DNA from: Escherichia coli
GTDB taxonomy: Bacteria; Pseudomonadota; Gammaproteobacteria; Enterobacterales; Enterobacteriaceae
DNA: 64,000 nucleotides
NCBI GenBank assembly: GCA_902500055.1
Contig: GCA_902500055.1_4131.1
Strand: one strand, 5' to 3'
Made by a program: the position numbers and the translations under genes
The notes under the pieces: generated by a model
What the model saw: only the letters and a program-made list of their open reading frames with translations
Databases searched by the model: none
Told to the model about the DNA's origin: nothing
Shown: one piece after another, positions 1 to 64,000 of the stretch
How the letters are laid out: each line of letters opens with the position of its first letter
Position numbering within the stretch: position 1 is the first letter of the stretch

Positions 1-206
1 TTTACTTTGTATCTCTCTCTGGAGGGCATCAATTAACAACAGTACAGCATTCTCTTGATAGTTTGTTCCTAAGACTGAAAGCATCTTAATCTCATTTACT
101 ACGATCAACTTCTTTGAGCGTTCAATAATGTTACTATTATAAACGGCGTTACGTGCTGGATAAGTTTTTGCAAGACGAACATAATATTCATCTTTACTTA
201 AATTAA
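1..206 (-). CDS. family A small protein, partial (3' end lies beyond window start)
   Basis: Minus-strand ATG at 204-206 abutting stop of next gene; encodes LGTNYQ motif at about 47-66. Confidence 0.4.
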
Positions 207-425
207 TCATTTGCATTTACTTTTAACCTCTTTCTGTAGAGCGTCAATCCATAGATCCACATACATTTGTTGATAGTTTGTGCCTAAGAGTGCACCTACA
301 TAGAGTTCAGTTACTAGTGCGTGCTTAAGGTTAGCTTGGATGCTCTTATCGCTTGATAAGATTTTCCTTCTGCTGGTGCATGTTTTCAGGAGTCTGATGT
401 ATTCAAAGCCTTGTAAATTTCTCAT
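207..425 (-). CDS. family A small protein (C-terminal GTNYQ...SK motif)
   Basis: ORF track 72 aa; motif LGTNYQQMY...KSK shared with neighbours. Confidence 0.6.
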   Translation of the reverse strand: MRNLQGFEYIRLLKTCTSRRKILSSDKSIQANLKHALVTELYVGALLGTNYQQMYVDLWIDALQKEVKSKCK

Positions 426-649
426 ATTTTGGATACCACCTTGTTACGTAAGGCACTTAACAATACGTCAGTGTAGATGTTTTGATAGTTTGTCCCTACG
501 AAAGCACCCAACTTCATTTCAGCTATTATAACACATTTGTCCTCTTGTGCAATAGATTTGTTTAACACAATACTATACACTTTTGATTTGATAGTTTGTA
601 ACCTCCAATGATACTGAAACTCATTTAGTGTTATCATTCTCGTCTCCAT
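422..649 (-). CDS. family A small protein
   Basis: ORF track 75 aa; FVGTNYQNIY motif; stop/start overlap with neighbours. Confidence 0.6.
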   Translation of the reverse strand: METRMITLNEFQYHWRLQTIKSKVYSIVLNKSIAQEDKCVIIAEMKLGAFVGTNYQNIYTDVLLSALRNKVVSKI

Positions 650-870
650 ATCTCGGTTCTAATGTGTTGACATTGTGCTTCGATGAACATATCTATTGAT
701 TTGGCAATTGCTTTTTTATCAGTGCCTGTCATCAGTACAAGCATCTCTGCCTCACTATGAATTAAACGCATGATATCATAGGGTAATATTTCAGATACAG
801 TGTCATAGTGTTTCTGTGCCAGTGTCTGCAATAGTTTACAATACATTTTGTGATTTAGTCTTTGTCGCAT
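634..870 (-). CDS. hypothetical small protein (divergent, inside family A train)
   Basis: ORF track 78 aa, co-oriented and packed in operon. Confidence 0.45.
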   Translation of the reverse strand: MRQRLNHKMYCKLLQTLAQKHYDTVSEILPYDIMRLIHSEAEMLVLMTGTDKKAIAKSIDMFIEAQCQHIRTEIWRRE

Positions 871-1127
871 TGTTTATTCCATTCTTTTTTGGCTCTATGG
901 GTTTTATATTGGATTTGGTTTCTCAATGCTGCCAGGTATCGTAGAATGAACAGTTCTTGATAGTTTGTTCCAATGAATTTCATAAGATAAACATCACCGT
1001 TGATAACATCCAATTCAGGTGCACCATGTAATGCATAGTTTTTTCTAAGGGTGTTAAGAATAGAGAAGAGGGCGGCTTGATACTCAGAGCTTGATAAAGT
1101 TTTCATATTTTTCCACAATTCGTTCAT
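855..1127 (-). CDS. family A small protein
   Basis: ORF track 90 aa; FIGTNYQELF motif; exact start uncertain (overlaps upstream ORF). Confidence 0.55.
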   Translation of the reverse strand: MNELWKNMKTLSSSEYQAALFSILNTLRKNYALHGAPELDVINGDVYLMKFIGTNYQELFILRYLAALRNQIQYKTHRAKKEWNKQCDKD

Positions 1128-1341
1128 TTAGTTTTATCTGTATAAGATCCATTAGTTGTTCAAGATAATCGGTACAATATTTCTCTTGATATTGGGTTCC
1201 CACAAAGTACAGCAACCATAGCTCATGAACTTTAACTTTCATCTCGTTCCATGAAAGTGCATCGTCATCGTAGATTACTCTTGCTTCTGGGGTGAGCTTT
1301 CGAATTCTAAGTGAATATTCATCGTTCGTCAAGTGTTTCAT
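1084..1341 (-). CDS. family A small protein
   Basis: ORF track 85 aa; FVGTQYQEKY motif. Confidence 0.6.
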   Translation of the reverse strand: MKHLTNDEYSLRIRKLTPEARVIYDDDALSWNEMKVKVHELWLLYFVGTQYQEKYCTDYLEQLMDLIQIKLNERIVEKYENFIKL

Positions 1342-1496
1342 TTACATTTATCCCTTATTAGATTTGTGAGTGCAACTATGTGTTCATGGATATAAAAATT
1401 CTGATGAGAAGTTCCAAGAAAGTACAACATCCATCCCTCACTCTGCTCGACTTCTAGTTTAGTATCGAGTTGGTCAGATATGTTAATGAAAACCAT
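1338..1496 (-). CDS. family A small protein (52 aa, below ORF-track cutoff)
   Basis: Manual translation MVFINISDQ...LGTSHQNFY...DKCK; ATGA and TAATG overlaps with flanking genes. Confidence 0.5.
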   Translation of the reverse strand: MVFINISDQLDTKLEVEQSEGWMLYFLGTSHQNFYIHEHIVALTNLIRDKCK

Positions 1497-1720
1497 TAGT
1501 TCTTTTCCTTTCTTTCTATTTGTTTCATAAGAACATTGATATACTCACCCGCAAACCTATTCTGATACTGCGTCCCCATGAATTCCAACATCCATACTTC
1601 AGCAACCTTTTCTTCAATTTCAGTCCATTGTAAGTACATCATAGTGAAGTAAATGGTGTTCTCTTTTTTTCTGGCACTCTTAGCACGGGCCTCGTATTCA
1701 AAGTTATTAATGATGTTCAT
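1496..1720 (-). CDS. family A small protein
   Basis: ORF track (start trimmed to Met12); FMGTQYQNRF motif. Confidence 0.55.
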   Translation of the reverse strand: MNIINNFEYEARAKSARKKENTIYFTMMYLQWTEIEEKVAEVWMLEFMGTQYQNRFAGEYINVLMKQIERKEKN

Positions 1721-1934
1721 TACATTTGTCCATAATGTAATTCTTGAGTGCAACTATGTGTGCAATAACATACTCTTCCTGGAAGTTCGTCCCCAGTACA
1801 GCCATCATGCGTATATCGGTGGTGTTTATCCTGTGTTCTCTTATACATAAACCTTCTTTGTGAGGAAGTGTAAAATATTTGTTTATTGCAGCAATGATAA
1901 TTTTATTCTTCTCGGAATTACTTAAATGTTTCAT
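1707..1934 (-). CDS. family A small protein
   Basis: ORF track 75 aa; VLGTNFQEEY motif. Confidence 0.6.
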   Translation of the reverse strand: MKHLSNSEKNKIIIAAINKYFTLPHKEGLCIREHRINTTDIRMMAVLGTNFQEEYVIAHIVALKNYIMDKCNEHH

Positions 1935-2143
1935 AGTTTACTCCTGATATAATTCTGAAGTGCAATTAAGTATTCCCCTACATAATACACCTGAAAGTCT
2001 GTATCAAGGAATGCACCCATAAGTAAATCTTTTTCTAATACCCTTGATAAGTTAAGGTCTGCATTTGAAAGGTATATAAGTAAGATTTCACCCTGTGCGG
2101 AATTGAAACGTTTCTTATATTCTTCTGGTGTTAAAAAAATCAT
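1931..2143 (-). CDS. family A small protein
   Basis: ORF track 70 aa; FLDTDFQVYY motif; ATGA overlap. Confidence 0.6.
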   Translation of the reverse strand: MIFLTPEEYKKRFNSAQGEILLIYLSNADLNLSRVLEKDLLMGAFLDTDFQVYYVGEYLIALQNYIRSKL

Positions 2144-2355
2144 AATTTGCTCCTGATATATTTCTCAAGAGATGACAAATACTTTTCCTCATAATACTTC
2201 TGATAGTCTGTTCCTAAGAATGCACCCAATAGTATATCATTTTCCAATACCTCGGCTAAGTTTAAATCAGAAGTCTCTTCGTATATTATGAGGATTTCAA
2301 GTTGTCTGGCAGCGATGCGTTCAGTATATTGATATGAGTTTTCTATAATAATCAT
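2140..2355 (-). CDS. family A small protein
   Basis: ORF track 71 aa; FLGTDYQKYY motif; close paralog of 1931-2143. Confidence 0.6.
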   Translation of the reverse strand: MIIIENSYQYTERIAARQLEILIIYEETSDLNLAEVLENDILLGAFLGTDYQKYYEEKYLSSLEKYIRSKL

Positions 2356-2561
2356 AATTTACTCTTTATATCTTCTATTAAAAATCGAATCCATTCTTCA
2401 ACATAATCTTCCTGATGGTTTGTGTTCAGTACAGCTAACATGCGGATCTCTGCTCTTGCAACTTGGATTTCAGTTTTAGGAAGGTCTTTGCTGATATCCA
2501 ACATTAAGTCCATGTATTTCAAGATAAGACCTAATGATTGGGTTCGTGTTATAGTTTTCAT
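2352..2561 (-). CDS. family A small protein
   Basis: ORF track 69 aa; VLNTNHQEDY motif. Confidence 0.6.
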   Translation of the reverse strand: MKTITRTQSLGLILKYMDLMLDISKDLPKTEIQVARAEIRMLAVLNTNHQEDYVEEWIRFLIEDIKSKL

Positions 2562-2764
2562 TGTTTACTCTTTATATCTTTTATTAAATGTAAAATCCAA
2601 TCATTAACAAAACTTTCTTGGAAGTTGGTTCCCAGTCCAGCCATCATCCACCACTCCGATAGAATAAACTTTTTTTCATCCCTAGATAACTCATCTGGTA
2701 TATATATATTCTTTCTATATTCGATCATAAGATTATATAGTTGAAATTGTGTGATAATTTTCAT
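2558..2764 (-). CDS. family A small protein
   Basis: ORF track 68 aa; GLGTNFQESF motif. Confidence 0.6.
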   Translation of the reverse strand: MKIITQFQLYNLMIEYRKNIYIPDELSRDEKKFILSEWWMMAGLGTNFQESFVNDWILHLIKDIKSKQ

Positions 2765-2958
2765 AGTTTACCCGTTATATCTTCAATTAAATATGAAATC
2801 CAATCCTTGACATACCTTTCCTGAAAGTTAGTTCCAATGAATAGTGCCATAACCAATTCACGCTTATATGCAATACCACGGATATGTGACATATGTAGGA
2901 TATATGCCATGTTATTGATAAGTCTTTCGTGATGTTCTGCTTGAGTTAAAATACGCAT
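2761..2958 (-). CDS. family A small protein (first gene of operon)
   Basis: ORF track 65 aa; FIGTNFQERY motif. Confidence 0.6.
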   Translation of the reverse strand: MRILTQAEHHERLINNMAYILHMSHIRGIAYKRELVMALFIGTNFQERYVKDWISYLIEDITGKL

Positions 2959-2983
2959 AGGGACTCCATTAAAAATAATATCA

Positions 2984-3013
2984 ATCCTATAATATACGAT
3001 TCGTATAAAAAGT
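2984..3013 (-). promoter_or_regulatory. candidate sigma70-type promoter for family A operon
   Basis: Minus strand reads TTGACT-16 nt-TATTAT upstream of 2958 start; adjacent AT-rich inverted repeats at about 3100-3180. Confidence 0.4.
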
Positions 3014-3207
3014 CAATAACATTTTATTAGTAATACCCCTTTATCGAAGTCGCTAAGGTTACCCGCAGTTAAGCCCCCTACGCATTTTGCCATAGTCCAA
3101 TCCCTTTTTATTCATAAAAGTCAAGGGATTACCTATGCATTTTTTTAACGCTGAAATTTAAAAATGCCTTGACTTTTTTATGATTCAGTACTAAATCCTT
3201 TTACGCA

Positions 3208-3417
3208 TTAATCCTTCGTTACGCTTACGATTATCTGTGTATCCCCATAGTCCTGCCATACTTCCACGCCAGCCGTCGCCCTGGTTAGTCGTGCTGTCAT
3301 CTGCTTAATGGTCTTAGGCTTTAGTGGAACCTGTTGCAGTACTGTACGCATAGCACTATCGACGTTATCATGTACGCCTGCAATAGTGCCTAGAACGCTG
3401 TATACTGTATAGAACAT
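3208..3417 (-). CDS. hypothetical protein
   Basis: ORF track 69 aa; AGGAGG-like RBS upstream. Confidence 0.55.
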   Translation of the reverse strand: MFYTVYSVLGTIAGVHDNVDSAMRTVLQQVPLKPKTIKQMTARLTRATAGVEVWQDYGDTQIIVSVTKD

Positions 3418-3485
3418 ATGTATGCCCTCCTGATATAGTTAAGGCCGCTAGAGAGCGGCCTATGATGTTTGGTGATGTGTATTGC

Positions 3486-3887
3486 TTACAGCCCTAAGAT
3501 AGTACGTGCTTCGTTACGTTCCTTAGTTTGCTGCATGATGTAAGCTAACTGGTCCTTGCTAATGTATCCCTTGTCCATAGCTTCACGGATAGATACATCA
3601 TAAGCACCGAACCCCGTGCGAACGATACGCACATCATTCAGGTTAGTGTTATAGATACCGCCGAGATCAACGGATTCGAATACTGCATCAACTGTATATT
3701 CGTTGTTACCGTCATTGAAGTTTTCAATCTCAATGTTACGGGACACGGCCCAACGTTTACAGCTTCCAATGATGCGGCAATATTCAGGGTGCATATGACC
3801 ATTACTTACAGCGTGTTCAAGGCCAGCTTTACCAAAAGTCCGGGCCAGTACTAAAACGTCAGCGAAGGAATTGATTGAGAAGGTCAT
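3486..3887 (-). CDS. hypothetical protein
   Basis: ORF track; start trimmed to Met12 (MTFSINSF) with AAGGAG RBS; upstream Met lies in 5' hairpin. Confidence 0.6.
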   Translation of the reverse strand: MTFSINSFADVLVLARTFGKAGLEHAVSNGHMHPEYCRIIGSCKRWAVSRNIEIENFNDGNNEYTVDAVFESVDLGGIYNTNLNDVRIVRTGFGAYDVSIREAMDKGYISKDQLAYIMQQTKERNEARTILGL

Positions 3888-3907
3888 GATAAAACTCCTT
3901 AATTTAG

Positions 3908-3970
3908 GAGGGAGAACCATTTCCCCCTCTCTATGTAAAACATTATACTTGATTCTAAGTACTATGCAAG
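3908..3970 (-). promoter_or_regulatory. promoter plus 5' stem-loop cassette (PeSL-like)
   Basis: Minus strand: -35 TTGCAT (3964-3969), 16 nt, -10 TATAAT (3942-3947), then hairpin GGGAGAACCATTTCCCC. Confidence 0.55.
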
Positions 3971-3976
3971 TACTTT

Positions 3977-4309
3977 TTACATTTTAATACCTGGATTCAG
4001 GTAGCGGTGAGATCCATATTCTGGATCGGTTTCGGTCCAGTACTGTAAATCGATAGTACCTTTCGCGTTAATCTTGTCTACCAGCTTATTCATCTTAGCG
4101 TATACTACATCAGCATCGATGCGTTTAAAGCCAGTGGCTTTAGTGAAGTAGTAGTGATTTGCTTCACTATCATTCAGGATGTACCGAGAACCGTTTGCCG
4201 TTTGTGCGATAATGATTGAGTATTCTACGTTACGGTCGAGGCCGTCGATGAATACAGAGGAAACATTAGTACGGATGAAAGCTTTAACGATAGCGATTGA
4301 AGTAGTCAT
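3977..4309 (-). CDS. hypothetical protein
   Basis: ORF track 110 aa; RBS AGGAG upstream. Confidence 0.6.
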   Translation of the reverse strand: MTTSIAIVKAFIRTNVSSVFIDGLDRNVEYSIIIAQTANGSRYILNDSEANHYYFTKATGFKRIDADVVYAKMNKLVDKINAKGTIDLQYWTETDPEYGSHRYLNPGIKM

Positions 4310-4511
4310 TTTGAATCTCCTAACTTTGTGGGCCGTCGCACCATTGCCGCCCTACGAGATACATTATTGCAGTACTGATATACTTTGTCAATACTTTTTT
4401 TATTAATAGTTTTCACTCCACCAGCAGATAGTTACTCACCGTTATTAACTATATATTTTGGATACACTTATGCACCCTGTGGGCTAGTTTTTGTCTATGC
4501 GTATATAATAG

Positions 4512-4555
4512 CAAAGGGACTGACCGGAGTCAATCCCTTTTTTTATTCTTTTTTG
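4512..4555 (-). terminator. UNCG-tetraloop intrinsic terminator (bidirectional)
   Basis: Hairpin GGGACTGACCGGAGTCAATCCC flanked by A-run and T-run. Confidence 0.5.
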
Positions 4556-4756
4556 TTAGATGATTCTCCAATCATCAACGATCATGGTAAGATACCGAAC
4601 CAGTGATTCGAGTGATTCGTGTTCTCGATAGTCTGCCGCACCGCCAGCGGTACAAGTACAGCCGATTAAGCCGTTTTGCAATTCCTTAATCTGTACATCG
4701 ATAAGGTTGGCTTTAGCTTCTTTCAGTACTTCAACCAGGGCGATAGCGATAGACAT
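4556..4756 (-). CDS. hypothetical protein
   Basis: ORF track 66 aa. Confidence 0.55.
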   Translation of the reverse strand: MSIAIALVEVLKEAKANLIDVQIKELQNGLIGCTCTAGGAADYREHESLESLVRYLTMIVDDWRII

Positions 4757-4778
4757 AATGTTTTACTCCAAACTATTG

Positions 4779-4842
4779 GCGGGAGAACTATTCCCCCGCT
4801 CTATGTAAAACATTATACATTACTGGTTAGTACTGTCAAATA
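4779..4842 (-). promoter_or_regulatory. promoter plus 5' stem-loop cassette (PeSL-like)
   Basis: -35 TTGACA (4835-4840), 17 nt, -10 TATAAT (4812-4817), hairpin GGGAGAACTATTCCCCC. Confidence 0.55.
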
Positions 4843-4846
4843 GTTT

Positions 4847-5104
4847 TTATGAAATATCTTCGATGTAGTCGGCCCATTTCATTTTTTCAGTACTGTCAAG
4901 TGCAATCGGATTGCTAGGATCAAACCATTCACCATTCCCGCAATACATCCCCACGGCGACGGTTTTATATCCATCCTGGGCCGCACTCCACGACATTGCA
5001 CGATAGATATGGCCTTTAACTGGTTGCAGTACTGGTAACGTTTTATGGTCTTCTACGTAGGCCATAGCTTGAGGATTTACCCGATATTGTGTGAATTGAT
5101 CCAT
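4847..5104 (-). CDS. hypothetical protein
   Basis: ORF track 85 aa. Confidence 0.55.
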   Translation of the reverse strand: MDQFTQYRVNPQAMAYVEDHKTLPVLQPVKGHIYRAMSWSAAQDGYKTVAVGMYCGNGEWFDPSNPIALDSTEKMKWADYIEDIS

Positions 5105-5180
5105 TATGTTTCCCCTTGTAGTTAGTAAAGTTATTACATCAGTACTATCAAGCTATGTCAATAGTACTGAAATAAAACTT

Positions 5181-5405
5181 TTAGATTAGATTATTGAGGC
5201 CGTTGATGGTAGACTCGCTTTCTTCTTTCTCCCATTGGCGGTAGTACTTCCATGCTTCATGATATGTGGCGATTAGTTCATCTTTTTGATCCTGGTTACA
5301 TGCCAGTACTGAATCACGGTGAGCGGTGTTATAGATAGAATCGAATGATTTCTTCTCTTCTGCCAGGTTAGCTACTTCCCGCATCAGTTCATCAAAGTTA
5401 GCCAT
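5181..5405 (-). CDS. hypothetical protein
   Basis: ORF track 74 aa. Confidence 0.55.
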   Translation of the reverse strand: MANFDELMREVANLAEEKKSFDSIYNTAHRDSVLACNQDQKDELIATYHEAWKYYRQWEKEESESTINGLNNLI

Positions 5406-5421
5406 TTTATTACTCCTTTTA

Positions 5422-5482
5422 GTGGGGGAGGATATCTCCCCCTATGCAAAACATTATACTTTGTTTTAGTTATTATGCAAGT
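5422..5482 (-). promoter_or_regulatory. promoter plus 5' stem-loop cassette (PeSL-like)
   Basis: -35 TTGCAT (5475-5480), 16 nt, -10 TATAAT (5453-5458), hairpin GGGGGAGGATATCTCCCCC. Confidence 0.55.
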
Positions 5483-5736
5483 ACTTTTTTCATATAAACA
5501 TTAAATTCTACACCGCCGTAACCTTCCACGATGATATGTTTTGCGTTATCACGCTTGCACATAGTGAAACCGTTGTTGATATGTTCTGCATTTTCCAGGG
5601 ATACATCACCGATTGCAGCACATACGGCACTAATAACAGTATTCCGCAAAGTACTGGTATCATTAGCGGTCATAGTAGTTTGCAGTACTACGTTGTCGTA
5701 TACGTGTGCATTGATAGTGATTTCGATAGTGTTCAT
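5473..5736 (-). CDS. hypothetical protein
   Basis: ORF track; start trimmed to Met19 (MNTIEITI) with GGAG RBS. Confidence 0.55.
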   Translation of the reverse strand: MNTIEITINAHVYDNVVLQTTMTANDTSTLRNTVISAVCAAIGDVSLENAEHINNGFTMCKRDNAKHIIVEGYGGVEFNVYMKKVLA

Positions 5737-5754
5737 GGTGTATCTCCTGGACTT

Positions 5755-5818
5755 GAGGGGAAACCATTTCCCCCTCTCGATATAAAACATTATACGTTAA
5801 TCTAACTACAATGCAAGT
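5755..5818 (-). promoter_or_regulatory. promoter plus 5' stem-loop cassette (PeSL-like)
   Basis: -35 TTGCAT (5811-5816), 16 nt, -10 TATAAT (5789-5794), hairpin GGGGAAACCATTTCCCC. Confidence 0.55.
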
Positions 5819-5823
5819 ACTTT

Positions 5824-6015
5824 TTAAATTTTATTTCCGATATAGTCCGGCATGTTCTTTTCAGTCATACGCTTTGCTAATGTCTGCATATGGCTTATAG
5901 CGTTCAAGGTGTCTTCCTCCAGGGATGAATCAAGATAATCAGGATCATTCTTCACCTTGCAATGATTATGATAGCGTAGTACAGCCAGTACTTTTTTAAC
6001 TTCTTCAACTGTCAT
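5824..6015 (-). CDS. hypothetical protein
   Basis: ORF track 63 aa. Confidence 0.5.
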   Translation of the reverse strand: MTVEEVKKVLAVLRYHNHCKVKNDPDYLDSSLEEDTLNAISHMQTLAKRMTEKNMPDYIGNKI

Positions 6016-6284
6016 AATAAGTACCCCACTTCGTTAGCTTTCAGGTTAGTATCAATCATCAGTGGATTTTTGTAGTTCACAAAACGATTAGTTTTCTCGA
6101 TAGCGAATCCCATATAATCCAGCTTGCTTACAGTACATTCATTCTTAAAAACTTCTTTCGCTGTATCGATGGCTGATTGCATGGATAACCGCCCATCTAA
6201 ATTAATGTTTCCAAATGATCCACCAGCAGAAGTAGGATTACCGTTCATATCTTTAATGATCATAGTAGCGGAGTAGCTGGACAT
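6012..6284 (-). CDS. hypothetical protein
   Basis: ORF track 90 aa; ATGA overlap with downstream gene. Confidence 0.55.
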   Translation of the reverse strand: MSSYSATMIIKDMNGNPTSAGGSFGNINLDGRLSMQSAIDTAKEVFKNECTVSKLDYMGFAIEKTNRFVNYKNPLMIDTNLKANEVGYLL

Positions 6285-6372
6285 AATTTTGTTTCCTTTT
6301 ATTGGTGGGGGAGAACTATTCTCCCCTTGATGTAAACTATTATACAGTACTGATATACTTTGTCAAATACTT

Positions 6373-6777
6373 TTATTCGCCCATATAGATTAAGTTATCA
6401 TCGCCTACATAGGGATCGCAAACGTTGATTTCTTCGCAGTACTTCGTGAATACATCGCCATAGTGACCTAAACCACGATCCCAAAAACCAGTTCCGTGAC
6501 CTTCGCGGGTAAGGAACAGATCATGACCAGCTTGCTCATAACCGTAATCAATAAACATACCGCGAACTACTTCCAGATCATTACCGTGTTTCTCAATGAA
6601 GCGAGAACATGCAATCACCGCCGCTTGACGTGCTTCATCAGATAACTCATAATCTTCCAGGTAATCGCCGTTATCATTATGTACAGTACTGAATTGCATA
6701 GCTTCAATGTAACCAGCGACCATTGCAGCATGATTTTTATCGTTGGCGATATTCCGAGCAAGATTAGTAGTAGTCAT
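6373..6777 (-). CDS. hypothetical protein
   Basis: ORF track 134 aa. Confidence 0.6.
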   Translation of the reverse strand: MTTTNLARNIANDKNHAAMVAGYIEAMQFSTVHNDNGDYLEDYELSDEARQAAVIACSRFIEKHGNDLEVVRGMFIDYGYEQAGHDLFLTREGHGTGFWDRGLGHYGDVFTKYCEEINVCDPYVGDDNLIYMGE

Positions 6778-6861
6778 GATTTTATTCCTTTTAGTATCGG
6801 GGAGAACTATTCTCCCCTTGATGTAAACTATTATACAGTACTAAGATACTTTGTCAAATAC

Positions 6862-7083
6862 TTAATTACGTTTAAAATGATATGTACCTTTATCATCCTG
6901 TACGCCCCATACTGATTTACCATCAACACCAGTGAAGCCGGATTGTAATTCAATATGGAAACCATTATTATCAACTACAAAAACTTTTTTATTTTCATCC
7001 CGATAACATTGATATTCTGAATCAACATTAAAGGCCGCATCATTCAGACGATTGGAAGCGTAAATGCAAGTCATTGTAGTCAT
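6862..7083 (-). CDS. hypothetical protein
   Basis: ORF track; start trimmed to Met12. Confidence 0.5.
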   Translation of the reverse strand: MTTMTCIYASNRLNDAAFNVDSEYQCYRDENKKVFVVDNNGFHIELQSGFTGVDGKSVWGVQDDKGTYHFKRN

Positions 7084-7264
7084 GATTTTATTCCTTAATA
7101 TACCAGGGAGAACCATTTCCCCCTCTCGATATAAAACATTATACTTGATTCTAAGTACAATGCAAGTACTTTTTAAAAAATAGTTTTCAGTACTGAATAC
7201 TTATATAATAGATACACTTCCGCACCCTATGGGTCAGTGAGTTATCTCTCAATGGATATATAAT

Positions 7265-7300
7265 AGCAAAGGGACTGACCGGAGTCAATCCCTTTTTTAA
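7265..7300 (-). terminator. UNCG-tetraloop intrinsic terminator (bidirectional)
   Basis: Hairpin GGGACTGACCGGAGTCAATCCC 7271-7292, T-run on plus side. Confidence 0.5.
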
Positions 7301-7306
7301 TCTTTT

Positions 7307-7891
7307 TTATCGTGTTACCTTACTTGCTGCCACATCACGCTTTTTATAGTACTGATTCCAGATATTGCAGGTTAAACCGTAATCAAGTACTTTAATAAGG
7401 CCATTACGATCCTGGCCGATATTCTGTTTTCTGATATCTCTTATCGTTAGTGTTGATAATGTATCATCGACGTGTTGTAGTGCATCAGCAAAGCGGTGCT
7501 GGCGTTCGATTGCATTACGTTTAATATTGTACTTTAATTCATTGCACGCGTTTACGTGCTTCACACTACCTTTGCTTGCAGTACTCAACCGATCCATAAC
7601 GATAAACATATTATCAGGATCGCATAAATGCATATGCACCTTTGCAAAGTACTGTTTCAACTGAGGGCGGTCATAGTCTAAAAAATTCCATACCTTACAT
7701 TCAGTTTCATTTTGTTCTACACCCGCATCACAATTCGCGACCTTAATCACTAACCGATCATTTAAAGCGAAAACTATACGGGAAGAACCAGCACCGATGA
7801 TCTCCAGGCCAGCTAACCGACAAGCTGAAAGGATCTCTTTGTTGGTTTCCATTTCTGACAGTGTACGGATGAATTTAGTATAATTACGCAT
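7307..7891 (-). CDS. eukaryotic-like Ser/Thr protein kinase
   Basis: Gly-rich loop IGAGSSRIVF, VIKV lysine, catalytic loop IRDIRKQNIG, DFG-like IKVLDYG; start trimmed to Met20 with AAGGAGAA RBS. Confidence 0.7.
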   Translation of the reverse strand: MRNYTKFIRTLSEMETNKEILSACRLAGLEIIGAGSSRIVFALNDRLVIKVANCDAGVEQNETECKVWNFLDYDRPQLKQYFAKVHMHLCDPDNMFIVMDRLSTASKGSVKHVNACNELKYNIKRNAIERQHRFADALQHVDDTLSTLTIRDIRKQNIGQDRNGLIKVLDYGLTCNIWNQYYKKRDVAASKVTR

Positions 7892-7922
7892 TGCATGTTC
7901 TCCTTGAGTTAATGAAACTATA

Positions 7923-8165
7923 TTACAGTACTTTACTATCAATGGCAACTACTTTTTTAACATTAACGGCGTGGATCACTTCCTTCGTGTTTTTAGTACT
8001 GAATACTTTCGCCGCTCCTTGTTCGACCGTGATACGATAGCGACCATTAACATCAACCATATTAATAAAGTCCGGCGTGCTGAATGGTGTTGTTTTACAT
8101 TTGAGTACTGTTAACAGTTCCACCAGCGATGTAGTTTCTTTGATACGTTTTTCTAAAGTAATCAT
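7923..8165 (-). CDS. hypothetical protein
   Basis: ORF track; start trimmed to Met20; upstream 57 nt is a repeated promoter (TTGACA-17-TACTAT). Confidence 0.5.
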   Translation of the reverse strand: MITLEKRIKETTSLVELLTVLKCKTTPFSTPDFINMVDVNGRYRITVEQGAAKVFSTKNTKEVIHAVNVKKVVAIDSKVL

Positions 8166-8222
8166 TTTGTTTCCCCCGTGTTGGTATGTACATATAGTAC
8201 TAAAACATTTGAGTACTGTCAA

Positions 8223-8441
8223 TTAGATAATATTATATTTCTTTAAAGATAATGCGTCTTGGGTTGGCTGATACTCGATACCGTTCCCATTATTGACTTC
8301 AACTAATAAACCTTTGTCAATTAGTTTTTTAATAGTACGATACCCCTGTTGAAAATTGGTAAAATGTGAATCATTACGAAAGGTATAACCGTGCTTAACT
8401 GCTTCATCAATAGTTTTCTTTTCGATTTTAGATAATTTCAT
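8223..8441 (-). CDS. hypothetical protein
   Basis: ORF track; start trimmed to Met20; same repeated upstream cassette as 7923-8165. Confidence 0.5.
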   Translation of the reverse strand: MKLSKIEKKTIDEAVKHGYTFRNDSHFTNFQQGYRTIKKLIDKGLLVEVNNGNGIEYQPTQDALSLKKYNII

Positions 8442-8494
8442 TTTGTTTCTCCCGTGTTGGTATGTGTACATAATACTAAAACAATTGAGTACTG

Positions 8495-8749
8495 TCAACG
8501 TGATATTAGTTTTATTTTCTTATTATATTGTTGGTGTTCATATAGGTTTATTTTTCCTGTGTTCTCTATTACTATTCTGTTGTTAGTGTCCACATCGATT
8601 ACACGCAGTTTCCCGTTGCTTAACTTCCTTGGTAATAGGTTACCATTAATAAACTCATTAGCAAGCTGTACGGCCTTTGTGATGATTCTCTTCGGTGCTT
8701 TATAGTGTACCCGTAAGATGTTATCTTTATATAGTTGAACCTTAATCAT
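8495..8749 (-). CDS. hypothetical protein
   Basis: ORF track 84 aa. Confidence 0.5.
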   Translation of the reverse strand: MIKVQLYKDNILRVHYKAPKRIITKAVQLANEFINGNLLPRKLSNGKLRVIDVDTNNRIVIENTGKINLYEHQQYNKKIKLISR

Positions 8750-8761
8750 TTTGTTTGTCCT

Positions 8762-8789
8762 ATAAAAAAGGCGGGATCAGTTCCCGCCG
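8762..8789 (-). terminator. intrinsic terminator
   Basis: Minus strand hairpin GGCGGGAACTGATCCCGCC followed by T-run. Confidence 0.55.
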
Positions 8790-8810
8790 TGTTGTTAGTA
8801 CTGCAAGTTA

Positions 8811-9206
8811 TTAGATAACCTGGCGGCGTTTACTGTATACTGTTACACGATTACCCTTACGATCATGTCGGATCTCTTTCTGGTTGCGAATCAGTTCACT
8901 TGGACGCTTAAGGTTTGCCAGGTGATCCGCGTGAGTCCATGCGGTGTGGTTTACCTGTACTTTGATATCAGAATCAGCGATAAACTCATCTTGTGCGTCA
9001 AGTATTGCCGCCAGCATATCCGCTCGTTTTAGTTCTGCTGCTGTTAGTACTGGCTCAGGTGAATTCACAATATCAGAGATTTCTTTGAACTGTACGGCCC
9101 AGCGTTGACCTTTCGGTGCTGTCGTTCCCATGTCTTTAAATGCTGCTCCTTCCTCGCGTGCAACAATACGGGCAGCTTCACGGGTAGCGTAGAATTTAGT
9201 AATCAT
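8811..9206 (-). CDS. hypothetical protein (paralog of 20866-21132)
   Basis: Shared motifs YFATRE.AR, FKDMG, RWAV, RKGNRVTVY. Confidence 0.6.
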   Translation of the reverse strand: MITKFYATREAARIVAREEGAAFKDMGTTAPKGQRWAVQFKEISDIVNSPEPVLTAAELKRADMLAAILDAQDEFIADSDIKVQVNHTAWTHADHLANLKRPSELIRNQKEIRHDRKGNRVTVYSKRRQVI

Positions 9207-9301
9207 GGTATACATCCTATTAGTTGAGTTAGTACTACAAGTTAGAGTCTATTATAAAGTACTATCTGGGCAATGTCAAATAGTACTTTAAATGGATTCT
9301 A

Positions 9302-9625
9302 TTACATGTCTTTCTTACGTTTTACATCGTAGTAGCGAACTGTTATTTCTTTGTTAATCTCTTTTTCGATGCGGTGAATAACTTTTTCTTTCGGGTTGAA
9401 ACCTATAACGGTTTCTTTAATGATCTCCAAACCAGTGTATTCGCCTTGCGTACCGTAACCGTATGTAAAGGTTTCGTGTCCCAGGTCTTCCCAGCGGTCG
9501 CCAATTAACGCAGACACGTAGCAAGAGTGGTAAGTATTGCCGTTCCGATCAGTCCAGCGATTAACTTTAATGTCAAAGGAGGTTACAATTTTCAATTCCA
9601 CTTTCTGGGTAAGGATCATAGCCAT
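9302..9625 (-). CDS. hypothetical protein (paralog of 15258-15602)
   Basis: ORF track 107 aa; shared YGYG core and C-terminal VKRKKD. Confidence 0.6.
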   Translation of the reverse strand: MAMILTQKVELKIVTSFDIKVNRWTDRNGNTYHSCYVSALIGDRWEDLGHETFTYGYGTQGEYTGLEIIKETVIGFNPKEKVIHRIEKEINKEITVRYYDVKRKKDM

Positions 9626-9712
9626 TTTTATTTCTCTCTCTTTGTTAGGAGGGGAACCATTTCCCCGCCTTGATGTAAACTATTATACAGTACTAAGATA
9701 CTTTGTCAATAC

Positions 9713-9988
9713 TTAAGTATTGTAAATGTCGTGAATAGTGATAAAGTTTTTACGCCCGTAAACCTGTAAATCGGTATTAATGTAATGCTTATCAAGTACA
9801 TCCTCGACGCTTAAAGCCGTGTCGTGAATATCTTCGTAGAATTGAGGATCTACAATCTTGCTTAAGTCATCCGGCGTTAACTTATCGTTAAGCCATTGAA
9901 CCGCCTGGATATCTGCATCACGTTTCCATTGTTCCAGGTTAGTAGTCAGTACTTGTTCGATTTCGTTAGCTGTCAGTAGAATCCGCAT
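9713..9988 (-). CDS. hypothetical protein
   Basis: ORF track 91 aa; preceded by long duplicated leader. Confidence 0.55.
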   Translation of the reverse strand: MRILLTANEIEQVLTTNLEQWKRDADIQAVQWLNDKLTPDDLSKIVDPQFYEDIHDTALSVEDVLDKHYINTDLQVYGRKNFITIHDIYNT

Positions 9989-10002
9989 TTTAATGTTTCC
10001 TT

Positions 10003-10190
10003 ATCAGTGGTTGATGTAAGTATTATACTCGTTTACTTTCTATTGTCAAACTATTTTATCAGGGGAGTTTTTCGTATGTCTTACTCCTGGACTACTTAAC
10101 GGGGTTACTTGTTTCGTTCCCCGTCCTGATGTAAAACATTATACTTGATTCTAAGTACAATGCAAGTACTTTTTAAAAATAGTTTTCAGT
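10003..10190 (-). repeat. duplicated leader cassette with tandem promoters (copy 1 of 2)
   Basis: Near-identical to 20138-20320; contains TTGACA-16-TATAAT plus PeSL-type promoter and two hairpins. Confidence 0.6.
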
Positions 10191-10312
10191 ACTTGATAGT
10201 ACTAGCCACCAGCAAACAATAGATACATTTATGCACCCGGTGGGCTAATTTGTTTCTATGCGTATATAATAGCAAAGGGACTGACCGGAGTCAATCCCTT
10301 TTTCAATTATTT

Positions 10313-10462
10313 TTAAACTTCTTTCGGGTTGCGATAGGTGATAGCGTTCGGGTACATTTGTTTAATGTTATTCCATGCCTGGTTAACATTATAACCACTT
10401 GAGCGAATCAGTTGGTTACTACCGACACCTTGAAACACTACTTCAAATAAGAATTCTTTCAT
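10313..10462 (-). CDS. hypothetical small protein (49 aa, below ORF-track cutoff)
   Basis: Manual translation MKEFLFEVVFQG...; ATGA overlap with upstream gene stop. Confidence 0.4.
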   Translation of the reverse strand: MKEFLFEVVFQGVGSNQLIRSSGYNVNQAWNNIKQMYPNAITYRNPKEV

Positions 10463-10632
10463 GCTTTCACCTCGCTATCTGCTTTGCCTTTACGCCAGGC
10501 CGTTGCTAATTGTTCGCGTTGCCATAAGTCGAGTGATACGTAAAGTTTTGCATTATCACCCTTCGGATATTCGCCAGTAGTACCAATCCGATAAAACAGA
10601 TCTTTCAGTACTGTTAATTCTACCTGGACCAT
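10459..10632 (-). CDS. hypothetical small protein
   Basis: ORF track; start trimmed to Met35 (MVQVELTV) with AGAGGA RBS. Confidence 0.5.
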   Translation of the reverse strand: MVQVELTVLKDLFYRIGTTGEYPKGDNAKLYVSLDLWQREQLATAWRKGKADSEVKA

Positions 10633-10718
10633 TATACTTTCCTCTTTGTTAGGAGGGGAACTATTCCCCTTCCGATATAAAACATTATACACTTTATTCA
10701 GTACAGTGCAAGTACTTT

Positions 10719-10931
10719 TTAATCTTTCAGCCAATGATCCTGAATGAATTTTTCACCGAAACCTTGCTGCATTGATTGTAACAGACGTTCGCGATGAGCG
10801 GCGGCGAATTGCTCAGTACTATGCGTTACACCTGGTTGATATCTGGATTCACCATTGGGGGCGATGTATTGTACATCCCACGGTTTTTCGTTAGTATCAG
10901 ACCATTTACGAACGATTAGTTGACCTTGCAT
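10719..10931 (-). CDS. hypothetical protein
   Basis: ORF track 70 aa. Confidence 0.5.
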   Translation of the reverse strand: MQGQLIVRKWSDTNEKPWDVQYIAPNGESRYQPGVTHSTEQFAAAHRERLLQSMQQGFGEKFIQDHWLKD

Positions 10932-11017
10932 TTTTCTTTCCTCTTAGTGGGGAGAATCATTTTCTCCCCTTCATGTAACTTATTATACAGTACTATAATC
11001 TATTGTCCAGTACTTTT

Positions 11018-11206
11018 TTACAGTTTATGAATTAATTCTTTATCTAAGCGATAGCGTACATTATTAATGGTAACAGCATTATTTTTAATGCTACGCTGTA
11101 CGGGTCCACCAGCAATAACAAACGTTGCTTTATTGCCCCGAACAATGATAGCACTTCCAGGATTACCGAAATCATCTTGTACTAAAATACTTGATAAGTT
11201 TTCCAT
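11018..11206 (-). CDS. hypothetical protein
   Basis: ORF track 62 aa. Confidence 0.5.
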   Translation of the reverse strand: MENLSSILVQDDFGNPGSAIIVRGNKATFVIAGGPVQRSIKNNAVTINNVRYRLDKELIHKL

Positions 11207-11284
11207 TTTTATTTCCTCTTAGTAGGGGAAGATGTTTCCCCTTGATGCAAGTACTATAACAGTACTGAAAACTAAATGCAAGTA

Positions 11285-11641
11285 CTATGATAAAATCATG
11301 ATAGGATATTCACTATCTATCAATACCTCGAATCCGAAACCTTCGTACCATTCTTTAAGATTAAAGGCGTTATCTTCTCCCGTATCGCATTCTAAGATGA
11401 TACAATCTGAATCATCGGCGGCATCGATAAAGGCATTCATTAATTCGTTACCTTCACCATTGCCCCGACTATCAGGATCAACATAAAGAGAATCAATAAA
11501 CGCTACACGGTCATAATCAAGATCCGGTGCAATGATTCCACGTTTAACAAACCAGTACTGCAATTGTGCTACTTTGCCCTGTACCTGATAACCAGTGATC
11601 TCTCCATTGTCAGTAGTACGCGTGATATGTTGTATTCCCAT
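11285..11641 (-). CDS. GNAT-like N-acetyltransferase (putative)
   Basis: Motif YVDPDSRGNGEGNELMNAF (R-G-x-G-x-G acetyl-CoA loop) and C-terminal WYEGFGFE. Confidence 0.45.
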   Translation of the reverse strand: MGIQHITRTTDNGEITGYQVQGKVAQLQYWFVKRGIIAPDLDYDRVAFIDSLYVDPDSRGNGEGNELMNAFIDAADDSDCIILECDTGEDNAFNLKEWYEGFGFEVLIDSEYPIMILS

Positions 11642-11705
11642 GATTACTATCCTCAGTTAAGATATAAAACATTATACACTATCTTTCAGTACTGTCAATT
11701 ACTTT

Positions 11706-11963
11706 TTATCTCATAGATCTATGCCAACAATTACGCGGTTGACGTTTAAAAATACTATCATGATCCTCCTGGCAAGTTATGCAGTACTTACACCCCTTAA
11801 CGACCTGGCGGCGATTCTCAGGGATTTTATCGCCGCAGTCGAGGCAATGTATCAGTGATTCTATTTGTGCGTTAATTTGCGTTCTAGCGTGGTTAACAGC
11901 AGCCTGAATCACTGCGTTAATCTCGTCTTGTTCGGCCCCATCTTTCGCGAATCCTACAGCCAT
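11706..11963 (-). CDS. TraR/DksA-family C4 zinc-finger protein (putative)
   Basis: CLDCGDKIPENRR...CKYCITC four-cysteine motif. Confidence 0.55.
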   Translation of the reverse strand: MAVGFAKDGAEQDEINAVIQAAVNHARTQINAQIESLIHCLDCGDKIPENRRQVVKGCKYCITCQEDHDSIFKRQPRNCWHRSMR

Positions 11964-12293
11964 TATTTTAACCTCATTATAAAAATACTATAGTACTGTA
12001 ATGCGACAATAATATTACTTGTTCTTACTTTTTCCAATCCACATGATACCACATATTCATTACCATATGTGCGGAACGATACACCATGAAAATTTTTATA
12101 CACTTGCACTACTAATCATAACCTTTCGTCTAACCAACTGCATAGAATTATACTACTTTACGCAAATTGATCAAGTATTGATCAGATCATTTTTGATCAA
12201 TATTATACAGTTACATTTGTGCACCCTATGGGTTAGTGACGTTCTCGTCTTGATGTAAGTATTATGCCAGTACTGGATGATATTGTCAATAGA

Positions 12294-12491
12294 TTATTTT
12301 AATTTTTTTCTGTCATTGATTAATGCTTTCAGTACTATACTAATGATTTGCAATGATTCATCAATGACTATAAAATTATTTTCTTTCATTAGATGATAGT
12401 TACCATTGATTGTATATTCTAAGGAGTACTGTTTACGTTTAATTTTTGATAATGTTTCTATTTGTTTTTGTACTGATTTCATGCTAATCAT
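12294..12491 (-). CDS. hypothetical protein
   Basis: ORF track 65 aa. Confidence 0.45.
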   Translation of the reverse strand: MISMKSVQKQIETLSKIKRKQYSLEYTINGNYHLMKENNFIVIDESLQIISIVLKALINDRKKLK

Positions 12492-12596
12492 TGGTAAACG
12501 TCCTGTAACGCATTCTAACGAGATAAACGGTTGAGTACTGGCATTGTATAGGGTAATGAATTAAAGCCCACCAGCGTTAACCAGTGGGCTATAATC

Positions 12597-12740
12597 TTAC
12601 ATCTTGCGGATAATCTTAACAGTATCTTTCACCGATTTACCGTTTTGCTGACATTGCTCGATCATCGCGTATTGTTCTGCGGTCAGATCCTCGCCAGTTT
12701 TTGCCAGTACTGCGTCGATGAATGAATCCAGTGCGATCAT
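12597..12740 (-). CDS. hypothetical small protein (47 aa)
   Basis: Manual translation MIALDSFIDAVLAK...; RBS-like AGAGAGAGAAACAAA upstream; hairpin downstream. Confidence 0.4.
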   Translation of the reverse strand: MIALDSFIDAVLAKTGEDLTAEQYAMIEQCQQNGKSVKDTVKIIRKM

Positions 12741-12832
12741 TTTGTTTCTCTCTCTTAGGTTAAGTTAACTACTGTTTATAAAACTTATTATACAGTACTA
12801 TCAAACGTTGTCAATAGTACTGGTAATATATT

Positions 12833-13045
12833 TTAATTGATGATGGTTAATGTAAAGTTATAATCCCCTGCCTGGTATAGTACTTTATCGCCGAACGTGC
12901 CGACACGTTTCATATTGCAATAGATACCCATAACACTTTTTACATCTTTGATATTCCGAACGCCCGTAATATCCTTGTTTAAATGATCGTGATCAGAAAA
13001 TAAAACTTGTTTTGCATTTTTCAGTACAGTGCAGATATTAGCCAT
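12833..13045 (-). CDS. hypothetical protein
   Basis: ORF track 70 aa. Confidence 0.5.
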   Translation of the reverse strand: MANICTVLKNAKQVLFSDHDHLNKDITGVRNIKDVKSVMGIYCNMKRVGTFGDKVLYQAGDYNFTLTIIN

Positions 13046-13141
13046 TTTGTTTTCTCTCTCTGTTAGTGGGGAGAAGTTTTTCTCCCCTTGATGTAAACTA
13101 TTATACAGTACTATAATCTATTGTCAAACTATTTTTTTATA

Positions 13142-13483
13142 TTATTCGAAATCTTCTGGACCGGACTGATAATCATCTTCACCGTATGCACTTTCTAACT
13201 TCTCGCCAGTGTGATCATCAGTTAGTGAATCATCCTCATAATTCACGTCTACGCCTACAATGTAAAACTGGCTATCGTCTGGATCATTGAAATTAATTTT
13301 CTGAATGTTTACAATAACTGTATTGATGCCCAGGACACAGCCATCAGCCGTTACAAAGTACTGATATTTTTCACAACCGCCTGAATTGAAACCGTAATTA
13401 ATTTCGGCCCGACCATCATTTAAACGCAGTGCCTGGGCGATGATTTCATTTTCAAAGTTAGATTGAGCAATTGAGATAGTCAT
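13142..13483 (-). CDS. hypothetical acidic protein
   Basis: ORF track 113 aa. Confidence 0.55.
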   Translation of the reverse strand: MTISIAQSNFENEIIAQALRLNDGRAEINYGFNSGGCEKYQYFVTADGCVLGINTVIVNIQKINFNDPDDSQFYIVGVDVNYEDDSLTDDHTGEKLESAYGEDDYQSGPEDFE

Positions 13484-13697
13484 GATTTGTTTCCTTATTA
13501 CCAGGGGAAACCGTTTCCCCTTTCGATGTAAAACATTATACGCTTATTGAGATAGTTTGCAAGTACTTTTTAAAAATAGTTTTCAGTACTCAATACTTAT
13601 ATAATAGATACACTTATGCACCCGGTGGGCTAGTGAGCTATCTCTCAATGAATATATAATAGCAAAATGGCTGACCGAAGTCAACCACTTTTTTCAT

Positions 13698-13832
13698 TTA
13701 TTTTTTAGCTTTCAGTACTGCCGCCTTTCGCGTCATGCCTTGCTTAATGTACTCCTTTACTTTCGCTTTACGTGCTTTCGCTTTATCTGCTTTCGTTTTA
13801 GGAGTACTGTAAATTAAACCGTTAGGATTCAT
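13698..13832 (-). CDS. hypothetical small basic protein (44 aa)
   Basis: Manual translation MNPNGLIYSTPKTKADKAKARKAK...; terminator hairpin downstream; weak RBS. Confidence 0.3.
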   Translation of the reverse strand: MNPNGLIYSTPKTKADKAKARKAKVKEYIKQGMTRKAAVLKAKK

Positions 13833-13918
13833 TTAAATCACCATAAAGAATAGATAGGTTACTAACAATGCCGCGATCAATGCACCGATCACCGCTGAAC
13901 TGTAATAAGCTAATGATT

Positions 13919-14071
13919 TCATTTTTTAGCCTGAAAATAATGTTTAATTTGAGCGGCGGTCAGTGCACAATTACGCAGGAAGTTTTCTGTATAACTTTTG
14001 CGAGTACTGAAAGAGAATTGACCTTTGCCGTTACCGATAGTAACATCAAACCGAGCGTTGTATTGTTTCAT
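13919..14071 (-). CDS. hypothetical small protein
   Basis: ORF track; start trimmed to Met11. Confidence 0.45.
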   Translation of the reverse strand: MKQYNARFDVTIGNGKGQFSFSTRKSYTENFLRNCALTAAQIKHYFQAKK

Positions 14072-14152
14072 TTTGTTTCTCCTGTTATTGGGGAGAATCA
14101 TTTCTCCCCTTCATGTAAACTATTATACAGTACTAAAAACTAATTGCAAGTA

Positions 14153-14299
14153 CTATTTTTTAGATTTACGCAAACTTTCTACCATCTCAGGAGTAAGGCC
14201 CGGCGGGTAGGAAACTACTTCATCAACGAAACGTAAAGGGAATACCCCAGCGAAAGGTGAACGTGCTTTCTTAGTATTACTCTTTTTTGATGCTTTCAT
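14153..14299 (-). CDS. hypothetical small basic protein (48 aa)
   Basis: Manual translation MKASKKSNTKKARSPF...; AAGGAA RBS; PeSL upstream. Confidence 0.4.
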   Translation of the reverse strand: MKASKKSNTKKARSPFAGVFPLRFVDEVVSYPPGLTPEMVESLRKSKK

Positions 14300-14368
14300 T
14301 TCATATTCCTTAATTAGTGGGGAGAATCATTTCTCCCCTTCATGTAAAACATTATACGCGTTTAAAAA

Positions 14369-14578
14369 CTAATTGCAAGTACTATTTGAAAGTAAATGCT
14401 CATACGCTGCATTAACTACGTTTTCAATAACCGACTGTACAGAAAGATCCCCCACGTCCTGGCTATAGTAGAAATCGCTTACAGTGGTGTCATCGTATGC
14501 AAATACTTTACCAGGTACGGCATCAATCACATACATATTAACCTTTAAGATGTCGATCTTATCCTGTACAGTAAGCAT
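14369..14578 (-). CDS. hypothetical protein
   Basis: ORF track 69 aa. Confidence 0.5.
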   Translation of the reverse strand: MLTVQDKIDILKVNMYVIDAVPGKVFAYDDTTVSDFYYSQDVGDLSVQSVIENVVNAAYEHLLSNSTCN

Positions 14579-14583
14579 ATTAA

Positions 14584-14856
14584 TTAACCTTTTAAGTACT
14601 GGCTTAAGTAGTCTTGTTGATCTTCGGTGATTGCAGCCATCTTCCCTAGTACTGGATTGATGATATAATCCCCTGTAACGTCCTGTAACGCATTCTCAGG
14701 CGGTTTAACGGCTGGGGTAGCCATAGCCATTGCCTGGACTTGTTCGACGCTGTAACGCTCATATAGGCGGCATTCTTCCGGTGTTAACATAGCATCAGTA
14801 CGCTTCATCGGTTTAATGATGCTTTCGATCTCATTCAGTACTTGATTAACGTTCAT
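14584..14856 (-). CDS. hypothetical protein
   Basis: ORF track 90 aa. Confidence 0.55.
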   Translation of the reverse strand: MNVNQVLNEIESIIKPMKRTDAMLTPEECRLYERYSVEQVQAMAMATPAVKPPENALQDVTGDYIINPVLGKMAAITEDQQDYLSQYLKG

Positions 14857-14907
14857 GGTATAATCCCCAATATAAGCGGCCTGAATCGACCGCTAACGAT
14901 GTTTTGA

Positions 14908-15177
14908 TTAATAGGTGTATGGTTGACGCTCAAACAATGATTGCACGTTGTACGCCCCGCTTATGGGCTTCGCTGGTAAATCAATTTTATATTGTTCACG
15001 CTTAAAGATAATAAAACGGCAATTGTTTTTAACATCAAAATTGATTGAACGTTCCAGGAGTTTACCATCGTGCACAAATACAAGATAACCGCTTGGTACT
15101 TGTTTTGTAGTACTGGTTGCAACCATAGACCGCCGAACATGTGTACCTGCATCGATTAAAGTACTGATATTTTTCAT
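14908..15177 (-). CDS. hypothetical protein
   Basis: ORF track 89 aa. Confidence 0.5.
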   Translation of the reverse strand: MKNISTLIDAGTHVRRSMVATSTTKQVPSGYLVFVHDGKLLERSINFDVKNNCRFIIFKREQYKIDLPAKPISGAYNVQSLFERQPYTY

Positions 15178-15257
15178 TATACGATCCTCTTAAGTTAATT
15201 TAATTTCTTTCCCCTATGCAGACACTATATCAAAGTATCTGCATAAAGTAAAGCTAA

Positions 15258-15602
15258 TTAAAGATCTTTTTTGCGTTTAACATCAGTTACCGAACTGTAA
15301 ACAGTGATATTATTGTCACGGCAAAAACGGGAAAGATAAGAACCGCGTAAAAACTCTTTATCTTCCATATTAATAACCTTGCTAAATTCTTCCATTGCTA
15401 CAGTGTCAAAGTGATCCCCGTATCCATATTGGAACGGCACGTTTACTACTTCAATAAAATTACCATCAATTTCTACGTCTACACTTAAAGAGAAATAAGT
15501 GTTACCATATGAAGCCTGGAACCAACGCCGAGCGGCAATATGTACAACTTCAACAGAAGACAGGTTGATATTTTGTTTTGCGATAGTGTTGATATTAGCC
15601 AT
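15258..15602 (-). CDS. hypothetical protein (paralog of 9302-9625)
   Basis: ORF track 114 aa; shared C-terminal VKRKKD and YGYG core. Confidence 0.6.
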   Translation of the reverse strand: MANINTIAKQNINLSSVEVVHIAARRWFQASYGNTYFSLSVDVEIDGNFIEVVNVPFQYGYGDHFDTVAMEEFSKVINMEDKEFLRGSYLSRFCRDNNITVYSSVTDVKRKKDL

Positions 15603-15690
15603 TTTAATTTCCTCTTAGTTGTCTTGATAAAATCTATTATGCCAGTACTATCAAACTATGTCAATAGTACTGTGATAATATTTTTACTTA
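15603..15690 (-). repeat. about 90 bp promoter-region direct repeat (second copy 15897-15990)
   Basis: TTGTTTCCTCTTAGTTGTCTTGATAAAATCTATTATGCCAGTACTATCAAACTATGTCAATAGTACTGTGATAATATTTTTACTTAC occurs twice. Confidence 0.7.
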
Positions 15691-15896
15691 CTTTCTTTCG
15701 CTGCTTTGTGCGTTGCCACTGCCATAACCACATCAGCACGAACAAAGTTTTTTACCGTGTCAGTGTAGTAATTGATTGCATCGTCAACATCTGTAAAAAT
15801 CCGATACATGCCGCACCACGATACTTTATAACCTTCTTTCACTTCTTCCAGCTTAACCAGTGATTTGTTTACTTTGATTTTTGTGATGATAGCCAT
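15684..15896 (-). CDS. hypothetical protein
   Basis: ORF track 70 aa. Confidence 0.55.
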   Translation of the reverse strand: MAIITKIKVNKSLVKLEEVKEGYKVSWCGMYRIFTDVDDAINYYTDTVKNFVRADVVMAVATHKAAKESK

Positions 15897-15977
15897 TATT
15901 GTTTCCTCTTAGTTGTCTTGATAAAATCTATTATGCCAGTACTATCAAACTATGTCAATAGTACTGTGATAATATTT

Positions 15978-16121
15978 TTACTTACTTTTTGCTTTCTTTG
16001 CTGCTTCCACCTGGTCGGCCCACTCTTTACCCCATACCTGAGCGTTATAGTGATACTGACAAAGAGCAACGCCCCGCTTTAAACCAGTAATAGATTTCTG
16101 ACCACATTGACAAGTTTTCAT
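15978..16121 (-). CDS. hypothetical small Cys-containing protein (47 aa)
   Basis: Manual translation MKTCQCGQKSITGLKRGVALCQYHY...; AAGGAAA RBS. Confidence 0.4.
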   Translation of the reverse strand: MKTCQCGQKSITGLKRGVALCQYHYNAQVWGKEWADQVEAAKKAKSK

Positions 16122-16207
16122 TTTAGTTTCCTTGTAGTGGGGAGAACCATTTTCTCCCCTTGATGTAATGTATTATACTTTATTCGATTTACTTTGCAAG
16201 TACTTTT

Positions 16208-16435
16208 TTAATTTAATTCATCAAGGCAAAGGATACGCTCAACGCCCAAATCAGTTAAACTAATCGACGGCACTTGATAGGTTTCAATGTATGCTACACT
16301 TGCCCACTGACCGAACTCATTAACGGCCCAGGTATTCATTGCATTTTGCAATTCCGCACCTTCCTTGTTGGTAATGACTGCAACTACTTGTTCGTTGCCA
16401 GTAGTACCAGATACGCGAGTAATGATAATAGCCAT
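16208..16435 (-). CDS. hypothetical protein
   Basis: ORF track; start trimmed to Met20. Confidence 0.5.
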   Translation of the reverse strand: MAIIITRVSGTTGNEQVVAVITNKEGAELQNAMNTWAVNEFGQWASVAYIETYQVPSISLTDLGVERILCLDELN

Positions 16436-16669
16436 TGTTTTGATTCCTTTGATTTGGAAGGAGAACCGTTTCCCCCTCTCGATGTAAAACATTATACGCT
16501 AATCTCTTAATCGTGCAAGTACTTTTTATTACTTTTTGCAAAATACTTTAAACGCACTCAATCGCATTCTAACGACTTTAACGCCACCAGCTAGGGCAAT
16601 GCATCAGATAAACAGTTTAATACGTTAGAATCGTTTCTAGGCGGTGCTGGTGGCCTGGTAAACGATAAA

Positions 16670-16700
16670 CACAAAAAAGCCCACTGTATAAGTGGGCTAA
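16670..16700 (-). terminator. intrinsic terminator
   Basis: Minus strand hairpin AGCCCACTTATACAGTGGGCT followed by TTTTTTGTG. Confidence 0.55.
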
Positions 16701-16719
16701 TGATTCAGTACTTTAATTG

Positions 16720-17202
16720 TTATGCTTCAACTTTGCGATGAGCTTCGATCCATTCCTCGCGAGTCATACCACTGGAGTTAATCGCATCCAGTACTACCGC
16801 AATGCAGTTACCACGCACCGGAATCAGATATTCTTCCCCGTTATCAAGTACTACCGCTACACGTTCTTGAATCCATTTTTTAGCTTTTACTTCTGGCTTA
16901 TCTTCACCGTACTTTTTCGCCAGGGCTTTTTGTGCCATCTCTGTAACTACTTCCAGATCCAATCCAACTACTGCCGCCTGAATACTTTCAATTGTTGCTT
17001 GTAGTTCTGCTTCACGGGCCGCCTTTGCCGCTTCAATTTCTGCCGCTTTATTTGCTTGTAGTTCTTTCGCAGTACTGTAAGCGATGTTAAAATTATTGCG
17101 TACCGCTTTCATGGTATCGTTATCCAGTTCAGCCAGGATCTCAGCCGCGACGTTAGTTTCATTTGCTACCAGTGCTTTGATGAATGATTTTACATTAGCC
17201 AT
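16720..17202 (-). CDS. hypothetical Ala-rich coiled-coil protein
   Basis: ORF track; start trimmed to Met6 with GAGGA RBS. Confidence 0.6.
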   Translation of the reverse strand: MANVKSFIKALVANETNVAAEILAELDNDTMKAVRNNFNIAYSTAKELQANKAAEIEAAKAAREAELQATIESIQAAVVGLDLEVVTEMAQKALAKKYGEDKPEVKAKKWIQERVAVVLDNGEEYLIPVRGNCIAVVLDAINSSGMTREEWIEAHRKVEA

Positions 17203-17401
17203 TTTATAAATCCTCAATTAAAGTTTAGTTTACGTTTATTAGTGTATCAAAGTTTTCTCGACGTGTCCAGTTTTTCGTTCGACTTACTGGCGGTCTACTT
17301 AGTGCTCCCCGTCTTGATGTAATACATTCTACGCTTTTCTGCGGTAATGTCAACTACTTTCTTAAAACTATTTTCAAAGTATCTCAGTACTACGATACTA
17401 C

Positions 17402-17431
17402 AAAAACAAAAAAAGCCCACCAGGTGGGCTA
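17402..17431 (-). terminator. intrinsic terminator
   Basis: Minus strand hairpin AGCCCACCTGGTGGGCT followed by TTTTTTTGTTTTTG. Confidence 0.6.
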
Positions 17432-17436
17432 TGTAC

Positions 17437-17667
17437 TTAATCAGTGAGTAAAATATTAAACACTTTACCATTTAACGTTATTGGTGCACTGCTACCAGGC
17501 TCAAGATCCGTTAATATACCTGCAATCGCTTTATCATTGGCGACCTTTCCAGTGTCCAACAGTACTACAGTACTGATAAGATTAACGCTCGTTTCAATAT
17601 CATAATGCACGGCGTTAAGTAGTTGTGTAGTACTGCTTTCGTTAAGTAAAACAATTCGCTTAGTCAT
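17437..17667 (-). CDS. hypothetical protein
   Basis: ORF track 76 aa. Confidence 0.5.
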   Translation of the reverse strand: MTKRIVLLNESSTTQLLNAVHYDIETSVNLISTVVLLDTGKVANDKAIAGILTDLEPGSSAPITLNGKVFNILLTD

Positions 17668-17688
17668 GATGTTACCCCGTAGTATCTA

Positions 17689-17988
17689 TCAACGGCAATT
17701 AATAACGCCGGTATGCGTTACTTTCTCAGTATCCATTACAGTGACCGAACCGCGTTTAGTACTGGCATCATAATAAATTGTCGTGCTACCGTTTTCGTCT
17801 TCTTCATGGAACGGGCCGTTTTTAAATGCTTCCGGCTGAATCTCCAGATCCTTTAATACAATCTCGCCAGTACTTTCATCGGTCATTGCAACAGTGCACT
17901 GAATGAATTTTTCACTACTTACATCTAATGACGCATTAACAGCGAAAGAGGAAACAGATAAAGCCAGGGCGATGATTGTAATTTTCAT
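17689..17988 (-). CDS. secreted protein (signal peptide)
   Basis: N-terminus MKITIIALALSVSSFAVNAS. Confidence 0.55.
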   Translation of the reverse strand: MKITIIALALSVSSFAVNASLDVSSEKFIQCTVAMTDESTGEIVLKDLEIQPEAFKNGPFHEEDENGSTTIYYDASTKRGSVTVMDTEKVTHTGVINCR

Positions 17989-18072
17989 TTGATTATCCTT
18001 AGTTACCAGGGGGAACCGCTCCCCCTTGCGATGTAAAATATTATACAGTACTAAAAACTATTATCAAGTACT

Positions 18073-18309
18073 TTATGATTTTTTATAAAACATTTCAGCA
18101 GTGATATTTTTACCCGTTGGCTGTACTTTATCCAGAATTTTTTGATGCCCTGGTCGTCCAAAGGAATATGATCCGTAAACAGTAAACCAGTAGTTGCCAT
18201 CAGTGTTTACATGTACAGCACAATAGGGTACGCCCCGCGATTCATCACTAGTAAAGTGTGCTACCGTTCCCGTTACATTCGAAGTCGTTGATTTGATTTG
18301 TTCAAGCAT
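18073..18309 (-). CDS. hypothetical protein
   Basis: ORF track 78 aa. Confidence 0.5.
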   Translation of the reverse strand: MLEQIKSTTSNVTGTVAHFTSDESRGVPYCAVHVNTDGNYWFTVYGSYSFGRPGHQKILDKVQPTGKNITAEMFYKKS

Positions 18310-18553
18310 TTTATTATTCCTTAGTTACCAGGGGGAACCGCTCCCCCTATGCAAAACATTATACGCGTTTAAAAACTAATTGCAAGTATTTTAATAAAAA
18401 GTATTTGAAAAATAGTTGTTGACAAGTGCATCCAGTACTGGCATAATTACTACATCAAGACGAAACAGTCACTAACCCACCGGGTGCCGAGATCCGTCTA
18501 TTAAATGATTCAGTACTGAAAAAGTAACGGGGAGTTATTATCTCCCCGCGTTG

Positions 18554-18775
18554 TTATTTTGTAAGGTATAAACAGAAGTCGCCTTTATTTGCTACGCCGC
18601 CAGTGTAACGCGATGAATAGTTAGAAACGTCCTGGACTTCTGCTATTACCAGGGTATCATCATTCAATTCGTCGCAGAAGCAAACGGCTGGATCTTGTAC
18701 GCCGATTTTGTCGGCATGTTCCCGCATAGATTTCACCAGTGCTTCCAGTTGGGAAAGAGTAGTGATATTAGCCAT
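18554..18775 (-). CDS. hypothetical protein
   Basis: ORF track; start trimmed to Met11. Confidence 0.5.
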   Translation of the reverse strand: MANITTLSQLEALVKSMREHADKIGVQDPAVCFCDELNDDTLVIAEVQDVSNYSSRYTGGVANKGDFCLYLTK

Positions 18776-18863
18776 TTTATTTTCCTCATTACCAGGGAGA
18801 ACCATTTCTCCCTTTGATGTAAACCATTATACAGTACTGAAAACTAATTGCAAGTACTTTTTT

Positions 18864-19124
18864 TCAGTATTGTTTATCGTCGTCTTCCTCGATGAATTGA
18901 CCGACGAAATGATCTACTTTCGCTTTGAGGCTTTTATAATCTTCTTCTACTTCCGTTAAACGTTCCTGGTAGTATTCCAGTGCCTCAAGATACGCCGCCT
19001 CAGCAGTTTTTGCACGCATAGCTAAATTCATTCCACGCGTTTCATCATAAAGCCAATAACCATCGGTGCACTGGCTAATAGATAATGACTTGCTTAGTGC
19101 TGTATAGCTAATTACTTTACTCAT
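18864..19124 (-). CDS. hypothetical protein
   Basis: ORF track 86 aa. Confidence 0.5.
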   Translation of the reverse strand: MSKVISYTALSKSLSISQCTDGYWLYDETRGMNLAMRAKTAEAAYLEALEYYQERLTEVEEDYKSLKAKVDHFVGQFIEEDDDKQY

Positions 19125-19181
19125 TAGATAACCCTCAGTAAAGGCGGGAACTATTACCCGCCATTATCTCAGTACTGAATA

Positions 19182-19421
19182 TTACATTCCAACCATTGCA
19201 GCACGGATCGCCGTAGTGCTATACTTGAATCCGTCCGGCGTTGTAGTAGTACCGTTGGCTTTTAATCTGCGGTACATACATTCCGCAGCAATATCTTTCG
19301 TTTTACTTTGTGCGATGCAATTTTGAGCAATCCGGTATAATGATTCATCGTTATTGATCCAAAGGCTTACATTCCAATGAGTTTTGTTTTTGTGCCCGTT
19401 GTAAGTTTTAGTACTAGCCAT
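19182..19421 (-). CDS. hypothetical protein (paralog of 21221-21460)
   Basis: Shared HKNKTHWNVSLWINNDE and TPDGFKYSTTAIRAAMVGM. Confidence 0.6.
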   Translation of the reverse strand: MASTKTYNGHKNKTHWNVSLWINNDESLYRIAQNCIAQSKTKDIAAECMYRRLKANGTTTTPDGFKYSTTAIRAAMVGM

Positions 19422-19511
19422 TTTTAAATCCTCGTTTGAGCGGGGAACCACTCCCCGCCTTGATGTAAAGTATTATACGCTTTTAAACTTAGTTTACAAG
19501 TACTTTTTAAA

Positions 19512-20120
19512 TTAATATTCGATTGATTCCACTACGCCATCAATAACATTGAATTGATATTCGTTACCCTCAATCAGTGCAGTAATGTTTTCAGTAGTGA
19601 ATTGATCCTCATATGCATTCTCTAAATCACGGTACAACTTACGAGATAATTCACGGATCGCATCAGTCAGTAAGTTTTCCAGATCCTCAGCCAATGCCGC
19701 CTGTTTTACAGTTAAATCAGTGTAGCGAGTATCAACGCAACCGCCTACCGTGTTTTCGTGTGCGTAGCGTGATTGGAAACGTTCTACACTCATTTCTAAA
19801 TCATCCTCGTTCAACAGGTGACGGATTGAACGATATTTCGTTAACGCCTTAACCTTGCGTAAAAACTTCTCAGCGTCAACGTGGTTAGTACTGATTGATG
19901 CACCGTCACCTTGCGACCAAAAACCACTGTATTGCAATTCAGCTTCATCTATGCCGTATTCTGGTAGTACTGTTTCTTTATAGTACTCGATAACGCCCTC
20001 AGCAAAGAAATTATCCTCACATGAACGCTCACGATCCCGAACCAGTTCAATAGCCGCCGTTTTTTGTTCTGCGTTCAGTTCAGAAAAAGCCATAACAAAA
20101 GTAGTAGTGATAGTTTTCAT
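19512..20120 (-). CDS. hypothetical acidic protein
   Basis: ORF track 202 aa; GAGGG RBS; preceded by duplicated leader. Confidence 0.6.
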   Translation of the reverse strand: MKTITTTFVMAFSELNAEQKTAAIELVRDRERSCEDNFFAEGVIEYYKETVLPEYGIDEAELQYSGFWSQGDGASISTNHVDAEKFLRKVKALTKYRSIRHLLNEDDLEMSVERFQSRYAHENTVGGCVDTRYTDLTVKQAALAEDLENLLTDAIRELSRKLYRDLENAYEDQFTTENITALIEGNEYQFNVIDGVVESIEY

Positions 20121-20137
20121 TTTGTAACCCTCATTCA

Positions 20138-20320
20138 GTAGTTGATGTAAGTATTATACGCTTTTACTTTCTATTGTCAAACTATTTTATCAGGGGAGTT
20201 TTTCGTGTGCCTTACTCCTGGGCTACTTAACGGGAAGTTACTTATTTCGTTCCCCGTCCTGATGTAAAACATTATACGCCTTTAAACATAGTTTACAAGT
20301 ACTTTTTAAAAATAGTTTTC
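20138..20320 (-). repeat. duplicated leader cassette with tandem promoters (copy 2 of 2)
   Basis: Near-identical to 10003-10190. Confidence 0.6.
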
Positions 20321-20547
20321 AGTACTGAATATTAAAAAAAAGTATTGACAGCATTATCAAGTACTGGCATAATATACCCCATGACAACAGCTAACCCACC
20401 GGGTGCACAATTGTAACTATACTAAACTAATTTTTCTATAGATACACTCCCGCACCCTATGGGCTACGGCTTATCTGCCAATGAATACATTATGCCAGTA
20501 CTGACAAAATAAGTCAATACCGGCAATTGTAAAGATTTGTAAACTGC

Positions 20548-20784
20548 TTATACTGCAATCGCGTCCAGGCTGTAATAATAATAAGTGCCGTATTGGTGTA
20601 CTTTATTACCTTTTATTTCAGTACTGAATGAATCCGAACGGTTTGCATATGATGTTAATTTAAAGTACTTTGATTTGCTGATACGTTGCCATACACCACA
20701 GATCCGCTGTAAGTAAGTAGTTTTATTCGTGGTAGTATCTTTTACGGTTTTAACTTCAGTCATATACATATTAGTCATTTTCAT
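20548..20784 (-). CDS. hypothetical protein
   Basis: ORF track 78 aa. Confidence 0.45.
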   Translation of the reverse strand: MKMTNMYMTEVKTVKDTTTNKTTYLQRICGVWQRISKSKYFKLTSYANRSDSFSTEIKGNKVHQYGTYYYYSLDAIAV

Positions 20785-20865
20785 TACTCCAGGTTATAGG
20801 CGGGAAGAGTTCCCGCTCTCGATGTAAAACATTATACGCTTTTATCAGTACGGTGCAAGTACTTT

Positions 20866-21132
20866 TTATTCAAGTACTGCAATCTTTTTAGTACGGTACA
20901 CGGTCACGCGGTTGCCCTTTCGGTCGAGCTTTATTTCTACCACTCGACGCGATACACTATCGGGACTTTTTAAGGCCGCTAACCAGTACTGTAATGATCT
21001 GGCCGTACTACGCTTTACAATGGCCCAACGTTCACCACTTGCCGATCCCGCTCCCATATCTTTAAACGTTGCCCCGTCCTGGCGTGCGGCGATCCGAGCT
21101 TGTTCACGCGTCGCAAAATACTTAATATTCAT
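20866..21132 (-). CDS. hypothetical protein (paralog of 8811-9206)
   Basis: Start trimmed to Met13; shared motifs with 8811-9206. Confidence 0.6.
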   Translation of the reverse strand: MNIKYFATREQARIAARQDGATFKDMGAGSASGERWAIVKRSTARSLQYWLAALKSPDSVSRRVVEIKLDRKGNRVTVYRTKKIAVLE

Positions 21133-21220
21133 GTTGTTGCCCTTATCGTTGGTGTATGAATAAAACACTATTATAAAGTACTATCCCCGTGCAATAGTAC
21201 TTTAAATAAATTCTATTCTA

Positions 21221-21460
21221 TTACATTCCAACCATAGCCGCACGGATCGCAGTAGTGCTATATTTGAATCCGTCCGGTGTTTTATCTTGTCCAGTCTGTT
21301 CTAAAAATAACATCATATGACGGGCCGCATCATTGCGATTAGTATTGGCGGCAATAAAGTCCAGGGCCAACCGATACAATCCCTCATCGTTATTAATCCA
21401 CAGGCTTACATTCCAATGAGTTTTGTTTTTGTGACCTAAGAACATTTTTGATTTAGCCAT
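21221..21460 (-). CDS. hypothetical protein (paralog of 19182-19421)
   Basis: Start trimmed to Met14; shared motifs. Confidence 0.6.
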   Translation of the reverse strand: MAKSKMFLGHKNKTHWNVSLWINNDEGLYRLALDFIAANTNRNDAARHMMLFLEQTGQDKTPDGFKYSTTAIRAAMVGM

Positions 21461-21552
21461 TTTTTTAATCCTCTTATATAGTGGGGAACTATTCCCCACC
21501 TGATGTAAAACATTATACGCTTTTATTCAGTACTGTCAAACTAATTTTTAAC

Positions 21553-21915
21553 TTATTCGTAAATTTTGCCACTGTCAGCCCATACCAGGAAACGAGGCAT
21601 ATTATCCCATGCATCTTGTTTTAAATTTAAACCGTGTAATACTTCTGTACTTTCCATTCCTGGTACTGGTTTACTATACACCGCGAAATTTTCGCCCATA
21701 TACTGATAAACCATCGTCAAATCACTGGCGATCATCTTATGGATCATCGCATCAAGCATCACGGTGGCGGCGTATTGTTCACGCTTAAGCGGCAGCATTT
21801 TAATCAGTTCGCGGTATGCGTCAATGTGAGTTTTAACCGTTGCCGCCGGAAGATCTTTCATATCGTCGCGGAAGTTAACCAGGTTAGCAATGATTTTAGT
21901 GATTTGAGTCGCCAT
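21553..21915 (-). CDS. hypothetical protein
   Basis: ORF track 120 aa. Confidence 0.55.
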   Translation of the reverse strand: MATQITKIIANLVNFRDDMKDLPAATVKTHIDAYRELIKMLPLKREQYAATVMLDAMIHKMIASDLTMVYQYMGENFAVYSKPVPGMESTEVLHGLNLKQDAWDNMPRFLVWADSGKIYE

Positions 21916-22027
21916 CGTTTTAATCTCTTAAAAGTGAGTAGGGAAGTGTTCCCGCTCTCGATGTAAAACATTATACGCTTTTTTCAGTACTGTGCAAGTA
22001 CTTTCTACAAATACTTTTAAAATAGTT

Positions 22028-22127
22028 TTCTTTCTATATAGGGGAACTATTATTCAGTACTGAATCAATCCAGGGGAACTATCTTTCTATATAGGAGTAC
22101 TATTATTCAGTACTGAATCAATCCACT
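22028..22127. repeat. tandem direct repeat, 2 x about 45 bp
   Basis: TCTTTCTATATAGG(G/A)G..ACTATTATTCAGTACTGAATCAATCCA occurs twice in tandem. Confidence 0.7.
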
Positions 22128-22277
22128 AAATCATCCCTATACCCCGTAAAACGGCCTCAGACGCATTCTAACGCATTAATACACCTAAGCTATACATTTG
22201 CACCATTCTAATCATTCCAGGGCTTTACGGGCCGTTTAAACGCGTTAAATTATTTTCAATTATTTTGTTTTTAGGTA

Positions 22278-22305
22278 TTGACTTGATCCTGAAAAAGCGT
22301 ATAAT
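22278..22305 (+). promoter_or_regulatory. near-consensus sigma70 promoter in non-coding hub
   Basis: TTGACT-16 nt-TATAAT. Confidence 0.5.
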
Positions 22306-22420
22306 TACTACATAGACGCGAGAAAGCGGAAACCCCAGGGGGTGCGGAATTACGCCCAAAATTCAAGATATAAAAAAAGGATACACTCCCGCACCCTAGC
22401 AGGCAAACGCACTTTCTCAG
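22306..22420 (+). ncRNA. candidate small RNA unit 1 (speculative)
   Basis: Downstream of promoter 22278-22305; no ORF; shares CGAGAAAG, GGGTGC and TTACGCCCAAAATTCA blocks with unit 2. Confidence 0.25.
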
Positions 22421-22493
22421 TACTGAAATATAGTACCATAGTCCGGCCCAGGATAGCAAGCAAATTAATTAAAATTTTTTTGCTTCCAGGGTA

Positions 22494-22521
22494 TTGCTTT
22501 ATTTTTTCAGTACTGTATAAT
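22494..22521 (+). promoter_or_regulatory. near-consensus sigma70 promoter with extended -10
   Basis: TTGCTT-16 nt-TG-TATAAT. Confidence 0.5.
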
Positions 22522-22600
22522 AGTTCCATCAAGTCGAGAAAGACTCAAGCCCACCGGGTGCATAGTTACGCCCAAAATTCAGTACTGAAAAAATTTTTAA
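22522..22600 (+). ncRNA. candidate small RNA unit 2 (speculative)
   Basis: Downstream of promoter 22494-22521; paralogous to unit 1; no ORF. Confidence 0.25.
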
Positions 22601-22618
22601 AAATATCCGTCCAGGCCG

Positions 22619-22647
22619 TTGACATTGCCCCCAGTTTATAAGATAAT
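22619..22647 (+). promoter_or_regulatory. near-consensus sigma70 promoter
   Basis: TTGACA-17 nt-GATAAT. Confidence 0.45.
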
Positions 22648-22740
22648 GATTCCAGATTCAGAAAAATCTAACTCCAGATACTGCGGGGAAACTATCCCCA
22701 CGCGGTAGGGGAACTATTGGAAAAAACAAAATAAAATTTT

Positions 22741-22875
22741 GATTTAGCCGTCTATACTTCCAGACGTGTAACCATCTAGCCGTTTAGCCGTCCAAACGTC
22801 TAGCCATCCAGCCATCCAGAAATCTAGCCGTTTAGCCGTCTAGATGGATAGCCATCTTTACTTCCAGACTTCTGG
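22741..22875. repeat. iteron-like short direct and inverted repeat cluster
   Basis: TAGCCGT/TAGCCAT heptamer about 8 times, CTAGCCGTTTAGCCGTC twice, palindrome CCATCTAG/CTAGATGG, ACTTCCAGAC twice. Confidence 0.65.
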
Positions 22876-23925
22876 AGGGCTAGACATATCTACGTCCAAA
22901 ATCCACCCAGGGTAACTACACCCAAAATCCGTCAGTACTATACCATAGATCTATCTTTTGAAAGGGAGTATTCAGTACTGCCATCATAGCCCTCACTATG
23001 TTACCCTAGGAGGATGAAGACCATCATGTAGTACTGAATACTGTTAGAGGGAATCCACCAGCTTGTGCTGGTGGCATAATGCATTAAATTAAAATCAGTA
23101 CTGACACCATTCTGTTAATATCAGTACTGTTTATATTACGAAAAAAGAGGTTATAAAAAGATGTACCACCCATAGGAGGAACTATCCTTTCAGTACTGTC
23201 TCACGACAGGAGGTAGAGTGAATGAATTGTTTGCGGCAACTCATCTCTCTATGTAGAACATTATACAGTACTGAATCATAATGTCAATAGCTTTCTTTCA
23301 TTATTCAGTACTGATATTCTTGAGAACTACCCGACTACAAACATCATTATATCCCACAAATCATAAACGTCCCAACGTAAATTTCAACTTTCGAAGATCC
23401 AACTTTTATTTCATAGGTACTCCAAAATTTTTAGGATCGAGATTTAGGATGGAGTACTAACCAACTTTTTGCTGGAGCCTCAAGGGGTAATGGAATTTTA
23501 CCCCGAAGGGTAAAAGGGTAATTGTAATTAAGGTGAAAGTAATAATTCAGTACTAATCATTGTGTGATTACTTTTGATTACATTTGATGTAATTTGCAAA
23601 ATGGAAAAGGAGCTTGGAAACTACAAAGTACGGCAGACTTCCTCTGCCTACTTAGTGGGATATCAGTACTGAATCATTCACACACATTTCCGTGCATTCT
23701 TGAGCAATCTTGTCTATACTAATCAGTACTGAATCATATATAATCATTCTGTGATTCTACGGTGCTCATATAAATGTTTATATATGATTACTTATGACTA
23801 CCTATGATTACGGGGTTTAGCCTGGGGAGAATCCTAGTGATCGCATTTGTCCAGGCTGAATTTTAACAATTCGCCTGTACATAAAGGTTGTTCACTAGGA
23901 GCTTCCCCTGTCTCTATGTGTTTAA

Positions 23926-24117
23926 TTACTTTCTATATATAAGCATTAAGATATAGTAGTACTGATTATACTGTACATTCTCTTTAATATTATAAGGGTC
24001 TATAGCAATCTCGGTACATCTGTTAAATGCATATCTATTAAATGCCAGTGGAATTATAGATCTAATCCATACTTGTTCATTTTCTTTTAGTTTACTTATA
24101 TAGAAGTTTTTATACAT
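23926..24117 (-). CDS. family B small hypervariable protein
   Basis: ORF track 63 aa; termini MYKNFYISKL...ILMLIYRK. Confidence 0.6.
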   Translation of the reverse strand: MYKNFYISKLKENEQVWIRSIIPLAFNRYAFNRCTEIAIDPYNIKENVQYNQYYYILMLIYRK

Positions 24118-24132
24118 AGTATTCTCTATTAA

Positions 24133-24315
24133 TTAATATGATAGTACTAGTGTTAGTACTGAGCACAATTGTTCTTTATAGTTCTTATGGTATATAGAAT
24201 CTTTTATGCACTCATTGAAGTGCCATAGGTATAATCTTGGGTCGCATTCTTTATATATTCTTACGGGGACGAATGTTAGTTTTCGTATATAGAATTCTTT
24301 ATGTTCTTTATTCAT
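24133..24315 (-). CDS. family B small hypervariable protein
   Basis: ORF track; MNKEHKEFYIRKL...LTLVLSY. Confidence 0.6.
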   Translation of the reverse strand: MNKEHKEFYIRKLTFVPVRIYKECDPRLYLWHFNECIKDSIYHKNYKEQLCSVLTLVLSY

Positions 24316-24316
24316 A

Positions 24317-24505
24317 TTAGTACCTGAATATAAGTAGGATTATGTTATAGTACTGGTTAGTACTGCAATGATTCTCTATACATCGATTAACAGTTATGGA
24401 ATAGCTATATCTGGCGTAAGCATTATCCAGCGGGATTTTACATTGAGCACTTAGAGAAAGTACAGTAGGTAGTGTATTCAAATAGAAGTCTTTGTAATTA
24501 TTCAT
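24317..24505 (-). CDS. family B small hypervariable protein
   Basis: ORF track; MNNYKDFYLNTLP...ILLIFRY. Confidence 0.6.
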   Translation of the reverse strand: MNNYKDFYLNTLPTVLSLSAQCKIPLDNAYARYSYSITVNRCIENHCSTNQYYNIILLIFRY

Positions 24506-24707
24506 ACAGGAATAGTATACCTATGATACCTGAGTACAGGTTAGTACTGTTACCATCTTCGTTTGCGTTTAAAGTCATTTGAATACAATTATTGTAGCAT
24601 ACTCTGCCGAAAAATGTATTAGTACTTAAAGGTGGAGTAGTCCTTAGAAACATTTGTTCTGAGGGGCTGAGGTGTTTGGAGTAGTATTCTTTATGTTCTT
24701 TATTCAT
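24498..24707 (-). CDS. family B small hypervariable protein
   Basis: ORF track; MNKEHKEYYSKHL...ILFLYE. Confidence 0.6.
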   Translation of the reverse strand: MNKEHKEYYSKHLSPSEQMFLRTTPPLSTNTFFGRVCYNNCIQMTLNANEDGNSTNLYSGIIGILFLYE

Positions 24708-24712
24708 ATTAG

Positions 24713-24898
24713 TTAGTGTCTGTATATAAGTAATAGTAAGAATACGTACTGCACTTGTTCATCTTTAGTATTGAGTACTGTACGTATTGCGTCATTAAAC
24801 AAGAATATAGTACTTGGGTCATGAGAATTTAAAGGGGTTCTGGGTACGGCATGTTTGTAGTTCCCTTTAACAAATTGTGTGTAGTATTCTCTATGCAT
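24713..24898 (-). CDS. family B small hypervariable protein
   Basis: ORF track; MHREYYTQF...LLLLIYRH. Confidence 0.6.
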   Translation of the reverse strand: MHREYYTQFVKGNYKHAVPRTPLNSHDPSTIFLFNDAIRTVLNTKDEQVQYVFLLLLIYRH

Positions 24899-24899
24899 A

Positions 24900-25085
24900 T
24901 TAGTACCTATATATTAGGGCGATAATGTAGTACAATTCATATGGAATGTAATTTGGGGTGATCGCACACTGTGTATGGTAAATGAATTGTTCGGTATTTT
25001 TCTTATCCTTGATATCTATTGGGATTAGTGGTATAAGCATTTGGGAGTTTAGATCGAGATGGCTTAAGTAGAATTCTTTATGCAT
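24900..25085 (-). CDS. family B small hypervariable protein
   Basis: ORF track; MHKEFYLSHL...IIALIYRY. Confidence 0.6.
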   Translation of the reverse strand: MHKEFYLSHLDLNSQMLIPLIPIDIKDKKNTEQFIYHTQCAITPNYIPYELYYIIALIYRY

Positions 25086-25094
25086 ATTGTTCTT

Positions 25095-25283
25095 TTAGAA
25101 TACGAAAGCTAGGTACAGGGTATGATACAGTACTCGATGATAGCTATCAAAATCTAGTATACATGCTTTAGTGCACATAGTAAAGTACACTTTATCGTTT
25201 TGTGCAATGATACCGCGAGGTTTATCTAATAGATTAGTACTGAGGTACATTGGGAAATATTTTGTGTAGTATTCTTTATGCAT
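25095..25283 (-). CDS. family B small hypervariable protein
   Basis: ORF track; start trimmed to Met16 (MHKEYYTKYF). Confidence 0.6.
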   Translation of the reverse strand: MHKEYYTKYFPMYLSTNLLDKPRGIIAQNDKVYFTMCTKACILDFDSYHRVLYHTLYLAFVF

Positions 25284-25284
25284 A

Positions 25285-25467
25285 TTAGTACCTGAATATA
25301 AGTAGGATAGTGTTATATAGCTGGTCATAACTACTACTATTTTCTATACTTCGTTCTATGCAGTTATTGAATCCCAGTACTGCCAAATCGTTATCCATAG
25401 GGACTTTGTATCTGGCGTAGTGTTCAAAAATGCTGGGGAGAAATTGTGTGTAGTATTCTTTGTGCAT
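25285..25467 (-). CDS. family B small hypervariable protein
   Basis: ORF track; MHKEYYTQFLP...ILLIFRY. Confidence 0.6.
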   Translation of the reverse strand: MHKEYYTQFLPSIFEHYARYKVPMDNDLAVLGFNNCIERSIENSSSYDQLYNTILLIFRY

Positions 25468-25468
25468 A

Positions 25469-25660
25469 TTAGTACCTATATATTAGTAAAAGGATGTGAT
25501 ACAGTACTCGATTATAGTCTTCAATATATATCGAGGATTTAGTGCACTTAATGAAATAGTCTTTTTCGTAGTCTTTTTCTATACTCAATTGTTTTGTTGG
25601 TACAAGGTGTTGGAGATACATTGGGAGTTTCTCTATGTAGTATTCTTTGTGGTTATTCAT
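25469..25660 (-). CDS. family B small hypervariable protein
   Basis: ORF track; MNNHKEYYIEKLP...LLLIYRY. Confidence 0.6.
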   Translation of the reverse strand: MNNHKEYYIEKLPMYLQHLVPTKQLSIEKDYEKDYFIKCTKSSIYIEDYNRVLYHILLLIYRY

Positions 25661-25668
25661 ATTATGTG

Positions 25669-25848
25669 TTATTTCGTGAAAACAAGGGTTAGTACTGCAT
25701 AGTACAAGTCATACGTATCTTTAGGGTTAATAGCACCTTTAATACATTCTTTCATTACTTCATTATAGATAATTTTAGTACTGAATGTATTGGATGTTAC
25801 TATATCGGAATTAAGGTACGAGAGGTAGAATTCTTTATAAGTATTCAT
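25669..25848 (-). CDS. family B small hypervariable protein (59 aa, below ORF-track cutoff)
   Basis: Manual translation MNTYKEFYLSYL...YYAVLTLVFTK. Confidence 0.5.
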   Translation of the reverse strand: MNTYKEFYLSYLNSDIVTSNTFSTKIIYNEVMKECIKGAINPKDTYDLYYAVLTLVFTK

Positions 25849-25849
25849 A

Positions 25850-26032
25850 TTAGTACCTGAATGTTAGCATTACTACGTAGTACAGCATATATGGATTATC
25901 ATCGTATATGAGCGTGTACTTAGTACATTGTTGGAACATTATCTTTGCGTGATCTTTGATACCCAATGCAACGTTTGGTATATGGTGTTGTAGATGCATT
26001 GGGATTTTATCTTTGTAGTATTCTTTATACAT
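25850..26032 (-). CDS. family B small hypervariable protein
   Basis: ORF track; start trimmed to Met22 (MYKEYYKDKIP). Confidence 0.6.
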   Translation of the reverse strand: MYKEYYKDKIPMHLQHHIPNVALGIKDHAKIMFQQCTKYTLIYDDNPYMLYYVVMLTFRY

Positions 26033-26684
26033 AGTTTGAAATATACGTAATGAGGTGATGAAATTTCTTATCAGTACTGATAAGTTCCTGTACATGTTTT
26101 GTTAGTTTGTACGCGTTTTTATAGAGTTCTGGATTATCGATTACAGTACTGTACATGAATTCTTCTTCTGGTGTTAATTCTTTGTTTTGTAGTTCTTTGA
26201 GGAATTGCAGTACTGTATCAGTTTCGTTAGTACGTTGCTTTTGGAAGAAGTGCATGTTATCGTGTATTTTTTCTGAACCCATGCAGTACATATCGCCGAT
26301 TTGGAATTGTGCAGTACTGATATCATGGGTGCTATTACAATTCCCGAAGAAGTATACATTCCCGAAAGATAGAATTATAGTGCACGGGATATTATCCATG
26401 TGTATATAGATAGATGCATTCTTTAGTGCTTTTGTGCTGGTATTAGTACTCAATACTTTTAAATCAGTATGATAGATATTAATAAAAGCAAGAGCTATAT
26501 TATTTTTCTTCAAGTACGATTTGAGGTTCTTAGATACGAGAACATTTCTGGATTTTTTCTTTTTATTTCGTTTCTTTAGTACATTAGGGTGATACGTATA
26601 TGCAGATGTAATAGATTCTGCTTGAATACTGTTGAGGTACTTAAAGTGCTTAAGGTATTGTTTGCTGTGTGCATTAAGTTTCAT
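26025..26684 (-). CDS. hypothetical protein (219 aa) embedded in family B array
   Basis: ORF track; long ORF in AT-rich DNA; no family B motifs. Confidence 0.55.
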   Translation of the reverse strand: MKLNAHSKQYLKHFKYLNSIQAESITSAYTYHPNVLKKRNKKKKSRNVLVSKNLKSYLKKNNIALAFINIYHTDLKVLSTNTSTKALKNASIYIHMDNIPCTIILSFGNVYFFGNCNSTHDISTAQFQIGDMYCMGSEKIHDNMHFFQKQRTNETDTVLQFLKELQNKELTPEEEFMYSTVIDNPELYKNAYKLTKHVQELISTDKKFHHLITYISNYV

Positions 26685-26694
26685 TTGGTTTCCT

Positions 26695-26874
26695 TTATAC
26701 AGATGCTAGTGCGAGGATTTCCCTGAAGGGATTATCTTTTGTTAGTGCGTGATGAATGCAGCTATTGAGATTAATATTTTTAGTACTGTTAGTTGCCAGG
26801 TTGTAGTACTTCACGAAGGTGTCGTACATGAAACGGTCTTTAATGCTTATGTGTTCTATATAGTATTCTTGCAT
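26695..26874 (-). CDS. family B-like small protein
   Basis: ORF track; start trimmed to Met26 (MQEYYIEHIS). Confidence 0.5.
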   Translation of the reverse strand: MQEYYIEHISIKDRFMYDTFVKYYNLATNSTKNINLNSCIHHALTKDNPFREILALASV

Positions 26875-26882
26875 ATTATTCC

Positions 26883-27062
26883 TTACATAGAGATGAGTTT
26901 CAGTACTTCTCTGTACGTGTACTTTTCGTTTTGTGCTTCTACTGTACATGATAGAAAGTATCGTTTTTTATCTCTTTTGTTCCCGACTGTGTAGTACCTT
27001 TGGAATTTATTATAGTTGTATCTATCTTTGTGCTGAAGTTTATAGATATAGAATTCTTGCAT
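26883..27062 (-). CDS. family B-like small protein (59 aa, below ORF-track cutoff)
   Basis: Manual translation MQEFYIYKLQHKDRY...EVLKLISM. Confidence 0.5.
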   Translation of the reverse strand: MQEFYIYKLQHKDRYNYNKFQRYYTVGNKRDKKRYFLSCTVEAQNEKYTYREVLKLISM

Positions 27063-27070
27063 AGAGTACC

Positions 27071-27256
27071 TTAGATAGAGATTAGTTTCAGTACTTCAAT
27101 ATATGTGCGGTACTCTGCTTTAATTAAATTTGTACACACTGTAAGGGAATTTCTTTGTATAAGTTTATTGCCGCTTTTATACGCATTTCTCCACACATAG
27201 AGATGAGATCTTTCTGGCATAGATAGTTTATTTGTATAGTACTCAAATGTATTCAT
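27071..27256 (-). CDS. family B-like small protein
   Basis: ORF track; start trimmed to Met8 (MNTFEYYTNKL). Confidence 0.55.
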   Translation of the reverse strand: MNTFEYYTNKLSMPERSHLYVWRNAYKSGNKLIQRNSLTVCTNLIKAEYRTYIEVLKLISI

Positions 27257-27266
27257 AGTATTCTCT

Positions 27267-27452
27267 TTACATATCAATAAGTTTCAGTACTGCTCTGTAC
27301 GTGTACTTAGTTGTTAGTGTTTCTTTTATAGCAGTACTGAAGTAATGTTGTTTGTCCCTTATACTACCGCGTTTGTAGTACCATACATGGGAGTTGTGGG
27401 TGTACTTGTCCCTGTCGGATAGATTTTGGTAATAGTATAATATATGATTCAT
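27267..27452 (-). CDS. family B-like small protein
   Basis: ORF track; MNHILYYYQNL...AVLKLIDM. Confidence 0.55.
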   Translation of the reverse strand: MNHILYYYQNLSDRDKYTHNSHVWYYKRGSIRDKQHYFSTAIKETLTTKYTYRAVLKLIDM

Positions 27453-27661
27453 GGTAATGTAATTAGCCTTATTATGTTAAAGTACTCGGTTCCTGGTACA
27501 CCTTGTAGAATATTATCAACTACATTTTCTTGGTGCAGGATTAATACATTCGGTGCGGTTCTTTTAAGGTTTTTTAAAGTACTGTATTCTTGTTTAAGGA
27601 TGAACTGTACATCTTTAGGGAGAATATCTAAGTAGTACTGGTGTATGTTCATAGTTTTCAT
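27449..27661 (-). CDS. family B-like small protein
   Basis: ORF track; MKTMNIHQYYLDILP... Confidence 0.55.
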   Translation of the reverse strand: MKTMNIHQYYLDILPKDVQFILKQEYSTLKNLKRTAPNVLILHQENVVDNILQGVPGTEYFNIIRLITLP

Positions 27662-27672
27662 ATAGTACTCTT

Positions 27673-27858
27673 TTAGAACTTAAAGATGAGGTTCATGATA
27701 GATAAGTACTTAGTTTCAGGAAATTGATGTTCTATTGCATAACGTGTCTCCAGTCTGAAGTCAAATTTATAAAAGGGACTATTCATATCCATAGGTTCAT
27801 TGGGAAATGAATCTCTGTATTGTTTGTGCAGCTTACTACAGTAGAATTCTTTATACAT
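27673..27858 (-). CDS. family B-like small protein
   Basis: ORF track; MYKEFYCSKL...IMNLIFKF. Confidence 0.55.
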   Translation of the reverse strand: MYKEFYCSKLHKQYRDSFPNEPMDMNSPFYKFDFRLETRYAIEHQFPETKYLSIMNLIFKF

Positions 27859-27859
27859 A

Positions 27860-28072
27860 TTAGTGCTCGATTAAAAGGGTTAGGATGTAATAGTATTGCA
27901 TACTTTCTACCCCTTGTACAGCATTTCTTATTTTATTATTCCTGTACGAGTTCAAGAGTTTAGGACAATGTTTGAAGTTTATATAATTATTTTGTGTATA
28001 CAGTAGGCTTTCTCGTAGACCTTTTGTTGGTAGTGCATCGATGTAGTACTGTTCAATGTTCATAGTGTTCAT
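27860..28072 (-). CDS. family B-like small protein
   Basis: ORF track; MNTMNIEQYYIDALP... Confidence 0.55.
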   Translation of the reverse strand: MNTMNIEQYYIDALPTKGLRESLLYTQNNYINFKHCPKLLNSYRNNKIRNAVQGVESMQYYYILTLLIEH

Positions 28073-28296
28073 AGAGCTACCAGTACTAAGATTTTTGATA
28101 ATTGTTTATTGCTATCCCCGCAGATGGTGCTGTGTAAAATACTCACTACAAGGGTATCAAGTGCATTGTTCAGCATAAGGTTACATCCAGTACTGTTATG
28201 TGTTTTTAGCTCTATTAGCCACGAACAATCCGCGAGAAACTTACCGTACTCTAGTTCATTTAGAGTATTAATGTAGTACTTAAGTGTAGCTGTCAT
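28069..28296 (-). CDS. family B-like small protein (first gene of minus array)
   Basis: ORF track; start trimmed to Met19 (MTATLKYYINTL). Confidence 0.5.
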   Translation of the reverse strand: MTATLKYYINTLNELEYGKFLADCSWLIELKTHNSTGCNLMLNNALDTLVVSILHSTICGDSNKQLSKILVLVAL

Positions 28297-28398
28297 GTGT
28301 AGTTCTCCTTGTATTCCTTCTATAGTACACCAGTACTGAAAGGATGTCAAGGGTTTTGTTTATGGGGTAAATATGATATAATGAATAAAGGAGGAAAT

Positions 28399-29304
28399 AT
28401 GTTACCTTTTGTTAGAATGTTTGATTATGGGAATGAAGCTCCATTACCAGCCCCAAATGGTGGTATACGAACTCAATTTACCACATCACCAGTACCTTCA
28501 GCACGAAATAACTTTGGTTATACGTATGATGCATCAAGAAATACTGCTTATATATTTGGTGGTATAATGAATACTTCGAACCAGGATAATCAGTTATGGA
28601 GTTTTAATTTAAATTCTAGAATATGGGTACAATTATCATCACCACCAGTATCCACCTATGGAAGTGCATTGTGTGCCTATCAAGGAAAAATATATTTGTT
28701 CGGTGGTTTAGGTGCAGCGAATGTTGCTAATAATAATTTTTATGTATATGACATAAGCTCTGATACATGGACACTGAATAATACAAGTGTTGGCAAACCT
28801 AACCAGGCAGTATATAGTAAGATGATTACTACAGGGGATAAGATATATTTGTGGGGTTCACCGTCTAATACTGCATTATATAGTTATACGCCGAGTACTA
28901 ATACATGGGCATCGTTAGGTACTACTGGGAATACAACAAACAATGGTGGTGGTGATATGTGCACTGATGGTACTTACATATATTTTACAGGACAAGGATC
29001 TACTCCTGCACAAAAATATCACATAGAGAGTGCGGTTTGGTCAAGAATGGCAGCAGTTGGTGGAGCTAACCCTAGTAAGATAATTTACAATAGATATGAC
29101 AAAGGTATATATGCAGTATCTTATGGTGCATTAAATTTATTAAAATATGATGCCGAGCAAAACAAATGGATACCATTAGCTATCAATACAACGTTGAGTA
29201 ATAGTACTGGTGCATTATTTGGCTCTAATAATAGTGCTGAAATATTTTACGTACTTGGTTACGACAACGGGACACGTGTTAATACGCAGTATGTTTTTAA
29301 ATAA
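28399..29304 (+). CDS. family C member 1: conserved N-terminal peptide + Kelch-like beta-propeller
   Basis: AGGAGGAAAT-ATG; N-terminus MLPFVRMFDYGNEAP; six blades with IY.FGG/W pattern. Confidence 0.8.
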   Translation: MLPFVRMFDYGNEAPLPAPNGGIRTQFTTSPVPSARNNFGYTYDASRNTAYIFGGIMNTSNQDNQLWSFNLNSRIWVQLSSPPVSTYGSALCAYQGKIYLFGGLGAANVANNNFYVYDISSDTWTLNNTSVGKPNQAVYSKMITTGDKIYLWGSPSNTALYSYTPSTNTWASLGTTGNTTNNGGGDMCTDGTYIYFTGQGSTPAQKYHIESAVWSRMAAVGGANPSKIIYNRYDKGIYAVSYGALNLLKYDAEQNKWIPLAINTTLSNSTGALFGSNNSAEIFYVLGYDNGTRVNTQYVFK

Positions 29305-29316
29305 TTTGGAGGAAAT

Positions 29317-30466
29317 ATGTTACCTTTTGTAAGAATGTTTGATTATGGGAATGAAGCACCTACCAACTCTGGGCGTTTTAAAATATATTCCAGTGATTCT
29401 ATGTATCTTCATGATACTTATACTGATAAGTTGTATGCATCTTCTGCGACGAATTGGGGTACTGGTACAGGTGTAGCATCGAGTAAATTTATTCTTTGTG
29501 CGGAGAATGTTAAACGAGTTCTATTGGAAGATAACAGTAGTGATTGTCAATTGTATGAAGAGAAAGGTACTGGAAAAGTTTTTATCACTGGTAACACGAA
29601 GGCATTCACTGGTGTAACTGATAGAAAAACTTTGTGGACGGACTGTACTACGTGGATAACATCAAGTGGTATTAATGTTTCTGATATAAAATACATGAGT
29701 AGTTTTTATGATATGAAGGTGAATTTGATAACAAACGATGGTACATTGTATTGTTGTGGAACTAACAATATATCGAACATATCATCATTTGGTGATGGCA
29801 CAAACATTAATTCTTTTAACACATTCAAAAGAGTAGATACTATAACTTCGGTTAAAAAGGCAGTTGGTAACATTTATTTGCGAGAAGATAATACTTTATG
29901 GGGTTGTGGTTTTAACTATTACTACCAGTTGGGTACTGGTAATCAAACTTCGATTACTGGGGTGACGATGATTTCTTCGGATGTTATAGATTTTGATGTA
30001 AGTTATCAGAGTACATTTTTTTATCAAATCGGATAATAATTTGTACGCATGTGGGAAGCAGTACGGAGCACAATATGGTAATGAATTTGGCACAGGTGGA
30101 ACATCTACTAGTACTGATATTCAATACAAGACTCCTACATTATTGAGTACAGGGGTATATGGTGTATATGCATGTGTTGCTAACATGGCATCACATATTG
30201 TCAAAGCAGATGAAGTTCTATATGCTTCTGGATCGAATGGGTTTGGGCAATTAGGTGTTGGTAATAATAATAATCAGTACTCCTATACTCCTTCATATAC
30301 TTCGTTTAATACTTCGTGTAATTTGGTACGCACTCCATCTGGTTCACTTATACTTACTGACACTTCGAAGTTATATTATTCGGGTGCTTCATTTGTAGTA
30401 ATGGGTGGTAGTGCTGGACAGAACGTTCTTAATTATACCGAAGTCGATATGTCATTTGTGCAGTAA
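29317..30466 (+). pseudogene. family C member 2, interrupted by frameshift at T7 tract (pseudogene, phase-variable or sequencing error)
   Basis: ORF 29317-30036 (MLPFVRMFDYGNEAP...) continues in +1 frame as 30041-30466 with RCC1-like repeats; T7 run at 30016-30022; a T6 run would fuse them into about 383 aa. Confidence 0.6.
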
Positions 30467-30475
30467 ATTAATATA

Positions 30476-30502
30476 CCAGTACTTGATACTGGCTTTTTTT
30501 GA
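30476..30502 (+). terminator. family C cassette terminator hairpin
   Basis: CCAGTACTTGATACTGG followed by T7. Confidence 0.6.
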
Positions 30503-30534
30503 TTAAATATAGTATAATGAATAAAGGAGGAAAT

Positions 30535-31644
30535 ATGTTACCTTTTGTAAGAATGGTTAAGTACGGGAATATTGCACCAGTACCGAAAAAAATAAAGAAA
30601 GTTATAGCAGGATATGATAATTTATATGTACTATATGGTGATGGTTCGCTATATGGTTGTGGAATCAATAACTATCAACAGTTAAATATTGATGGAACTG
30701 CTACACAAAATAATTGGGTACTAATTACCAATGGTGTTAGTAATGCATGGGCTGGTGGATACAATATTTTATATTTGAAAGAAGATAAATTTATAATGCA
30801 CGGAACTAATGTCTCATTAGGTTTAGGAAATACTACAATTCCATTAGGTGGAGTAGATGTAACTTCTTCATTCCCAGATATCTCTAATATTAAAATGATA
30901 TCCATTGGTTTTGATTCAATGCACTATGTTAGTGCTGATGGTACAACTGTATATGGAAGAGGTATGAACACAAATGGTTCTGTTGGTTCAGGTAGTACTT
31001 ACTCACAGAGTACTTTCACTTCAGTACTGAATAATGGAACTAATCAGGTTATTGATATATTTGGTAACGTTAATAATACAGTGCTTCTAACATCGAATGG
31101 TGAGCTTCGAGCATGTGGGACAAGTGCTTATGGTTCTATAGGAAATGAAACTGGTAAGTGGACATCGTTTGGTTTAAAATTATCTGGCACTAAAATAATG
31201 GGTGGTAATGGGTATAGTACGCTTGCATATACAAATTCGGGAATGTACCACTCAGGGTGGCAGTTAAATGGGGAACTAGGAAATGGTTTAGATACTAACG
31301 TACAGGTATATCCATTTCAATTTAACTCTAAAACGATAGATAGCAAGATAGATAAAATTGCCAAATCATCATCTGGGTCATATGTTAACATGTACTCAAC
31401 AACAGAAGGAAAGATATATACGACAGGTTCGTTTGGTAAAAACGGGTCAACTACTGCATTGAATTTGTTCACCAATACATTAACACTTATAAATTACAAT
31501 CCAGATACCGCCTCGTTGTATACGTGCACAAACTTCAGTGTTGTGTATGATGGTAATGAAACTATTGCTGTAAGTGGTAGTCCTACATATGTACCAGGGG
31601 GCGTTGCCGCTAATAGATGGACTACAATTCCATTACCCAAGTAA
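30535..31644 (+). CDS. family C member 3: N-terminal peptide + RCC1-like beta-propeller
   Basis: TATAAT, AGGAGG, MLPFVRMVKYGN; repeats LYGCGINNYQQL, VYGRGMNTNGSVG. Confidence 0.8.
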   Translation: MLPFVRMVKYGNIAPVPKKIKKVIAGYDNLYVLYGDGSLYGCGINNYQQLNIDGTATQNNWVLITNGVSNAWAGGYNILYLKEDKFIMHGTNVSLGLGNTTIPLGGVDVTSSFPDISNIKMISIGFDSMHYVSADGTTVYGRGMNTNGSVGSGSTYSQSTFTSVLNNGTNQVIDIFGNVNNTVLLTSNGELRACGTSAYGSIGNETGKWTSFGLKLSGTKIMGGNGYSTLAYTNSGMYHSGWQLNGELGNGLDTNVQVYPFQFNSKTIDSKIDKIAKSSSGSYVNMYSTTEGKIYTTGSFGKNGSTTALNLFTNTLTLINYNPDTASLYTCTNFSVVYDGNETIAVSGSPTYVPGGVAANRWTTIPLPK

Positions 31645-31650
31645 TACTAT

Positions 31651-31678
31651 GCCAGTACTTGATACTGGCTTTTTTTGA
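31651..31678 (+). terminator. family C cassette terminator hairpin
   Basis: GCCAGTACTTGATACTGGC followed by T-run. Confidence 0.6.
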
Positions 31679-31711
31679 TTAAATATAGTATAATGAATAA
31701 AGGAGGGAATT

Positions 31712-32839
31712 ATGTTACCTTTTGTTAGAATGTTTGATTATGGGAATATAATCGAAGTTAATAATATAAAGAAAAGTGTTGTTAGTTACACTCTTGAAAT
31801 GTTTCTAATGCAAGATGGCACTGTATATGCACACGGTGAAGATTCAAACTATAATGCGGGTTTAAGTACAAAGTTTGTATCGTTAGGAGCAGTTCAACAA
31901 ATCACAACTGAAGTTGATGACTTATGGTTAGGATCGTTTTCCGTTGTTATTAAAGGTGATAAAATATATGGTTCAGGTTCAACATATGCATTCACGAATT
32001 CTAATACTTTCCAACAAGGATATACTGACTGGGCTGTGTATTTCACTGGTATAGATGTTACCCAAATTAAAAAAATGTTATGTGGTTATACAGCATTTAC
32101 ATTAATGAAAGACGGAACACTTTATGGAAGAGGATGGAATCGAAGTGGTTCATTAGGTTTAGGACATAAAAATTATGTTTCAGCGTGGACTGTACTTGAC
32201 ACTAATGTGGATAATATATTTGGCGGTTACCTTGGCGATACATTGTTTAAGATTAAAAACGATGGAACTGTATATGGTTCAGGTTCAAATAACAGCTTTC
32301 AAGTTAAAGCAACATCGGGTGATGCAACCACATTTGTTCCGTTGTTTGATGATATATCTTATGATATAAAATGCAGTTTTGTTTCTGGTGTTGGTTTTGT
32401 AATGATAACATCTGATAATAAAATATATGCAACTGGAACTACTTTTGCTGGTAGTGGTGCACATAGTAAAGTTTTTGATGTTGGTTTTACTATAGGTGAT
32501 ATGAGTAATATATATCATCCTGATTCGTTGGACTATTCGACTAGTGTTGTATTTTTAATTAATGCAGATACAAACAAACTAATAGCAACTGGGCATACCC
32601 CATTTACGGGAAGTAGTTCAAGTTCCCTTCCATATTTTACAGCATTTCAAGAATTCAATTTTACATCGTTCAATTCGAATACACGATATAGTGGGTCTTT
32701 ATACTGGAATACATTTTACGAAGGTAATAATGTATGGATGAATGGATATAATCCTAAAAATACGGGTGGAAAGAATTTCTCATTGTGTTCAATACCGTTA
32801 GATACTATTATTACTAAGCAAATTGATTTACCTTTTTGA
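31712..32839 (+). CDS. family C member 4: N-terminal peptide + RCC1-like beta-propeller
   Basis: MLPFVRMFDYGN; repeats LYGRGWNRSGSLGLG. Confidence 0.8.
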   Translation: MLPFVRMFDYGNIIEVNNIKKSVVSYTLEMFLMQDGTVYAHGEDSNYNAGLSTKFVSLGAVQQITTEVDDLWLGSFSVVIKGDKIYGSGSTYAFTNSNTFQQGYTDWAVYFTGIDVTQIKKMLCGYTAFTLMKDGTLYGRGWNRSGSLGLGHKNYVSAWTVLDTNVDNIFGGYLGDTLFKIKNDGTVYGSGSNNSFQVKATSGDATTFVPLFDDISYDIKCSFVSGVGFVMITSDNKIYATGTTFAGSGAHSKVFDVGFTIGDMSNIYHPDSLDYSTSVVFLINADTNKLIATGHTPFTGSSSSSLPYFTAFQEFNFTSFNSNTRYSGSLYWNTFYEGNNVWMNGYNPKNTGGKNFSLCSIPLDTIITKQIDLPF

Positions 32840-32846
32840 ATACTAT

Positions 32847-32877
32847 GCCAGTACTCAAGTACTGGCTTTTATTTTTG
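32847..32877 (+). terminator. family C cassette terminator hairpin
   Basis: GCCAGTACTCAAGTACTGGC followed by T-run. Confidence 0.6.
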
Positions 32878-32911
32878 ATTAAATATAGTATAATGAATAA
32901 AGGAGGGAAAT

Positions 32912-34105
32912 ATGTTACCTTTTGCTAGAATGGTTAAATACGGGAATAAACTGCCTATTCCTGATCCAGTTGAGTTCACTGATGTTTTACAGCAACATTA
33001 TACTAATGCTATGTATCTACATAAGCCCACGAATACACTATACGGTTATGGTGGTAATAACTTGAGCCAATTAGGTCTAGGGAATCGATCGGCAGTTTCT
33101 ACTTTTACAGTACTGGCAACGCACTGTGCAGCCTTTTGGTTAGGCGTTCATGGATCATTGATGATTGACTTGGATAATAGAATATATTTCACAGGGAATA
33201 CAGTAGCATTCCCCGATTATGGAGATGCAACTCCAGTTAATGGTTATTTTAGAACATGGACTGATGTTACTGCCGCATTTAACAAAATAAATGTACACGC
33301 TAATTTAATCAAGAGTGTACATATAGGTGAAAGTACTAGAATATTACTACACGATGGAAGAGTCGTTGTTTGTGGTAAAAATGCAAATGCCGAATGTGGA
33401 ACAGGTAACCAAAATCCCATTCCAGTACTAACAGTTGTTACTGGTATGGGTGAAGTTTCTCAATTGGCGTGTTCATTACAGGGTACGCACTATCTCAAAA
33501 CAAATAAAGAAGCATGGTTTTGTGGTAAGGATAACTTTGGTGAAAGTGGTGGTGGGACTAGCTCATACGTTTTTACTAATAAATTAATACGAACCAACGT
33601 CGATTATATAAGTACTACTTATGATGTTACCTGGTGGTTTACTGCCGGTAGGGTGTACTGGAGTGGTAGAAACAATTCTGGACAAGCTGGGAATGGTACT
33701 ACTTCAACTACAAACCAATTAACTACAGTTCAGAATTCACAGGTTATAGTGAATATTAGTGATGGTTTCCTGTGTCCTAGTAATATGGGTAACTCAACAA
33801 TTGGTGCACCTATGGCTCAATACCCATCATATGTCAGGAGTGCAGGCATCAATACATATGGTCAAGAAGGGACGGGAAATACAACAATAATTACTTCGTG
33901 GGGGGCGTTTTCTTTAAGTGCGATACAGGGTGGATATGACAATGTTCTTATGGCATCCAAAGACTGGTCCAGAACAATAATTATAACTAAAGATTATAAA
34001 TTATATGCATGTGGGGGCTTTAACGGTTCAGGTAGTAAATTACCGGATGGTACTTACTTAATTAAAACATTAACATTAATGCCAACGCAGTTATGGCAAT
34101 CATAG
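32912..34105 (+). CDS. family C member 5: N-terminal peptide + RCC1-like beta-propeller
   Basis: MLPFARMVKYGN; repeats LYGYGGNNLSQLGLGN, VYWSGRNNSGQAGNG. Confidence 0.8.
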   Translation: MLPFARMVKYGNKLPIPDPVEFTDVLQQHYTNAMYLHKPTNTLYGYGGNNLSQLGLGNRSAVSTFTVLATHCAAFWLGVHGSLMIDLDNRIYFTGNTVAFPDYGDATPVNGYFRTWTDVTAAFNKINVHANLIKSVHIGESTRILLHDGRVVVCGKNANAECGTGNQNPIPVLTVVTGMGEVSQLACSLQGTHYLKTNKEAWFCGKDNFGESGGGTSSYVFTNKLIRTNVDYISTTYDVTWWFTAGRVYWSGRNNSGQAGNGTTSTTNQLTTVQNSQVIVNISDGFLCPSNMGNSTIGAPMAQYPSYVRSAGINTYGQEGTGNTTIITSWGAFSLSAIQGGYDNVLMASKDWSRTIIITKDYKLYACGGFNGSGSKLPDGTYLIKTLTLMPTQLWQS

Positions 34106-34114
34106 GAGAAAATC

Positions 34115-35224
34115 ATGTTACCTTTTGTTAGAATGTTTGATTATGGGAATATCACACCTGGTCCTAAAAATATAATTAAAGTTGGTGCTTCTACACAGGG
34201 TCAATTCTTATTGACAGATTCACATGATTTATATTACATAGGTAGAAATCAAGGTGGTGAATCTGGAAATGGAAATACCAACACAGTATCCTCATGGATA
34301 TTAGTAAGTACAGATGTTTCTAATTTTTTCGTGGGTGATCGTACACTTGTTATTATTAAAAATGATAATACGATATGGTCATCAGGTCAAACGTACTGGT
34401 TCACATCTTCCACAACTACTTCTTACAGTACTGTATTAGTTGATAGAACCAGTTGGTTCACAAATGCAATACCAGTAAGTGAAATTGCTAATATTGTATG
34501 TACATATGGTTTAATATTTGTACTTAGCACTAATTCAGTACTCTATGGTGCAGGGGCTAATGGATATCGTGGTGCTTTAGGTATTGGTTCATCATCAATT
34601 TACACATTAACTCAATGTGCTACTAATGTGCGTAAAGTAATGACGAATTCAAATGACAGTATGTATATTACATTAGATAATAAGTTATATAGTTCTGGGT
34701 GGAATGACAGGGGTCAGCATGGCACGGGGAACCGAACACAAATTAACACGTGGGGATTACGTAGTACTGGAGTAATAGATGCAGCTATTGGTGGACATAC
34801 ACTCAATTACTATAATGGTACATCATATTTCACATGTGGTACAACTCCAAACTTTCTTAGTTCAGATTCAACTACATTCAAAGCAGTTCCTGTAAGTACT
34901 TTACCTAATAATTCACCTTTGTTTATGACAAATTCAGAGGCAACAAGCACGGCTACGCAAATTATATTAACTAGTGCATATCAGAAAGGTATTGGGGGAA
35001 ACCGTGGTTTGGGATTAAACAATTCTCAAACGGGTGCTATCTATAGTGCTGCTAATTTACAATTACCTGTAGAAGTTAGTGAGATTAGTGATGTTGCTTT
35101 TAGTGACGGATTAACATCATTATTAACCAAAGACGGGAATGTATATAGTACTGGATCGTATTACGCCATTCCAGGTGCAAGTGCAGATGTTGCAGTCTTT
35201 ACTAAAATTGATTTACCAAAATAA
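34115..35224 (+). CDS. family C member 6: N-terminal peptide + RCC1-like beta-propeller
   Basis: MLPFVRMFDYGN; follows member 5 with no terminator (co-transcribed); repeats LYSSGWNDRGQHGTGN. Confidence 0.8.
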   Translation: MLPFVRMFDYGNITPGPKNIIKVGASTQGQFLLTDSHDLYYIGRNQGGESGNGNTNTVSSWILVSTDVSNFFVGDRTLVIIKNDNTIWSSGQTYWFTSSTTTSYSTVLVDRTSWFTNAIPVSEIANIVCTYGLIFVLSTNSVLYGAGANGYRGALGIGSSSIYTLTQCATNVRKVMTNSNDSMYITLDNKLYSSGWNDRGQHGTGNRTQINTWGLRSTGVIDAAIGGHTLNYYNGTSYFTCGTTPNFLSSDSTTFKAVPVSTLPNNSPLFMTNSEATSTATQIILTSAYQKGIGGNRGLGLNNSQTGAIYSAANLQLPVEVSEISDVAFSDGLTSLLTKDGNVYSTGSYYAIPGASADVAVFTKIDLPK

Positions 35225-35230
35225 CATAAT

Positions 35231-35260
35231 GCCAGTACTCAAGTACTGGCATTTCTTTTT
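35231..35260 (+). terminator. family C cassette terminator hairpin
   Basis: GCCAGTACTCAAGTACTGGC followed by T-rich run. Confidence 0.6.
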
Positions 35261-35295
35261 GGGGTAAATATAGTATAATGAATAAAGGAGGAATT

Positions 35296-44526: not shown

Positions 44527-44889
44527 TTATTTCCTCATACCCAAACGTTGGTGGATTTCAGAGATCTTTATATACAATAGTACCACAAGGTGCAGTACTA
44601 AACAACATATAATTACGGCTAATACCAATGAACATATCATAAGACCGAAGGTTATTGTATTCAAAGAGGATGTGAACAGTCCAATTATTAATACAATAAA
44701 ACCAAAATTGAATACTGTACCCAACACAGTATATGCTGGACTATATCTCTTTTGGATTACATCATATATATTTGATAATGGTCGCTTATGGAAGTACTTC
44801 CCAATGCACACGAATGCATTCAGTGAGAAGATAAATGTATACGCCATTACTAGTAATTGACCAACGAAAGATAATTCTATCCCGTTCAT
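44527..44889 (-). CDS. family D small polytopic membrane protein
   Basis: ORF track; start trimmed to Met22; hydrophobic helices. Confidence 0.6.
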   Translation of the reverse strand: MNGIELSFVGQLLVMAYTFIFSLNAFVCIGKYFHKRPLSNIYDVIQKRYSPAYTVLGTVFNFGFIVLIIGLFTSSLNTITFGLMICSLVLAVIICCLVLHLVVLLYIKISEIHQRLGMRK

Positions 44890-44890
44890 A

Positions 44891-45259
44891 CTAACCTCGT
44901 TTACGTTTTTTAATTGTACTGTGCATCTTTTCGAAATAGGGAACCAAAACATATTGAACAGTTTGCCAGATAACCATTAGATTATGCACTGCACCACCAA
45001 GGATACCAAACACTAGAACAATAATTGCCATAATAGGATCACCGTCTACCATACCCCATTTAAAGATATGTAAAATCCAAGCAATGACTAGACAAAATAA
45101 ACTAAGCCAATACGTAATGAAAAATCCGGCTTGTAGTTCATAATCATCAGCAATTTCATCGTATACCGTTTCTAAAAATGATACACAAAAGAATTTACCA
45201 ATTATAACCACAGTACTAATAAACAACATAGCAGTTAAGATAATAAGAGCAATTTCCAT
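44891..45259 (-). CDS. family D small polytopic membrane protein
   Basis: ORF track 122 aa; C-terminal basic tail KKRKRG. Confidence 0.6.
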   Translation of the reverse strand: MEIALIILTAMLFISTVVIIGKFFCVSFLETVYDEIADDYELQAGFFITYWLSLFCLVIAWILHIFKWGMVDGDPIMAIIVLVFGILGGAVHNLMVIWQTVQYVLVPYFEKMHSTIKKRKRG

Positions 45260-45573
45260 TACATCCCTCGTTTACGCTTTTGATTGCGTCTAAATTCTGT
45301 TAGTCCACGGCTAATCGGCGGCATCAGACTACATAAAAAAGTAACAGTTGTTGGTAGTAACATCAAGTCAATCATTGCAGTGTTATCTGGTGGATCAAAA
45401 ACCAAAAAATACACACAAGAAACACTAATAATGGTTGAACCGATAAAAGGAATACAAAATTCTTTTATCTGTTTTTCAACATAATCAAACATCTTGAGTA
45501 CAAATAAAAATCCAACCCAACACATAATGAAATAGAATGAATACAACGTGTAAATCAATGTTACTATATCCAT
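45259..45573 (-). CDS. family D small polytopic membrane protein
   Basis: ORF track 104 aa; C-terminal tail RRNQKRKRGM. Confidence 0.6.
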   Translation of the reverse strand: MDIVTLIYTLYSFYFIMCWVGFLFVLKMFDYVEKQIKEFCIPFIGSTIISVSCVYFLVFDPPDNTAMIDLMLLPTTVTFLCSLMPPISRGLTEFRRNQKRKRGM

Positions 45574-45911
45574 TAGTACCTCGCATCAGGAACTTTAGCA
45601 CGTAACTTATGAACGACTGGGAACAACAACAAACTTACATATGCAATAGTTGAACCCCAATAGAATACTAATACAATTGGTTCACCATTAGAACGGAAAC
45701 CTCTACTAATCATTGAGTAGTGAATAATAGGCATAATCATCGCCATACCAAACCATGCGTGTAATTTTAATTGCAGCATGTTATCAGCGATGAATACTGA
45801 AATTGGTCGTTTAAAGAACCACATCAGAAAGTAGAATCCAGCACTAATAATATAGTACATGGTACTAACTTTCATATACCACGGCAGTAAATCAATAAAG
45901 TACTCCATCAT
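45573..45911 (-). CDS. family D small polytopic membrane protein
   Basis: ORF track 112 aa; FFKRP after TM, C-terminal KVPDARY. Confidence 0.6.
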   Translation of the reverse strand: MMEYFIDLLPWYMKVSTMYYIISAGFYFLMWFFKRPISVFIADNMLQLKLHAWFGMAMIMPIIHYSMISRGFRSNGEPIVLVFYWGSTIAYVSLLLFPVVHKLRAKVPDARY

Positions 45912-46255
45912 TCCTCCGGTATCTTATTTCGAAGTTCAATCATAACACAACAAATTTTAATGGTCAATATAAAAGTTAAACATATCATCCCAAGTGTGCC
46001 GTAAACTGCGGAAAAAGCTGGTAGTACCTTTCCTGTGAGTGTTGCTACAATACATGCAATCAATGTTGATGCAAACAACGATTGATTAATGGCAGAATTC
46101 ATAAAATCTTCACCATTACGTTTATAGAATTGTCGTTTAAAATACCATCCTAGAAACATAACTACCCAAAATGATACATAAGTTGTTAGAATAATCCCTG
46201 CAAGTGAATGTGCAACTGAACTACTCCTTAAAAACTCAAGATAAGCTTCAAACAT
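45908..46255 (-). CDS. family D small polytopic membrane protein
   Basis: ORF track 115 aa; YFKRQ, C-terminal RNKIPEE. Confidence 0.6.
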   Translation of the reverse strand: MFEAYLEFLRSSSVAHSLAGIILTTYVSFWVVMFLGWYFKRQFYKRNGEDFMNSAINQSLFASTLIACIVATLTGKVLPAFSAVYGTLGMICLTFILTIKICCVMIELRNKIPEE

Positions 46256-46593
46256 TAGAAGTCTCCGCGAATTTTATCTCTACCATGAATAATGAGATGG
46301 ATTAAGTATACAACTAACCAAATGAACAACCCAAAGAATACAATATATTGTGAGATTGAGTTCAAGTGAGGATTGGCACAATAAATTAAGTGTGCCATAA
46401 GACCAACAATTGCAAACAAACCTTGAACTAGTGTGTAAAGAACTAGTGATGAATTCCTTACTGGATACAGTTTAAAAACAATTTTCTTTTTAAAATACCA
46501 CAGTACTACAACCAGTGCATGATAAAAGAAAAAACCAAACAGATAAATCAAAGTAATACTAATCATTGTATCTGAATTAAAAAACTCAAGCAT
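46255..46593 (-). CDS. family D small polytopic membrane protein
   Basis: ORF track 112 aa; YFKKK after TM. Confidence 0.6.
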   Translation of the reverse strand: MLEFFNSDTMISITLIYLFGFFFYHALVVVLWYFKKKIVFKLYPVRNSSLVLYTLVQGLFAIVGLMAHLIYCANPHLNSISQYIVFFGLFIWLVVYLIHLIIHGRDKIRGDF

Positions 46594-46660
46594 ATCGTAT
46601 CTCCGGTGGTGAATATTAAGTTATAGTACTACCATAGTGTAGTACTGTCAATACATGTAA

Positions 46661-47434
46661 TTAAATTTTCTCAAGGAACATATTCTCTGCCATTGATTCC
46701 CAATCGTATGGGAATTTATTATACAAACCAGCGATCAGTACTGGCATACGCAGTGATGGACTACGCAAACGTTCTTCGTTGTTCAGCATCCAATTCAGGA
46801 TTGCTTTACAACCATTTTTGTTAACACCATTGTTTTCAAGGATGTTAGTTTTGTTCATGATGTTCTCAATGTGAATCATCACTTCTTCGTTGGTGAACAG
46901 TTGCAGGTCAACAAAGATACTACGAGTGATCAGTGCATCGATGTGTGGTGCTAAGCTGCTTTTACCTTTAGCAATCTGTGACAGGTTTTTGTTAGTCAGA
47001 AAGATTACTTTACCACGGAATTCAAACTGCTTAGGGATACCCTGCTGTTCCAGGTACTTAGCAGAAGTCGCGTAAGAAACTACACGCTTCTCTGACGTAT
47101 CCAACACAGCTTTAAGCAAATCAATATTAGTCTCGTCAGAGAAGATATCAACGTCATCAAGTAACAGTACTGATGCGGCATGACGTGAACGATACAGTGC
47201 TTCGTACAGACCCAAAGTAGTTACTTTACCACTGATTTTCTTGTAGTCGATTTCAAAGTTATCATCAGCTTTCTGTAACCGTTGGTCAACGTTATAAGTT
47301 TTACCAACACCACCTTTACCTGATACGATCAGAGAGTTGATAGAGTTAGCTTGTGTATCAAGAAGGCATTCCAGTGCAGCCATCATGCTATTGAAGTTTT
47401 TTTCGATTTGGATTGCTTTCTCTTGACGGGTCAT
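46661..47434 (-). CDS. P-loop ATPase with deviant Walker A (ParA/MinD-like)
   Basis: SGKGGVGKT Walker A and VLLLDDVD Walker B. Confidence 0.6.
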   Translation of the reverse strand: MTRQEKAIQIEKNFNSMMAALECLLDTQANSINSLIVSGKGGVGKTYNVDQRLQKADDNFEIDYKKISGKVTTLGLYEALYRSRHAASVLLLDDVDIFSDETNIDLLKAVLDTSEKRVVSYATSAKYLEQQGIPKQFEFRGKVIFLTNKNLSQIAKGKSSLAPHIDALITRSIFVDLQLFTNEEVMIHIENIMNKTNILENNGVNKNGCKAILNWMLNNEERLRSPSLRMPVLIAGLYNKFPYDWESMAENMFLEKI

Positions 47435-47469
47435 GGTTTGTCTCCTTCGTTTCGATATAGATATAATAG

Positions 47470-47505
47470 CAAAAGGGCCGACCTAAGTCAACCCTTTTTT
47501 TATTC
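47470..47505 (-). terminator. UNCG-type tetraloop terminator (bidirectional)
   Basis: GGGCCGACCTAAGTCAACCC with T-run. Confidence 0.45.
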
Positions 47506-47864
47506 TATTCTAACTCACTCATTGTGGTGATAGTTAATCCCATTTCTTCTGCAATGTTGCATAGCAAACCAACTGCATTGCGAAGAATATCAGTGTTATC
47601 CACCGAGAATGATGAGTTTTCATTTACAGTTGAAGACTCAATGTAGTACTCAAAATAACGAGAAGTTGAACGGACAACTTTAACACCTTCATACTTCTGT
47701 AGTTCAGAGTTGATACGCTCGATGAGCGAATCTTCCAGTACTCGATAGTCACCATTCATTCCACGTTTCCATCCATCAGCAGGACGGAAGTAAAACGTCT
47801 TGGTGCGTTGAACAGTACTAATTACCAGTGGATTCAGTTCAGTGATTTCAGATAAAGATGCCAT
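47505..47864 (-). CDS. hypothetical protein
   Basis: ORF track 119 aa. Confidence 0.55.
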   Translation of the reverse strand: MASLSEITELNPLVISTVQRTKTFYFRPADGWKRGMNGDYRVLEDSLIERINSELQKYEGVKVVRSTSRYFEYYIESSTVNENSSFSVDNTDILRNAVGLLCNIAEEMGLTITTMSELE

Positions 47865-47929
47865 TTCCGATTCCTCATTAGTTGGTGTACATACATAATA
47901 CAGTTAAATGAGTACGGTGTCAATACCTT

Positions 47930-48265
47930 TTACTCAACAATTCCCAACTTAACAATCTCATACCCATCGAGTTGCCCGTGGGGACACTCAGGTGTTTCAT
48001 AAGATGAACCATCATGGATGTCCTGGCATTGACTTTTGGAATTCTCAAGCAATCGTTGCAGTACTGATACGTCATCAAGAACGTAATACAAGTTAGCATA
48101 TAAGTCCGTTACAATACAGTACTCCAACATGTCAAATGTATCAATCGAAATTTCAACCTTAGCAAATCGTTTCTTTTCTTTATTATACAGTGCGTACATA
48201 TTAATCTCCATAATCAAGTTTAACCAACTTACCACACAGATACCCAAAGTTTTCTGGCTTCGCAT
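47930..48265 (-). CDS. hypothetical protein
   Basis: ORF track 111 aa (alternative start at Met19). Confidence 0.5.
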   Translation of the reverse strand: MRSQKTLGICVVSWLNLIMEINMYALYNKEKKRFAKVEISIDTFDMLEYCIVTDLYANLYYVLDDVSVLQRLLENSKSQCQDIHDGSSYETPECPHGQLDGYEIVKLGIVE

Positions 48266-48311
48266 CTGAATAGAAGAAGTCAGTACTTAACTCTGAATCC
48301 AATGCTAAAGC

Positions 48312-48572
48312 TCACAACTCCACCCAAAATAAACCCCTATGTTGTACTGGCTTACAACGTTTCTGTACAGTTACTAGTCCAGTACATGATGACCACAACG
48401 TAGGGCAGATACCACTATTACTACGCTTGGAGTACTGCATCCACGAACGTTCATTGAGGTTAGCTATCATCCCTGTTAAGAATAGCTTCCAACTTTTAAA
48501 GGTTGGAATCTTGATAGCATATTCCCCAATGAGTATGACAGTTCGTGTTGCACCTTTCAAATCTATATTCAT
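48312..48572 (-). CDS. hypothetical protein
   Basis: ORF track; start trimmed to Met17. Confidence 0.45.
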   Translation of the reverse strand: MNIDLKGATRTVILIGEYAIKIPTFKSWKLFLTGMIANLNERSWMQYSKRSNSGICPTLWSSCTGLVTVQKRCKPVQHRGLFWVEL

Positions 48573-48583
48573 ATTTTTTTTAA

Positions 48584-48835
48584 TTAGAAGAACACAAACC
48601 AAGTCCAGAATAAATTCCACACTACAAATAAAGACATAGTGGTTTTATGTACAATATCAGCAGTACTGGTCCATCCTCCACCGTGTCCTATTCCATTTAT
48701 GAATAGAACTAAGAACAAGATACCATTTACTACAATAGTACATAGTAAGTACACAAACACATTCCATGCAAGTTCAGGGGATACTAACGTAAATGGTAAA
48801 ACAATTAGTAGTATTAGAACTAATAAAATTTTCAT
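48584..48835 (-). CDS. small membrane protein
   Basis: ORF track 83 aa; two hydrophobic helices. Confidence 0.5.
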   Translation of the reverse strand: MKILLVLILLIVLPFTLVSPELAWNVFVYLLCTIVVNGILFLVLFINGIGHGGGWTSTADIVHKTTMSLFVVWNLFWTWFVFF

Positions 48836-48902
48836 TTATCGCCTCACTTAATTAACGTGACAATTAGTACGAATCAGATTCCCAGTACTCGATTGCTTCT
48901 TT

Positions 48903-49040
48903 CAGCAATTCTTTAGCACGTTGTTTTGCAATGCGAGCGGGAAACTGATATGTGTACATTAACTGACGCTTCACTTCATTCAGCGAAAGCTGTTCATGGT
49001 ACAGTGCATCCATCAGTCGATTACGAGTACGTAGTTTCAT
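48903..49040 (-). CDS. hypothetical small protein (45 aa)
   Basis: Manual translation MKLRTRNRLMDALYHEQ...; AAGGA RBS. Confidence 0.3.
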
Positions 49041-49051
49041 ATAAGTTATCC

Positions 49052-49606
49052 TTATTTCAAAGAATCATAGTAAGCAGTGTCAAAGATTGGAGTCATAATA
49101 ACATAGTCAATACGGTCAATGTAAGTTGAACTCCACATTTCTGGTTTGTCATATAACTGACGCTCGCGTTCATTCATACGAGTCAGTACTTCTTCCAATT
49201 TACTACGTGAAGCCATCAATGTATTACGCGATCCATAAGTGAAGTACTCAGTCCATTGATATTCATATTCAGTACTGATAGATTGAATAGTACCATCTTT
49301 GAAATGAGCTAATGCATAACCTTTCTCTACAAAGTTATCAGGTGGAAGAACACCATCTGGATTAGTTTTCAATGCTTTTTCTAACTTTTCTTTAATTTCA
49401 GTTAACGTGCATACTGAACGAATGTTCTTCAGGTTTGATACTTGAAAATCACTGTACTTTCCAAAGAAAAATACACGCCAATCTTTAGGTTCATTATCAG
49501 ATACGGTAACATCAGGATGATGGGCGAGTAAACGAAGAAGGCCAGCTTTGTGACCGTTAATGTAGATTTCATGGATGTGGTTAGCAGTTTTCTTAAAAGT
49601 AATCAT
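49052..49606 (-). CDS. hypothetical protein
   Basis: ORF track 184 aa. Confidence 0.6.
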   Translation of the reverse strand: MITFKKTANHIHEIYINGHKAGLLRLLAHHPDVTVSDNEPKDWRVFFFGKYSDFQVSNLKNIRSVCTLTEIKEKLEKALKTNPDGVLPPDNFVEKGYALAHFKDGTIQSISTEYEYQWTEYFTYGSRNTLMASRSKLEEVLTRMNERERQLYDKPEMWSSTYIDRIDYVIMTPIFDTAYYDSLK

Positions 49607-49682
49607 GGTAGTTCCTCGATTGTAGGGATGAGAAGTTCATCCCCTTGATAAGCATTATACAGTACTGAATGTGTTTGTCAAC

Positions 49683-50078
49683 TCAAAATAAATTCATTTC
49701 ATGTGCGTATTGTGGTTCAAGATAAGATAAGTTTTTGAAACTGTCTTTCAATTCCGCATCATCTACGTACACAGTACCAGGTACATTCCCCATAGTGAAG
49801 CCAACCCAAACAGTCATGTTTCCAGTTCCTAAGCGGGGCATTGATAGCGTCCCGTCAGGTGAAACATCAAACGCTACACTAAAGTCATCCGTTACAACTT
49901 CCGACCCATTTTCCAGAATAATACAACCACGTTCTTTAAGCTTCTGAATGTGGATAGCAGCCTCTACAGCACGTTTAAAGTTATAATAAGACTCTTTATC
50001 CTCGAACATTGATTGTTTAACCAGACGCTTGTTTAGCTCGGTTACTTTGTGCATTTGACGCATTACTTCAACTCCCAC
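49683..50078 (-). CDS. hypothetical protein
   Basis: ORF track 131 aa. Confidence 0.55.
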   Translation of the reverse strand: MGVEVMRQMHKVTELNKRLVKQSMFEDKESYYNFKRAVEAAIHIQKLKERGCIILENGSEVVTDDFSVAFDVSPDGTLSMPRLGTGNMTVWVGFTMGNVPGTVYVDDAELKDSFKNLSYLEPQYAHEMNLF

Positions 50079-50317
50079 AGTTGTAGAATTTCATAAGAGC
50101 CTGGTGGTGCTGGATTGATAATCTCAGGGTATTCAGTACTGTTAGGATTACCACCAGCATTGAACTCAGCAAGTAATAATTCGAGTTCATTCCTATCATG
50201 AACAACAAACACGCAATATCCAGTTCCTTCTTCAAGAACTGTAGTTGATCCCGCACAATCCCATACGGTATCAATACATAATAATTCTTTAGTGTTTTTA
50301 TTACGCAACGCAAACAT
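50063..50317 (-). CDS. hypothetical protein
   Basis: ORF track 84 aa; AGGAGA RBS; preferred over overlapping 50068-50481 frame. Confidence 0.55.
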   Translation of the reverse strand: MFALRNKNTKELLCIDTVWDCAGSTTVLEEGTGYCVFVVHDRNELELLLAEFNAGGNPNSTEYPEIINPAPPGSYEILQLWELK

Positions 50318-50326
50318 ATATGTCTC

Positions 50327-50695
50327 CTATCGATTCGGCATATTCTTTCGTAGTCGCAAGAGAAATTCAACCACTGACCATGTTGTAATGAAGGCAATAT
50401 AAGTTGCAAGGAATCCAGTAAGAATAAATGCAACCAGCGTACTACCATTTGGGGAATCAGTTTTAATGCCGATGACACCATCGGCTACAGTGAAACATGT
50501 AGCCATTAATGTGTAACCTACGTACAACACAAAGAAAAACTCATTCTCCATTGAAGGATAGAAACGGTTAAACACTTTATAAAATTTAAAGTACAGTAGG
50601 ATTATACCAACAAAGGCATAGAATGTAAACAGTGTTGTTATAATATATGAGATTAGGTTCAAATTATACATATCAACGCTCCGGTAGATTATCAC
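50327..50695 (-). CDS. family D small polytopic membrane protein
   Basis: ORF track 122 aa; C-terminal RLRKNMPNR. Confidence 0.6.
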   Translation of the reverse strand: MIIYRSVDMYNLNLISYIITTLFTFYAFVGIILLYFKFYKVFNRFYPSMENEFFFVLYVGYTLMATCFTVADGVIGIKTDSPNGSTLVAFILTGFLATYIAFITTWSVVEFLLRLRKNMPNR

Positions 50696-51020
50696 GTAAT
50701 GTTTTAATTCGATGATACATTTTCATACCAATATTACCAAAGATACCATATCCAAGTACTAAAATGTATGCAATAAGCATAGTAATAATTACTATAGTGC
50801 CAAAACTATAATGTACACTACTGATACCCATTGTAGTTTCAACGATTATTTGAGAAACTGAAAGAATCAAAAGTACAACTACAATTGGATGATTTGGGTA
50901 CATTCGGTTGAACAACGTTTTGTACTTAAAGAAGCACAGTACTCCACCGAATAAGAAGTAAACAATGTAAATGCAAGCAACAGCATAGGCAAACATGTTA
51001 GTGTAATAAATCATTTCCAA
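50673..51020 (-). CDS. family D small polytopic membrane protein
   Basis: ORF track 115 aa; C-terminal LRDNLPER. Confidence 0.6.
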   Translation of the reverse strand: MEMIYYTNMFAYAVACIYIVYFLFGGVLCFFKYKTLFNRMYPNHPIVVVLLILSVSQIIVETTMGISSVHYSFGTIVIITMLIAYILVLGYGIFGNIGMKMYHRIKTLRDNLPER

Positions 51021-51023
51021 TCC

Positions 51024-51362
51024 TTACTTTTCAGGGATATTAGAACGCCATATATCAATGCGATGAACTAGTCCAAAGAACAACCATACTGGAACGGCAG
51101 CTATCATAACAACAAATGAAAACCCAGTCAACACCGATACCAGATTTAATTCATCAGTACTATACCCACATATCAGTACTTCTAATATTCCCCACGTACA
51201 TGCACAAAACATCAAGAATGAAATTGGGGCATCATAGTAGATACGTTCATATAAAGTAGTATATCGGAAGAATGCAATAATATAGCAAAACATATAATAC
51301 ACCCAAACCAAAGATACTACATAAAATGATACTTTGTTTATTAATTCAAAATATTGTTCCAT
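51024..51362 (-). CDS. family D small polytopic membrane protein
   Basis: ORF track 112 aa; C-terminal WRSNIPEK. Confidence 0.6.
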   Translation of the reverse strand: MEQYFELINKVSFYVVSLVWVYYMFCYIIAFFRYTTLYERIYYDAPISFLMFCACTWGILEVLICGYSTDELNLVSVLTGFSFVVMIAAVPVWLFFGLVHRIDIWRSNIPEK

Positions 51363-51364
51363 TT

Positions 51365-51646
51365 TTACCCCAATATATATTCAGAGAGTAATGTATTAGC
51401 TTCATCTTTGTTCTTAAGGTAATACATGTAATATAGATTCGGTTCACCATCTTTAGAACTCAAATCGAAGTACTTTAAACTATGTACTTTCATAGTAAAA
51501 ACAAATAATGACTTAAAACCAATCTCACCGTACTTAATAAACAGTTCATCCAAATGAATGTAACTTTTTGATTTGGATAATTCTTTAACGTCTGCATCAA
51601 TTTCAGATAAAAGATGCTTACCTATTAAGTTTTCAAATGAACGCAT
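51365..51646 (-). CDS. hypothetical protein
   Basis: ORF track 93 aa. Confidence 0.5.
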   Translation of the reverse strand: MRSFENLIGKHLLSEIDADVKELSKSKSYIHLDELFIKYGEIGFKSLFVFTMKVHSLKYFDLSSKDGEPNLYYMYYLKNKDEANTLLSEYILG

Positions 51647-51707
51647 GATTTTATCCTTTACCGCAATTTTTATGGTTTATTAAGAATACACCAGAACATC
51701 AGTTCTG

Positions 51708-52349
51708 TCAATAAAAAACTGGATCTTCTTCAGTAACTGGTATTTCTCTACGTACATCACACGAAAGAGGATCAGTAATGAATACATTGCCATCTTTATC
51801 CATCATCACATTACTTGAATGAATGTCTGGTACAAAACGCCCGTGAAACTCTTTCATGATGTTAGCAGCGACCGTTGCAATAGCAATCTCTTCAGAATTT
51901 CCACGCATATCATTCACTGAAGTAGCGTACTGACCAGCATGTGCATAAGAATATAAATCTCCAATTTTAGTACTAACAAAGTCATCATAATTATTTTTTT
52001 GTTTAATTATAGGATAGTACTTGTCCATCTCATACCATCCAAAGTTTCCTTGTTCGTTGGCACTGTAGATCACTGGAAGAAACTTGGTTCCTGCGTTTTC
52101 AATGCAGTACTTTGCATAAGCACGAAAACCATCCCAGCGTGAAGTGGTTACTTTAAATGCACGTCCAGGATAGTTTTTATGTTCAACTACTACAGAGTAC
52201 ATCCCCATTCCAAGCAAAGTAAGTCCAGCAGCTTTAACTTGTGGAAAGATTACGCGTTCAGCATAAGGAATATCAAACTCCATCGCACAACGAGTTTTTG
52301 ATGGACGCAAAATGTCAATTAAAGTTTTGAATATGTCTTGCTTAGTCAT
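51708..52349 (-). CDS. protein-kinase-like phosphotransferase (putative)
   Basis: Gly-rich LGMGMYSVVV, AFKV lysine, catalytic DIHSSNVMMD, FITDP; start trimmed to Met12 with AGAGGA RBS. Confidence 0.5.
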   Translation of the reverse strand: MTKQDIFKTLIDILRPSKTRCAMEFDIPYAERVIFPQVKAAGLTLLGMGMYSVVVEHKNYPGRAFKVTTSRWDGFRAYAKYCIENAGTKFLPVIYSANEQGNFGWYEMDKYYPIIKQKNNYDDFVSTKIGDLYSYAHAGQYATSVNDMRGNSEEIAIATVAANIMKEFHGRFVPDIHSSNVMMDKDGNVFITDPLSCDVRREIPVTEEDPVFY

Positions 52350-52382
52350 TACTTTATCCTCTGTAGTTAATACCAACATCAT

Positions 52383-52420
52383 AACAAAAAAGGCTGACCG
52401 AAGTCAACCTTTTGTTTTAT
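52383..52420 (-). terminator. UUCG-tetraloop intrinsic terminator (bidirectional)
   Basis: Minus strand GGTTGACTTCGGTCAGCC followed by TTTTTTGTT. Confidence 0.6.
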
Positions 52421-53679
52421 CATTTACCGTATTTGCTCATGATATCCTTTTCCCAAGGAGTTACATTTCCATTTTCGTAATCACGGAAAGAGTCATCAAG
52501 TGTAGTCAATGCATAATCATATGCCTCACCGGATTCAACATCAATGTCAACAGCACCATTCACTACATCAGTCCACGCTTTTTGTAGTTTACGAGCGTTG
52601 TTACCAACTTTATCTTTAATCCAACTAAGATTTCGGTTTATACTCTTCTTATCAGCACCAGCTTTTTCACCAACATCTGCAACCCATTGCATTAATTTCT
52701 GTAGTTCGTTATGGGATTTTTCAGTCATTTGGCGGTCTTGTGACAGTTCAGCTTCCATGTCATCAATTTCTTCGTCTGAATGAACATCATTCTGTTCTAC
52801 TGCACCTTCTTCATCATCACGCATCAGATAACCATCTCGTGTAACCTTCTCACCATGATCAGCTTCATACTTTTTCATAGTATTGAATGCAGCATCCATT
52901 GCAGTTACAAAACGACTCTTTTCACCTTGTACATAAGATTTAAGTGCATCGTTAACTGCATCAGATACTAATTTAATCTTATCGTCTTTACCTTCCAGAC
53001 GGTTTTCTAACTTAGCTAGTACATTCTTAACTTGTTGAGCATTAGCACGGTCTTCTTTACCAATACTATCAAATGTTTTAAGTACGCTTTCAAGACTTAC
53101 TTCCTCTTGTGCAGGCACATCACCTTGTTGCGTACCTTCAAGTGCACGCATTATAGTACTGAATACTTCAGTTGGTTCAGTACTGGTATTTCCACTCATT
53201 GCATCAAGTACAGCTTGTGCTTTGACTTTTAATTCTTCTTTAGGTACAGATTGCAATTCTTTCACAATACCTTGGATAAGTTGTGGTTTATTAGCAAAAA
53301 TCTTACCTAACTTATCAGACAGTTCTTTGACAGGGTTAACCGCCTTTGGTGCTTCTTGTTTTGGTTCTTCTTTCGCAGGAGCAGACTTTTCTTTTTCTTC
53401 ACGTTCCATATCAGCTAGACGTTGTTTTTGTGTAGCATTAAGAAGTCCCAATGAATTAACATAACGTAGCTTTTCTAGCTCAGTCATGTTCTCAGTACTC
53501 TTAACTTCACCTGCTTCTGCGTTTGCCTTACCAGCAAGTCCCGTTCCTTGGTTTCTGGAACCACGTGAACCTTGTCCTGCTTGATAACTATTTTTGCGAC
53601 GATTTCGGTCGGCCCATTTATCCGAGTGTTGTACTAGTCCACCATTACGATGTTTCATATCCCCATTATCTTGTGGCAT
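52420..53679 (-). CDS. hypothetical acidic coiled-coil protein with basic N-terminus
   Basis: ORF track 419 aa; shares YVNSLGLL region with 55024-55407. Confidence 0.65.
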   Translation of the reverse strand: MPQDNGDMKHRNGGLVQHSDKWADRNRRKNSYQAGQGSRGSRNQGTGLAGKANAEAGEVKSTENMTELEKLRYVNSLGLLNATQKQRLADMEREEKEKSAPAKEEPKQEAPKAVNPVKELSDKLGKIFANKPQLIQGIVKELQSVPKEELKVKAQAVLDAMSGNTSTEPTEVFSTIMRALEGTQQGDVPAQEEVSLESVLKTFDSIGKEDRANAQQVKNVLAKLENRLEGKDDKIKLVSDAVNDALKSYVQGEKSRFVTAMDAAFNTMKKYEADHGEKVTRDGYLMRDDEEGAVEQNDVHSDEEIDDMEAELSQDRQMTEKSHNELQKLMQWVADVGEKAGADKKSINRNLSWIKDKVGNNARKLQKAWTDVVNGAVDIDVESGEAYDYALTTLDDSFRDYENGNVTPWEKDIMSKYGK

Positions 53680-53683
53680 ATTT

Positions 53684-54226
53684 TTAATCCTCTATCCATG
53701 TTTGATTGTATAAAATACGACGTATTGTTTTTTTACATACACGGTATTTATTACAATTTTCTCGTGCATATTCTATCACATCATTATAATTATCATTATA
53801 ATCTTTTCTTATTTCTCTTACAATTTCCCATGTCAACACAGCAGCACCACGATTAGTTGTTGCGTTACCATGTGAATAAGAATATAGTACGTTTTCAGAT
53901 GCTGTGTTCCATTCCAAATTCAAATAGTGATTGTTACTTCTATTACAATCTTTATGGTTTATGTGAACAACTTTTTTCTTTGTTCTACTCGCCCACTGTA
54001 ACTGTTTCTGTGTGGGTGGTGGTAAAAATGCTTCAGCTACTAGTCGATGAATCGCCTTTCTATTTTTCACAGAATTGCGATACAAATCGACCTTCACATA
54101 CCCATCTTTATTTTTAAATCCACAACTTATATATCCAGTTTGTTCGTTTCTTACTCTTCCATGATCAGAAATTGAATAGTCATAATCAGGAATTAATTTC
54201 CAACGTTCCATGTTTATTTCTTCCAT
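53684..54226 (-). CDS. HNH homing endonuclease
   Basis: N-terminal WKLIPDY...YSISDHGRVRN, HRLVAEAF, HINH.D..R.NN...NLEW. Confidence 0.75.
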   Translation of the reverse strand: MEEINMERWKLIPDYDYSISDHGRVRNEQTGYISCGFKNKDGYVKVDLYRNSVKNRKAIHRLVAEAFLPPPTQKQLQWASRTKKKVVHINHKDCNRSNNHYLNLEWNTASENVLYSYSHGNATTNRGAAVLTWEIVREIRKDYNDNYNDVIEYARENCNKYRVCKKTIRRILYNQTWIED

Positions 54227-54229
54227 TAT

Positions 54230-54265
54230 ATATAAAGGTTGACCGAAGTCAACCCTATTTTCACT
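54230..54265 (-). terminator. UUCG-tetraloop intrinsic terminator
   Basis: GGTTGACCGAAGTCAACC perfect hairpin. Confidence 0.5.
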
Positions 54266-54276
54266 GTACTATACCA

Positions 54277-54573
54277 TTAGTAGTTACAGTCAGCTTTCGC
54301 TGTGAATGTTTTACTTTCTCCGCGTTGTGTGGTGATTCGTCCGAGTAAAGTAGTTTTGTCAATAGTCATTGTAGTTAGTACTGGAACATTACCTTCAAAG
54401 TCAATAGCTTTGAAATTGTAGGTGGTTTCATTCTCCACTACACTTGGACCAAAGAGTTCATATGTGTTGATTTCAAGTGTGTCACCATCTGAACGCAACA
54501 GTGTGCAGTCCAGATTAGGAGTAGCCAGTACAGGGAAAGCCAAACACATTATCATTGCTATAATTAATTTCAT
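54277..54573 (-). CDS. secreted protein (signal peptide)
   Basis: N-terminus MKLIIAMIMCLAFPVLA. Confidence 0.55.
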   Translation of the reverse strand: MKLIIAMIMCLAFPVLATPNLDCTLLRSDGDTLEINTYELFGPSVVENETTYNFKAIDFEGNVPVLTTMTIDKTTLLGRITTQRGESKTFTAKADCNY

Positions 54574-54833
54574 TTCACTTCTCCTGATTTTTTCTTAGGA
54601 TCAACCAATGACCAAATGAAGAATCCGAGAATTACAAGTACCCACAGAATCATGATAAAGAAAGCAAACAGTACAATAGTATTTGTCAAAAAGAAATACA
54701 ATAGAATGTTCGACCCAATACTACATACAATCAATGCAGCTTCATGTTTAACAACACGAATGGCTGTAATGAGTGCGGGAAGAAATCCGACAAATAACAG
54801 TACTAACGCATATAGTGATAATGTTTCAGCCAT
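54570..54833 (-). CDS. small membrane protein
   Basis: ORF track 87 aa; hydrophobic helices. Confidence 0.5.
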   Translation of the reverse strand: MAETLSLYALVLLFVGFLPALITAIRVVKHEAALIVCSIGSNILLYFFLTNTIVLFAFFIMILWVLVILGFFIWSLVDPKKKSGEVK

Positions 54834-54989
54834 GATATCCCTTATTTGGTTTGTTCAACACTAGGTGTATTGATATAGGTGTCAATTGAATAACATACTG
54901 TACCCACTACAACAGCAGCGATTAGGGCAGCAACTACAAATTTCAAACCTTGCATATATGATACCTCAGTTATATTGAGAAGTTATGAT

Positions 54990-55030
54990 ACAACAAAGGG
55001 CTGACCTTAGTCAACCATTTTTATTACTTC
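54990..55030 (-). terminator. tetraloop intrinsic terminator
   Basis: GGCTGACCTTAGTCAACC with flanking A/T runs. Confidence 0.45.
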
Positions 55031-55407
55031 TTGAACTTATGTTTTTCACTTTCGATTGCATTCACGATTTCATCATGAATTTTACGAAGATTGTGAGTTT
55101 TCTTTAGAGAATCATGCAATGCACGGAATGCAGAGTGTACAGTTGCTTTAAAGTGCTCTTTAGGAGTTACTTTAAGTTTCTCGATAATATCACGTACATA
55201 GATTGGGTGATCCTCAAACACACGATTAAGCTCATGGCCTAGTGATTCTAGGCTAAATGCTTTTTCACGGGATGGACGATCATGTGCAAGACTTTGGTCT
55301 GGTTTTAGAAGACCTAGTGAATCTAGATACTTGTGCTTATGTGCATTGTCTAGACCAGAAATATCAACATCATGTGATGGATCTTTCTTATTCCATTTAC
55401 CAACCAT
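55024..55407 (-). CDS. hypothetical protein (shares domain with 52420-53679)
   Basis: KYLDSLGLLKPDQ and HPIYVRDIIEKLKVTPKEHFKA parallel RYVNSLGLLNATQ and KPQLIQGIVKELQSVPKEELKV. Confidence 0.6.
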   Translation of the reverse strand: MVGKWNKKDPSHDVDISGLDNAHKHKYLDSLGLLKPDQSLAHDRPSREKAFSLESLGHELNRVFEDHPIYVRDIIEKLKVTPKEHFKATVHSAFRALHDSLKKTHNLRKIHDEIVNAIESEKHKFKK

Positions 55408-55522
55408 TTTTATAACTCCTATAAGAGATAAATTTTACTATAATATTTATAGTTCCGTTGTCATTTATATCGAATGACATAAAACATTATATCATAATAA
55501 GAATGGTTGTCCCAAAGTTAAA

Positions 55523-55966
55523 TTAGTACTGATCAAGTTCAGATGTAAAAATGAATGCATCCATGTCTTCCAACGTAAGTTTTAAGTCTGGTACATACTT
55601 AAGAATAACGCACTCTGGCTTCTTAATAGCAGCTTGATAAGCAGCAATGGCAAGGGATTCCAACTGCTGTGCTGTATAATTTTTCCGTTCTGCATTAAAA
55701 ACTTTGTTTTTGATATCACCACCTGGGAGTTTTTCAAACTCACGCATAACTGCGGCAAGAACATCGTCGGCAGTGTTACTATATACCCATTGGGGTAATT
55801 GCATTACATTATAAATCACACCACTATCATCCATCAAAGAGATCCATTTATATCCATCACTCGCACTGAACAAACGCCCTTTTAGTACTGTATTATTGGT
55901 TAAATTTACAAATGCAAAAATATCTTGTTCGTTAAGTTCAATACTATTAACATTTACCCAACTCAT
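55523..55966 (-). CDS. hypothetical protein
   Basis: ORF track; start trimmed to Met11. Confidence 0.55.
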   Translation of the reverse strand: MSWVNVNSIELNEQDIFAFVNLTNNTVLKGRLFSASDGYKWISLMDDSGVIYNVMQLPQWVYSNTADDVLAAVMREFEKLPGGDIKNKVFNAERKNYTAQQLESLAIAAYQAAIKKPECVILKYVPDLKLTLEDMDAFIFTSELDQY

Positions 55967-55979
55967 TACGATTCCCCAT

Positions 55980-56552
55980 TCATAAATCACGAACAATATT
56001 CATTAAACACAATTTAGGCTTTATAGAATTCAAAACCCATATGCACTCTTTGTAAGTAGCTATTATATCATCTAAATGCTCAGTCACAATACTTTCTTGA
56101 AAATATTCTTCATCATTGAGCTTTGCTAATTTAGTAACATCACATGTAGGCACTATAGGTCTGGATTGTACACCCATTCCATTATTGATATTAGTGAAAT
56201 GTACAAAATGGTACTTCACAACACCTTTATCTAGATTTATTATACATGACAAATTTTCCAACTCAGTTAGTTTTTTATTACAAGTAACATTAATGAAACC
56301 AGCATTATAGGCTCTATAATCATCTACTGATATCTCAAAATCATTACGTTCAAATATAAGTGAAATGAGTTGGTCCAGTGGTTTGACATTCATATATTTT
56401 AATGAATTTACGTATGATACTTCAATCTTAGATGAAATTATCTTTTTACTAAGTGCAGTTAAATCTTTGTTAGATTTAACTGTTAAAACAATAGGTTTAA
56501 ACCTAGAACTTTTGTTCTTTTTTGATACTTTAAAACGACCTTTACGATTCAT
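55980..56552 (-). CDS. hypothetical protein
   Basis: ORF track; start trimmed to Met9. Confidence 0.5.
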   Translation of the reverse strand: MNRKGRFKVSKKNKSSRFKPIVLTVKSNKDLTALSKKIISSKIEVSYVNSLKYMNVKPLDQLISLIFERNDFEISVDDYRAYNAGFINVTCNKKLTELENLSCIINLDKGVVKYHFVHFTNINNGMGVQSRPIVPTCDVTKLAKLNDEEYFQESIVTEHLDDIIATYKECIWVLNSIKPKLCLMNIVRDL

Positions 56553-56559
56553 AATTTCC

Positions 56560-56781
56560 TCAATTAATAATTTCACATTTAACGTGTGGTTTATATAGCA
56601 TAATTAACCCATTTTTAAGTACAATGATTGTTGCTCTGTTAGTAATCGAAACGTTTTTAATTATACTTTTTTTATATGTTTCAACATATTTCTCTTCATA
56701 ATTTATACATTTAACATATTCTTTTTGTTTAGCACTTACAACAGTACTGAATAATATCAGTACAAGTACTATATATTTCAT
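56560..56781 (-). CDS. secreted small protein (signal peptide)
   Basis: N-terminus MKYIVLVLILFSTVVSA. Confidence 0.5.
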   Translation of the reverse strand: MKYIVLVLILFSTVVSAKQKEYVKCINYEEKYVETYKKSIIKNVSITNRATIIVLKNGLIMLYKPHVKCEIIN

Positions 56782-56833
56782 TACTATACCTTATAAACAA
56801 AAAGGAATTCATTTAAGAATTCCTATTTTACAA

Positions 56834-57127
56834 TCATTTATCTAACATACCATTGTGTAAACGTTCATATACTTCAGTTCGACGCAAATTCACAATATCT
56901 TCTGCGTATTTTAATGTAAATGCCCATGCTTTTGGATGTACGTTAAGCTTCATACGAATTCGATTTTTCATCAACTCTCCACTTAAACGAATAAATTCGT
57001 GTACACCACGACTACCGTATTCAGTAATTAAATCATTAATGTACATATCACGAAGAGTTTCATCTGCACATTCTTTAACCATTTCTACGTCAGCGACGAT
57101 GCTTTCATTAACTGAAGTACTGATCAT
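56834..57127 (-). CDS. hypothetical protein
   Basis: ORF track 97 aa. Confidence 0.5.
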   Translation of the reverse strand: MISTSVNESIVADVEMVKECADETLRDMYINDLITEYGSRGVHEFIRLSGELMKNRIRMKLNVHPKAWAFTLKYAEDIVNLRRTEVYERLHNGMLDK

Positions 57128-57138
57128 TTTAATTTACC

Positions 57139-57405
57139 TTATTTAAATTCGACTGTAATTTTATCACCTTCAACTACGAACTTACAGTTGTAGCGACGTG
57201 CCATATCCATGTACATATGCTCAGAGTACCAAGGAACATCAATAATCGGATGCTCTGCATATTGTAGAACTTCACGGTCGCCCACTGTAGTAATGATGAA
57301 AGGAATGTTCATCTCTCGTAAAAACAGTTCAGCACCAGGAGAACGATTAATAAATTCAGTATCATTACGTAAAGTAAATCCATTATATTGTAATTTAAGC
57401 TTCAT
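57139..57405 (-). CDS. hypothetical protein
   Basis: ORF track 88 aa. Confidence 0.5.
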   Translation of the reverse strand: MKLKLQYNGFTLRNDTEFINRSPGAELFLREMNIPFIITTVGDREVLQYAEHPIIDVPWYSEHMYMDMARRYNCKFVVEGDKITVEFK

Positions 57406-57419
57406 ATGTTATCCTCTAT

Positions 57420-57764
57420 TCAATACCATTCTTTAAAACCATTAAGTTCGGCTACGTGAGTGATTATAACACATATAACATTCAGGTCAAGTATAATTTG
57501 ATCATAATTTAATTTTATACGATCATCATTATATGCTCTAAAAACTACATCGTAATCAAAGAAATTTGCGTTTTCATCATTCATTGAAACGATTCGGTAT
57601 CTACGTCTTCCATCTGTATTGAATATAGTTAAACACTGTTGAAACTTTCTCATTAACTGTTTAGATAGGATATTATAATATTCAATATCTTTTTGTGAAT
57701 TACGTGGGTCATCAGGAAGATAGAATGAAACAAATTTCTTTAATTCTATTTGAGTTTTATCCAT
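57420..57764 (-). CDS. hypothetical protein
   Basis: ORF track 114 aa. Confidence 0.5.
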   Translation of the reverse strand: MDKTQIELKKFVSFYLPDDPRNSQKDIEYYNILSKQLMRKFQQCLTIFNTDGRRRYRIVSMNDENANFFDYDVVFRAYNDDRIKLNYDQIILDLNVICVIITHVAELNGFKEWY

Positions 57765-58197
57765 ATATTACCTCATGTGTTTCTCTTTTACTTTGTCGGA
57801 ACTCATCCTTTGCTTCCTTAACTGACATGATACGAACTAATTTAGCACTACCGCAATAGTACTGAACCTGATTACGACCAATGTCTACATGGTGGTCTGG
57901 AACTTCATATACAGATATAGCAAACCCAGCACGATGCAATTTACCTAAGTCCATAGTGAAGAATCTGAACAAATCTTTCAAACTTTGACAGCCAAATACC
58001 CATCCACTTTTGATTGAATAGATCCCATCCTCAGTTGGTTCAGGTTGGAATTGAGAAGGTGTAGTCATGAGCAAACGGTCAAATCCATTTTTAGTACTGT
58101 ATCTGGTTGAATACCGTGCAAACGGACCTACAGTTCGTGCAGGATCTAAGTTAGGTTCAATGTAACTAAATTTAAGTTCAAAACGATATACATACAT
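57757..58197 (-). CDS. hypothetical protein
   Basis: ORF track 146 aa. Confidence 0.55.
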   Translation of the reverse strand: MYVYRFELKFSYIEPNLDPARTVGPFARYSTRYSTKNGFDRLLMTTPSQFQPEPTEDGIYSIKSGWVFGCQSLKDLFRFFTMDLGKLHRAGFAISVYEVPDHHVDIGRNQVQYYCGSAKLVRIMSVKEAKDEFRQSKRETHEVIYG

Positions 58198-58231
58198 AAT
58201 TAAAATCCTCTAATTTATTAAGAGAATTATA

Positions 58232-58268
58232 ACAAAAAAGGCTGACCGAAGTCAACCTTTGTTTTGAA
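58232..58268 (-). terminator. UUCG-tetraloop intrinsic terminator (bidirectional)
   Basis: AAAAAAGGCTGACCGAAGTCAACCTTTGTTTTG. Confidence 0.55.
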
Positions 58269-58443
58269 GTTCTTGAACTAATTGTCGTACTTCGTTAATA
58301 TTATTACACTGCTTTACAGTGAAGTAATCATACTTACGACCATAGGTTCTTGGGTCATCACCTTCCATATACTGCTGCACATCAAAGATTTGTAAGTAGG
58401 GATGCTGCATAACACGAATATTTTCACTTTGATAAATCAACAT
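58252..58443 (-). CDS. hypothetical small protein
   Basis: ORF track; start trimmed to Met19; stop lies in terminator stem. Confidence 0.4.
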   Translation of the reverse strand: MLIYQSENIRVMQHPYLQIFDVQQYMEGDDPRTYGRKYDYFTVKQCNNINEVRQLVQELQNKG

Positions 58444-58447
58444 AATA

Positions 58448-58798
58448 TCAATCCTTATATTTACACAAGCCACCAAAACTAGTTTCTTTAGCACCACGAC
58501 GCATCATAACTAATTTAGCATATTGTGTACCATTACTATCTTCATATACATCTACTTCAATAAACGCTAAGAAGTTAGGGTCTGTGTCGTTAGAAAACTC
58601 AGTGAAGCTAATGTCGCCTACTGTATGCTCTTTAACAAACGTATATGATTGTCCATCAATATATACAATATCTCGATCGTCACTATCACCTTGATAGATA
58701 TGTTTAATATTACCATCTGTACAAACTAAACCTTCCAATGGTTCAGCATATGACAATCCACACATTAACATACATACAAAAAATAAAATAATTTTCAT
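58448..58798 (-). CDS. secreted protein (signal peptide)
   Basis: N-terminus MKIILFFVCMLMCGLSYAEP. Confidence 0.55.
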   Translation of the reverse strand: MKIILFFVCMLMCGLSYAEPLEGLVCTDGNIKHIYQGDSDDRDIVYIDGQSYTFVKEHTVGDISFTEFSNDTDPNFLAFIEVDVYEDSNGTQYAKLVMMRRGAKETSFGGLCKYKD

Positions 58799-58800
58799 GA

Positions 58801-59178
58801 TTATTTTCCTCCAACGTTAAGTGATTTCTTGTACTGATATTCTTTATAAGTACTATACCATATATCACCAACGTAAATCAAGTACCACGTAGCAGGATAA
58901 AGAGCCAATCCAGTACTGATGTATACGAACTTTTGGTCAAGGACATCAAATACATGCAGAAGGAAAGTTACTCCCATAATGCAAGAACAAATTAACCATA
59001 AGTTATAAGCCATTGAATCGCAAGCAAAAATAGAATCAAGCTTAGAAATTAGGACATATTTGTTTGTTAAAATAAAATGAATTACTGCAACTAAACAATA
59101 TCCTGCCATAAAAATAGAAATTAAAAAAGACAGAATAATTGGAATATTCAACAACAAAAGTAAAATAGTGTTTACCAT
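58801..59178 (-). CDS. polytopic membrane protein
   Basis: ORF track 125 aa; several hydrophobic helices. Confidence 0.55.
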   Translation of the reverse strand: MVNTILLLLLNIPIILSFLISIFMAGYCLVAVIHFILTNKYVLISKLDSIFACDSMAYNLWLICSCIMGVTFLLHVFDVLDQKFVYISTGLALYPATWYLIYVGDIWYSTYKEYQYKKSLNVGGK

Positions 59179-59190
59179 TTTTTTTAAGTC

Positions 59191-59550
59191 CTATATTTCA
59201 CAGTGTAAGTTCAATTTATCTATATCTAGGTCACGGCGTACCGATGAGTCCAAGTAAATTACTATATAGATATCACCATTACCAGTTCTTGGGTCTACAA
59301 TTAATATTACGTTTGCTAATGTACCAGAATCATCTCTATAAGTCGAGATTTTTTTATTACCGATAATACTTTCTACTTTAAAACGATAAATCACACCATC
59401 AACAACTATATTTTTACCATTTCTAGGGTCGTTAGTCAATACATGCCACGTTCCCTTAGTACTACGACAATATGTTTCTGCTGCTACACCATAACTAAAA
59501 CATGAAAATAATGCACACACAAGTGCTATTAATTTTATATAGCTTTTCAT
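59191..59550 (-). CDS. secreted protein (signal peptide)
   Basis: N-terminus MKSYIKLIALVCALFSCFSYGVAA. Confidence 0.55.
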   Translation of the reverse strand: MKSYIKLIALVCALFSCFSYGVAAETYCRSTKGTWHVLTNDPRNGKNIVVDGVIYRFKVESIIGNKKISTYRDDSGTLANVILIVDPRTGNGDIYIVIYLDSSVRRDLDIDKLNLHCEI

Positions 59551-59628
59551 AACAAACCTCTAACGAGAAATACTTCTGTACTATATATATGTACAGAAGT
59601 ATTTAATACTATAGAGGTATTTTGACTG

Positions 59629-59955
59629 TTACATCTTATTCGTGAACTTGAATTTGATAATATCAATCCAAATTTTAACATTTCCTGCAAATAGTGCTTT
59701 GATTAGCCACATAATTGCAACAAAGTTCTCAACTAAATCCAAAGTTTTAACTACTGCACCGAGTGGGAAGATAAAACTCAAAACCCATACAATTACTGAA
59801 ACCACAACGACTGTATAGAAAATACGCACAATCGGTGAATCAAGCATAAACAACTCAGAGAACTCTTTTTTATCATTATCATCAGTAATAAAGCATTCGT
59901 AAACCAGAAGCCAAATCAGAATTAAAGACGGAATTGAAATTAGTACTGATAGCAT
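59629..59955 (-). CDS. membrane protein
   Basis: ORF track 108 aa; hydrophobic helices. Confidence 0.5.
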   Translation of the reverse strand: MLSVLISIPSLILIWLLVYECFITDDNDKKEFSELFMLDSPIVRIFYTVVVVSVIVWVLSFIFPLGAVVKTLDLVENFVAIMWLIKALFAGNVKIWIDIIKFKFTNKM

Positions 59956-60015
59956 ATTTTTTACCTCAAGTTTAAGTGTTAAGTTTCAGACTACAGGAAC
60001 CATTATACAGTACTA

Positions 60016-60255
60016 CTAATTGTTGTCAACTGGTTTTTCTTCAATAAGCATAAGATAACTGATTACGAAGAGTAATACCGACACAATATCAATAACAGTA
60101 AAGCTCACGGGAATGATAATAGAAACCAGTACTAATGCCACGTTTAGCAAGAATACAGTAGTGATATCTACAATCGGTCGTTTAGTGGCTAATGCTACTA
60201 GTGTAGGATAAAACATAAACAATAGTGCAACAACAAAACTTAGTACTAGATACAT
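60016..60255 (-). CDS. small membrane protein
   Basis: ORF track 79 aa; two hydrophobic helices. Confidence 0.5.
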   Translation of the reverse strand: MYLVLSFVVALLFMFYPTLVALATKRPIVDITTVFLLNVALVLVSIIIPVSFTVIDIVSVLLFVISYLMLIEEKPVDNN

Positions 60256-60833
60256 TTCTTTTTCACCTTAATAAAATTATAACACAAAACCACATCAACA
60301 TCTGGTTCATCATACAAGTACTCAAAACGTTCTTTACTTCGTTTAGTACCAATATAATCACCATTCTTATGCCAACGCCATCCACCATCCTTTGGTTGTT
60401 CAGACTTCAGTACTGGGTGATAGCACAGGACAATTTCTTCTGGACCTTCAATTAGGTTCTTGTACTTATTCATAATCTGTTCAAGCGTATCTGCTACACC
60501 ATAAGATGGATGCATAAGATAAGACTCAGGACGTGGACGTCCACTTGGTAGAATATCATCAGTACTATTAAAGATAGCACGGAAGTCTTCAGATGTGTAT
60601 AGACTTCCATCTTCATGGATCATTGGGTATTCATCCACTACATCGTAATCAGTGAAGTGTTCAATTGCATGTCCAGGTCGATAACCTGCAAGGATACCTG
60701 CATGTTTAGTCTGGACAATAGTCATAACAGATGTATTGTTGTTTACAGTTGGATCATGAATTTCAGCCCAGAACGGATGATTTGGGTCAAAAGTTGCATT
60801 TACCAATGTACACTCACCAATGTAATCAAACAT
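60246..60833 (-). CDS. hypothetical protein
   Basis: ORF track; start trimmed to Met32 (MFDYIGECT) with AAGGAAACT RBS. Confidence 0.55.
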   Translation of the reverse strand: MFDYIGECTLVNATFDPNHPFWAEIHDPTVNNNTSVMTIVQTKHAGILAGYRPGHAIEHFTDYDVVDEYPMIHEDGSLYTSEDFRAIFNSTDDILPSGRPRPESYLMHPSYGVADTLEQIMNKYKNLIEGPEEIVLCYHPVLKSEQPKDGGWRWHKNGDYIGTKRSKERFEYLYDEPDVDVVLCYNFIKVKKKCI

Positions 60834-60939
60834 AGTTTCCTTGAAGTTTAAAGAAACCCCACGTAATGCCCAGTCAGGTGAAGTGATGAAATTAAGATTA
60901 ACTAACATAAGTATCCTCAGATGCAATTTTTTGATGTGG

Positions 60940-61155
60940 TTATTGTATCAAAGATGTATCGATTTGTACAACATTTATTGTAACTATTTCGTACATATAG
61001 TCAGGTGCATTGAACTCAGCATACCACTCAATGATCTCACAGGCAGCATCAACTTGGTTGTTCGCATTAACACGTCTTGCATAGGTACTAGACATTTTAT
61101 ATCTACCATTTACATACACGTTATATACACCATGACACCACCACATCTTAGTCAT
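60940..61155 (-). CDS. hypothetical protein
   Basis: ORF track 71 aa. Confidence 0.45.
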   Translation of the reverse strand: MTKMWWCHGVYNVYVNGRYKMSSTYARRVNANNQVDAACEIIEWYAEFNAPDYMYEIVTINVVQIDTSLIQ

Positions 61156-61366
61156 TTATGCTAGGCCATACTTTGTATTGTAAGTTCTGGTATTGAAATT
61201 TACCAATTTCATTTTTCTTACGGAATGATTCATCTACTTGAATTTCCGCATCGTACTGACCATCAGCCTGTACAACGTACTTAAATTCTTCTACGTGTGA
61301 AAAACGTTGACCTTCACCTTCTGGTTTATAGACTTGTACTAAACCTTCAACTAGATATAAATTCAT
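61148..61366 (-). CDS. hypothetical protein
   Basis: ORF track 72 aa. Confidence 0.5.
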   Translation of the reverse strand: MNLYLVEGLVQVYKPEGEGQRFSHVEEFKYVVQADGQYDAEIQVDESFRKKNEIGKFQYQNLQYKVWPSIND

Positions 61367-61369
61367 TTA

Positions 61370-61591
61370 TCATTCCTCATCACTTTCAGTTAGCATAATG
61401 CTATGTACAGTTTCCACATAGCGGTGTGTTTTAGGTGTGTTATACTTTGTAATTTCATCAAACAATTTAAACAGTGCATCTACTTCACTAAGAGCACGAA
61501 TGAATACATCCATCTTGGTGACTACTCTGGAAAACCCGCGTATGTTATTAAATTCAGAGACGTGTTCATACACAACATAGTATCTATTCAT
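61370..61591 (-). CDS. hypothetical protein
   Basis: ORF track 73 aa. Confidence 0.5.
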   Translation of the reverse strand: MNRYYVVYEHVSEFNNIRGFSRVVTKMDVFIRALSEVDALFKLFDEITKYNTPKTHRYVETVHSIMLTESDEE

Positions 61592-62106
61592 ATATTAAAA
61601 AGTTCCATGAATTCATTGAATAAAGAAGTTCTAATGCACATAACAAATTCAAAGTCAACATCGATGGTGTCAAGTAGTTTGAACAACTTTGGTACTAATG
61701 GATCATTCACCTCAAAGTTATAAATCAAACTTTGTTGAAACACATTTTCTTCAGTACTATAATCAATAACAAAATATTCAGCAATACCAGGTGGTGTGTA
61801 AACATCATATAAAATATGGCGGTGATGATTTGTTTTAGAACTAGGGGAATATATAAGTTCTATTTCATAAGATTTATCAGCACTGCGTGCGTAACAAACA
61901 ATATCAGTACTTGTTATTTCTGAACCATCACTTCTCTCTGAAAAACAAATATCAGCATATCGTTTTCCAGAAAGATTCAAAAGATCATGAGTTGTTTTAC
62001 CATAACAGAAATCAGTTTCAATGCGTATCACATCTTGATATTCAATTGGTCTTGTATCGCGGCGTTCACGATTAAACACTAATGTCAACAACTCATTAAT
62101 ATCCAT
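61588..62106 (-). CDS. hypothetical protein
   Basis: ORF track 172 aa; ATGA overlap with downstream gene. Confidence 0.55.
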   Translation of the reverse strand: MDINELLTLVFNRERRDTRPIEYQDVIRIETDFCYGKTTHDLLNLSGKRYADICFSERSDGSEITSTDIVCYARSADKSYEIELIYSPSSKTNHHRHILYDVYTPPGIAEYFVIDYSTEENVFQQSLIYNFEVNDPLVPKLFKLLDTIDVDFEFVMCIRTSLFNEFMELFNI

Positions 62107-62306
62107 TACTTAGTCTCAATAACCTTTAGATTTACAAAGTCACCTTTAACCTTCATACATTTGTATTCAGTGCGAGTTTCATCACCAGCATCACGAGGCC
62201 AATGAGTTGCAGAGTAACACTGATCAGGTGTTTTATATACACCTTCACCAACGGTGCGAGTGATTTCACCATTAGTTAGTACTACTGCAAGATATAAAGT
62301 AAACAT
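62106..62306 (-). CDS. hypothetical protein
   Basis: ORF track 66 aa. Confidence 0.5.
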   Translation of the reverse strand: MFTLYLAVVLTNGEITRTVGEGVYKTPDQCYSATHWPRDAGDETRTEYKCMKVKGDFVNLKVIETK

Positions 62307-62457
62307 ATTAGTCCTTACAATAATTTATTAATAATAATAGCACCCAAACCAAGTACTGCAATAATTGCAGATACCCACATTACCGCGTTCACTGTACCTG
62401 TGAGTTCTTTATCAAACTCTCGGCACTTCTTGCGGTAATCTTCCCACTCTTTGTTAT

Positions 62458-62673
62458 TCACACTGCCACTCCTAATAGGTCGGTAGCTTTCTTGAGTACT
62501 ACGTCAATGGTTTCCAGTACTGCACCTTTGTGTTCAATTGATACAATATTATTATAAGTATCAAGGTCCAAGTACTCCATATATTCAGTTTTGAATACAC
62601 GAACATCAGTACTAGTGATTTTAATATCACAACCTTTATCCCAAATAACCTGCATCATTTCATTGGTAGTCAT
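62458..62673 (-). CDS. hypothetical protein
   Basis: ORF track 71 aa. Confidence 0.5.
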   Translation of the reverse strand: MTTNEMMQVIWDKGCDIKITSTDVRVFKTEYMEYLDLDTYNNIVSIEHKGAVLETIDVVLKKATDLLGVAV

Positions 62674-62948
62674 TATTCAACCTTATCATAAACAAGTTTG
62701 TGTGTGCTTAGTACTTTGTTGTGATGTCCAGGGCATTCATATACATACAATCGCTCCTGTCGTTTTTCCCAACCACCACAGATACGACCTGATTGTGTAC
62801 ATACCTCATACTCGTTAATAAAAGACTTACCTGTGAATGTACAATCCTGACGAACTAAGTCTTTTGCACTAAACCTGCCGTCATCATTACATGCTGTAAG
62901 AAACATTGTACAGAATACAAAGACAACTGTCAATAGTTTTTTAATCAT
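62673..62948 (-). CDS. lipoprotein (putative)
   Basis: N-terminus MIKKLLTVVFVFCTMFLTACNDD with lipobox-like LTAC. Confidence 0.55.
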   Translation of the reverse strand: MIKKLLTVVFVFCTMFLTACNDDGRFSAKDLVRQDCTFTGKSFINEYEVCTQSGRICGGWEKRQERLYVYECPGHHNKVLSTHKLVYDKVE

Positions 62949-63313
62949 TGAACATCACCCCAACGGAAGCCATTCATATAATTCAAATTCACCTCAACGA
63001 GTTCATGTGTTTTTGTACACCAAATTGATAGAGTTTTTGTAACATCACCAGGTGAACTTTCATACTTCACACAATACCCTTCAATGCGAAGAGTTTTGTT
63101 AGTCCAATGTTGCCACTCAATCCAAATTTCATTAGGATAATAAACCATATCTTCCTTGAACCTATGGTATTGATCCATCGGTAAGTGACCTTCAACTTCA
63201 ATTACTTCAGCACTTCGAGCCAGTTTTTCAAGCTTGTACTTTATTTCAGCAAGATATTCTTCATCATTCAGACGAGTTAATAAATCTGCTGCACGTGTTG
63301 TATCAAGGCTCAT
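62945..63313 (-). CDS. hypothetical protein
   Basis: ORF track 122 aa. Confidence 0.55.
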   Translation of the reverse strand: MSLDTTRAADLLTRLNDEEYLAEIKYKLEKLARSAEVIEVEGHLPMDQYHRFKEDMVYYPNEIWIEWQHWTNKTLRIEGYCVKYESSPGDVTKTLSIWCTKTHELVEVNLNYMNGFRWGDVQ

Positions 63314-63315
63314 TG

Positions 63316-63561
63316 TTATTCTCCATGAATTACGGAAGTGTTGATTCGTGTTTTACCGCTAGTGTATCCAGTACTTGTATTTGCATTAGGACAGTACACA
63401 GTGTATAAAGTCGCACCAGCACCATCTTGTTGCATACGATAAATCTTACACCCTGCTTCTTTTAATTCAGCAGGTAGAACAAAATCACTTGTACGTTCTT
63501 TGGTAGAAGCATCACATGCAGTGAGTAGAAATGCGACGAGTACTGCTACAATGTATTTCAT
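63316..63561 (-). CDS. lipoprotein (putative)
   Basis: N-terminus MKYIVAVLVAFLLTACDAS with lipobox LTAC. Confidence 0.55.
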   Translation of the reverse strand: MKYIVAVLVAFLLTACDASTKERTSDFVLPAELKEAGCKIYRMQQDGAGATLYTVYCPNANTSTGYTSGKTRINTSVIHGE

Positions 63562-63869
63562 TAACGAACCTCCACTTCTTGAGAAAGAGCATGAGTCAGT
63601 GCATTTGAATTCGAACCATTCATTTCACGCTGACATACAAACATAATGGCATCTTGTACTGAACCTGCGATTTCATACTCACGACCTTCTGGATCAGTTA
63701 CCAGATGTTCAACGATACAACCACCTCTCAGTACAGAAGCACCAGTACTTACACTAATCCTGTAACCTAAAAAATCAAACTGCATACATGCGTCAGTAGG
63801 TTTCATCCAATAACCGCTGTTTTGATTCAAATCGATGATTACAAAACCTTGAGTGTTAGTTTGAAACAT
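63561..63869 (-). CDS. hypothetical protein
   Basis: ORF track 102 aa. Confidence 0.55.
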   Translation of the reverse strand: MFQTNTQGFVIIDLNQNSGYWMKPTDACMQFDFLGYRISVSTGASVLRGGCIVEHLVTDPEGREYEIAGSVQDAIMFVCQREMNGSNSNALTHALSQEVEVR

Positions 63870-63894
63870 AGTTAATTCCTCATTTAATTTAAAA

Positions 63895-63990
63895 GGGCGG
63901 GAACGCAGTGACGAGTACGATTATGCTGTCTTTCCTTTCACTGCATTCCCTTTGATATAAACATTATACTGCTATTATTCAGTACTGTCA
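63895..63990 (-). promoter_or_regulatory. promoter plus long 5' stem-loop cassette (PeSL-like variant)
   Basis: Long hairpin GGGAACGCAGTGA...TCACTGCATTCCC then TTTGATATAAACATTATAC signature. Confidence 0.45.

Positions 63991-64000: not shown

Follow-up and report, generated by a model that had tools for sequence, protein, structure and literature searches.

Does this stretch of DNA encode two protein kinases and, if so, what kind of kinase is each? The window (the whole stretch analyzed, 64 kb) shares 95–99% DNA identity with Asteriusvirus-type records (PBECO4/121Q/G17/vB_Ec-M-J) and, judged by sequence, is part of a ~350-kb Asteriusvirus-type jumbo phage of E. coli. A preliminary description had placed kinase-like genes at 7307-7891 and 51708-52349; both ORFs are present there, on the minus strand, and both proposed starts hold. 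We refer to the products as kinase A and kinase B.

7307..7891, minus strand: kinase A, a 194-aa minimal protein-kinase-like enzyme, phrog_4301 (profile, motifs, relatives)
7742-7744, 7700-7702, 7436-7438, minus strand: kinase A catalytic codons K50, E64 and D152
7421-7423, 7382-7384, minus strand: kinase A catalytic codons N157 and D170
51708..52349, minus strand: kinase B, a 213-aa T7 gp0.7-type (T7K) kinase domain lacking the shutoff domain (profile, BLASTP, model)
52152-52154, 51825-51827, 51810-51812, 51771-51773, minus strand: kinase B catalytic codons K66, D175, N180 and D193

The longest ORF for kinase A spans 7307-7948, and initiation at the ATG at 7891 yields 194 aa. This start agrees with the 585-nt CDS annotated in relatives and with the layout of RBS and promoter. 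For kinase B, the longest ORF is 51708-52382 (224 aa), and the ATG at 52349, preceded by the RBS AGAGGA, yields 213 aa. The shorter product matches the 642-nt CDS in phAPEC6 and the RBS/promoter layout, and is favored because the upstream ATGs that would open the 224-aa ORF overlap with the –10 box. HMMs of the A family and of the B family found no further kinase-like ORF in the 64-kb window. Two in 64 kb is, as a count, as notable as had been suggested, but it is no novelty: Rak2-like jumbo phages conserve the pair, both genes carry a kinase annotation in several GenBank records of relatives, and the Sharanji paper names both orthologs, that of A (WNN14351.1) as 'another protein kinase'. The two-kinase finding is correct and already known for near-identical phages; since both kinases have been annotated and discussed in the literature, it is largely ordinary, and the sequence observation adds nothing beyond existing annotation and publications.

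The two proteins are unrelated-looking, similarly built 'mini-kinases': in each, a helical extension at the N-terminus precedes a kinase N-lobe and a short C-lobe. Because the C-lobe stops 20–24 residues past the metal-binding Asp, both lack an activation loop and a substrate-docking lobe. Our analysis supports placing A and B in the protein-kinase-like superfamily with their catalytic residues kept; for neither protein did we find a non-kinase fold family or a loss of key residues. Given their invariance across diverged homologs, the motifs are not chance matches.

Kinase B and the T7 gp0.7 kinase

The kinase-like pattern earlier noticed in kinase B (DIHSSNVMMD, FITDP) withstands closer analysis. 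Its motifs read G47-M-G49-M-Y, F-K66-V, D175-I-H-S-S-N180 and I-T-D193-P, and 23 homologs show no variation at G47, G49, K66, D175, H177, N180, D193 or P194. The AlphaFold model (pLDDT 92.7, pTM 0.88) has a kinase fold; the best 50 Foldseek matches in the PDB comprise one APH(3') and otherwise protein kinases, with E about 1e-5. In BFVD, the model matches Autographiviridae 'protein kinase' models (E 1e-15 to 1e-13, TM 0.69–0.75). By sequence alone, the B-family profile gave no significant match to solved kinases, the best having E=0.35.

The comparison with T7 gp0.7, offered earlier as one example of a phage kinase, turns out to be literally correct for B. Against PHROGs, kinase B matches phrog_15752 (T7 0.7-type kinase) at E=4.4e-91 and phrog_2828 at E=7.8e-17, and BLASTP aligns 178 aa of it with T7 gp0.7 at 26% identity (E=5e-9), with DIHSSN...ITDP of kinase B aligned to DMHSGN...ITDP of T7. 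The family is represented in 775 phage records, mostly of T7-like phages. Kinase B ends 20 residues past D193, the C-terminal shutoff (SO)/DNA-binding domain being absent, and lengths throughout its clade are 211–237 aa. The DFG equivalent is DPL rather than DPV, with L195 in at least 90% of the clade. Sequence and model together identify kinase B as a homolog of the T7 gp0.7 kinase domain that has lost the C-terminal shutoff/DNA-binding domain. Its G17 ortholog, 98.6% identical, has been published as a diverged jumbophage T7K homolog without the SO domain (Nature 2026, PMC13645617); the same study includes Salmonella phage Munch alongside Escherichia phage G17 among such homologs and reports that the Val of DPV is lost in them.

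Kinase A and its truncated kinase core

Kinase A matches the phrog_4301 profile over essentially its full length (residues 3-188, E=4.3e-41). This phage family is larger than, and separate from, that of kinase B. EcMJ_042 of phage vB_Ec-M-J has the identical protein sequence (100%); identity is 99% with Sharanji WNN14351.1 and 36–40% with the proteins annotated 'putative protein kinase' in Klebsiella phage Muenster, Salmonella phage Munch and K64-1. The phrog_4301-type family has 2071 representatives at 50% identity, many of them from contigs of 100–300 kb, and is widespread in huge phages; its distant members adjoin genes for NUDIX, Pnkp-like, Rnl1 and CCA-adding enzymes.

Kinase A carries subdomains I to VII, namely the Gly-loop, the VAIK Lys, the helix-C Glu, the catalytic Asp and the DFG Asp-x-Gly, read from the sequence as I-G33-A-G35-S-S-R38, V-I-K50-V, E64, D152-I-R-K-Q-N157 and L-D170-Y-G172. 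In an alignment of 53–56 homologs, down to ~22% identity, K50, E64, D170 and G172 are each conserved in 56/56 and D152 in 55/56; G33/G35 are found in 47–49/56, and the catalytic-loop Asn157 in only 30/56. The Gly-loop is atypical (GxGSSR), an invariant Arg replacing the third Gly. The label given to A at the outset, a 'classical eukaryotic-like Ser/Thr kinase', survives for the Gly-loop, the VIKV Lys, the catalytic Asp and DYG, but fails elsewhere. The loop described as D-x-K-x-x-N actually reads D-x-R-K-x-N, its Lys displaced to +3 with Arg at +2; neither basic residue is conserved in the family, position +2 being variable. The match to Pfam Pkinase (PF00069) scores 17.2 bits (E=0.0035), below the gathering threshold of 31.7, and only 5/53 family members match at E≤0.01. 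Everything past DFG is missing: the activation segment with APE, the helix F Asp and helices G to I, which make up subdomains VIII to XI. The C-terminus lies 24 residues past D170, which leaves no activation segment; across the family, 12–66 residues follow the DFG Asp.

Evidence for the fold comes mainly from profiles. A-family profiles match solved protein kinases, with 113 sequences at E≤0.01 (MKK4 at E=3.5e-5); among the 60 listed of these 113, all are kinases, and the Gly-loop and the catalytic-loop/DFG region are in register with MKK4/MKK7. In sequence, kinase A is closer to eukaryotic-type kinases than kinase B is. The structural model is poor (pLDDT 50.1) and usable only for residues 1-66 (N-lobe, about 66–86). 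Foldseek with this low-confidence model gives weak N-lobe matches, mainly APH(2'') and also kinases. Given the poor model, the fold assignment rests on profile matches of modest E and on a third-party HHpred note, the record annotation of the Muenster ortholog naming the 6J5T_M chain with 99.9% probability. A 194-aa RaK2 protein, probably the kinase A ortholog, is among the BFVD matches of the kinase B model (E=4e-5).

Promoters, hairpins and the terminal repeat

Both genes are flanked by promoter-like sites and hairpins, and kinase A lies in a region equivalent to the direct terminal repeat of related phages.

7920..7948, minus strand: promoter-like site 5' of kinase A (TTGCCA, 17 nt, TAATAT; 9/12), then the RBS AAGGAG; consensus match only
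7268..7295, minus strand: 12-bp hairpin, 12 nt 3' of the kinase A stop, with a TTGACT –35 in its stem, then TG-n-TATTAT
52378..52413, minus strand: hairpin AAAAGGTTGACTTCGGTCAGCCTTTT 5' of kinase B with an embedded –35 (TTGACT), then an extended –10 (TG-n-TATGAT); 10/12
51692..51707, minus strand: short terminator-like hairpin directly 3' of the kinase B stop; consensus match only
51711-51683, minus strand: promoter-like site for the next gene, overlapping the preceding hairpin; consensus match only
3057..23652, no strand: equivalent of the ~21-kb direct terminal repeat of related phages; blastn, boundaries projected from a relative

The TTG 'start' of the longest kinase A ORF is the –35 box of the site at 7920..7948, and the hairpin at 7268..7295 looks like a joint terminator and promoter of the next gene. 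We projected the repeat by blastn against positions 1-33583 of the vB_Ec-M-J record, in which it is annotated at 1-21525. The projected segment holds about 47 small minus-strand ORFs, kinase A among them; its coding strand carries 21 sigma-70 promoters of near-consensus sequence. Kinase A orthologs lie inside the terminal repeats of vB_Ec-M-J and Muenster. The location in fEgEco12 is consistent with this (kinase A gene at 16161-16745, repeat of 20,993 bp), and there the repeat has been experimentally confirmed by digests.

Across the window, 37 consensus matches to sigma-70 promoters reach at least 11/12, compared to 4.05 in shuffled sequences. The coding strand accounts for 31 of them, and the plus-strand gene block at 28.3–43.5 kb contains none at this threshold. 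In the CBB paper, RpoD-promoter-rich regions and the terminal repeat were assigned to early genes. Because dense near-consensus sigma-70 promoters surround both A and B, we infer early expression and a role in host takeover or anti-defense for each. Depletion of Ser/Thr/Tyr, as in T7-like early proteins, was not evident in the two early-like blocks, both at 17%.

Function of the pair and known systems

Our preferred reading, with a probability of roughly 0.65, is that the jumbo phage carries a pair of early, active enzymes of takeover or anti-defense, B being an SO-less T7K kinase domain and A a phrog_4301 mini-kinase. Host RNA polymerase would transcribe both genes early in infection. With no activation loop to gate them, the enzymes would be constitutively active, and their substrates may be host (and phage) proteins, modified on Ser/Thr and perhaps also on Tyr. 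By analogy to T7K and JSS1_004, both promiscuous anti-defense kinases, this phosphorylation could take over the cell and disarm its defense systems; promiscuous phosphorylation by T7-type kinases was recently shown to disarm many bacterial defense systems. The DNA-binding domain drives target preference in T7K (PMC13645617), and kinase B, from which it is absent, should be free of T7K's bias to nucleic-acid-binding proteins. A more ambitious version, tentative and somewhat unlikely, would make A a second, independently evolved lineage of hyperpromiscuous, constitutively active kinases without activation loops, widespread in huge phages. Its placement in the terminal repeat would mean that, whichever end of the genome enters first, a copy follows within about 17 kb, allowing a pre-early, T5-like 'first-step' disarming, with kinase B as the second wave of a two-kinase anti-defense program.

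It is unlikely that A is instead a small-molecule kinase (of the aminoglycoside, lipid, sugar or nucleotide type) that modifies a metabolite, signaling nucleotide or envelope component early. In its favor, A has no activation segment, no P+1 loop and none of helices F to I, the elements with which eukaryotic-type kinases bind protein substrates; the catalytic-loop Lys of Ser/Thr kinases is not conserved; and distant family members neighbor nucleotide- and RNA-handling genes. The N-lobe matches to APH(2'') point the same way but count for little, because the model has a pLDDT of 50. Moreover, the 60 listed profile matches are all to protein kinases, with no APH or choline kinases, and T7K is equally truncated, yet is a proven protein kinase.

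Divergence and truncation might also suggest that A and/or B is a pseudokinase or scaffold that binds ATP or a host protein with no phosphate transfer. We consider this highly improbable. The GxGSSR loop and variable Asn157 of A, and DPL in place of DFG in B, fit such a role. Pseudokinases, though, typically lose catalytic residues; here, deep alignments show that all or nearly all members of both families retain the β3 Lys, catalytic Asp and metal-binding Asp, and those of the A family also the helix-C Glu. T7K, which has the DP motif in common with B, is hyperactive (PMC13645617). Distinctly unlikely, too, is that A and B follow the classical T7 gp0.7 model and regulate specific substrates, for example the translation apparatus, RNase E/III or RNA polymerase, rather than acting promiscuously against defense. 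The classical literature describes specific gp0.7 targets, early proteins show no Ser/Thr/Tyr depletion, and B may differ in target range because it lacks the domain that drives T7K's preference. Against this, every T7K homolog tested has been hyperpromiscuous (PMC13645617), and the missing activation loop and docking elements argue against tight specificity.

Jumbo coliphages of the Asteriusvirus group are under development for therapy. If A and B are active as the preferred reading holds, they would lend themselves to testing how much of T7K's behavior is owed to the truncated kinase core alone, and whether large phages in general take over their hosts by broad phosphorylation.

Among known systems, the T7K homologs of G17 and Munch differ in nothing substantive from kinase B, that of G17 being in effect the same protein. 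T7K itself shares with B, over 178 aligned aa, the D-x-H-x-x-N catalytic loop and the I-T-D-P metal-binding motif, a kinase domain that ends about 20 residues past the DP motif, and a putative host-RNAP promoter, as expected of an early gene. The two differ in length (359 aa in T7, 213 aa here) and in DPV versus DPL. They differ in setting as well: in a podovirus of 40 kb, the T7K gene occupies the leading end, whereas kinase B is encoded about 28 kb away from the terminal repeat of a ~350-kb myovirus. The phrog_4301 proteins of Sharanji, Muenster, Munch and K64-1 equal kinase A in length and motifs, their genes likewise lie about 16–18 kb from the genome end within the terminal repeat, and nothing substantive sets them apart. 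PF00069 kinases (MKK4, MKK7, DYRK1A) have Hanks subdomains I to VII in common with kinase A, including the catalytic-loop Asn and D-[YF]-G, and kinase A departs from them in its sub-threshold score, Arg for the third Gly, Arg +2/Lys +3 in the catalytic loop and a core that ends before subdomain VIII.

Gene models and earlier annotation

Both kinase ORFs lie on the minus strand, each preceded by a promoter-like site of its own and followed directly by a hairpin. The features that define them are as follows.

7948 to 7307, minus strand: longest ORF of kinase A, with a TTG start
5' of kinase A: promoter-like site (TTGCCA, 17 nt, TAATAT), with the TTG of the longest ORF as its -35 box
7891 to 7307, minus strand: kinase A, 194 aa, starting at the ATG at 7891, preceded by AAGGAG
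52382 to 51708, minus strand: longest ORF of kinase B
52349 to 51708, minus strand: kinase B, 213 aa as annotated in phAPEC6, starting at the ATG at 52349, preceded by AGAGGA

We rejected the longer starts (TTG at 7948, giving 213 aa, for A; ATG at 52382, giving 224 aa, for B) since both codons are part of promoter elements; the first ATGs of ORF B are overlapped by the -10 box of the upstream promoter-like site. For kinase A, the same 585-nt CDS is annotated in relatives. Many 'TTG start codons' in the mechanical ORF list (e.g. 8222, 8498 and 7948) are likewise -35 boxes of sigma-70-type sites. HMMs of the A and B families revealed no third kinase among all 257 window ORFs of at least 50 aa.

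Approximately 45 phage records match the segments around the two genes at 90-99% DNA identity, and all are ∼350-385-kb Escherichia or Salmonella jumbo phages of the genus Asteriusvirus (PBECO4, 121Q, G17, phAPEC6, Sharanji, fEgEco12 and vB_Ec-M-J among them). Proteins with 100% identity occur in vB_Ec-M-J for kinase A (EcMJ_042) and in Salmonella phage SD-6_S16 for kinase B; the G17 counterpart of kinase B shows 98.6% identity. Orthologues of both kinases (P0005, P0023) have also been deposited as 'hypothetical protein [Escherichia coli]' or '[Salmonella enterica]', on contigs of ∼347-351 kb that are whole jumbo-phage genomes within bacterial assemblies. A recent study of the T7 gp0.7 kinase (T7K) likewise remarks on such genomes (Nature 2026, PMC13645617).

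In GenBank, kinase A appears as 'serine/threonine-protein kinase PRP4' (fEgEco12), 'protein kinase domain-containing protein' (ph0011) and 'putative protein kinase' (Munch, SE_PL, Muenster, K64-1), and kinase B as 'protein kinase' in many records. In the Sharanji paper, WNN14432.1 is described as homologous to the T7 kinase and as perhaps having an anti-defence role, while WNN14351.1 is called 'another protein kinase, which function is unknown'; checks of sequence identity establish these as the orthologues of B and A, respectively. Since these records and the Sharanji paper name both kinases, the finding of two kinase genes in this segment is correct and already known.

Family and fold of the two kinases

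Kinase B matches phrog_15752, whose description is T7 gene 0.7 (E=4.4e-91), and phrog_2828, 'serine-threonine kinase' (E=7.8e-17); Pfam PF27024.1 is precomputed for its family. It aligns to T7 gp0.7 over 178 residues with 26% identity (E=5e-9), pairing GMGMYS with GNGHFS, FKV with IKV, and DIHSSNVM...FITDPLS with DMHSGNIM...YITDPVS. All of 23 homologues, the most distant at 38% identity, keep residues G47, G49, K66, D175, H177, N180 and D193-P194. AlphaFold modelled kinase B with high confidence (pLDDT 92.7, pTM 0.88); the model's best 50 matches in the PDB are protein kinases plus APH(3'), and among viral models it matches 'protein kinase' entries of Autographiviridae (E 1e-15 to 1e-13, TM 0.69-0.75). 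Searched by sequence alone, the B-family profile gave no significant match to solved kinases, and the assignment of B thus rests on T7K homology and fold. This result agrees with the preliminary description, which had called B the more distant kinase pattern.

Kinase A belongs to PHROG family 4301 (E=4e-41), a family without an assigned function, and it matches Pfam Pkinase weakly (E=0.0035, 17.2 bits, cut-off 31.7). NCBIfam gave no meaningful match for either kinase, and PADLOC returned only marginal matches of A to PD-T4-6 models. A profile of 13 A-family sequences matched MKK4 (1.5e-4) and MKK7 (∼5e-4), and the 60 matches listed were all protein kinases save two haemoglobin chains without a significant stretch. 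With 53 sequences, MKK4 reached 3.5e-5, 113 sequences fell at E<=0.01, and 60 of the 60 matches listed were kinases. The Gly-loop, catalytic loop and D-Y-G of the family are in register with HRDIKPSN...DFG of solved kinases. A third-party annotation of the Klebsiella phage Muenster orthologue reads 'HHpred 99.9% to 6J5T_M'.

All motifs quoted for A and B in the preliminary description are present in the window sequence, save the catalytic loop of A: given there as D-x-K-x-x-N, it reads D152-I-R-K-Q-N157, which places Arg at +2 and Lys at +3. Across 56 near-full-length family members, K50, E64, D170, G172, R38 and Q60 never change and D152 is kept in 55; Asn157 is kept in 30, and the catalytic loop varies in its basic residues. 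An exhaustive profile search placed 2071 representatives in the family at E<=1e-3 (245 at <=1e-10), mostly of 165-260 aa. Only 12-66 residues follow the DFG aspartate across the family (24 in kinase A), and hence the whole family is devoid of an activation segment, APE motif and helices F to I.

Modelling of kinase A from an alignment of 13 sequences was poor (pLDDT 50), with the N-terminal third alone usable, and we counted a fold search with this model as weak. In that third, the predicted secondary-structure elements come in the same order as in kinase B. Among the matches of the kinase B model is a RaK2 protein of 194 aa, probably the orthologue of kinase A. Compared directly, A and B gave E=0.027 by BLASTP and E=0.0098 and 0.0052 by hhalign (probability 4-7%), with their kinase motifs aligned in the same order. 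Recent paralogy was rejected on these marginal values; judged from sequence, the two appear to share a superfamily and architecture rather than a recent origin.

Several metagenomic proteins of 450-970 aa (P0048, P0050, P0058, P0060 and others) carry two to four tandem A-type mini-kinase domains per polypeptide. Distant A-family members on 287-kb and 306-kb metagenome contigs (loci L010-L013) have as neighbours genes for a T4 Rnl1-type RNA ligase, Pnkp-like AAA_33, a PolyA_pol-family (CCA-adding type) nucleotidyltransferase, NUDIX and HD domains, and DNA ligase. Neighbours of this kind, for RNA repair and nucleotides, suggest that in other huge phages the family sits in a counter-defence setting.

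Terminal repeat, promoters and neighbouring genes

The 21,525-bp direct terminal repeat annotated in vB_Ec-M-J maps by blastn to window positions ∼3057-23652. Position 23652 is accordingly projected, from vB_Ec-M-J, to be a physical genome end, and GC skew and coding strand both flip there, at ∼24 kb. The window holds one copy of this ∼20.6-kb stretch with both flanks, so the source assembly probably has the repeat collapsed or the genome circularly permuted. Kinase B sits outside the repeat, ∼28 kb past it in unique sequence, and the kinase A gene occurs twice in records that hold both repeat copies. Its orthologues are placed as follows.

vB_Ec-M-J, 16690-17274: inside the terminal repeat
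Klebsiella phage Muenster, 17325-17909: inside a 20,030-bp repeat
fEgEco12, 16161-16745: in a phage with a 20,993-bp repeat, confirmed by restriction digests

Sigma-70 promoter matches at >=11/12 positions number 37 in the window, compared to 4.05 (maximum 7) in shuffles. Most (31) are on the minus strand, with 21 matches in 4.3-23.3 kb and 10 in 47.9-64 kb; none at this threshold falls in the block of plus-strand genes at 28.3-43.5 kb. There are 16 perfect TTGACA-N16/17-TATAAT sites, and the dense minus-strand regions span 4391-23287 and 47923-63991. For CBB, a phage of the same group, it has been proposed that the terminal repeat and regions rich in RpoD promoters contain the early host-takeover genes.

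A repeated hairpin, GG(G)(A)TTGACTNNGGTCAG(T)CC, occurs on the minus strand at 4537, 7292, 10298, 13686, 52409, 54255, 55016 and 58257, with one copy just 3' of kinase A and one just 5' of kinase B. A -35 box lies in its stem, followed by a T-rich tract and a -10-like box (TATTAT, TATGAT or TATAAT). In sequence, they resemble joint terminator-promoter units placed between early genes. Upstream of kinase B, a 'virion structural protein' gene (52420-53679, phrog_20398) adjoins an HNH/NUMOD4 homing-endonuclease gene (53684-54226, minus strand), where indels among relatives split the match to several records into pieces.

The sole large plus-strand block (28309-43468) is an array in which 14 paralogous ORFs (∼240-415 aa) follow one another head to tail, with 53 pairs at E<1e-5 and one pair 64.5% identical. 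Two ORFs that we scanned (30499-31644 and 35278-36465) contain RCC1-repeat (beta-propeller) domains, with matches to phrog_4219 'regulator of chromosome condensation' and to Pfam RCC1_2 and WD40_RLD. Ser, Thr and Tyr together make up 17.1% of residues in the two early-like blocks versus 26.4% in the RCC1-repeat block, a comparison confounded by protein type. Depletion of these residues in early proteins could be the footprint of a promiscuous kinase; a share of 17% is not known to fall short of the average for E. coli.

Proposed role and comparison with T7K

We propose that host RNA polymerase would transcribe both kinase genes early. With A in the repeat, each packaged genome would carry two copies of it, one near whichever end enters first. 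Such a placement would resemble the T5-like pre-early arrangement. As A and B have no activation loop, they may be constitutively active. By analogy with T7K and its homologue JSS1_004, a promiscuous anti-defence kinase, they could broadly phosphorylate host proteins, aiding takeover and counter-defence. Rival explanations would make kinase A a small-molecule kinase, one or both proteins pseudokinases, or the two kinases specific regulators.

T7K and JSS1_004 act on thousands of phosphorylation sites and disable Retron-Eco9, DarTG1, DndFGH and other systems, the precedent for the broad phosphorylation proposed for A and B. Kinase B differs from T7K in its DFG-like motif (DPL versus DPV) and in ending 20 residues past D193, which means that the C-terminal shutoff/DNA-binding domain of T7K is missing; the T7K paper already describes these differences, the domain loss and the DPV change (PMC13645617). 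Given that this domain steers T7K to nucleic-acid-binding proteins (PMC13645617), kinase B would be expected to act without such a bias.

Follow-up and report, generated by a model that had tools for sequence, protein, structure and literature searches.

The terminal repeat and its small genes

The window, which is the whole 64,000-nucleotide stretch of DNA that was analysed, comes from an Asteriusvirus jumbo coliphage of the PBECO4/121Q/phAPEC6 type. All of the features described here lie inside its direct terminal repeat (DTR), which is approximately 20.6 kb in length (3056–23652) and has been collapsed to a single copy in the assembly. Window position 3056 is the first position of the G17 and WPEC5 records, and the repeat junction of JP4 corresponds to 23652|3056. 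The DTR of the vB_Ec-M-J record is annotated at 1–21525, while that of fEgEco12 is 20,993 bp as confirmed by PhageTerm and restriction digests.

The DTR contains a hyperplastic array of approximately 47 small, minus-strand genes with unassigned functions. These genes most likely serve host takeover early in infection, for which the host-takeover module of phage SPO1 provides a precedent (PMC6873191). Approximately 33 of the 47 genes have their own sigma-70-type promoter: 24 have a hairpin cassette and nine have a promoter only, and for 14 genes an own promoter is not recognisable. As predicted from these elements, about 70% of the DTR genes are autonomous expression units.

Three pairs of paralogs, all on the minus strand, are dispersed in the array as was originally predicted, and an all-versus-all blastp search with every window ORF returns exactly these three dispersed pairs inside 7–23 kb. 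Pair A consists of A1 (8811–9206, 131 aa, function unassigned) and A2 (20866–21132, 88 aa), which are both phrog_8127 (E=4e-19). Their alignment spans 124 columns at 35% identity and contains a 45-aa indel that corresponds to the central segment of A1 missing from A2. The members of pair B, B1 (19182–19421) and B2 (21221–21460), are each 79 aa and both belong to phrog_871 and Pfam DUF7249 (E=1e-37). Pair C comprises C1 (9302–9625, 107 aa) and C2 (15258–15602, 114 aa), which are 30% identical and both phrog_6246 (E=4e-10). The gene starts that had been proposed are ATG codons preceded by a ribosome-binding site.

Promoter cassettes and their leader hairpins

A search with the promoter pattern TTGNNN-N16-18-TAKAAT gives 44 matches compared with 4.3 ± 2.5 in shuffles, and the perfect, 12/12 sigma-70 matches (n=12) are all on the minus strand. 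A profile search (nhmmer) identifies 28 strong promoter-hairpin cassettes, again all on the minus strand, between 3898 and 22016, with only one weak match in the rest of the 64 kb. In total there are approximately 40 cassette copies, most of which have the hairpin. The hairpin cassette is approximately 90 nt long and is ordered as follows: an AAAAAGTAC-type A-tract, the -35 box, a 16-nt spacer, TATAAT, GTTTTACATC, a GC hairpin, a Shine-Dalgarno sequence and the ATG. Mean identity between cassettes is approximately 68%, and the homology reaches past the hexamers to include the spacer, initial transcribed sequence and hairpin. The cassette-pair identities give no sign of frequent local gene conversion, because identity is no higher for neighbouring cassettes than for those further apart (0.69 versus 0.675; p=0.26). 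That the promoters are active, and when and where they initiate transcription, is predicted from the consensus.

On the minus strand, promoter-hairpin cassettes are present at 3898–3987 (nhmmer E=1e-20), 4775–4857 (profile E=7e-17), 5415–5499 (E=2e-14) and 5745–5836 (E=8e-20). Two more bracket a gene at approximately 6373–6777 (6295–6377 downstream and 6788–6874 upstream); one at 7094–7182 is part of module M1 and another, at 9639–9727, is upstream of C1. The profile search also places cassettes at 10642–10728, 13056–13145, 14307–14398, 16447–16537, 17997–18084, 18318–18403, 20787–20875 and 21933–22016. Indel junctions coincide with the cassettes at 10940–11028 and 18783–18871 (both in WPEC5) and 14079–14164 (in WPEC5 and A4). 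The copy at 13492–13581 belongs to module M3, that at 16131–16217 also accompanies a gene of other phages (see below), and those at 19430–19518 and 21474–21555 are upstream of B1 and B2, respectively. The variants include a degenerate cassette at 11214–11295 (E=1.5e-7), promoters with a longer hairpin at 10115–10184 (module M2) and 20248–20317 (module M4), and a promoter with a TAGAAT -10 box and an atypical downstream structure at 17304–17372.

Other promoters have different surroundings. At 4513–4540, a minus-strand terminator hairpin, AAAGGGATTGACTCCGGTCAGTCCCTTT, has a TTGACT-17-TATTAT promoter embedded in it, and composite terminator/promoter hairpins recur on the same strand at 7268–7295 (module M1), 10274–10301 (module M2) and 13664–13691 (module M3). 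Extended -10 promoters followed by element X are found on the minus strand at 12261–12289 (TTGACA-17-TGGCATAAT) and 20489–20517, and the latter converges on an antisense, plus-strand promoter of the same kind at 20345–20373. A further antisense, extended -10 promoter followed by element X is located on the plus strand at 18419–18447.

The duplicated promoters of the original prediction are real and are two examples from the family; what had been missed is the scale, as the repeats named are a small sample of approximately 40 cassettes. The promoter repeat of about 90 bp is a bit longer than proposed, at 105 nt (15590–15694 versus 15884–15988, 95.2% identical). Its downstream copy contains the extended -10 promoter TTGACA-17-TGGCATAAT and a ribosome-binding site, lacks the hairpin and is predicted to drive C2. 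The upstream copy is predicted to drive the gene lying between the two repeats (15684–15896, minus strand), which encodes 70 aa and is 84% identical to a gene of phage A5-4. The 57-nt cassettes (8166–8222 versus 8442–8498, minus strand) are 89.5% identical. The former has TTGACA-17-TACTAT with a ribosome-binding site and is upstream of gene 7923–8165, while the latter has TTGACA-17-TATTAT with a ribosome-binding site and is upstream of gene 8223–8441. The two genes are mutually unrelated.

The leader hairpin has a GC stem of 7–10 bp which begins 9–14 nt past the -10 box. The stem core, GGGGA(G)AA...TT(C)TCCCC, is conserved and the G-rich arm always comes first, with variable loop sequences and stems that vary through compensatory changes. 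In the window there are 21 distinct hairpins among 23 cassettes, and the folding energy is -12.0 kcal/mol with own arms versus -9.2 kcal/mol with swapped arms (permutation p≤0.0005). The 36 distinct hairpins in 159 cassettes have 280 Watson-Crick, five G.U and no A.C pairs, an asymmetry that points to structure at the RNA level at only 5:0 (p=0.06). In the formal covariation count, for which rows were preselected for pairing, 7 of 10 stem pairs are changed on both sides, giving 45 such cells versus 17.2 ± 4.0 in shuffles (0/500). The covariation score is 0.408 compared with 0.195 when shuffled and at most 0.181 when slid. These data show that hairpin pairing is maintained by compensatory substitutions. 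With a predicted start approximately 3–7 nt from the putative 5′ end, the stem would have a borderline offset for protection from 5′-end-dependent decay.

Breakpoints, probable exchange and the histories of the paralogs

When the window is compared with seven relatives, 28 of 47 distinct homology-block ends fall inside cassettes, which cover 17.5% of the sequence (p=1.3e-10); since enrichment in intergenic DNA is expected from selection alone, homologous exchange is backed specifically by repeated flanks and chimeras only. At 30 of 67 junctions, the cassette is repeated on either side of a single-gene indel, with overlaps of 46–123 nt (threshold, at least 20 nt), and both repeats noted originally are among them. 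The shorter genomes keep one cassette, which in phAPEC6 and WPEC5 is a clean chimera of two window copies. The gene at approximately 6373–6777, whose bracketing cassettes are 85% identical, is missing from WPEC5, phAPEC6, PBECO4, JP4 and SD-1_S14. PBECO4 and SD-1_S14 are without exactly one unit, 8241–8437, and phAPEC6 lacks gene 15684–15896 and has a single chimeric cassette at that site. Five of the seven relatives (G17, WPEC5, PBECO4, A4 and SD-1_S14) have cassette 9639–9727 doubled around an extra gene, and 21474–21555 is doubled in the same way in PBECO4 and A4. The genes flanked by near-identical cassettes (8166/8442, 15590/15884 and 6295/6788) are unrelated, and no duplicated block longer than one gene was found. 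These alignments show that related phages differ at cassettes by the insertion, deletion and replacement of single genes.

Nine window genes are present in phages A5-4 and A73 (Vequintavirinae) at 30–91% amino-acid identity, with eight of the nine at 59% or above; here, the order of the genes differs and the cassettes are the same. Cassette 16131–16217 and its gene, for example, are found together in both phages. Nucleotide homology to the Vequintavirinae is 85–88% and stops at cassette or ORF boundaries. Gene-plus-cassette units, as delimited by this homology, are common to the unrelated Vequintavirinae coliphages.

All three paralog pairs are old, at 30–65% amino-acid identity, and their histories differ. 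The positions of A1 and A2 are fixed in seven of seven relatives. Family A occurs only in the RaK2-like jumbo phages, and its copy number per terminal repeat is two in Asteriusvirus and one in the Klebsiella relatives; pair A therefore fits an old, in-lineage duplication and is the sole pair that looks so. B2 and C1 are also fixed in 7/7 relatives. B1 is a variable gene, missing from three of the seven (G17, A4 and JP4), and is 89–91% identical to genes of unrelated, ~145–150-kb coliphages (91% for that of A5-4) versus 65% to B2. C2 is present in only some Asteriusviruses and five of the seven relatives have a third allele in its slot, which is 33–38% identical to C1 and C2. C2 is 75–85% identical to genes of ~150-kb Phapecoctavirus/Justusliebigvirus-type phages versus 30% to C1. 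As both B1 and C2 match genes of other phages better than their in-genome partners, and are present/absent and allelic, respectively, among relatives, they are better explained as family members exchanged in either direction than as in-genome duplicates. The identities predict that the in-genome copies of B and C would not group to the exclusion of the Vequintavirinae and Phapecoctavirus sequences. Similarity among the duplicated promoters does not follow paralogy: the cassettes ahead of B1 and B2 share 69% identity, which places them at the 59th percentile of all cassette pairs.

Proposed roles and comparison with known systems

The closest known system is the promoter-early stem-loop (PeSL) cassettes of T4-type phages (Arbiol et al. 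2010, PMC2839356; Comeau et al. 2014, PMC4122927), of which the DTR array is a variant. Both types of cassette are intergenic and approximately 70–100 nt in length, and combine an AT-rich upstream tract and strong sigma-70-type -35 and -10 boxes with a GGGG...CCCC stem-loop, followed by the Shine-Dalgarno sequence and start codon of a gene. They cluster in hyperplastic regions of small, unassigned genes, where single genes are inserted, deleted or replaced between close relatives and the junctions lie within the cassettes. The phage lineages are different, being RaK2-like jumbo here and T4-like for PeSL. Unlike PeSL, the DTR array fills a long direct terminal repeat and has units that also occur in another phage subfamily. 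In addition, the PeSL stem-loop serves as a terminator and usually overlaps the promoter hexamers or sits between them, whereas the DTR hairpin is always in the 5′ UTR, past the -10 box, and has no T-run. PeSL-like geometry, in which a promoter is embedded in a terminator, is limited here to the four separate hairpins at 4513, 7268, 10274 and 13664.

We propose that the promoter cassettes probably drive single small early genes in the DTR and, via recombination, shuffle them. Host RNA polymerase would transcribe each unit right after infection, and the ~90-nt cassettes would provide portable homology for the phage recombination system. Genes could therefore be gained, lost or swapped with their neighbours undisturbed, as proposed for PeSL-type modular shuffling. 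The duplicated promoters noted originally would be ordinary members of the cassette family, and the paralogs would represent one old duplication (A) and two members brought in or exchanged through cassettes (B1 and C2).

The original prediction held that the region was shaped by segmental duplication and shuffling. Shuffling is firmly upheld, in the form of single-gene units moving via promoter cassettes, and multi-gene segmental duplication is not. It is improbable that intragenomic segmental duplications were followed by rearrangement, with the repeated promoters being leftovers copied along with the paralogs: every duplicated block is one gene or less, the cassettes upstream of paralogs are no more alike than random pairs, near-identical cassettes flank unrelated genes, and B1 (present/absent) and C2 (allelic) resemble genes of other phage families far more than they resemble their partners within the genome. 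What speaks for such a history is that the three pairs are true homologs, that lineage-confined family A has two copies in Asteriusvirus versus one in Klebsiella relatives, and that two pairs of cassettes show near-identity (95% and 85%), so that at least some cassettes were copied recently. Alternatively, the cassettes might be alike through shared functional constraint only, with illegitimate recombination occurring anywhere, selection keeping the intergenic events and the cassettes having no role in recombination. Near-consensus promoters do necessarily resemble one another, mean cassette identity is only ~68%, and selection by itself would enrich breakpoints in intergenic DNA. Constraint is nonetheless a very unlikely sole cause, given junction overlaps with a cassette on both sides in the longer genome and a single one in the shorter, the clean chimeras of phAPEC6 and WPEC5, Vequintavirinae homology that stops at cassette or ORF boundaries, and cassette homology that continues beyond the hexamers.

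The hairpin, predicted to lie at the very 5′ terminus of the mRNA, would most likely stabilise the transcript or insulate the ribosome-binding site, the stabiliser role being a conjecture. A role as a terminator or attenuator that limits read-through from upstream promoters, as proposed for classical PeSLs, is unlikely. GGGG...CCCC stem-loops of PeSL terminated transcription in reporter assays (PMC2839356), and as the genes follow one another closely, head to tail, and real terminators occur only every 1–3 kb, read-through should be substantial. However, none of the 5′-UTR hairpins has a T-run or is called terminator-like by a scanner that calls eight other hairpins on the same strand, and each lies at a fixed distance past the -10 box, within the unit's own transcript. 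It is also quite doubtful that a phage-encoded protein which binds RNA or DNA uses the hairpin as its operator to shut off or process all early transcripts together. T4 acts on early mRNAs with such proteins, namely RegA and RegB, and the stem core is conserved in both sequence and pairing with the G-rich arm first; yet compensatory stem changes and variable loops are more in keeping with a need for structure than for a particular sequence, and no candidate binding protein has been identified.

The pre-early genes of phage T5 sit in terminal repeats. Like the DTR array, they form a dense cluster in a long terminal repeat, and are therefore present in two copies per genome; the early genes of both clusters are small, and their host-type promoters and ribosome-binding sites are strong. 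There is no sequence relationship between the two. In the DTR array, one repeated cassette family supplies almost every gene with a promoter of its own, gene content is strongly variable between close relatives and early timing is predicted. In the Rak2-like phage CBB, RpoD-like promoters with UP elements were predicted in the early region and terminal repeat (PMC5259590), and 33 sigma-70 promoters were predicted in rV5 (PMC3606486). These are the same host-type promoter class, concentrated in early small-gene regions and, for CBB, reaching the terminal repeat. Both papers provide promoter lists only, without a 5′-UTR hairpin, a cassette family, a coincidence of cassettes with breakpoints or sharing between phage families. 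Lambdoid morons resemble DTR units in being single genes with their own promoter inserted between others (PMC2839356). Morons have no conserved repeated flanks and usually have their own terminator, whereas most DTR units are without one and conserved cassettes supply the homology.

The terminal repeat and its promoter cassettes

Asteriusvirus jumbo coliphages (G17, WPEC5, phAPEC6, PBECO4, 121Q and others) match the 16 kb around the finding at 88–95% identity. The match is patchy and the best single record covers 66% of this stretch. Position 3056 of the window is the exact first position of the G17 and WPEC5 records, the vB_Ec-M-J record is annotated with a direct terminal repeat at 1–21525 and the repeat junction in the JP4 record corresponds to window 23652|3056. 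In addition, the terminal repeat of fEgEco12, which was confirmed by PhageTerm and restriction digests, is 20,993 bp long (PMC13070987). Therefore, window 3056–23652 is the direct terminal repeat (DTR) of a phage, present as one collapsed copy in this assembly, and it holds the entire finding. Genes lie on the minus strand up to approximately 28 kb, a plus-strand gene array begins at 28.4 kb and the GC skew changes sign near 24 kb.

The DTR carries approximately 47 minus-strand genes and, by crude gene calls, 24 of these have directly upstream a hairpin cassette, that is, a promoter unit of about 90 nt with a hairpin in the 5′ UTR. A promoter that lacks the hairpin precedes another 9, and the remaining 14 have neither element. 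All DTR proteins tested against Pfam and PHROG are of unknown function. Functional hints are scarce, with candidates at 7307–7894, 11285–11641 and 11706–11963, all on the minus strand, one of which has a weak, sub-threshold Pfam match to protein kinases (E=0.004). By the annotations of related records, one DTR gene encodes a GNAT-type acetyltransferase, which is missing from G17, PBECO4 and SD-1_S14, and another a DksA/TraR-like zinc-finger protein.

At the right end of the DTR, approximately 1.9 kb (21970–23925) is without a convincing gene. In this stretch, an 8-bp unit (TAGCCGTC / CATCCAGC) is repeated about 12 times in an array at 22745–22843. The stretch also includes several sites for the palindrome CAGTACTG and the repeat boundary at 23652, and is a candidate packaging or replication-origin region. 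The DTR is flanked on each side by small paralogous genes in tandem, about a dozen per array (1–2958 and 23926–28072, both minus strand), the products of which are 60–85 aa long and 27–56% identical; these genes mostly abut or overlap, with no promoter cassettes between them. A further tandem array, at 28381–43468 on the plus strand, comprises about 12 paralogous genes of 240–410 aa, many with nearly identical N-terminal residues (about 20). The relatives have counterparts of these genes, for which the annotation is RCC1/ATS1-like “regulator of chromosome condensation”.

Sigma-70-like promoters are strongly enriched. A search for TTGNNN-N16-18-TAKAAT gave 44 matches, whereas shuffled sequences gave 4.3 ± 2.5. 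Of the 44, about 30 are minus-strand matches located at 3.9–23.3 kb, and an independent promoter scanner found 12 perfect (12/12) sigma-70 matches, all on the minus (coding) strand. A profile built from the cassettes picked out 28 strong minus-strand copies, which all lie at 3898–22016, inside the DTR gene array, and only one weak match elsewhere in the 64 kb. The two repeated promoters of the original prediction are samples of this large family. They do exist as repeats: 15590–15694 and 15884–15988 are 95.2% identical over 105 nt, and the 57-nt cassettes at 8166–8222 and 8442–8498, the downstream genes of which are unrelated to each other, are 89.5% identical.

Read on the transcribed strand, a typical cassette has the order AAAAAGTAC-TTGCAA-N16-TATAAT-GTTTTACATC-(GGGGAGAA-loop-TTCTCCCC)-ACTAA-AAGGA-N7-ATG, with the Shine-Dalgarno sequence and start codon forming its 3′ end. 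A second flavour has TTGACA-N9-AGTACTG-TATAAT-AGTTTACATC followed by the hairpin, and a third, which includes the 105-nt repeat, has an extended −10 (TTGACA-N17 ending in TGG, then CATAAT) and is without the hairpin. Most −35 boxes are preceded by an AT-rich tract, AAAAAGTAC or AAATAGT. Terminator-like hairpins in the DTR are spaced 1–3 kb apart. As the cassettes mark unit boundaries and the likely start of transcription, they are an aid to annotation. They also indicate sites where genes could be inserted into or removed from such phages without polar effects, and would supply approximately 30 natural, putatively strong promoter/leader variants ready for use.

The hairpin in the 5′ UTR

Stems of the GGGGAGAA...TTCTCCCC type, 7–10 bp long, are present in 28 cassettes and compensatory changes maintain their pairing. 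The stem always starts 9–14 nt after the −10 box, which is approximately +3 to +7 of the predicted transcript. A set of 23 window cassettes represents 21 distinct hairpins, and here the 5′ arm folds with its own 3′ arm at −12.0 kcal/mol versus −9.2 kcal/mol with the arms of other cassettes (permutation p≤0.0005). When the window and nine related loci are combined, 159 cassettes provide 36 distinct hairpins, in which there are 280 Watson-Crick pairs, 5 G·U, 0 A·C and 1 other. The 5:0 asymmetry of G·U over A·C gives a hint that the structure forms at the RNA level, on the coding strand, and is not significant (p=0.06).

In a MAFFT alignment of the cassettes, unequal loops put the hairpins out of register, and covariation was taken instead from an equal-loop subset and from the arm-swap folding. 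In the resulting ungapped alignment of 37 distinct loop-3 hairpins, whose rows were preselected for pairing so that the percentage paired is uninformative, both sides change in 7 of the 10 pairs. There are 45 cells with changes on both sides compared to 17.2 ± 4.0 after shuffling (0/500), and the covariation score is 0.408, versus 0.195 for shuffled alignments and at most 0.181 for slid registers. Together, the own-arm folding and the covariation show that the hairpin structure is under selection.

Two other explanations of the hairpins and repeats were considered and rejected. Canonical intrinsic terminators would carry a T-run after the stem; in the 28-cassette family there is none, and the scanner calls none of these hairpins terminator-like. 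Nor are the repeats derived from a known RNA or tRNA: the tRNA search found none, and Rfam gave no match at the gathering threshold and two chance-level matches at E<1. Thus, the hairpin is a selected structure within the 5′ UTR of its own unit, and by its sequence it does not qualify as a canonical intrinsic terminator.

About half of the hairpins have GGAG in the 5′ arm and ATG in the loop (GGGGAGAAATGA/ATGG), for example at 14321–14340, 14092–14111 and 16140–16162. This arrangement mimics a ribosome-binding site and start codon with a spacing that is too short, and it misled an automatic start finder. Four separate hairpins, at 4513–4540, 7268–7295, 10274–10301 and 13664–13691, have a terminator-like stem in which a TTGACT-17-TATTAT promoter is embedded. 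The design of a hairpin with an embedded promoter (AAAGG-TTGACT-TCGGTCA-CCTTT, then TATAAT) is also found outside the DTR, at 47438–47500 (plus), 54225–54252 (minus) and 58226–58255 (minus).

Cassettes as probable recombination joints and the history of the paralogs

The three dispersed pairs of the original prediction are indeed paralogous. Pair A (A1, 8811–9206; A2, 20866–21132) is 35% identical with a 45-aa indel (E=4e-19), pair B (B1, 19182–19421; B2, 21221–21460) is 65% identical (E=1e-37) and pair C (C1, 9302–9625; C2, 15258–15602) is 30% identical (E=4e-10). When all ORFs of the window are compared with each other by blastp, the dispersed pairs within 7–23 kb are exactly these three. 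Each pair falls into a single PHROG family: phrog_8127 for A (A1, 1e-34; A2, 3e-24), phrog_871 for B (approximately 1e-29 for B1 and for B2) and phrog_6246 for C (C1, 4e-35; C2, 7e-43). B1 and B2 also match Pfam DUF7249 with 53.3 and 44.5 bits, respectively (cutoff, 27).

Homology blocks were chained between window 3056–23500 and seven relatives (G17, WPEC5, phAPEC6, PBECO4, JP4, A4 and SD-1_S14). Dozens of single-gene insertions, deletions and replacements separate the window from these genomes. Cassettes make up 17.5% of the sequence and contain 28 of the 47 distinct block ends (binomial p=1.3e-10). At 30 of the 67 junctions there is an overlap of 20–123 nt, meaning that in the longer genome the extra gene is flanked by two cassettes, one on each side, where the shorter genome has just one. 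Both the 105-nt and the 57-nt repeats are such joints. phAPEC6 lacks exactly gene 15684–15896 and its single cassette at this place corresponds on the left to the upstream copy of the window and on the right to the downstream copy; PBECO4 and SD-1_S14 each lack exactly one unit of the 57-nt pair; and WPEC5 has the same kind of chimeric cassette, made from 6295–6377 and 6788–6874. Repeated flanks and chimeric single cassettes are the signature expected from homologous exchange between cassettes, and illegitimate recombination followed by selection would not be predicted to produce it.

Duplication, which had been proposed as segmental and accompanied by shuffling and by copying of promoters, explains less. 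A1, A2, B2 and C1 are at fixed positions in 7/7 relatives. Family A is limited to RaK2-like jumbo phages, with two copies per terminal repeat in Asteriusvirus versus one in the Klebsiella phages RaK2, K64-1 and Muenster, so pair A fits an old in-lineage duplication. B1 is absent from G17, A4 and JP4, and is 89–91% identical to genes of coliphages of approximately 145–150 kb versus 65% to B2. The C2 slot is occupied by C2 in the window, phAPEC6 and A4, and in the other five relatives by a third allele that is only 33–38% identical to C1 and C2; C2 itself is 75–85% identical to genes of phages of the Phapecoctavirus/Justusliebigvirus type versus 30% to C1. Co-duplication of promoters with the paralogs is rejected, as the cassettes upstream of paralogs resemble each other no more than randomly paired cassettes do (for B1 and B2, the similarity is at the 59th percentile). 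As a general pattern, local tandem duplication and gene conversion of cassettes are likewise rejected, as the similarity between neighbouring cassettes does not exceed that between distant ones (p=0.26). From the fixed and variable slots, the identities across phages and the unlike cassettes, it follows that segmental duplication fits pair A at most; B1 and C2 appear to be members of their families that were exchanged with other phages.

Sharing does extend beyond Asteriusvirus. With one 95-nt cassette as query, multiple copies were found in every Asteriusvirus. The query also matched phage nepoznato, an Erwinia jumbo phage, the Vequintavirinae phages A5-4, A73 and W70 and, within its terminal repeat, Klebsiella phage fENko-Kae01. 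In both A5-4 and A73, nine of the small genes of the window lie within a 5-kb stretch, at 30–91% amino-acid identity (8/9 at ≥59%), including separate B1-like and B2-like copies. The gene order is unlike that of the window and the promoter-hairpin cassettes are the same. Nucleotide homology in these stretches is 85–88% and ends at unit boundaries: the shared units are the exact B1 coding sequence (240 nt), gene 15684–15896 with both flanking promoters (339 nt) and a two-gene block with its cassettes (516 nt).

Four things can be read directly from the sequence: how the array is built, that the hairpin is selected, that breakpoints coincide with cassettes and that units are shared across families. 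The mechanism proposed to connect them is as follows. Host sigma-70 RNA polymerase would fire all units right after DNA entry, with the terminal repeat giving two copies of each unit per genome, as in the SPO1 host-takeover module (PMC6873191). The 5′-proximal hairpin may stabilise or insulate each mRNA, and cassettes of approximately 90 nt would offer the phage recombination system enough homology for the gain, loss or exchange of single genes, free of polar effects. A wider reading, which we advance tentatively and consider somewhat more doubtful than probable, is that the promoter-hairpin cassettes are the currency of an early-gene exchange network that crosses phage families. Here, single host-takeover genes with their own host-type promoter and 5′ leader would move, via recombination in shared cassettes, between Asteriusviruses and unrelated coliphages of approximately 140–150 kb (Vequintavirinae and the Phapecoctavirus/Justusliebigvirus type), and the mobile unit would include the hairpin as a functional element.

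Gain, loss and swapping of genes through cassette homology has been proposed, and partly demonstrated, for the promoter-early stem-loop cassettes (PeSLs) of T4-type phages (PMC2839356, PMC4122927), and the cassette system of the DTR appears to work in the same way. Like PeSLs, the cassettes have predicted strong sigma-70-like −35/−10 boxes, an AT-rich tract upstream of the −35 and an adjacent G/C stem-loop, and they end in a Shine-Dalgarno sequence and a start codon. They are enriched in a hyperplastic region of small genes of unknown function, and the indel and replacement junctions between close relatives lie inside them. The fixed position of the hairpin downstream of the −10 box corresponds to the rarest PeSL subclass. 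Unlike PeSLs, the cassettes are not composite promoter-terminators by their sequence; only the four separate hairpins combine both. A further trait of PeSLs is that mini-circles arise in infected cells when cassettes recombine with each other. The system further differs from PeSL shuffling in the phage lineage, its location in a terminal repeat, the fixed 5′-UTR hairpin and the sharing between phage families. The array also resembles the host-takeover modules of SPO1/T5-type phages in lying inside a long direct terminal repeat and in its small genes with putatively strong host-type promoters and ribosome-binding sites. Modules of this type are the first to be expressed in infection and their products shut off or redirect host functions, for which the DTR offers only the hints from the kinase match and from the acetyltransferase and DksA-like annotations.

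In the literature searched, no transcriptome or functional data were found for Asteriusvirus, and for the Rak2-like phage CBB and for rV5 only predicted sigma-70 promoters are described. The phAPEC6 and fEgEco12 papers do not discuss promoters, and PeSLs and jumbo phages occur together in one searchable paper only, in its reference list. Most jumbo-phage genes have no assigned function and the most variable ones sit in regions such as this DTR. A terminal repeat built as an array of self-contained expression units, in which the regulatory cassettes themselves are the recombination joints, would explain the turnover of the early-gene repertoire, which probably includes anti-defence and host-takeover functions, as well as identical small genes in otherwise unrelated coliphages. 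Exchange between families, if true, would extend PeSL-type shuffling from plasticity within a family to gene flow between families.

A frequent palindrome, element X and repeated modules

The 8-bp palindrome CAGTACTG occurs 72 times in the whole window compared to 1.03 ± 0.96 expected (0/100 shuffles reach 72), and AGTACT occurs 296 times compared to roughly 22 expected from base composition, by our own estimate. CAGTACTG is densest at 3056–28300, with zero copies in 1–3055, and 44 of the 72 sites are in coding sequence. The flanks are symmetric, being T-rich on the 5′ side and A-rich on the 3′ side. Many promoters have the palindrome built in, as CAGTACTG|TATAAT, AAAAAGTAC|TTGCAA or TTCAGTACTGAA just upstream of the A-tract/−35 region, and it is clearly also a genome-wide signal. 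Its sites are conserved in relatives slightly more often than other octamers (80% versus 72%, p=0.004). It is abundant in 7/7 Asteriusvirus loci (1.0–2.0 per kb) and absent from two Vequintavirinae loci. The palindrome might serve a regulator as its operator, be a modification site or bind a nucleoid protein; a literature search for the octamer returned nothing useful.

Element X, CCCAYMGGGTGC, is present in 9 copies compared to 0.19 expected, all within the DTR. Six are on the minus strand (4472–4483, 7222–7233, 10233–10244, 12221–12232, 13618–13629 and 20452–20463) and three are on the plus strand, antisense (18476–18487, 20395–20406 and 22550–22561). Each copy has a promoter of its own, whose −10 box (TATTAT, CATAAT or TATAAT) is 21–28 nt upstream of the element. 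Approximately 40 distinct versions exist in relatives, and a small hairpin upstream of the element shows compensatory-looking variation (GAG/CTC, GGC/GCC, GAC/GTC, GTC/GAC and TAG/CTA). That the element and its flanks form a structured small RNA is not supported: folding z-scores are only −0.2 to −2.1, an outer stem is apparent in several subtypes but at non-homologous distances, and Rfam gave no match to the element. In a stronger form of the cross-family exchange reading, CAGTACTG and element X would belong to an undescribed phage-encoded layer of control over the units.

Plus-strand extended −10 promoters lie within the minus-strand gene array at 20345–20373, 18419–18447 and 22278–22305. 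The first converges with the minus-strand promoter at 20489–20517, approximately 115 nt away, and their predicted transcripts would overlap antisense; that at 18419 points into the 3′ end of gene 18554–18805. Intergenic modules of approximately 230–340 nt are repeated at 7060–7320, 9990–10330, 13470–13720 and 20120–20560, with an overall identity of about 60–86% and 83–86% in the most similar pairs. In order, they consist of a terminator hairpin in which a promoter is embedded, element X, the palindrome TTCAGTACTGAA and an early promoter with a hairpin, and two of the modules end with a second promoter. Parts of these modules are also found in the Vequintavirinae phages A5-4 and A73, at 83–91% identity.

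Follow-up and report, generated by a model that had tools for sequence, protein, structure and literature searches.

The locus belongs to a jumbo coliphage of the Asteriusvirus-like (Rak2-like) type and lies in its early region, a block of small genes that forms a terminal repeat of ~21 kb within the 64,000-nucleotide stretch of DNA analysed here (the window). This early region holds at least 20 PeSL-type cassettes, each combining a sigma70 promoter with a stem-loop, and the genes downstream of them have no known function. A repeat search returned at least 25 promoter copies in one family (D1), and a regular-expression search located 20 minus-strand promoters between 3.9 and 23.3 kb. Ordinary neighbouring cassettes carry a single GGGGAGAA..TTCTCCCC hairpin, while only three of the at least 20 contain the element described below. 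Two of these three are the ~195-bp copies termed modules A and B, both read on the minus strand, in which a distal promoter (P1), a structured leader, a consensus promoter (P2) and a gene follow one another in the same order.

Module A begins with P1 (10138..10197), which was recognized from the sequence and the regular-expression search and comprises an AT-rich stretch (10197-10172), a TTGCAT -35 (10165-10160), a 16-nt spacer and a TATAAT -10 (10143-10138), with a predicted start near 10131. Its -35 matches the consensus at only 3 of 6 positions, which is why a promoter scan did not list it, and both the -35 and the spacer are identical to those of the cassette at 7129-7183 (repeat families D1/D3). 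The structured leader core occupies 10058..10130 as defined by its minimum free energy (MFE) fold, covariance-model match (E = 1e-11) and covariation. Its predicted components are a closing stem (AUCAGG 10130-10125 paired with CCUGAU 10063-10058), hairpin 1 (ACGGGG..CCCCGU, 10124-10099), the sequence UAAGUAG (10098-10092), and two short helices, S1 (GUC 10092-10090 with GAC 10080-10078) and S2 (GGAG 10087-10084 with CUCC 10067-10064), together with the conserved loops UAAG and ACGAAAAA. With a z-score of -2.7, the MFE fold recovers both hairpins as well as the closing stem. Next comes P2 (10022..10049), which matches the TTGACA-16-TATAAT consensus at 12 of 12 positions and is followed by a predicted start near 10015, a ~25-nt 5' UTR, a ribosome-binding site near 10001-9996 and gene A (9713..9988; 91 aa, acidic with a pI of 4.4, phrog_14947, no assigned function). 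Just upstream of the module lies a terminator-like 12-bp hairpin with an embedded TTGACT-17-TATTAT promoter (10266..10301, minus strand; five-copy family D17), indicating that a transcription unit begins with module A. This hairpin (10301-10274) was the sole intrinsic terminator called by the scan, with none in either core, and no U-tract follows the core hairpins of modules A and B.

Module B repeats this layout. Its P1 (20271..20327) shares the AT-rich upstream stretch and combines TTGTAA (20298-20293) with a 16-nt spacer and TATAAT (20276-20271), amounting to 10 of 12 consensus matches, and its spacer resembles that of the cassette at 19463-19517. The core (20189..20263) has two additional nucleotides in the hairpin-1 loop and GCC/GGC as S1; its covariance-model match is strong (E = 4e-11) and its fold z-score weak (-1.2). 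P2 (20153..20180) is again a perfect TTGACA-16-TATAAT, and gene B (19512..20120) encodes an acidic protein (202 aa, pI 4.5, phrog_5162) with no assigned function. The consensus promoter described for each copy in the original prediction was thus recovered at 10049-10022 and 20180-20153, and the tandem arrangement was confirmed by a weaker P1 with a perfect -10 situated ~115 nt upstream of P2 in both copies. Sequence folding places the two anticipated hairpins between P1 and P2, and the leader that starts at P1, put at roughly 150 nt, has a length of about 143 nt.

A third, minimal copy is present at 17236..17353 on the minus strand, where a TTGACA-16-TAGAAT promoter (17353-17326) precedes the element (17303-17261). 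It lacks hairpin 1 and retains UAAGUAG, S1 (GAC/GUC), S2 (CCAG/CUGG) and a GACG/CGUC closing stem; its fold z-score is weak (-0.3) and its second promoter is at best weak. The gene behind it (16720-17202, minus strand; 160 aa, phrog_27871) has homologues behind the element in two other phages, Munch and Hallingskeid. This diverged copy had been overlooked previously.

Pairwise alignment of 10003-10197 with 20133-20327 yields 178 identical positions in 202 columns (88%), a similarity that extends well beyond the promoters and drops abruptly outside the repeat, to 56% beyond the upstream edge and 45% across the first codons. Within the repeat, identity is distributed unevenly: 92% in the AT-rich stretch 5' of P1, 68% across the P1 -35, spacer and -10, where the spacers differ and TTGCAT in A corresponds to TTGTAA in B, 93.5% in the transcribed core of about 80 nt, where the single indel is 2 nt within the hairpin loop, 94% in P2 and 77% in the P2 5' UTR. 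The original description of the segments as nearly identical therefore holds for the core and P2 and fails for the distal promoter. Sub-patterns of the core occur in the window only in modules A and B, with zero expected by chance. The genes behind the two copies are indeed unrelated, with no detectable similarity and different PHROGs, but the proposal that they are under identical control is overstated because the distal promoters are unlike and P2 transcripts are devoid of the element. In contrast, the suggestion that the leader may itself be regulatory is strengthened, as the leader is the best-conserved part of the repeat and displays compensatory base changes.

The core is not confined to this phage. 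Each of about 35 related jumbo phage genomes has exactly two copies, and muut, EmilieFrey, outra, A73, W70, A7_1 and A5-4 have one each, with 88-100% identity in the core and differing flanks. Some rV5-like and phi92-like phages carry the element once, it is also present in Munch and Hallingskeid, and across the jumbo, rV5-like and phi92-like phages it precedes five unrelated genes. The phage vB_Ec-M-J has three copies, at 3.8, 6.8 and 14.2 kb, all inside a 21.5-kb direct terminal repeat. Thus, the idea of a duplicated mobile module is correct insofar as the module moves between genes and phages, yet it is not private to one genome, since two copies are fixed in about 35 relatives. The search extended, by way of phiA1122, to phage T7, where the homologue lies at nt 551-590 between the host promoters A1 and A2, and to about 480-486 T7-group phage records, with one element per genome.

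A non-circular test of homology with the window was provided by a covariance model trained exclusively on sequences of the T7 group: the three window copies rank first (E = 6e-6, 3e-5 for module A and 1e-4 for module B), and the next match has an E-value of 2.6. Judged by these sequence comparisons, the window core and the element between A1 and A2 of T7 are homologous. The element signature, UAAGUAG-N-C-N6-7-UAAG-N-C-NN-ACGAAA followed by the S2 3' arm, has three exact matches in the window where none is expected. Placement is shared as well, as in the window and the T7-group phages the element lies 20-55 nt downstream of a predicted sigma70 early promoter start and is usually followed by a second promoter; in the T7-like contig L036 it is followed by boxA. 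Rfam 15 returned no match at the modules (E up to 1) or at the T7, phiA1122, L036 and L029 loci (E up to 5), and nothing resembling the element was found in E. coli genomes. We found no published description or annotation of the T7 A1-A2 element in the open-access literature; an older account may exist, because the search was limited to open access.

The architecture of the T7 early region (A1, A2, A3; nt 498-750, NC_001604) resembles that of the window in having tandem strong sigma70 promoters, which in T7 are at the first-entering end of the genome. The T7 element is arranged as a hairpin, UAAGUAG and GAC..CCUG..UAAGUC..ACGAAAAA..CAGG between the first and second promoters, with the early takeover gene ocr coming next. 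In contrast to the window, T7 has one copy rather than three and a separate 5' hairpin instead of the closing stem of the modules. The T7 leader is 430 nt long and includes boxA and an RNase III site, and the region lacks an array of cassettes with small genes. The homology of the core to the A1-A2 inter-promoter element did not feature in the original prediction.

Base-pairing of the element was assessed across 32 distinct sequences, in which 93.8% of cells are paired compared with 18-43% when the partners are slid. The middle pair of S1 varies among AU (20), UA (7) and CG (4), CG/GC or AU/UA exchanges occur at three pairs of S2, and the G-U pairs of the helices are valid on the sense strand only. 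In the window copies S1 reads GUC/GAC, GCC/GGC or GAC/GUC and S2 reads GGAG/CUCC or CCAG/CUGG, with GAC/GUC and CCUG/CAGG being the T7 equivalents, and S1 was recovered independently by RNAalifold. This pattern supports the maintenance of S1 and S2 by compensatory changes, as read from aligned sequences. S1 is short, with 3 bp that vary at the middle pair alone, and the retrieval pattern held its outer G and C fixed; a relaxed pattern yielded no additional true homologues. A hairpin abuts UAAGUAG in 26 of 30 distinct contexts relative to 21% of shuffles. Separate MFE folds of five jumbo-type copies (A, B, minimal, Munch and Hallingskeid) contain the closing stem and S2, plus hairpin 1 where present, while the T7 fold has hairpin 1 and S2 with no closing stem; z-scores across these copies range from -0.3 to -4.1. 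Pairing of the S2 loop back to GNC to form S1 would create a candidate H-type pseudoknot, although S1 and S2 could instead be alternative structures.

We consider it probable that each module is a composite early unit consisting of P1, a T7-homologous structured leader RNA that acts in cis via a shared host component, P2 and a gene. The duplication, homology, conservation, compensatory changes and position at the head of early units in the terminal repeat are demonstrated by the comparisons above. The minus-strand unit would run from a sigma70 P1 through the ~75-nt leader element and a consensus sigma70 P2 to a short 5' UTR and the gene. The RNA of the element is predicted to contain, besides a closing stem and the invariant UAAGUAG, a hairpin that varies and an S2 hairpin looped back to S1, with conserved UAAG and ACGAAA loops. 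Only transcripts from P1 are predicted to carry the element. We infer that the element exerts its effect as an RNA, in cis on the transcripts that host RNA polymerase makes, and that it binds a host component common to all these phages. Our preferred guess for this target is RNA polymerase or an elongation or termination factor, and transcription started at P1 would then read on through a leader that is not translated and through an early region rich in stem-loops; as a second option, the element may shield the 5' end from decay.

It is also possible, if rather doubtful, that the element acts in trans as a small RNA or decoy, made abundantly from P1 and perhaps processed (in T7, by RNase III at R0.3), which sequesters or mimics a host component such as a defence sensor, an RNA chaperone or a nuclease, leaving P2 to give the downstream gene independent expression. 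The nearly constant location between two promoters fits this arrangement because it means that the downstream gene does not need the element, and the predicted fold is that of a compact closed domain whose loops are invariant in unrelated phages of the same hosts. In T7, the anti-restriction gene ocr is the first gene after the element, suggesting that the locus is devoted to first-line takeover. Nevertheless, no terminator or recognizable processing site lies 3' of the core in the jumbo-phage modules, and the lack of any E. coli sequence like the element means that no sequence-level mimicry of a host RNA is seen.

A further consideration is the similarity of the region to the PeSL cassettes known from the T4-type phages RB49/phi1, PST and nt-1 (Arbiol 2010, PMC2839356; Comeau 2014, PMC4122927). 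Both consist of dispersed ~100-bp units in which an AT-rich stretch, a sigma70 promoter, a stem-loop and a ribosome-binding site precede small ORFan genes, and both occur in plastic early regions with gene replacement between relatives and transfer of genes together with their signals. The modules themselves have sigma70-like promoters with AT-rich upstream sequence (P2 perfect in both copies, P1 with a perfect -10), two stable hairpins directly 3' of the predicted P1 start, and many dispersed counterparts directly upstream of ORFans in a plastic region. PeSL criteria further include a stem-loop that serves as terminator or attenuator and mini-circles arising from recombination. Gene insertion, deletion and replacement are evident among relatives, which cover just 40-68% of 9000-21500 in many fragmented pieces. 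The orthologous A copy of 121Q precedes a different gene (66 aa), core and P2 precede three further unrelated gene families in other phages, and the unrelated phage muut has, at 93% identity, a 514-bp block that comprises the core, P2, the 91-aa gene A and the promoter after it, which suggests exchange of gene and signal across lineages. The spacers of the distal promoters are similarly mosaic, with copy A sharing that of cassette 7129-7183 and the A copy of vB_Ec-M-J having another.

These features raise the alternative that the modules are PeSL-type mobile promoter/terminator cassettes and nothing else, with hairpins that are generic attenuators, a functionless core, and a likeness due to recent duplication, gene conversion or horizontal transfer. 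The crowding of the region with such cassettes, the report that PeSLs are recombination sites that move genes with regulatory signals (PMC2839356), and the mosaic promoters, swapped genes and muut block all accord with this, and gene conversion is hinted at by variants shared within genomes, the A and B copies of 121Q having ACGAAAACC and the two in the window ACGAAAAAC. We nonetheless regard it as unlikely, as the core is better conserved than its flanking promoters, is common to T7-group phages without such cassette arrays, has no U-tract and is not called as a terminator, occurs just three times among the cassettes, and keeps its loop sequences invariant while, between distant lineages, substitutions in its stems compensate one another. 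Such invariant loops are absent from ordinary PeSL stem-loops, and the present case differs further in belonging to a Rak2-like jumbo phage rather than a T4-type phage and in having a double promoter that encloses a specific RNA element conserved across phage families. An early-leader architecture that is old and conserved is a better description of the unit than a generic mobile promoter cassette, since the core is homologous to the T7 element and is widely spread among virulent enterobacterial phages of very different kinds. The flanking promoters, which are similar to many other early promoters of the region, probably serve as PeSL-like recombination sites, and this would explain how the element came to stand in front of unrelated genes and crossed phage lineages.

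Conservation at the DNA level, with the core as an upstream activating or UP-like region or a protein-binding site for P2, is very improbable: in most T7-group phages the S2 3' arm ends 2 nt before the A2 -35 and the loop A-tract falls at about -43 to -50, so that part of the conservation could act as DNA where an A2 UP element would be, and the modules have another A-tract ahead of P2, but the core lies anywhere between 2 and about 60 nt from the following -35, L036 has no obvious sigma70 promoter between element and boxA, the second promoter of the third window copy is at best weak, and pairing-preserving changes, including one-strand-only G-U pairs, are unexpected for a duplex binding site.

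For the preferred reading of a cis-acting leader RNA, the closest functional comparison is with the put sites of phage HK022, cis-acting antiterminator RNAs that lie immediately downstream of the early promoters and need no protein factors to make RNA polymerase resist termination in cis. Like put, the window element is predicted to be a two-helix RNA of ~70 nt located right after a strong early coliphage promoter and present only on its transcripts. The topologies differ, with a candidate pseudoknot and closing stem in the window element, and a search of the whole HK022 genome with the element covariance model (filters off) gave a best match of E = 0.79 away from the early promoters. In T7-group phages, an exact rrn-type boxA lies roughly 50-400 nt downstream of the element and within ~25 nt in L036. 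No boxA (GCTCTTTAACAA) was found in or near the modules even at one mismatch, and the only exact boxA in the window, at 58627, is within a coding-like stretch. That the element is an unrecognized, widespread phage RNA acting on host RNA polymerase or its factors, analogous to put or nut/boxA with an unrelated pseudoknot fold, is a speculative proposal to which we assign a low probability. If it were true, transcription from the first promoter would resist pausing, Rho and hairpin terminators, which would bear on transcription-driven genome entry and ocr expression in T7 and on read-through of the hairpin-punctuated terminal-repeat genes in jumbo phages, and a host target common to them all would account for the spread over T7-like, Rak2-like, rV5-like and phi92-like phages.

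The well-studied phage T7 carries an unannotated, conserved structured element between A1 and A2 that is absent from Rfam. In very different virulent enterobacterial phages this element keeps its place just past the first early host-type promoter and mostly ahead of a second, and the same location, invariant loops and covarying stems across these phages point to an interaction with host machinery, common to them all, during the first minutes of infection. The genetics of T7 allows the element to be tested directly. For jumbo phages, it offers a first handle on expression of the terminal-repeat early region, and the modules extend the PeSL idea of regulatory cassettes as recombination sites to a phage group without described PeSLs.

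Every gene from ~3.9 to 23.3 kb in the window is encoded on the minus strand, and pairwise alignment of two segments of this region, 10003-10197 (module A) and 20133-20327 (module B), revealed identity at 178 of 202 columns with an abrupt end of similarity on both sides. The original prediction of nearly identical duplicated segments in front of two unrelated genes is thereby borne out: the open reading frames behind them, 9713-9988 (minus strand, 91 aa) after copy A and 19512-20120 (minus strand, 202 aa) after copy B, are unrelated to each other. The predicted consensus TTGACA-16-TATAAT promoter is likewise present in each copy as the proximal promoter P2, perfect at 10049-10022 and 20180-20153 (minus strand), and ~115 nt upstream of it lies a distal sigma70 promoter, P1, with a perfect -10 in both cases (TTGCAT-16-TATAAT, 10165-10138 in copy A; TTGTAA-16-TATAAT, 20298-20271 in copy B; minus strand). 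Identity between the copies is unevenly distributed, at 92% in the AT-rich stretch that precedes the distal promoter, 68% across the distal -35, spacer and -10, 93.5% in the transcribed core downstream of P1, with a single 2-nt indel located in a hairpin loop, 94% at the proximal promoter and 77% over the last 35 nt upstream of the ATG. A terminator-like hairpin (10301-10274) precedes module A, indicating that this module opens a transcription unit. When the 150-nt leader was folded at full length the gain over shuffles was marginal (z = -1.6 and -1.3), and the signal sits in the core.

By sequence comparison, the window belongs to an Asteriusvirus jumbo coliphage (121Q/PBECO4/phAPEC6 group). 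The top match reaches 94% identity, yet relatives cover only 40-68% of the region and do so in many pieces, revealing it as mosaic. In vB_Ec-M-J, a genome with annotated ends, a 21.5-kb direct terminal repeat corresponds to this region, with all genes pointing inward from the left end, and terminal repeats of ~21 kb have been experimentally confirmed in fEgEco12 (PMC13070987). From the vB_Ec-M-J coordinates, the left genome end is inferred near window position 23,990. Approximately 1.2 kb from this inferred end, at 22745-22843, are about 12 imperfect 8-bp repeats (TAGCCGTC), an array possibly connected with packaging or the genome termini; short repeats are also known near the left end of T7. 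Dispersed through the region are at least 20 cassettes in which a sigma70 promoter is combined with a GC-rich stem-loop and an RBS ahead of a small gene. This architecture matches the promoter-early stem-loop (PeSL) cassettes known from T4-type phages, which have been proposed to mediate gene shuffling (PMC2839356, PMC4122927). Open-access papers on the 121Q/PBECO4/phAPEC6 group make no mention of the promoters or the module, and the PeSL-like cassettes are new for these phages.

A search with the 81-nt core identified exactly two places per genome in ~35 related jumbo phages (four in records that include both terminal repeats) and one place each in ~145-kb coliphages that are otherwise unrelated, namely muut, EmilieFrey and outra (Justusliebigvirus) plus A73, W70, A7_1 and A5-4 (recorded as Vequintavirinae), with core identities of 88-100% across these matches. 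The flanking promoters and downstream genes vary among the phages bearing the core. Module-type copies stand before five unrelated gene families, encoding products of 91 aa (window copy A and muut), 202 aa (window copy B), 66 aa (121Q copy A), 75 aa (A73 and W70) and 79-83 aa (DUF7249, four phages). A 514-bp block shared with muut at 93% identity runs from the distal -10 across the core, P2 and the 91-aa gene and includes the following cassette. Mosaicism extends to the distal promoter, as the spacer of window copy A is that of the cassette at 7129-7183 while the copy A spacer of vB_Ec-M-J differs. Together, the distal-promoter mosaicism and the differing flanks and genes support a movable unit with exchange points within shared promoter sequences, in agreement with the proposed mobile regulatory module; the original interpretation as a whole is partly supported. 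Apparent split modules in fEgEco12 and UE-S1, seen as two-piece BLAST places, proved to be only matches to the next promoter upstream.

The conserved RNA part of the core, hereafter the element, consists of a hairpin, UAAGUAG and two helices, S1 and S2, and has a counterpart in T7 at nt 551-590, flanked by the host promoters A1 (498) and A2 (626). The T7 element reads, 5' to 3', hairpin CCGG-GGUCAA-CCGG, UAAGUAG, AC and AGCCUG, AUAAGUCGCACGAAAAA, CAGG, with the -35 of A2 beginning 2 nt past CAGG. The same order of promoter, element, second promoter and gene was found in Munch and Hallingskeid. BLAST with the T7 segment matched 486 phage records, at one place each, from hosts including Escherichia, Klebsiella, Salmonella, Yersinia, Enterobacter and Citrobacter. 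A degenerate pattern retrieved 32 IMG/VR stretches, mostly on T7-like contigs of 37-45 kb, and 3 occurrences in the window versus 0 expected; relaxing the outer S1 pairs in search of variants added only chance matches in coding sequence. A covariance model trained on T7-group sequences only, which provides a non-circular test of homology, placed the three window copies at the top (E = 6e-6, 3e-5 and 1e-4), with the next hit at E = 2.6.

Besides modules A and B, these include a diverged third copy (element 17303-17261, promoter 17353-17326, minus strand) upstream of gene 16720-17202, lacking the first hairpin and displaying compensatory differences in the second. Its BLAST matches fall in Rak2-like Salmonella and Klebsiella jumbo phages, one Erwinia jumbo phage and, unexpectedly, T7-like phiA1122. 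No copies beyond three were found in the window by the covariance model with filters off; a weak hit at 23623-23656 lacks the structure.

Pairing was assessed over 32 distinct sequences. At three of the five S2 pairs CG interchanges with GC or AU with UA, and the G-U pairs fit the transcribed strand only. In S1, the GNC directly following UAAGUAG pairs with GN'C within the S2 loop; this helix is short and its outer pairs are fixed by the retrieval pattern. At its middle position 20 sequences have A-U, 7 have U-A and 4 have C-G, with one mismatch. For S1 and S2 together, 93.8% of cells are paired, compared to 18-43% once the 3' partners are shifted by 1-3 columns, although the sequences are related and cell counts therefore inflate the number of independent events. 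S1 variants nevertheless recur in separate lineages, GUC/GAC being shared by copy A and the T7-like contig L029, and GCC/GGC by copy B, muut and the T7-like contig L036. RNAalifold recovered S1 independently from nine jumbo-type sequences. Since S1 and S2 cannot nest, they are predicted either to combine in an H-type pseudoknot or to be alternative structures. A hairpin of diverse stem sequence directly adjoins UAAGUAG in 26 of 30 distinct contexts versus 21% of shuffles. In minimum free energy folds all jumbo-type copies have a closing stem between the first transcribed bases and sequence 3' of S2, whereas T7 has a separate 5' hairpin in its place.

Several known identities were considered and rejected. 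A mini-ORF or leader peptide is contradicted by hairpin-1 loop indels that are not multiples of three, by stop codons in two frames and by the lack of a start codon in the open one, the sole ATG overlapping the -10 box. The terminator scan called no intrinsic terminator in the modules' cores, Rfam gave zero matches for the window region and four T7-group loci, and the element is not present in HK022, arguing against a homologue of its antiterminator RNA put. A tRNA-like or other host mimic found no match among 5,426 E. coli genomes, and in the bacterial genome collection the element occurred only in one T7-like, phage-like MAG contig. T7-group phages carry a boxA downstream of the element, whereas the jumbo-phage modules do not; the only exact rrn-type 12-mer in the window (GCTCTTTAACAA, 58627-58638, plus strand) lies in a coding-like stretch and is probably due to chance. 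In L036 (IMG/VR contig 2030936005_000003, 4112-4178), a boxA follows the element within ~25 nt with no obvious sigma70 promoter between, and the two leader elements may work together there.

The analysis establishes the duplication, homology, covariation and location in the terminal-repeat early region; the element sits just past an early host-type promoter, usually ahead of a second one. Its most likely mode of action would be as RNA on P1-initiated transcripts. The loops are invariant among phages with only hosts in common, suggesting that a host component is probably bound. Among four candidate functions, we would place first an influence in cis on elongation or termination of the host polymerase, then shielding of the 5' end against decay and, third, action in trans as a small RNA or decoy. 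Least likely is a role at the DNA level for P2, given the variable spacing and the G-U pairs that fit one strand only.

The downstream genes gained no function from Pfam, PHROGs, PADLOC or PDB sequence searches. The products of 9713-9988, 19512-20120 and 16720-17202 (minus strand), without a match in Pfam, PDB or PADLOC, are acidic (pI 4.4, 4.5 and 5.0); in T7 the gene at the corresponding position encodes the acidic anti-restriction protein Ocr.

Further repeats were observed. The palindromic octamer CAGTACTG occurs 72 times in the whole window versus ~1 expected (e.g. 20320-20327, 7188-7195, 18832-18839), often abutting a -10 box (CAGTACTGTATAAT being an extended -10) or within terminator loops, and may be recognized by a DNA-binding protein of phage or host origin or by a modification enzyme. 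The repeat family D17 has five copies (10219-10316, 4488-4555, 7243-7310, 13639-13706 and 47446-47513), each a hairpin with a 12-bp stem in which a promoter is embedded (TTGACT-17-TATTAT), followed by a conserved leader with GCCCACCGGGUGC. Salmonella phage Munch has a homologous stretch, and another upstream of module B (20345-20430, plus strand) bears an apparent plus-strand promoter, TTGACA-17-CATAAT (20345-20373), opposite to the genes. D17 may represent another conserved early RNA. At 28300-42300 (plus strand), about ten paralogous units of ~1.2 kb share a conserved stretch near the 5' end (families D8-D12, D18 and D19) and each closes with a GCCAGTACT..TACTGGC hairpin and T-run.

Open-access literature on the T7 element, leader structure and Asteriusvirus transcription contains no description of the element, although an older one is possible. 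Alongside the PeSL-like cassettes, the more important of the two novelties is a conserved structured leader RNA, of which no description was found, common to T7-group, Rak2-like/Asteriusvirus, rV5-like and phi92-like phages.

Follow-up and report, generated by a model that had tools for sequence, protein, structure and literature searches.

Adjacent TraR/DksA-type zinc-finger and minimal GNAT acetyltransferase genes in a train of small genes of an Asteriusvirus jumbo phage

The sequence analyzed here, referred to as the window, is a 64,000-nucleotide stretch of contig GCA_902500055.1_4131.1 from an assembly catalogued as Escherichia coli (GCA_902500055.1). The window belongs to Asteriusvirus, the 121Q/PBECO4-like jumbo coliphages with genomes of ~350 kb, and the region around the two genes described below is 90–95% identical to Asteriusvirus genomes. 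Its first ~24 kb form a train of tiny genes, all on one strand. In this train, the original prediction placed a TraR/DksA-type zinc-finger ORF and a GNAT ORF side by side at positions 11285–11963. These coordinates proved exact; the two ORFs lie on the same strand, 64 nt apart (Table 1), and both products score above the Pfam gathering thresholds of their families. The RefSeq record of 121Q labels gp294 "DksA-like zinc-finger protein" and gp295 "GNAT family N-acetyltransferase", and identical labels appear for both genes in several other GenBank/RefSeq Asteriusvirus records. Both genes and both families are already known and publicly annotated, and as such the finding is an ordinary one.

Both genes fall inside the 21.5-kb direct terminal repeat annotated in phage vB_Ec-M-J; a direct terminal repeat of ~21 kb has been confirmed in fEgEco12 by PhageTerm and restriction mapping (PMC13070987). 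Each ORF is preceded by a Shine-Dalgarno sequence (GAGGA and GAGG) located 9–10 nt 5' of its ATG. Codon comparison of the GNAT gene with that of 121Q revealed 24 synonymous and 6 non-synonymous differences, and with its homologue in Shigella phage SF1-1 16 and 5, respectively, while the zinc-finger gene differs from that of 121Q by 12 synonymous and 4 non-synonymous codons. Because synonymous differences far outnumber non-synonymous ones, the sequence comparisons indicate that both genes evolve under purifying selection, and their reality goes well beyond chance.

Table 1. Features of the zinc-finger/GNAT locus; coordinates are positions in the window.
Feature	Position	Strand	Description
Hairpin GGGGAA-acatc-TTCCCC	11225..11241	minus	Leader of the gene downstream of GNAT; the stem-loop in a cassette of PeSL type
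Promoter of the next gene downstream of GNAT	11253..11281	minus	TTGCAT, 17 nt, TATAGT; 3' boundary of the GNAT cassette
GNAT cassette, 420 bp	11268..11687	minus	Absent from PBECO4; ends within the spacers of two promoters
GNAT ORF	11285..11641	minus	118 aa, minimal GNAT acetyltransferase; 121Q gp295
GNAT promoter, consensus sigma-70	11671..11698	minus	TTGACA, 16 nt, TATAAT; 12/12 matches; directly upstream of GNAT
Zinc-finger ORF	11706..11963	minus	85 aa, TraR/DksA-family C4 zinc-finger protein, YbiI type; 121Q gp294
Small conserved ORF	11963..12109	minus	48 aa; 121Q gp293; stop overlaps the zinc-finger start (TAATG)
Promoter-like site	12147..12174	minus	TTGATC, 16 nt, TATAAT; 10/12 matches; upstream of the 48-aa ORF and zinc-finger pair
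Promoter-like site	12261..12289	minus	TTGACA, 17 nt, CATAAT; 11/12 matches

Inspection of the window for perfect TTGACA-N16/17-TATAAT promoters disclosed 15, all of them on the minus (gene) strand and none on the plus strand. A separate consensus sigma-70 promoter serves most of the tiny genes in the train. Many of the window's promoters are followed by a GGGG...CCCC hairpin and then by a ribosome-binding site, and the discriminators of the phage promoters are A+T-rich (30% G+C). Such an arrangement is known as PeSL architecture from the hyperplastic regions of T4-type phages (PMC2839356). Since PeSL-like architecture is combined here with consensus sigma-70 promoters, transcription of early genes by the host polymerase is a reasonable reading of the train. 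The description of this region as an early-gene train in the original prediction is likewise plausible in view of the 15 promoters on the gene strand and the location in the terminal repeat. A literature search for Asteriusvirus transcriptome papers found none, and an Rfam scan of positions 10500–13000 returned no matches. The most upstream promoter-like site in Table 1 is followed by ~60 nt of invariant sequence that contains no ORF.

The organization upstream of the zinc finger suggests that this gene probably occupies the second position in a small bicistronic unit distinct from that of the GNAT, because the stop codon of the 48-aa ORF overlaps the zinc-finger ATG and a 10/12 promoter lies ahead of the pair at 12174..12147. 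As judged from this overlap, the 48-aa ORF and the zinc finger are probably co-transcribed and translationally coupled. We also considered whether the zinc finger has a conserved partner gene. In the T4-like phage SP18 the upstream overlapping gene is mobD.3, which is unrelated to the 48-aa ORF of the window, and this candidate was rejected.

Profile and structure searches (Pfam, PHROG, NCBIfam, PDB and Foldseek) supported both predicted folds, and for neither protein did the profile searches fail. The zinc finger matched Pfam zf-dskA_traR (PF01258) with an E-value of 2.3e-11 and 43.9 bits (cut-off 24.9), as well as PHROG 54, 'DksA-like zinc-finger protein' (1e-18). Its best NCBIfam model was PRK11019 (NF008243), the YbiI type (2e-22); it missed the YbiI equivalog cut-off (79.2 versus 96 bits) and also that of the TraR model TIGR02419 (51.5 versus 59.7 bits). 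Sequence matches in the PDB were YbiI (2kgo; 9e-12) and TraR in its RNA polymerase (RNAP) complexes (6n57/5w1s; 4e-6). An AlphaFold model built from 28 homologues (pLDDT 73) displayed a helix at residues 6–32, a zinc ribbon, and short helices at 49–54 and 62–68. The top Foldseek matches of this model were YbiI, TraR and DksA, with TraR ranking second and third.

To evaluate the zinc finger against functional TraR homologues, we took the features described for these proteins in PMC9239242, namely the DxxDxA helix, the Arg pair and the C-terminal helix. The zinc ligands Cys-40, Cys-43, Cys-61 and Cys-64 (CxxC-x17-CxxC) are invariant in the 28 homologues, as are Arg-51 and Arg-52, which correspond to Arg-48 and Arg-49 in TraR; there, Arg-48 contacts the rim helices and Arg-49 the beta' Si3 (PMC9239242). 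In the tip motif (F5-A-K-D8-G-A10), the second Asp and the Ala of DxxDxA are kept and the first Asp is replaced by Phe; Asp-8 and Ala-10 are conserved in at least 90% of the 28-homologue alignment. The equivalence of Asp-8 and TraR Asp-6 was assigned by residue spacing via YbiI, given that automatic alignments to TraR do not align the tip motif; the distance to the first Cys is 32 residues in the zinc finger and 31 in both TraR (Asp-6 to Cys-37) and YbiI. Conservation within the phage clade is highest in the N-terminal 12 residues and in a C-terminal tail, RNCWHRSMR, which has no counterpart in TraR and is modeled with low confidence (pLDDT 50–61). The predicted C-terminal helix is only short (62–68) and is followed by this tail; in functional TraR homologues, a C-terminal helix contacts beta Si1 (PMC9239242).

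The 118-aa GNAT passed three Pfam models, Acetyltransf_1 (PF00583; E-value 4.1e-9, 37.2 bits, cut-off 20.7), PF13508 (Acetyltransf_7; 33.5 versus 27 bits) and PF13673 (Acetyltransf_10; 26.3 versus 23.6 bits). These matches involve residues ~40–110, the acetyl-CoA core, and only the C-terminal half of the profiles. It also matched PHROG 1249, 'acetyltransferase' (9e-10). An exhaustive HMMER scan revealed 290 relatives, most of them 120–140 aa long and aligning over almost the full length; a word-indexed homologue search had returned almost nothing, so the exhaustive scan was required. The acetyl-CoA pyrophosphate loop, R59-G-N-G62-E-G64, fits the R/Q-x-x-G-x-G/A pattern, and Arg-59, Gly-62 and Gly-64, together with Trp-98 and Tyr-99 of helix alpha4, are invariant in the family alignments. 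RimI was the NCBIfam model matched by most family members (18/31), always far under its cut-off; for the window protein the score was 20.5 versus 86.4 bits (TIGR01575).

The AlphaFold model of the GNAT (pLDDT 86.8, pTM 0.81) contains the beta4-alpha3-beta5-alpha4 core. Two N-terminal strands and one helix (residues 3–33) precede beta4-alpha3-beta5-alpha4-beta6-beta7, and the alpha1-alpha2 arm (beta1-alpha1-alpha2) is absent. The missing arm is shared with GNATs of the size of AcrVA5 and is compatible with GNAT membership. All PDB matches listed by Foldseek at E-values up to 1e-3 (ranks 1 to 22) were GNATs, among them the N-terminal acetyltransferases Naa60, Naa50 and Ard1, and many small viral GNATs appeared among the fold matches. 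The protein is a minimal GNAT and probably active.

The original prediction read a functional signal into the two genes standing side by side, and their distribution among phages does not bear this out. By tblastn, the zinc finger was detected in 677 phage records, including T4-like Straboviridae, several jumbo lineages and the lambdoid Orf73, and the GNAT in only 25. Of 34 close Asteriusvirus records, taken as those in which zinc-finger identity reaches 87% or more, 12 lack the GNAT. The zinc finger without the GNAT is found in PBECO4, slurp01, Sharanji, G17, BF17, four Salmonella SD phages and others, and in the T4-like phages and a Salmonella jumbo phage. The reverse arrangement, a GNAT with no neighboring zinc finger, occurs in SF1-1 and Klebsiella 05F01. 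In order to compare genomic contexts, the loci of SF1-1, 05F01, 7t3 and SP18 were fetched and both proteins were run by tblastn against all fetched loci. No zinc finger was detected near the GNAT homologues in six other loci, and the zinc fingers of SP18 and of the Salmonella jumbo phage 7t3 had no GNAT in their vicinity. A conserved two-gene module was thus rejected: we observed no pairing outside part of Asteriusvirus, and the adjacency is not kept across lineages. A separate pattern-based locus search in viral contigs yielded only 3 loci.

Comparison with PBECO4 illustrates how the GNAT gene could have been gained or lost. Collinearity between PBECO4 and the window extends down to position 11688 and picks up again at 11267, so that exactly the 420-bp block with the GNAT is missing. 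At the junction in PBECO4, the -35 box of the GNAT promoter is fused to the -10 box belonging to the promoter that follows. Moreover, the block 11219–11708 is present in SF1-1, an unrelated phage of 146 kb, with 88% DNA and 95.8% protein identity and among different neighbors. The phage distribution, the PBECO4 gap and the SF1-1 cassette together argue for gain and loss of the GNAT by promoter-cassette recombination rather than as part of a module. The two genes are independent accessory genes with promoters of their own, which became neighbors through cassette shuffling, and their adjacency carries no functional signal.

A joint takeover module, in which the zinc finger would dock on RNA polymerase while the GNAT acetylates the polymerase or a bound factor, is highly improbable on these data. 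Such a module would be consistent with two adjacent genes 64 nt apart on one strand, with the precedent of phiKMV Rac, a phage GNAT acting on the RNAP alpha subunit (PMC7552054), and with the proposal that jumbo-phage GNATs modify RNAP (PMC7824862). However, a separate 12/12 consensus promoter serves the GNAT, each gene occurs without the other in the phages named above, and tblastn of the GNAT at E-values up to 0.01 revealed no similarity to Rac-bearing phages. The distribution among phages largely refutes the joint-module reading, and the pairing should not be treated as a module. The mini-GNAT represents a clean case in which a cassette bounded by promoters moves among phages that are not related.

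The suggestion that the locus serves host transcription takeover or modification held up in part. It is reasonable for the zinc finger, given the experiments on its homologues (PMC9239242), and speculative for the GNAT, where it draws on analogy with Rac only. TraR, lambda Orf73 and four other homologues bind RNAP and inhibit rRNA promoters, and all five phage TraR homologues tested do both and complement a dksA deletion; lambda Orf73 slows host growth and increases burst size (PMC9239242). Over-expression of YbiI rescues the auxotrophy of a dksA deletion (PMC2613031). Since the tested phage homologues bind RNAP and YbiI rescues the dksA deletion, TraR-like binding in the secondary channel of the host RNAP is most likely for the zinc finger, as judged from sequence, model and homologues.

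By this mechanism, host RNA polymerase would make the 85-aa zinc finger early in infection. Its long N-terminal helix would enter the secondary channel of the polymerase, and the zinc domain, with Arg-51 and Arg-52, would dock on the rim of this channel. As with TraR and lambda Orf73, the consequence would be inhibition of promoters whose open complexes are short-lived (those of rRNA and ribosomal-protein genes), and the polymerase freed thereby would be available for the phage consensus promoters with their A+T-rich discriminators. Promoters with consensus hexamers and A+T-rich discriminators are the class that DksA/TraR factors are not known to inhibit.

It is also conceivable, if unlikely, that the zinc finger is not an RNAP regulator at all and that this YbiI-like zinc ribbon handles metal, for example, or binds another host protein via its tail. 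Its closest relative, YbiI, belongs to an iron-regulated operon, has a suggested role in iron metabolism and is unsettled in function (PMC2613031). The lost first Asp of DxxDxA and the invariant tail that TraR does not have could be read the same way, and the C4 zinc-finger family includes members that are not DksA-like in action (PMC9239242). Against this stand the conservation of Asp-8, Ala-10, Arg-51, Arg-52 and the helix length, the placement of the channel tip, made up of the N-terminal 12 residues, among the most conserved parts of the protein, and the rescue by over-expressed YbiI. Imperfect tip motifs, moreover, do not preclude binding, as P2 Orf82 and Gp34 carry such motifs and retain RNAP binding, although their activity is weaker (PMC9239242). 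TraR-like binding in the secondary channel is therefore the reading we retain for the zinc finger. A YbiI-like relative of TraR is widespread in virulent enterobacterial phages (the 677 records above), and the homologues tested so far come only from temperate phages and plasmids. The zinc finger is accordingly a cheap candidate for studying host rRNA shut-down by lytic phages.

For the GNAT, insight comes from its relatives in larger proteins. The family consists of phage proteins of 120–140 aa; a homologous domain also lies alongside ART-PolyVal (ADP-ribosyltransferase) and NUDIX domains in a protein of 2284 aa, and others were found in a protein with PARP and ParB_N and in proteins with Amidoligase_2 or DUF5661. 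A RimI-like GNAT family has been described in the injected polyvalent proteins of gammaproteobacterial phages and predicted to modify proteins (PMC5512222). The similarities suggest that the window GNAT fits this family. Because it fits a RimI-like family of injected polyvalent proteins that are predicted protein modifiers, a host-protein acetyltransferase is our best guess for its function. The enzyme would transfer acetyl to an amino group on a protein of the host as a step in takeover or counter-defence, and the mini-GNAT is thus a candidate protein-modifying effector.

A substrate other than protein, either a small molecule (a polyamine, an antibiotic-like toxin or a nucleotide signal) or a charged tRNA (aminoacyl-tRNA), appears rather unlikely to us. 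Weak similarity to the profiles of phosphinothricin, arsinothricin, streptothricin and aminoglycoside acetyltransferases points in this direction, but all of these matches score far under the respective family cut-offs and extend no further than the common acetyl-CoA core. The gene of one GNAT homologue is flanked by those of RtcB and a CCA-adding enzyme, a setting that would fit an RNA-related role. On the other hand, RimI is the most consistent match, the best fold matches include N-terminal acetyltransferases and AcrVA5, all of them acting on proteins, and the fusion partners in polyvalent proteins are protein-modifying domains. The lack of the alpha1-alpha2 arm would also leave an open site, as in AcrVA5. 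Acetylation of a host protein hence remains our preferred function. Similarity of the protein to either Rac or GNAT toxins was rejected, as no sequence matches appeared in phages or in the PDB, and a link of the GNAT to RNA polymerase is speculative, drawing on analogy with Rac only.

In summary, we lean modestly towards two independent accessory genes, with a TraR-like zinc finger and a protein-acetylating minimal GNAT made neighbors by cassette recombination. A more elaborate proposal is distinctly unlikely. In it, the zinc finger of YbiI type that virulent T4-like and jumbo phages carry would constitute a distinct class of secondary-channel regulators with possibly differing RNAP contacts or effects, and the mobile mini-GNAT would have one particular defence or transcription protein of E. 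coli as its acetylation target, comparable to the action of AcrVA5 on Cas12a. Features that may mark such a class are the substitution of an aromatic residue for the first tip Asp and the invariant basic tail with its Cys, Trp and His. The differing effects envisaged are the blocking of Gre factors or DksA, or the engagement of another surface of the polymerase.

Comparison with known systems places the zinc finger closest to E. coli YbiI (2kgo; PRK11019), with ~43% identity over 68 residues and a similar length (85 versus 88 aa). The two proteins share an N-terminal aromatic-xxDxA motif (FAKDGA in the phage protein, WANDDA in YbiI), the C4 finger and the RR pair. In contrast to YbiI, the phage clade has its own invariant tail, and the phage protein falls under the equivalog cut-off. 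Furthermore, it is phage-borne and served by sigma-70 consensus promoters, whereas YbiI is encoded in an iron-regulated host operon.

F-plasmid TraR and lambda Orf73 (6n57, 5w1s; PMC9239242) resemble the zinc finger in their single N-terminal helix, C4 zinc ribbon and C-terminal segment, in the Arg pair and, by spacing, in the Asp and Ala of the tip (Asp-6 and Ala-8 of TraR, equivalent to Asp-8 and Ala-10). All are carried by mobile elements of Enterobacteria. Sequence identity is only 26–38%, however, Phe takes the place of the first Asp of DxxDxA, and the C-terminal helix of the zinc finger is predicted to be shorter, with the conserved tail in addition. The gene also comes from virulent T4-like and jumbo phages, not from temperate phages or plasmids.

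The architecture of the locus parallels the PeSL cassettes of T4-type phages (PMC2839356, PMC4122927), in which a strong sigma-70 promoter, a GGGG...CCCC stem-loop and a Shine-Dalgarno sequence likewise stand between tiny accessory genes, and genes are gained and lost via recombination between cassettes. Here, however, the cassettes are located in the terminal repeat of a jumbo phage, and the promoter spacer carries AGTACT.

Among GNATs, the window protein is similar over nearly its full length to the domain of the 2284-aa polyvalent protein (36% identity, E-value 9e-10; family of Iyer et al. 2017, PMC5512222). Solo phage versions of that domain exist, it too has RimI-like affinity, and the window protein likewise aligns with the PARP and ParB_N proteins. 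The window GNAT differs in being a stand-alone protein of 118 aa with a dedicated promoter rather than a segment of an injected multidomain protein. AcrVA5, a 92-aa anti-CRISPR GNAT that acetylates Cas12a (6iuf), is also minimal, similar in size and borne on mobile elements, and it is the best size-matched fold match (target-normalised TM 0.75–0.77, rmsd 2.8 Å). Identity is only 16–17%, with no sequence-level match to the window GNAT, and the target must differ, because E. coli has no Cas12a. Finally, phiKMV Rac (PMC7552054) is likewise a phage GNAT and modifies host proteins during takeover; unlike the gene described here, that of Rac lies beside the gene for the phage RNAP, with an overlap into the first structural gene, and Rac acts in Pseudomonas.

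The zinc-finger gene, which encodes an 85-aa TraR/DksA-family protein, is preceded by a 48-aa ORF equivalent to gp293 of phage 121Q (see the table below). Its protein sequence is conserved in three phages and could not be assigned to any family; some records leave the ORF unannotated. Further upstream, a stretch of about 60 nt is identical across three phages and contains no ORF; it could represent a leader region or a small RNA, and an Rfam search covering window 10500-13000 returned no match. A cluster of GATC sites overlaps the promoter that precedes the zinc-finger unit. GATC is otherwise under-represented in the window (141 copies vs. 212 expected).

Coordinates of the features surrounding the zinc-finger and GNAT genes and of their relatives in other loci
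Feature	Location	Strand	Size	Remarks
GNAT cassette	window 11268-11687		420 bp	PBECO4 gap, L014 1775-1779; SF1-1 counterpart, L003 2434-2933
48-aa ORF (121Q gp293)	window 11963-12109	minus	48 aa	stop overlaps zinc-finger start codon
GATC cluster TTGATCAAAAATGATCTGATCAATACTTGATCAA	window 12160-12200		~35 nt	four GATC sites
Invariant ORF-less stretch ACTTACATCAAGACGAGAACGTCACTAACCCATAGGGTGCACAAATGTAAC	window 12200-12260	minus	~60 nt	downstream of 12289..12261 promoter
55-aa ORF, Mosigvirus ST0	L013 514-681		55 aa	zinc-finger C-terminal half, ..YCVGCQSMHDEIFKREPRNCWHRSMR
Mini-GNAT homologue neighbourhood	L007 384-7827			97-kb metagenomic contig; 33% identity

In the Mosigvirus ST0 ORF, which corresponds to PHROG 25948 ("unknown function"), the C-terminal half is all that remains of the zinc finger, and it is fused to an unrelated N-terminus. 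This ORF is either left over from recombination or a novel small protein. The mini-GNAT homologue on the metagenomic contig lies immediately upstream of a gene for a CCA-adding/poly(A) polymerase, with an RtcB RNA ligase gene approximately 4 kb further upstream and five small ORFs intervening. These neighbours hint that some members of the mini-GNAT family function in an RNA-repair setting.

Across the whole window, the most over-represented hexamer was AGTACT, often found as CAGTACTG, with 296 copies compared to the ~22 expected from base composition. Its density is highest at window 4000-28000, and 160 copies fall within ORFs and 136 between them. Part of this excess arises because the promoter spacer AGTACTGTATAAT (24 matches vs. 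0.37 expected) contributes copies; the majority lie outside this spacer. AGTACT may serve as a site of binding, modification or recombination.

The GNAT gene itself belongs to a cassette that is precisely missing from PBECO4, the junction falling inside two promoter spacers, and that the window shares with the unrelated 146-kb Shigella phage SF1-1 at 88% DNA identity. Fifteen promoters match TTGACA-N16/17-TATAAT perfectly; all lie on the minus strand, in window 1-24000 and scattered to 64000. Downstream of many of them lies a hairpin of the form ACATCAAGGGG...CCCC, along with a ribosome-binding site. This series of promoter, hairpin, and ribosome-binding site is an array of PeSL-type cassettes, the promoter and stem-loop units known between small accessory genes of T4-type phages, within a jumbo-phage terminal repeat.
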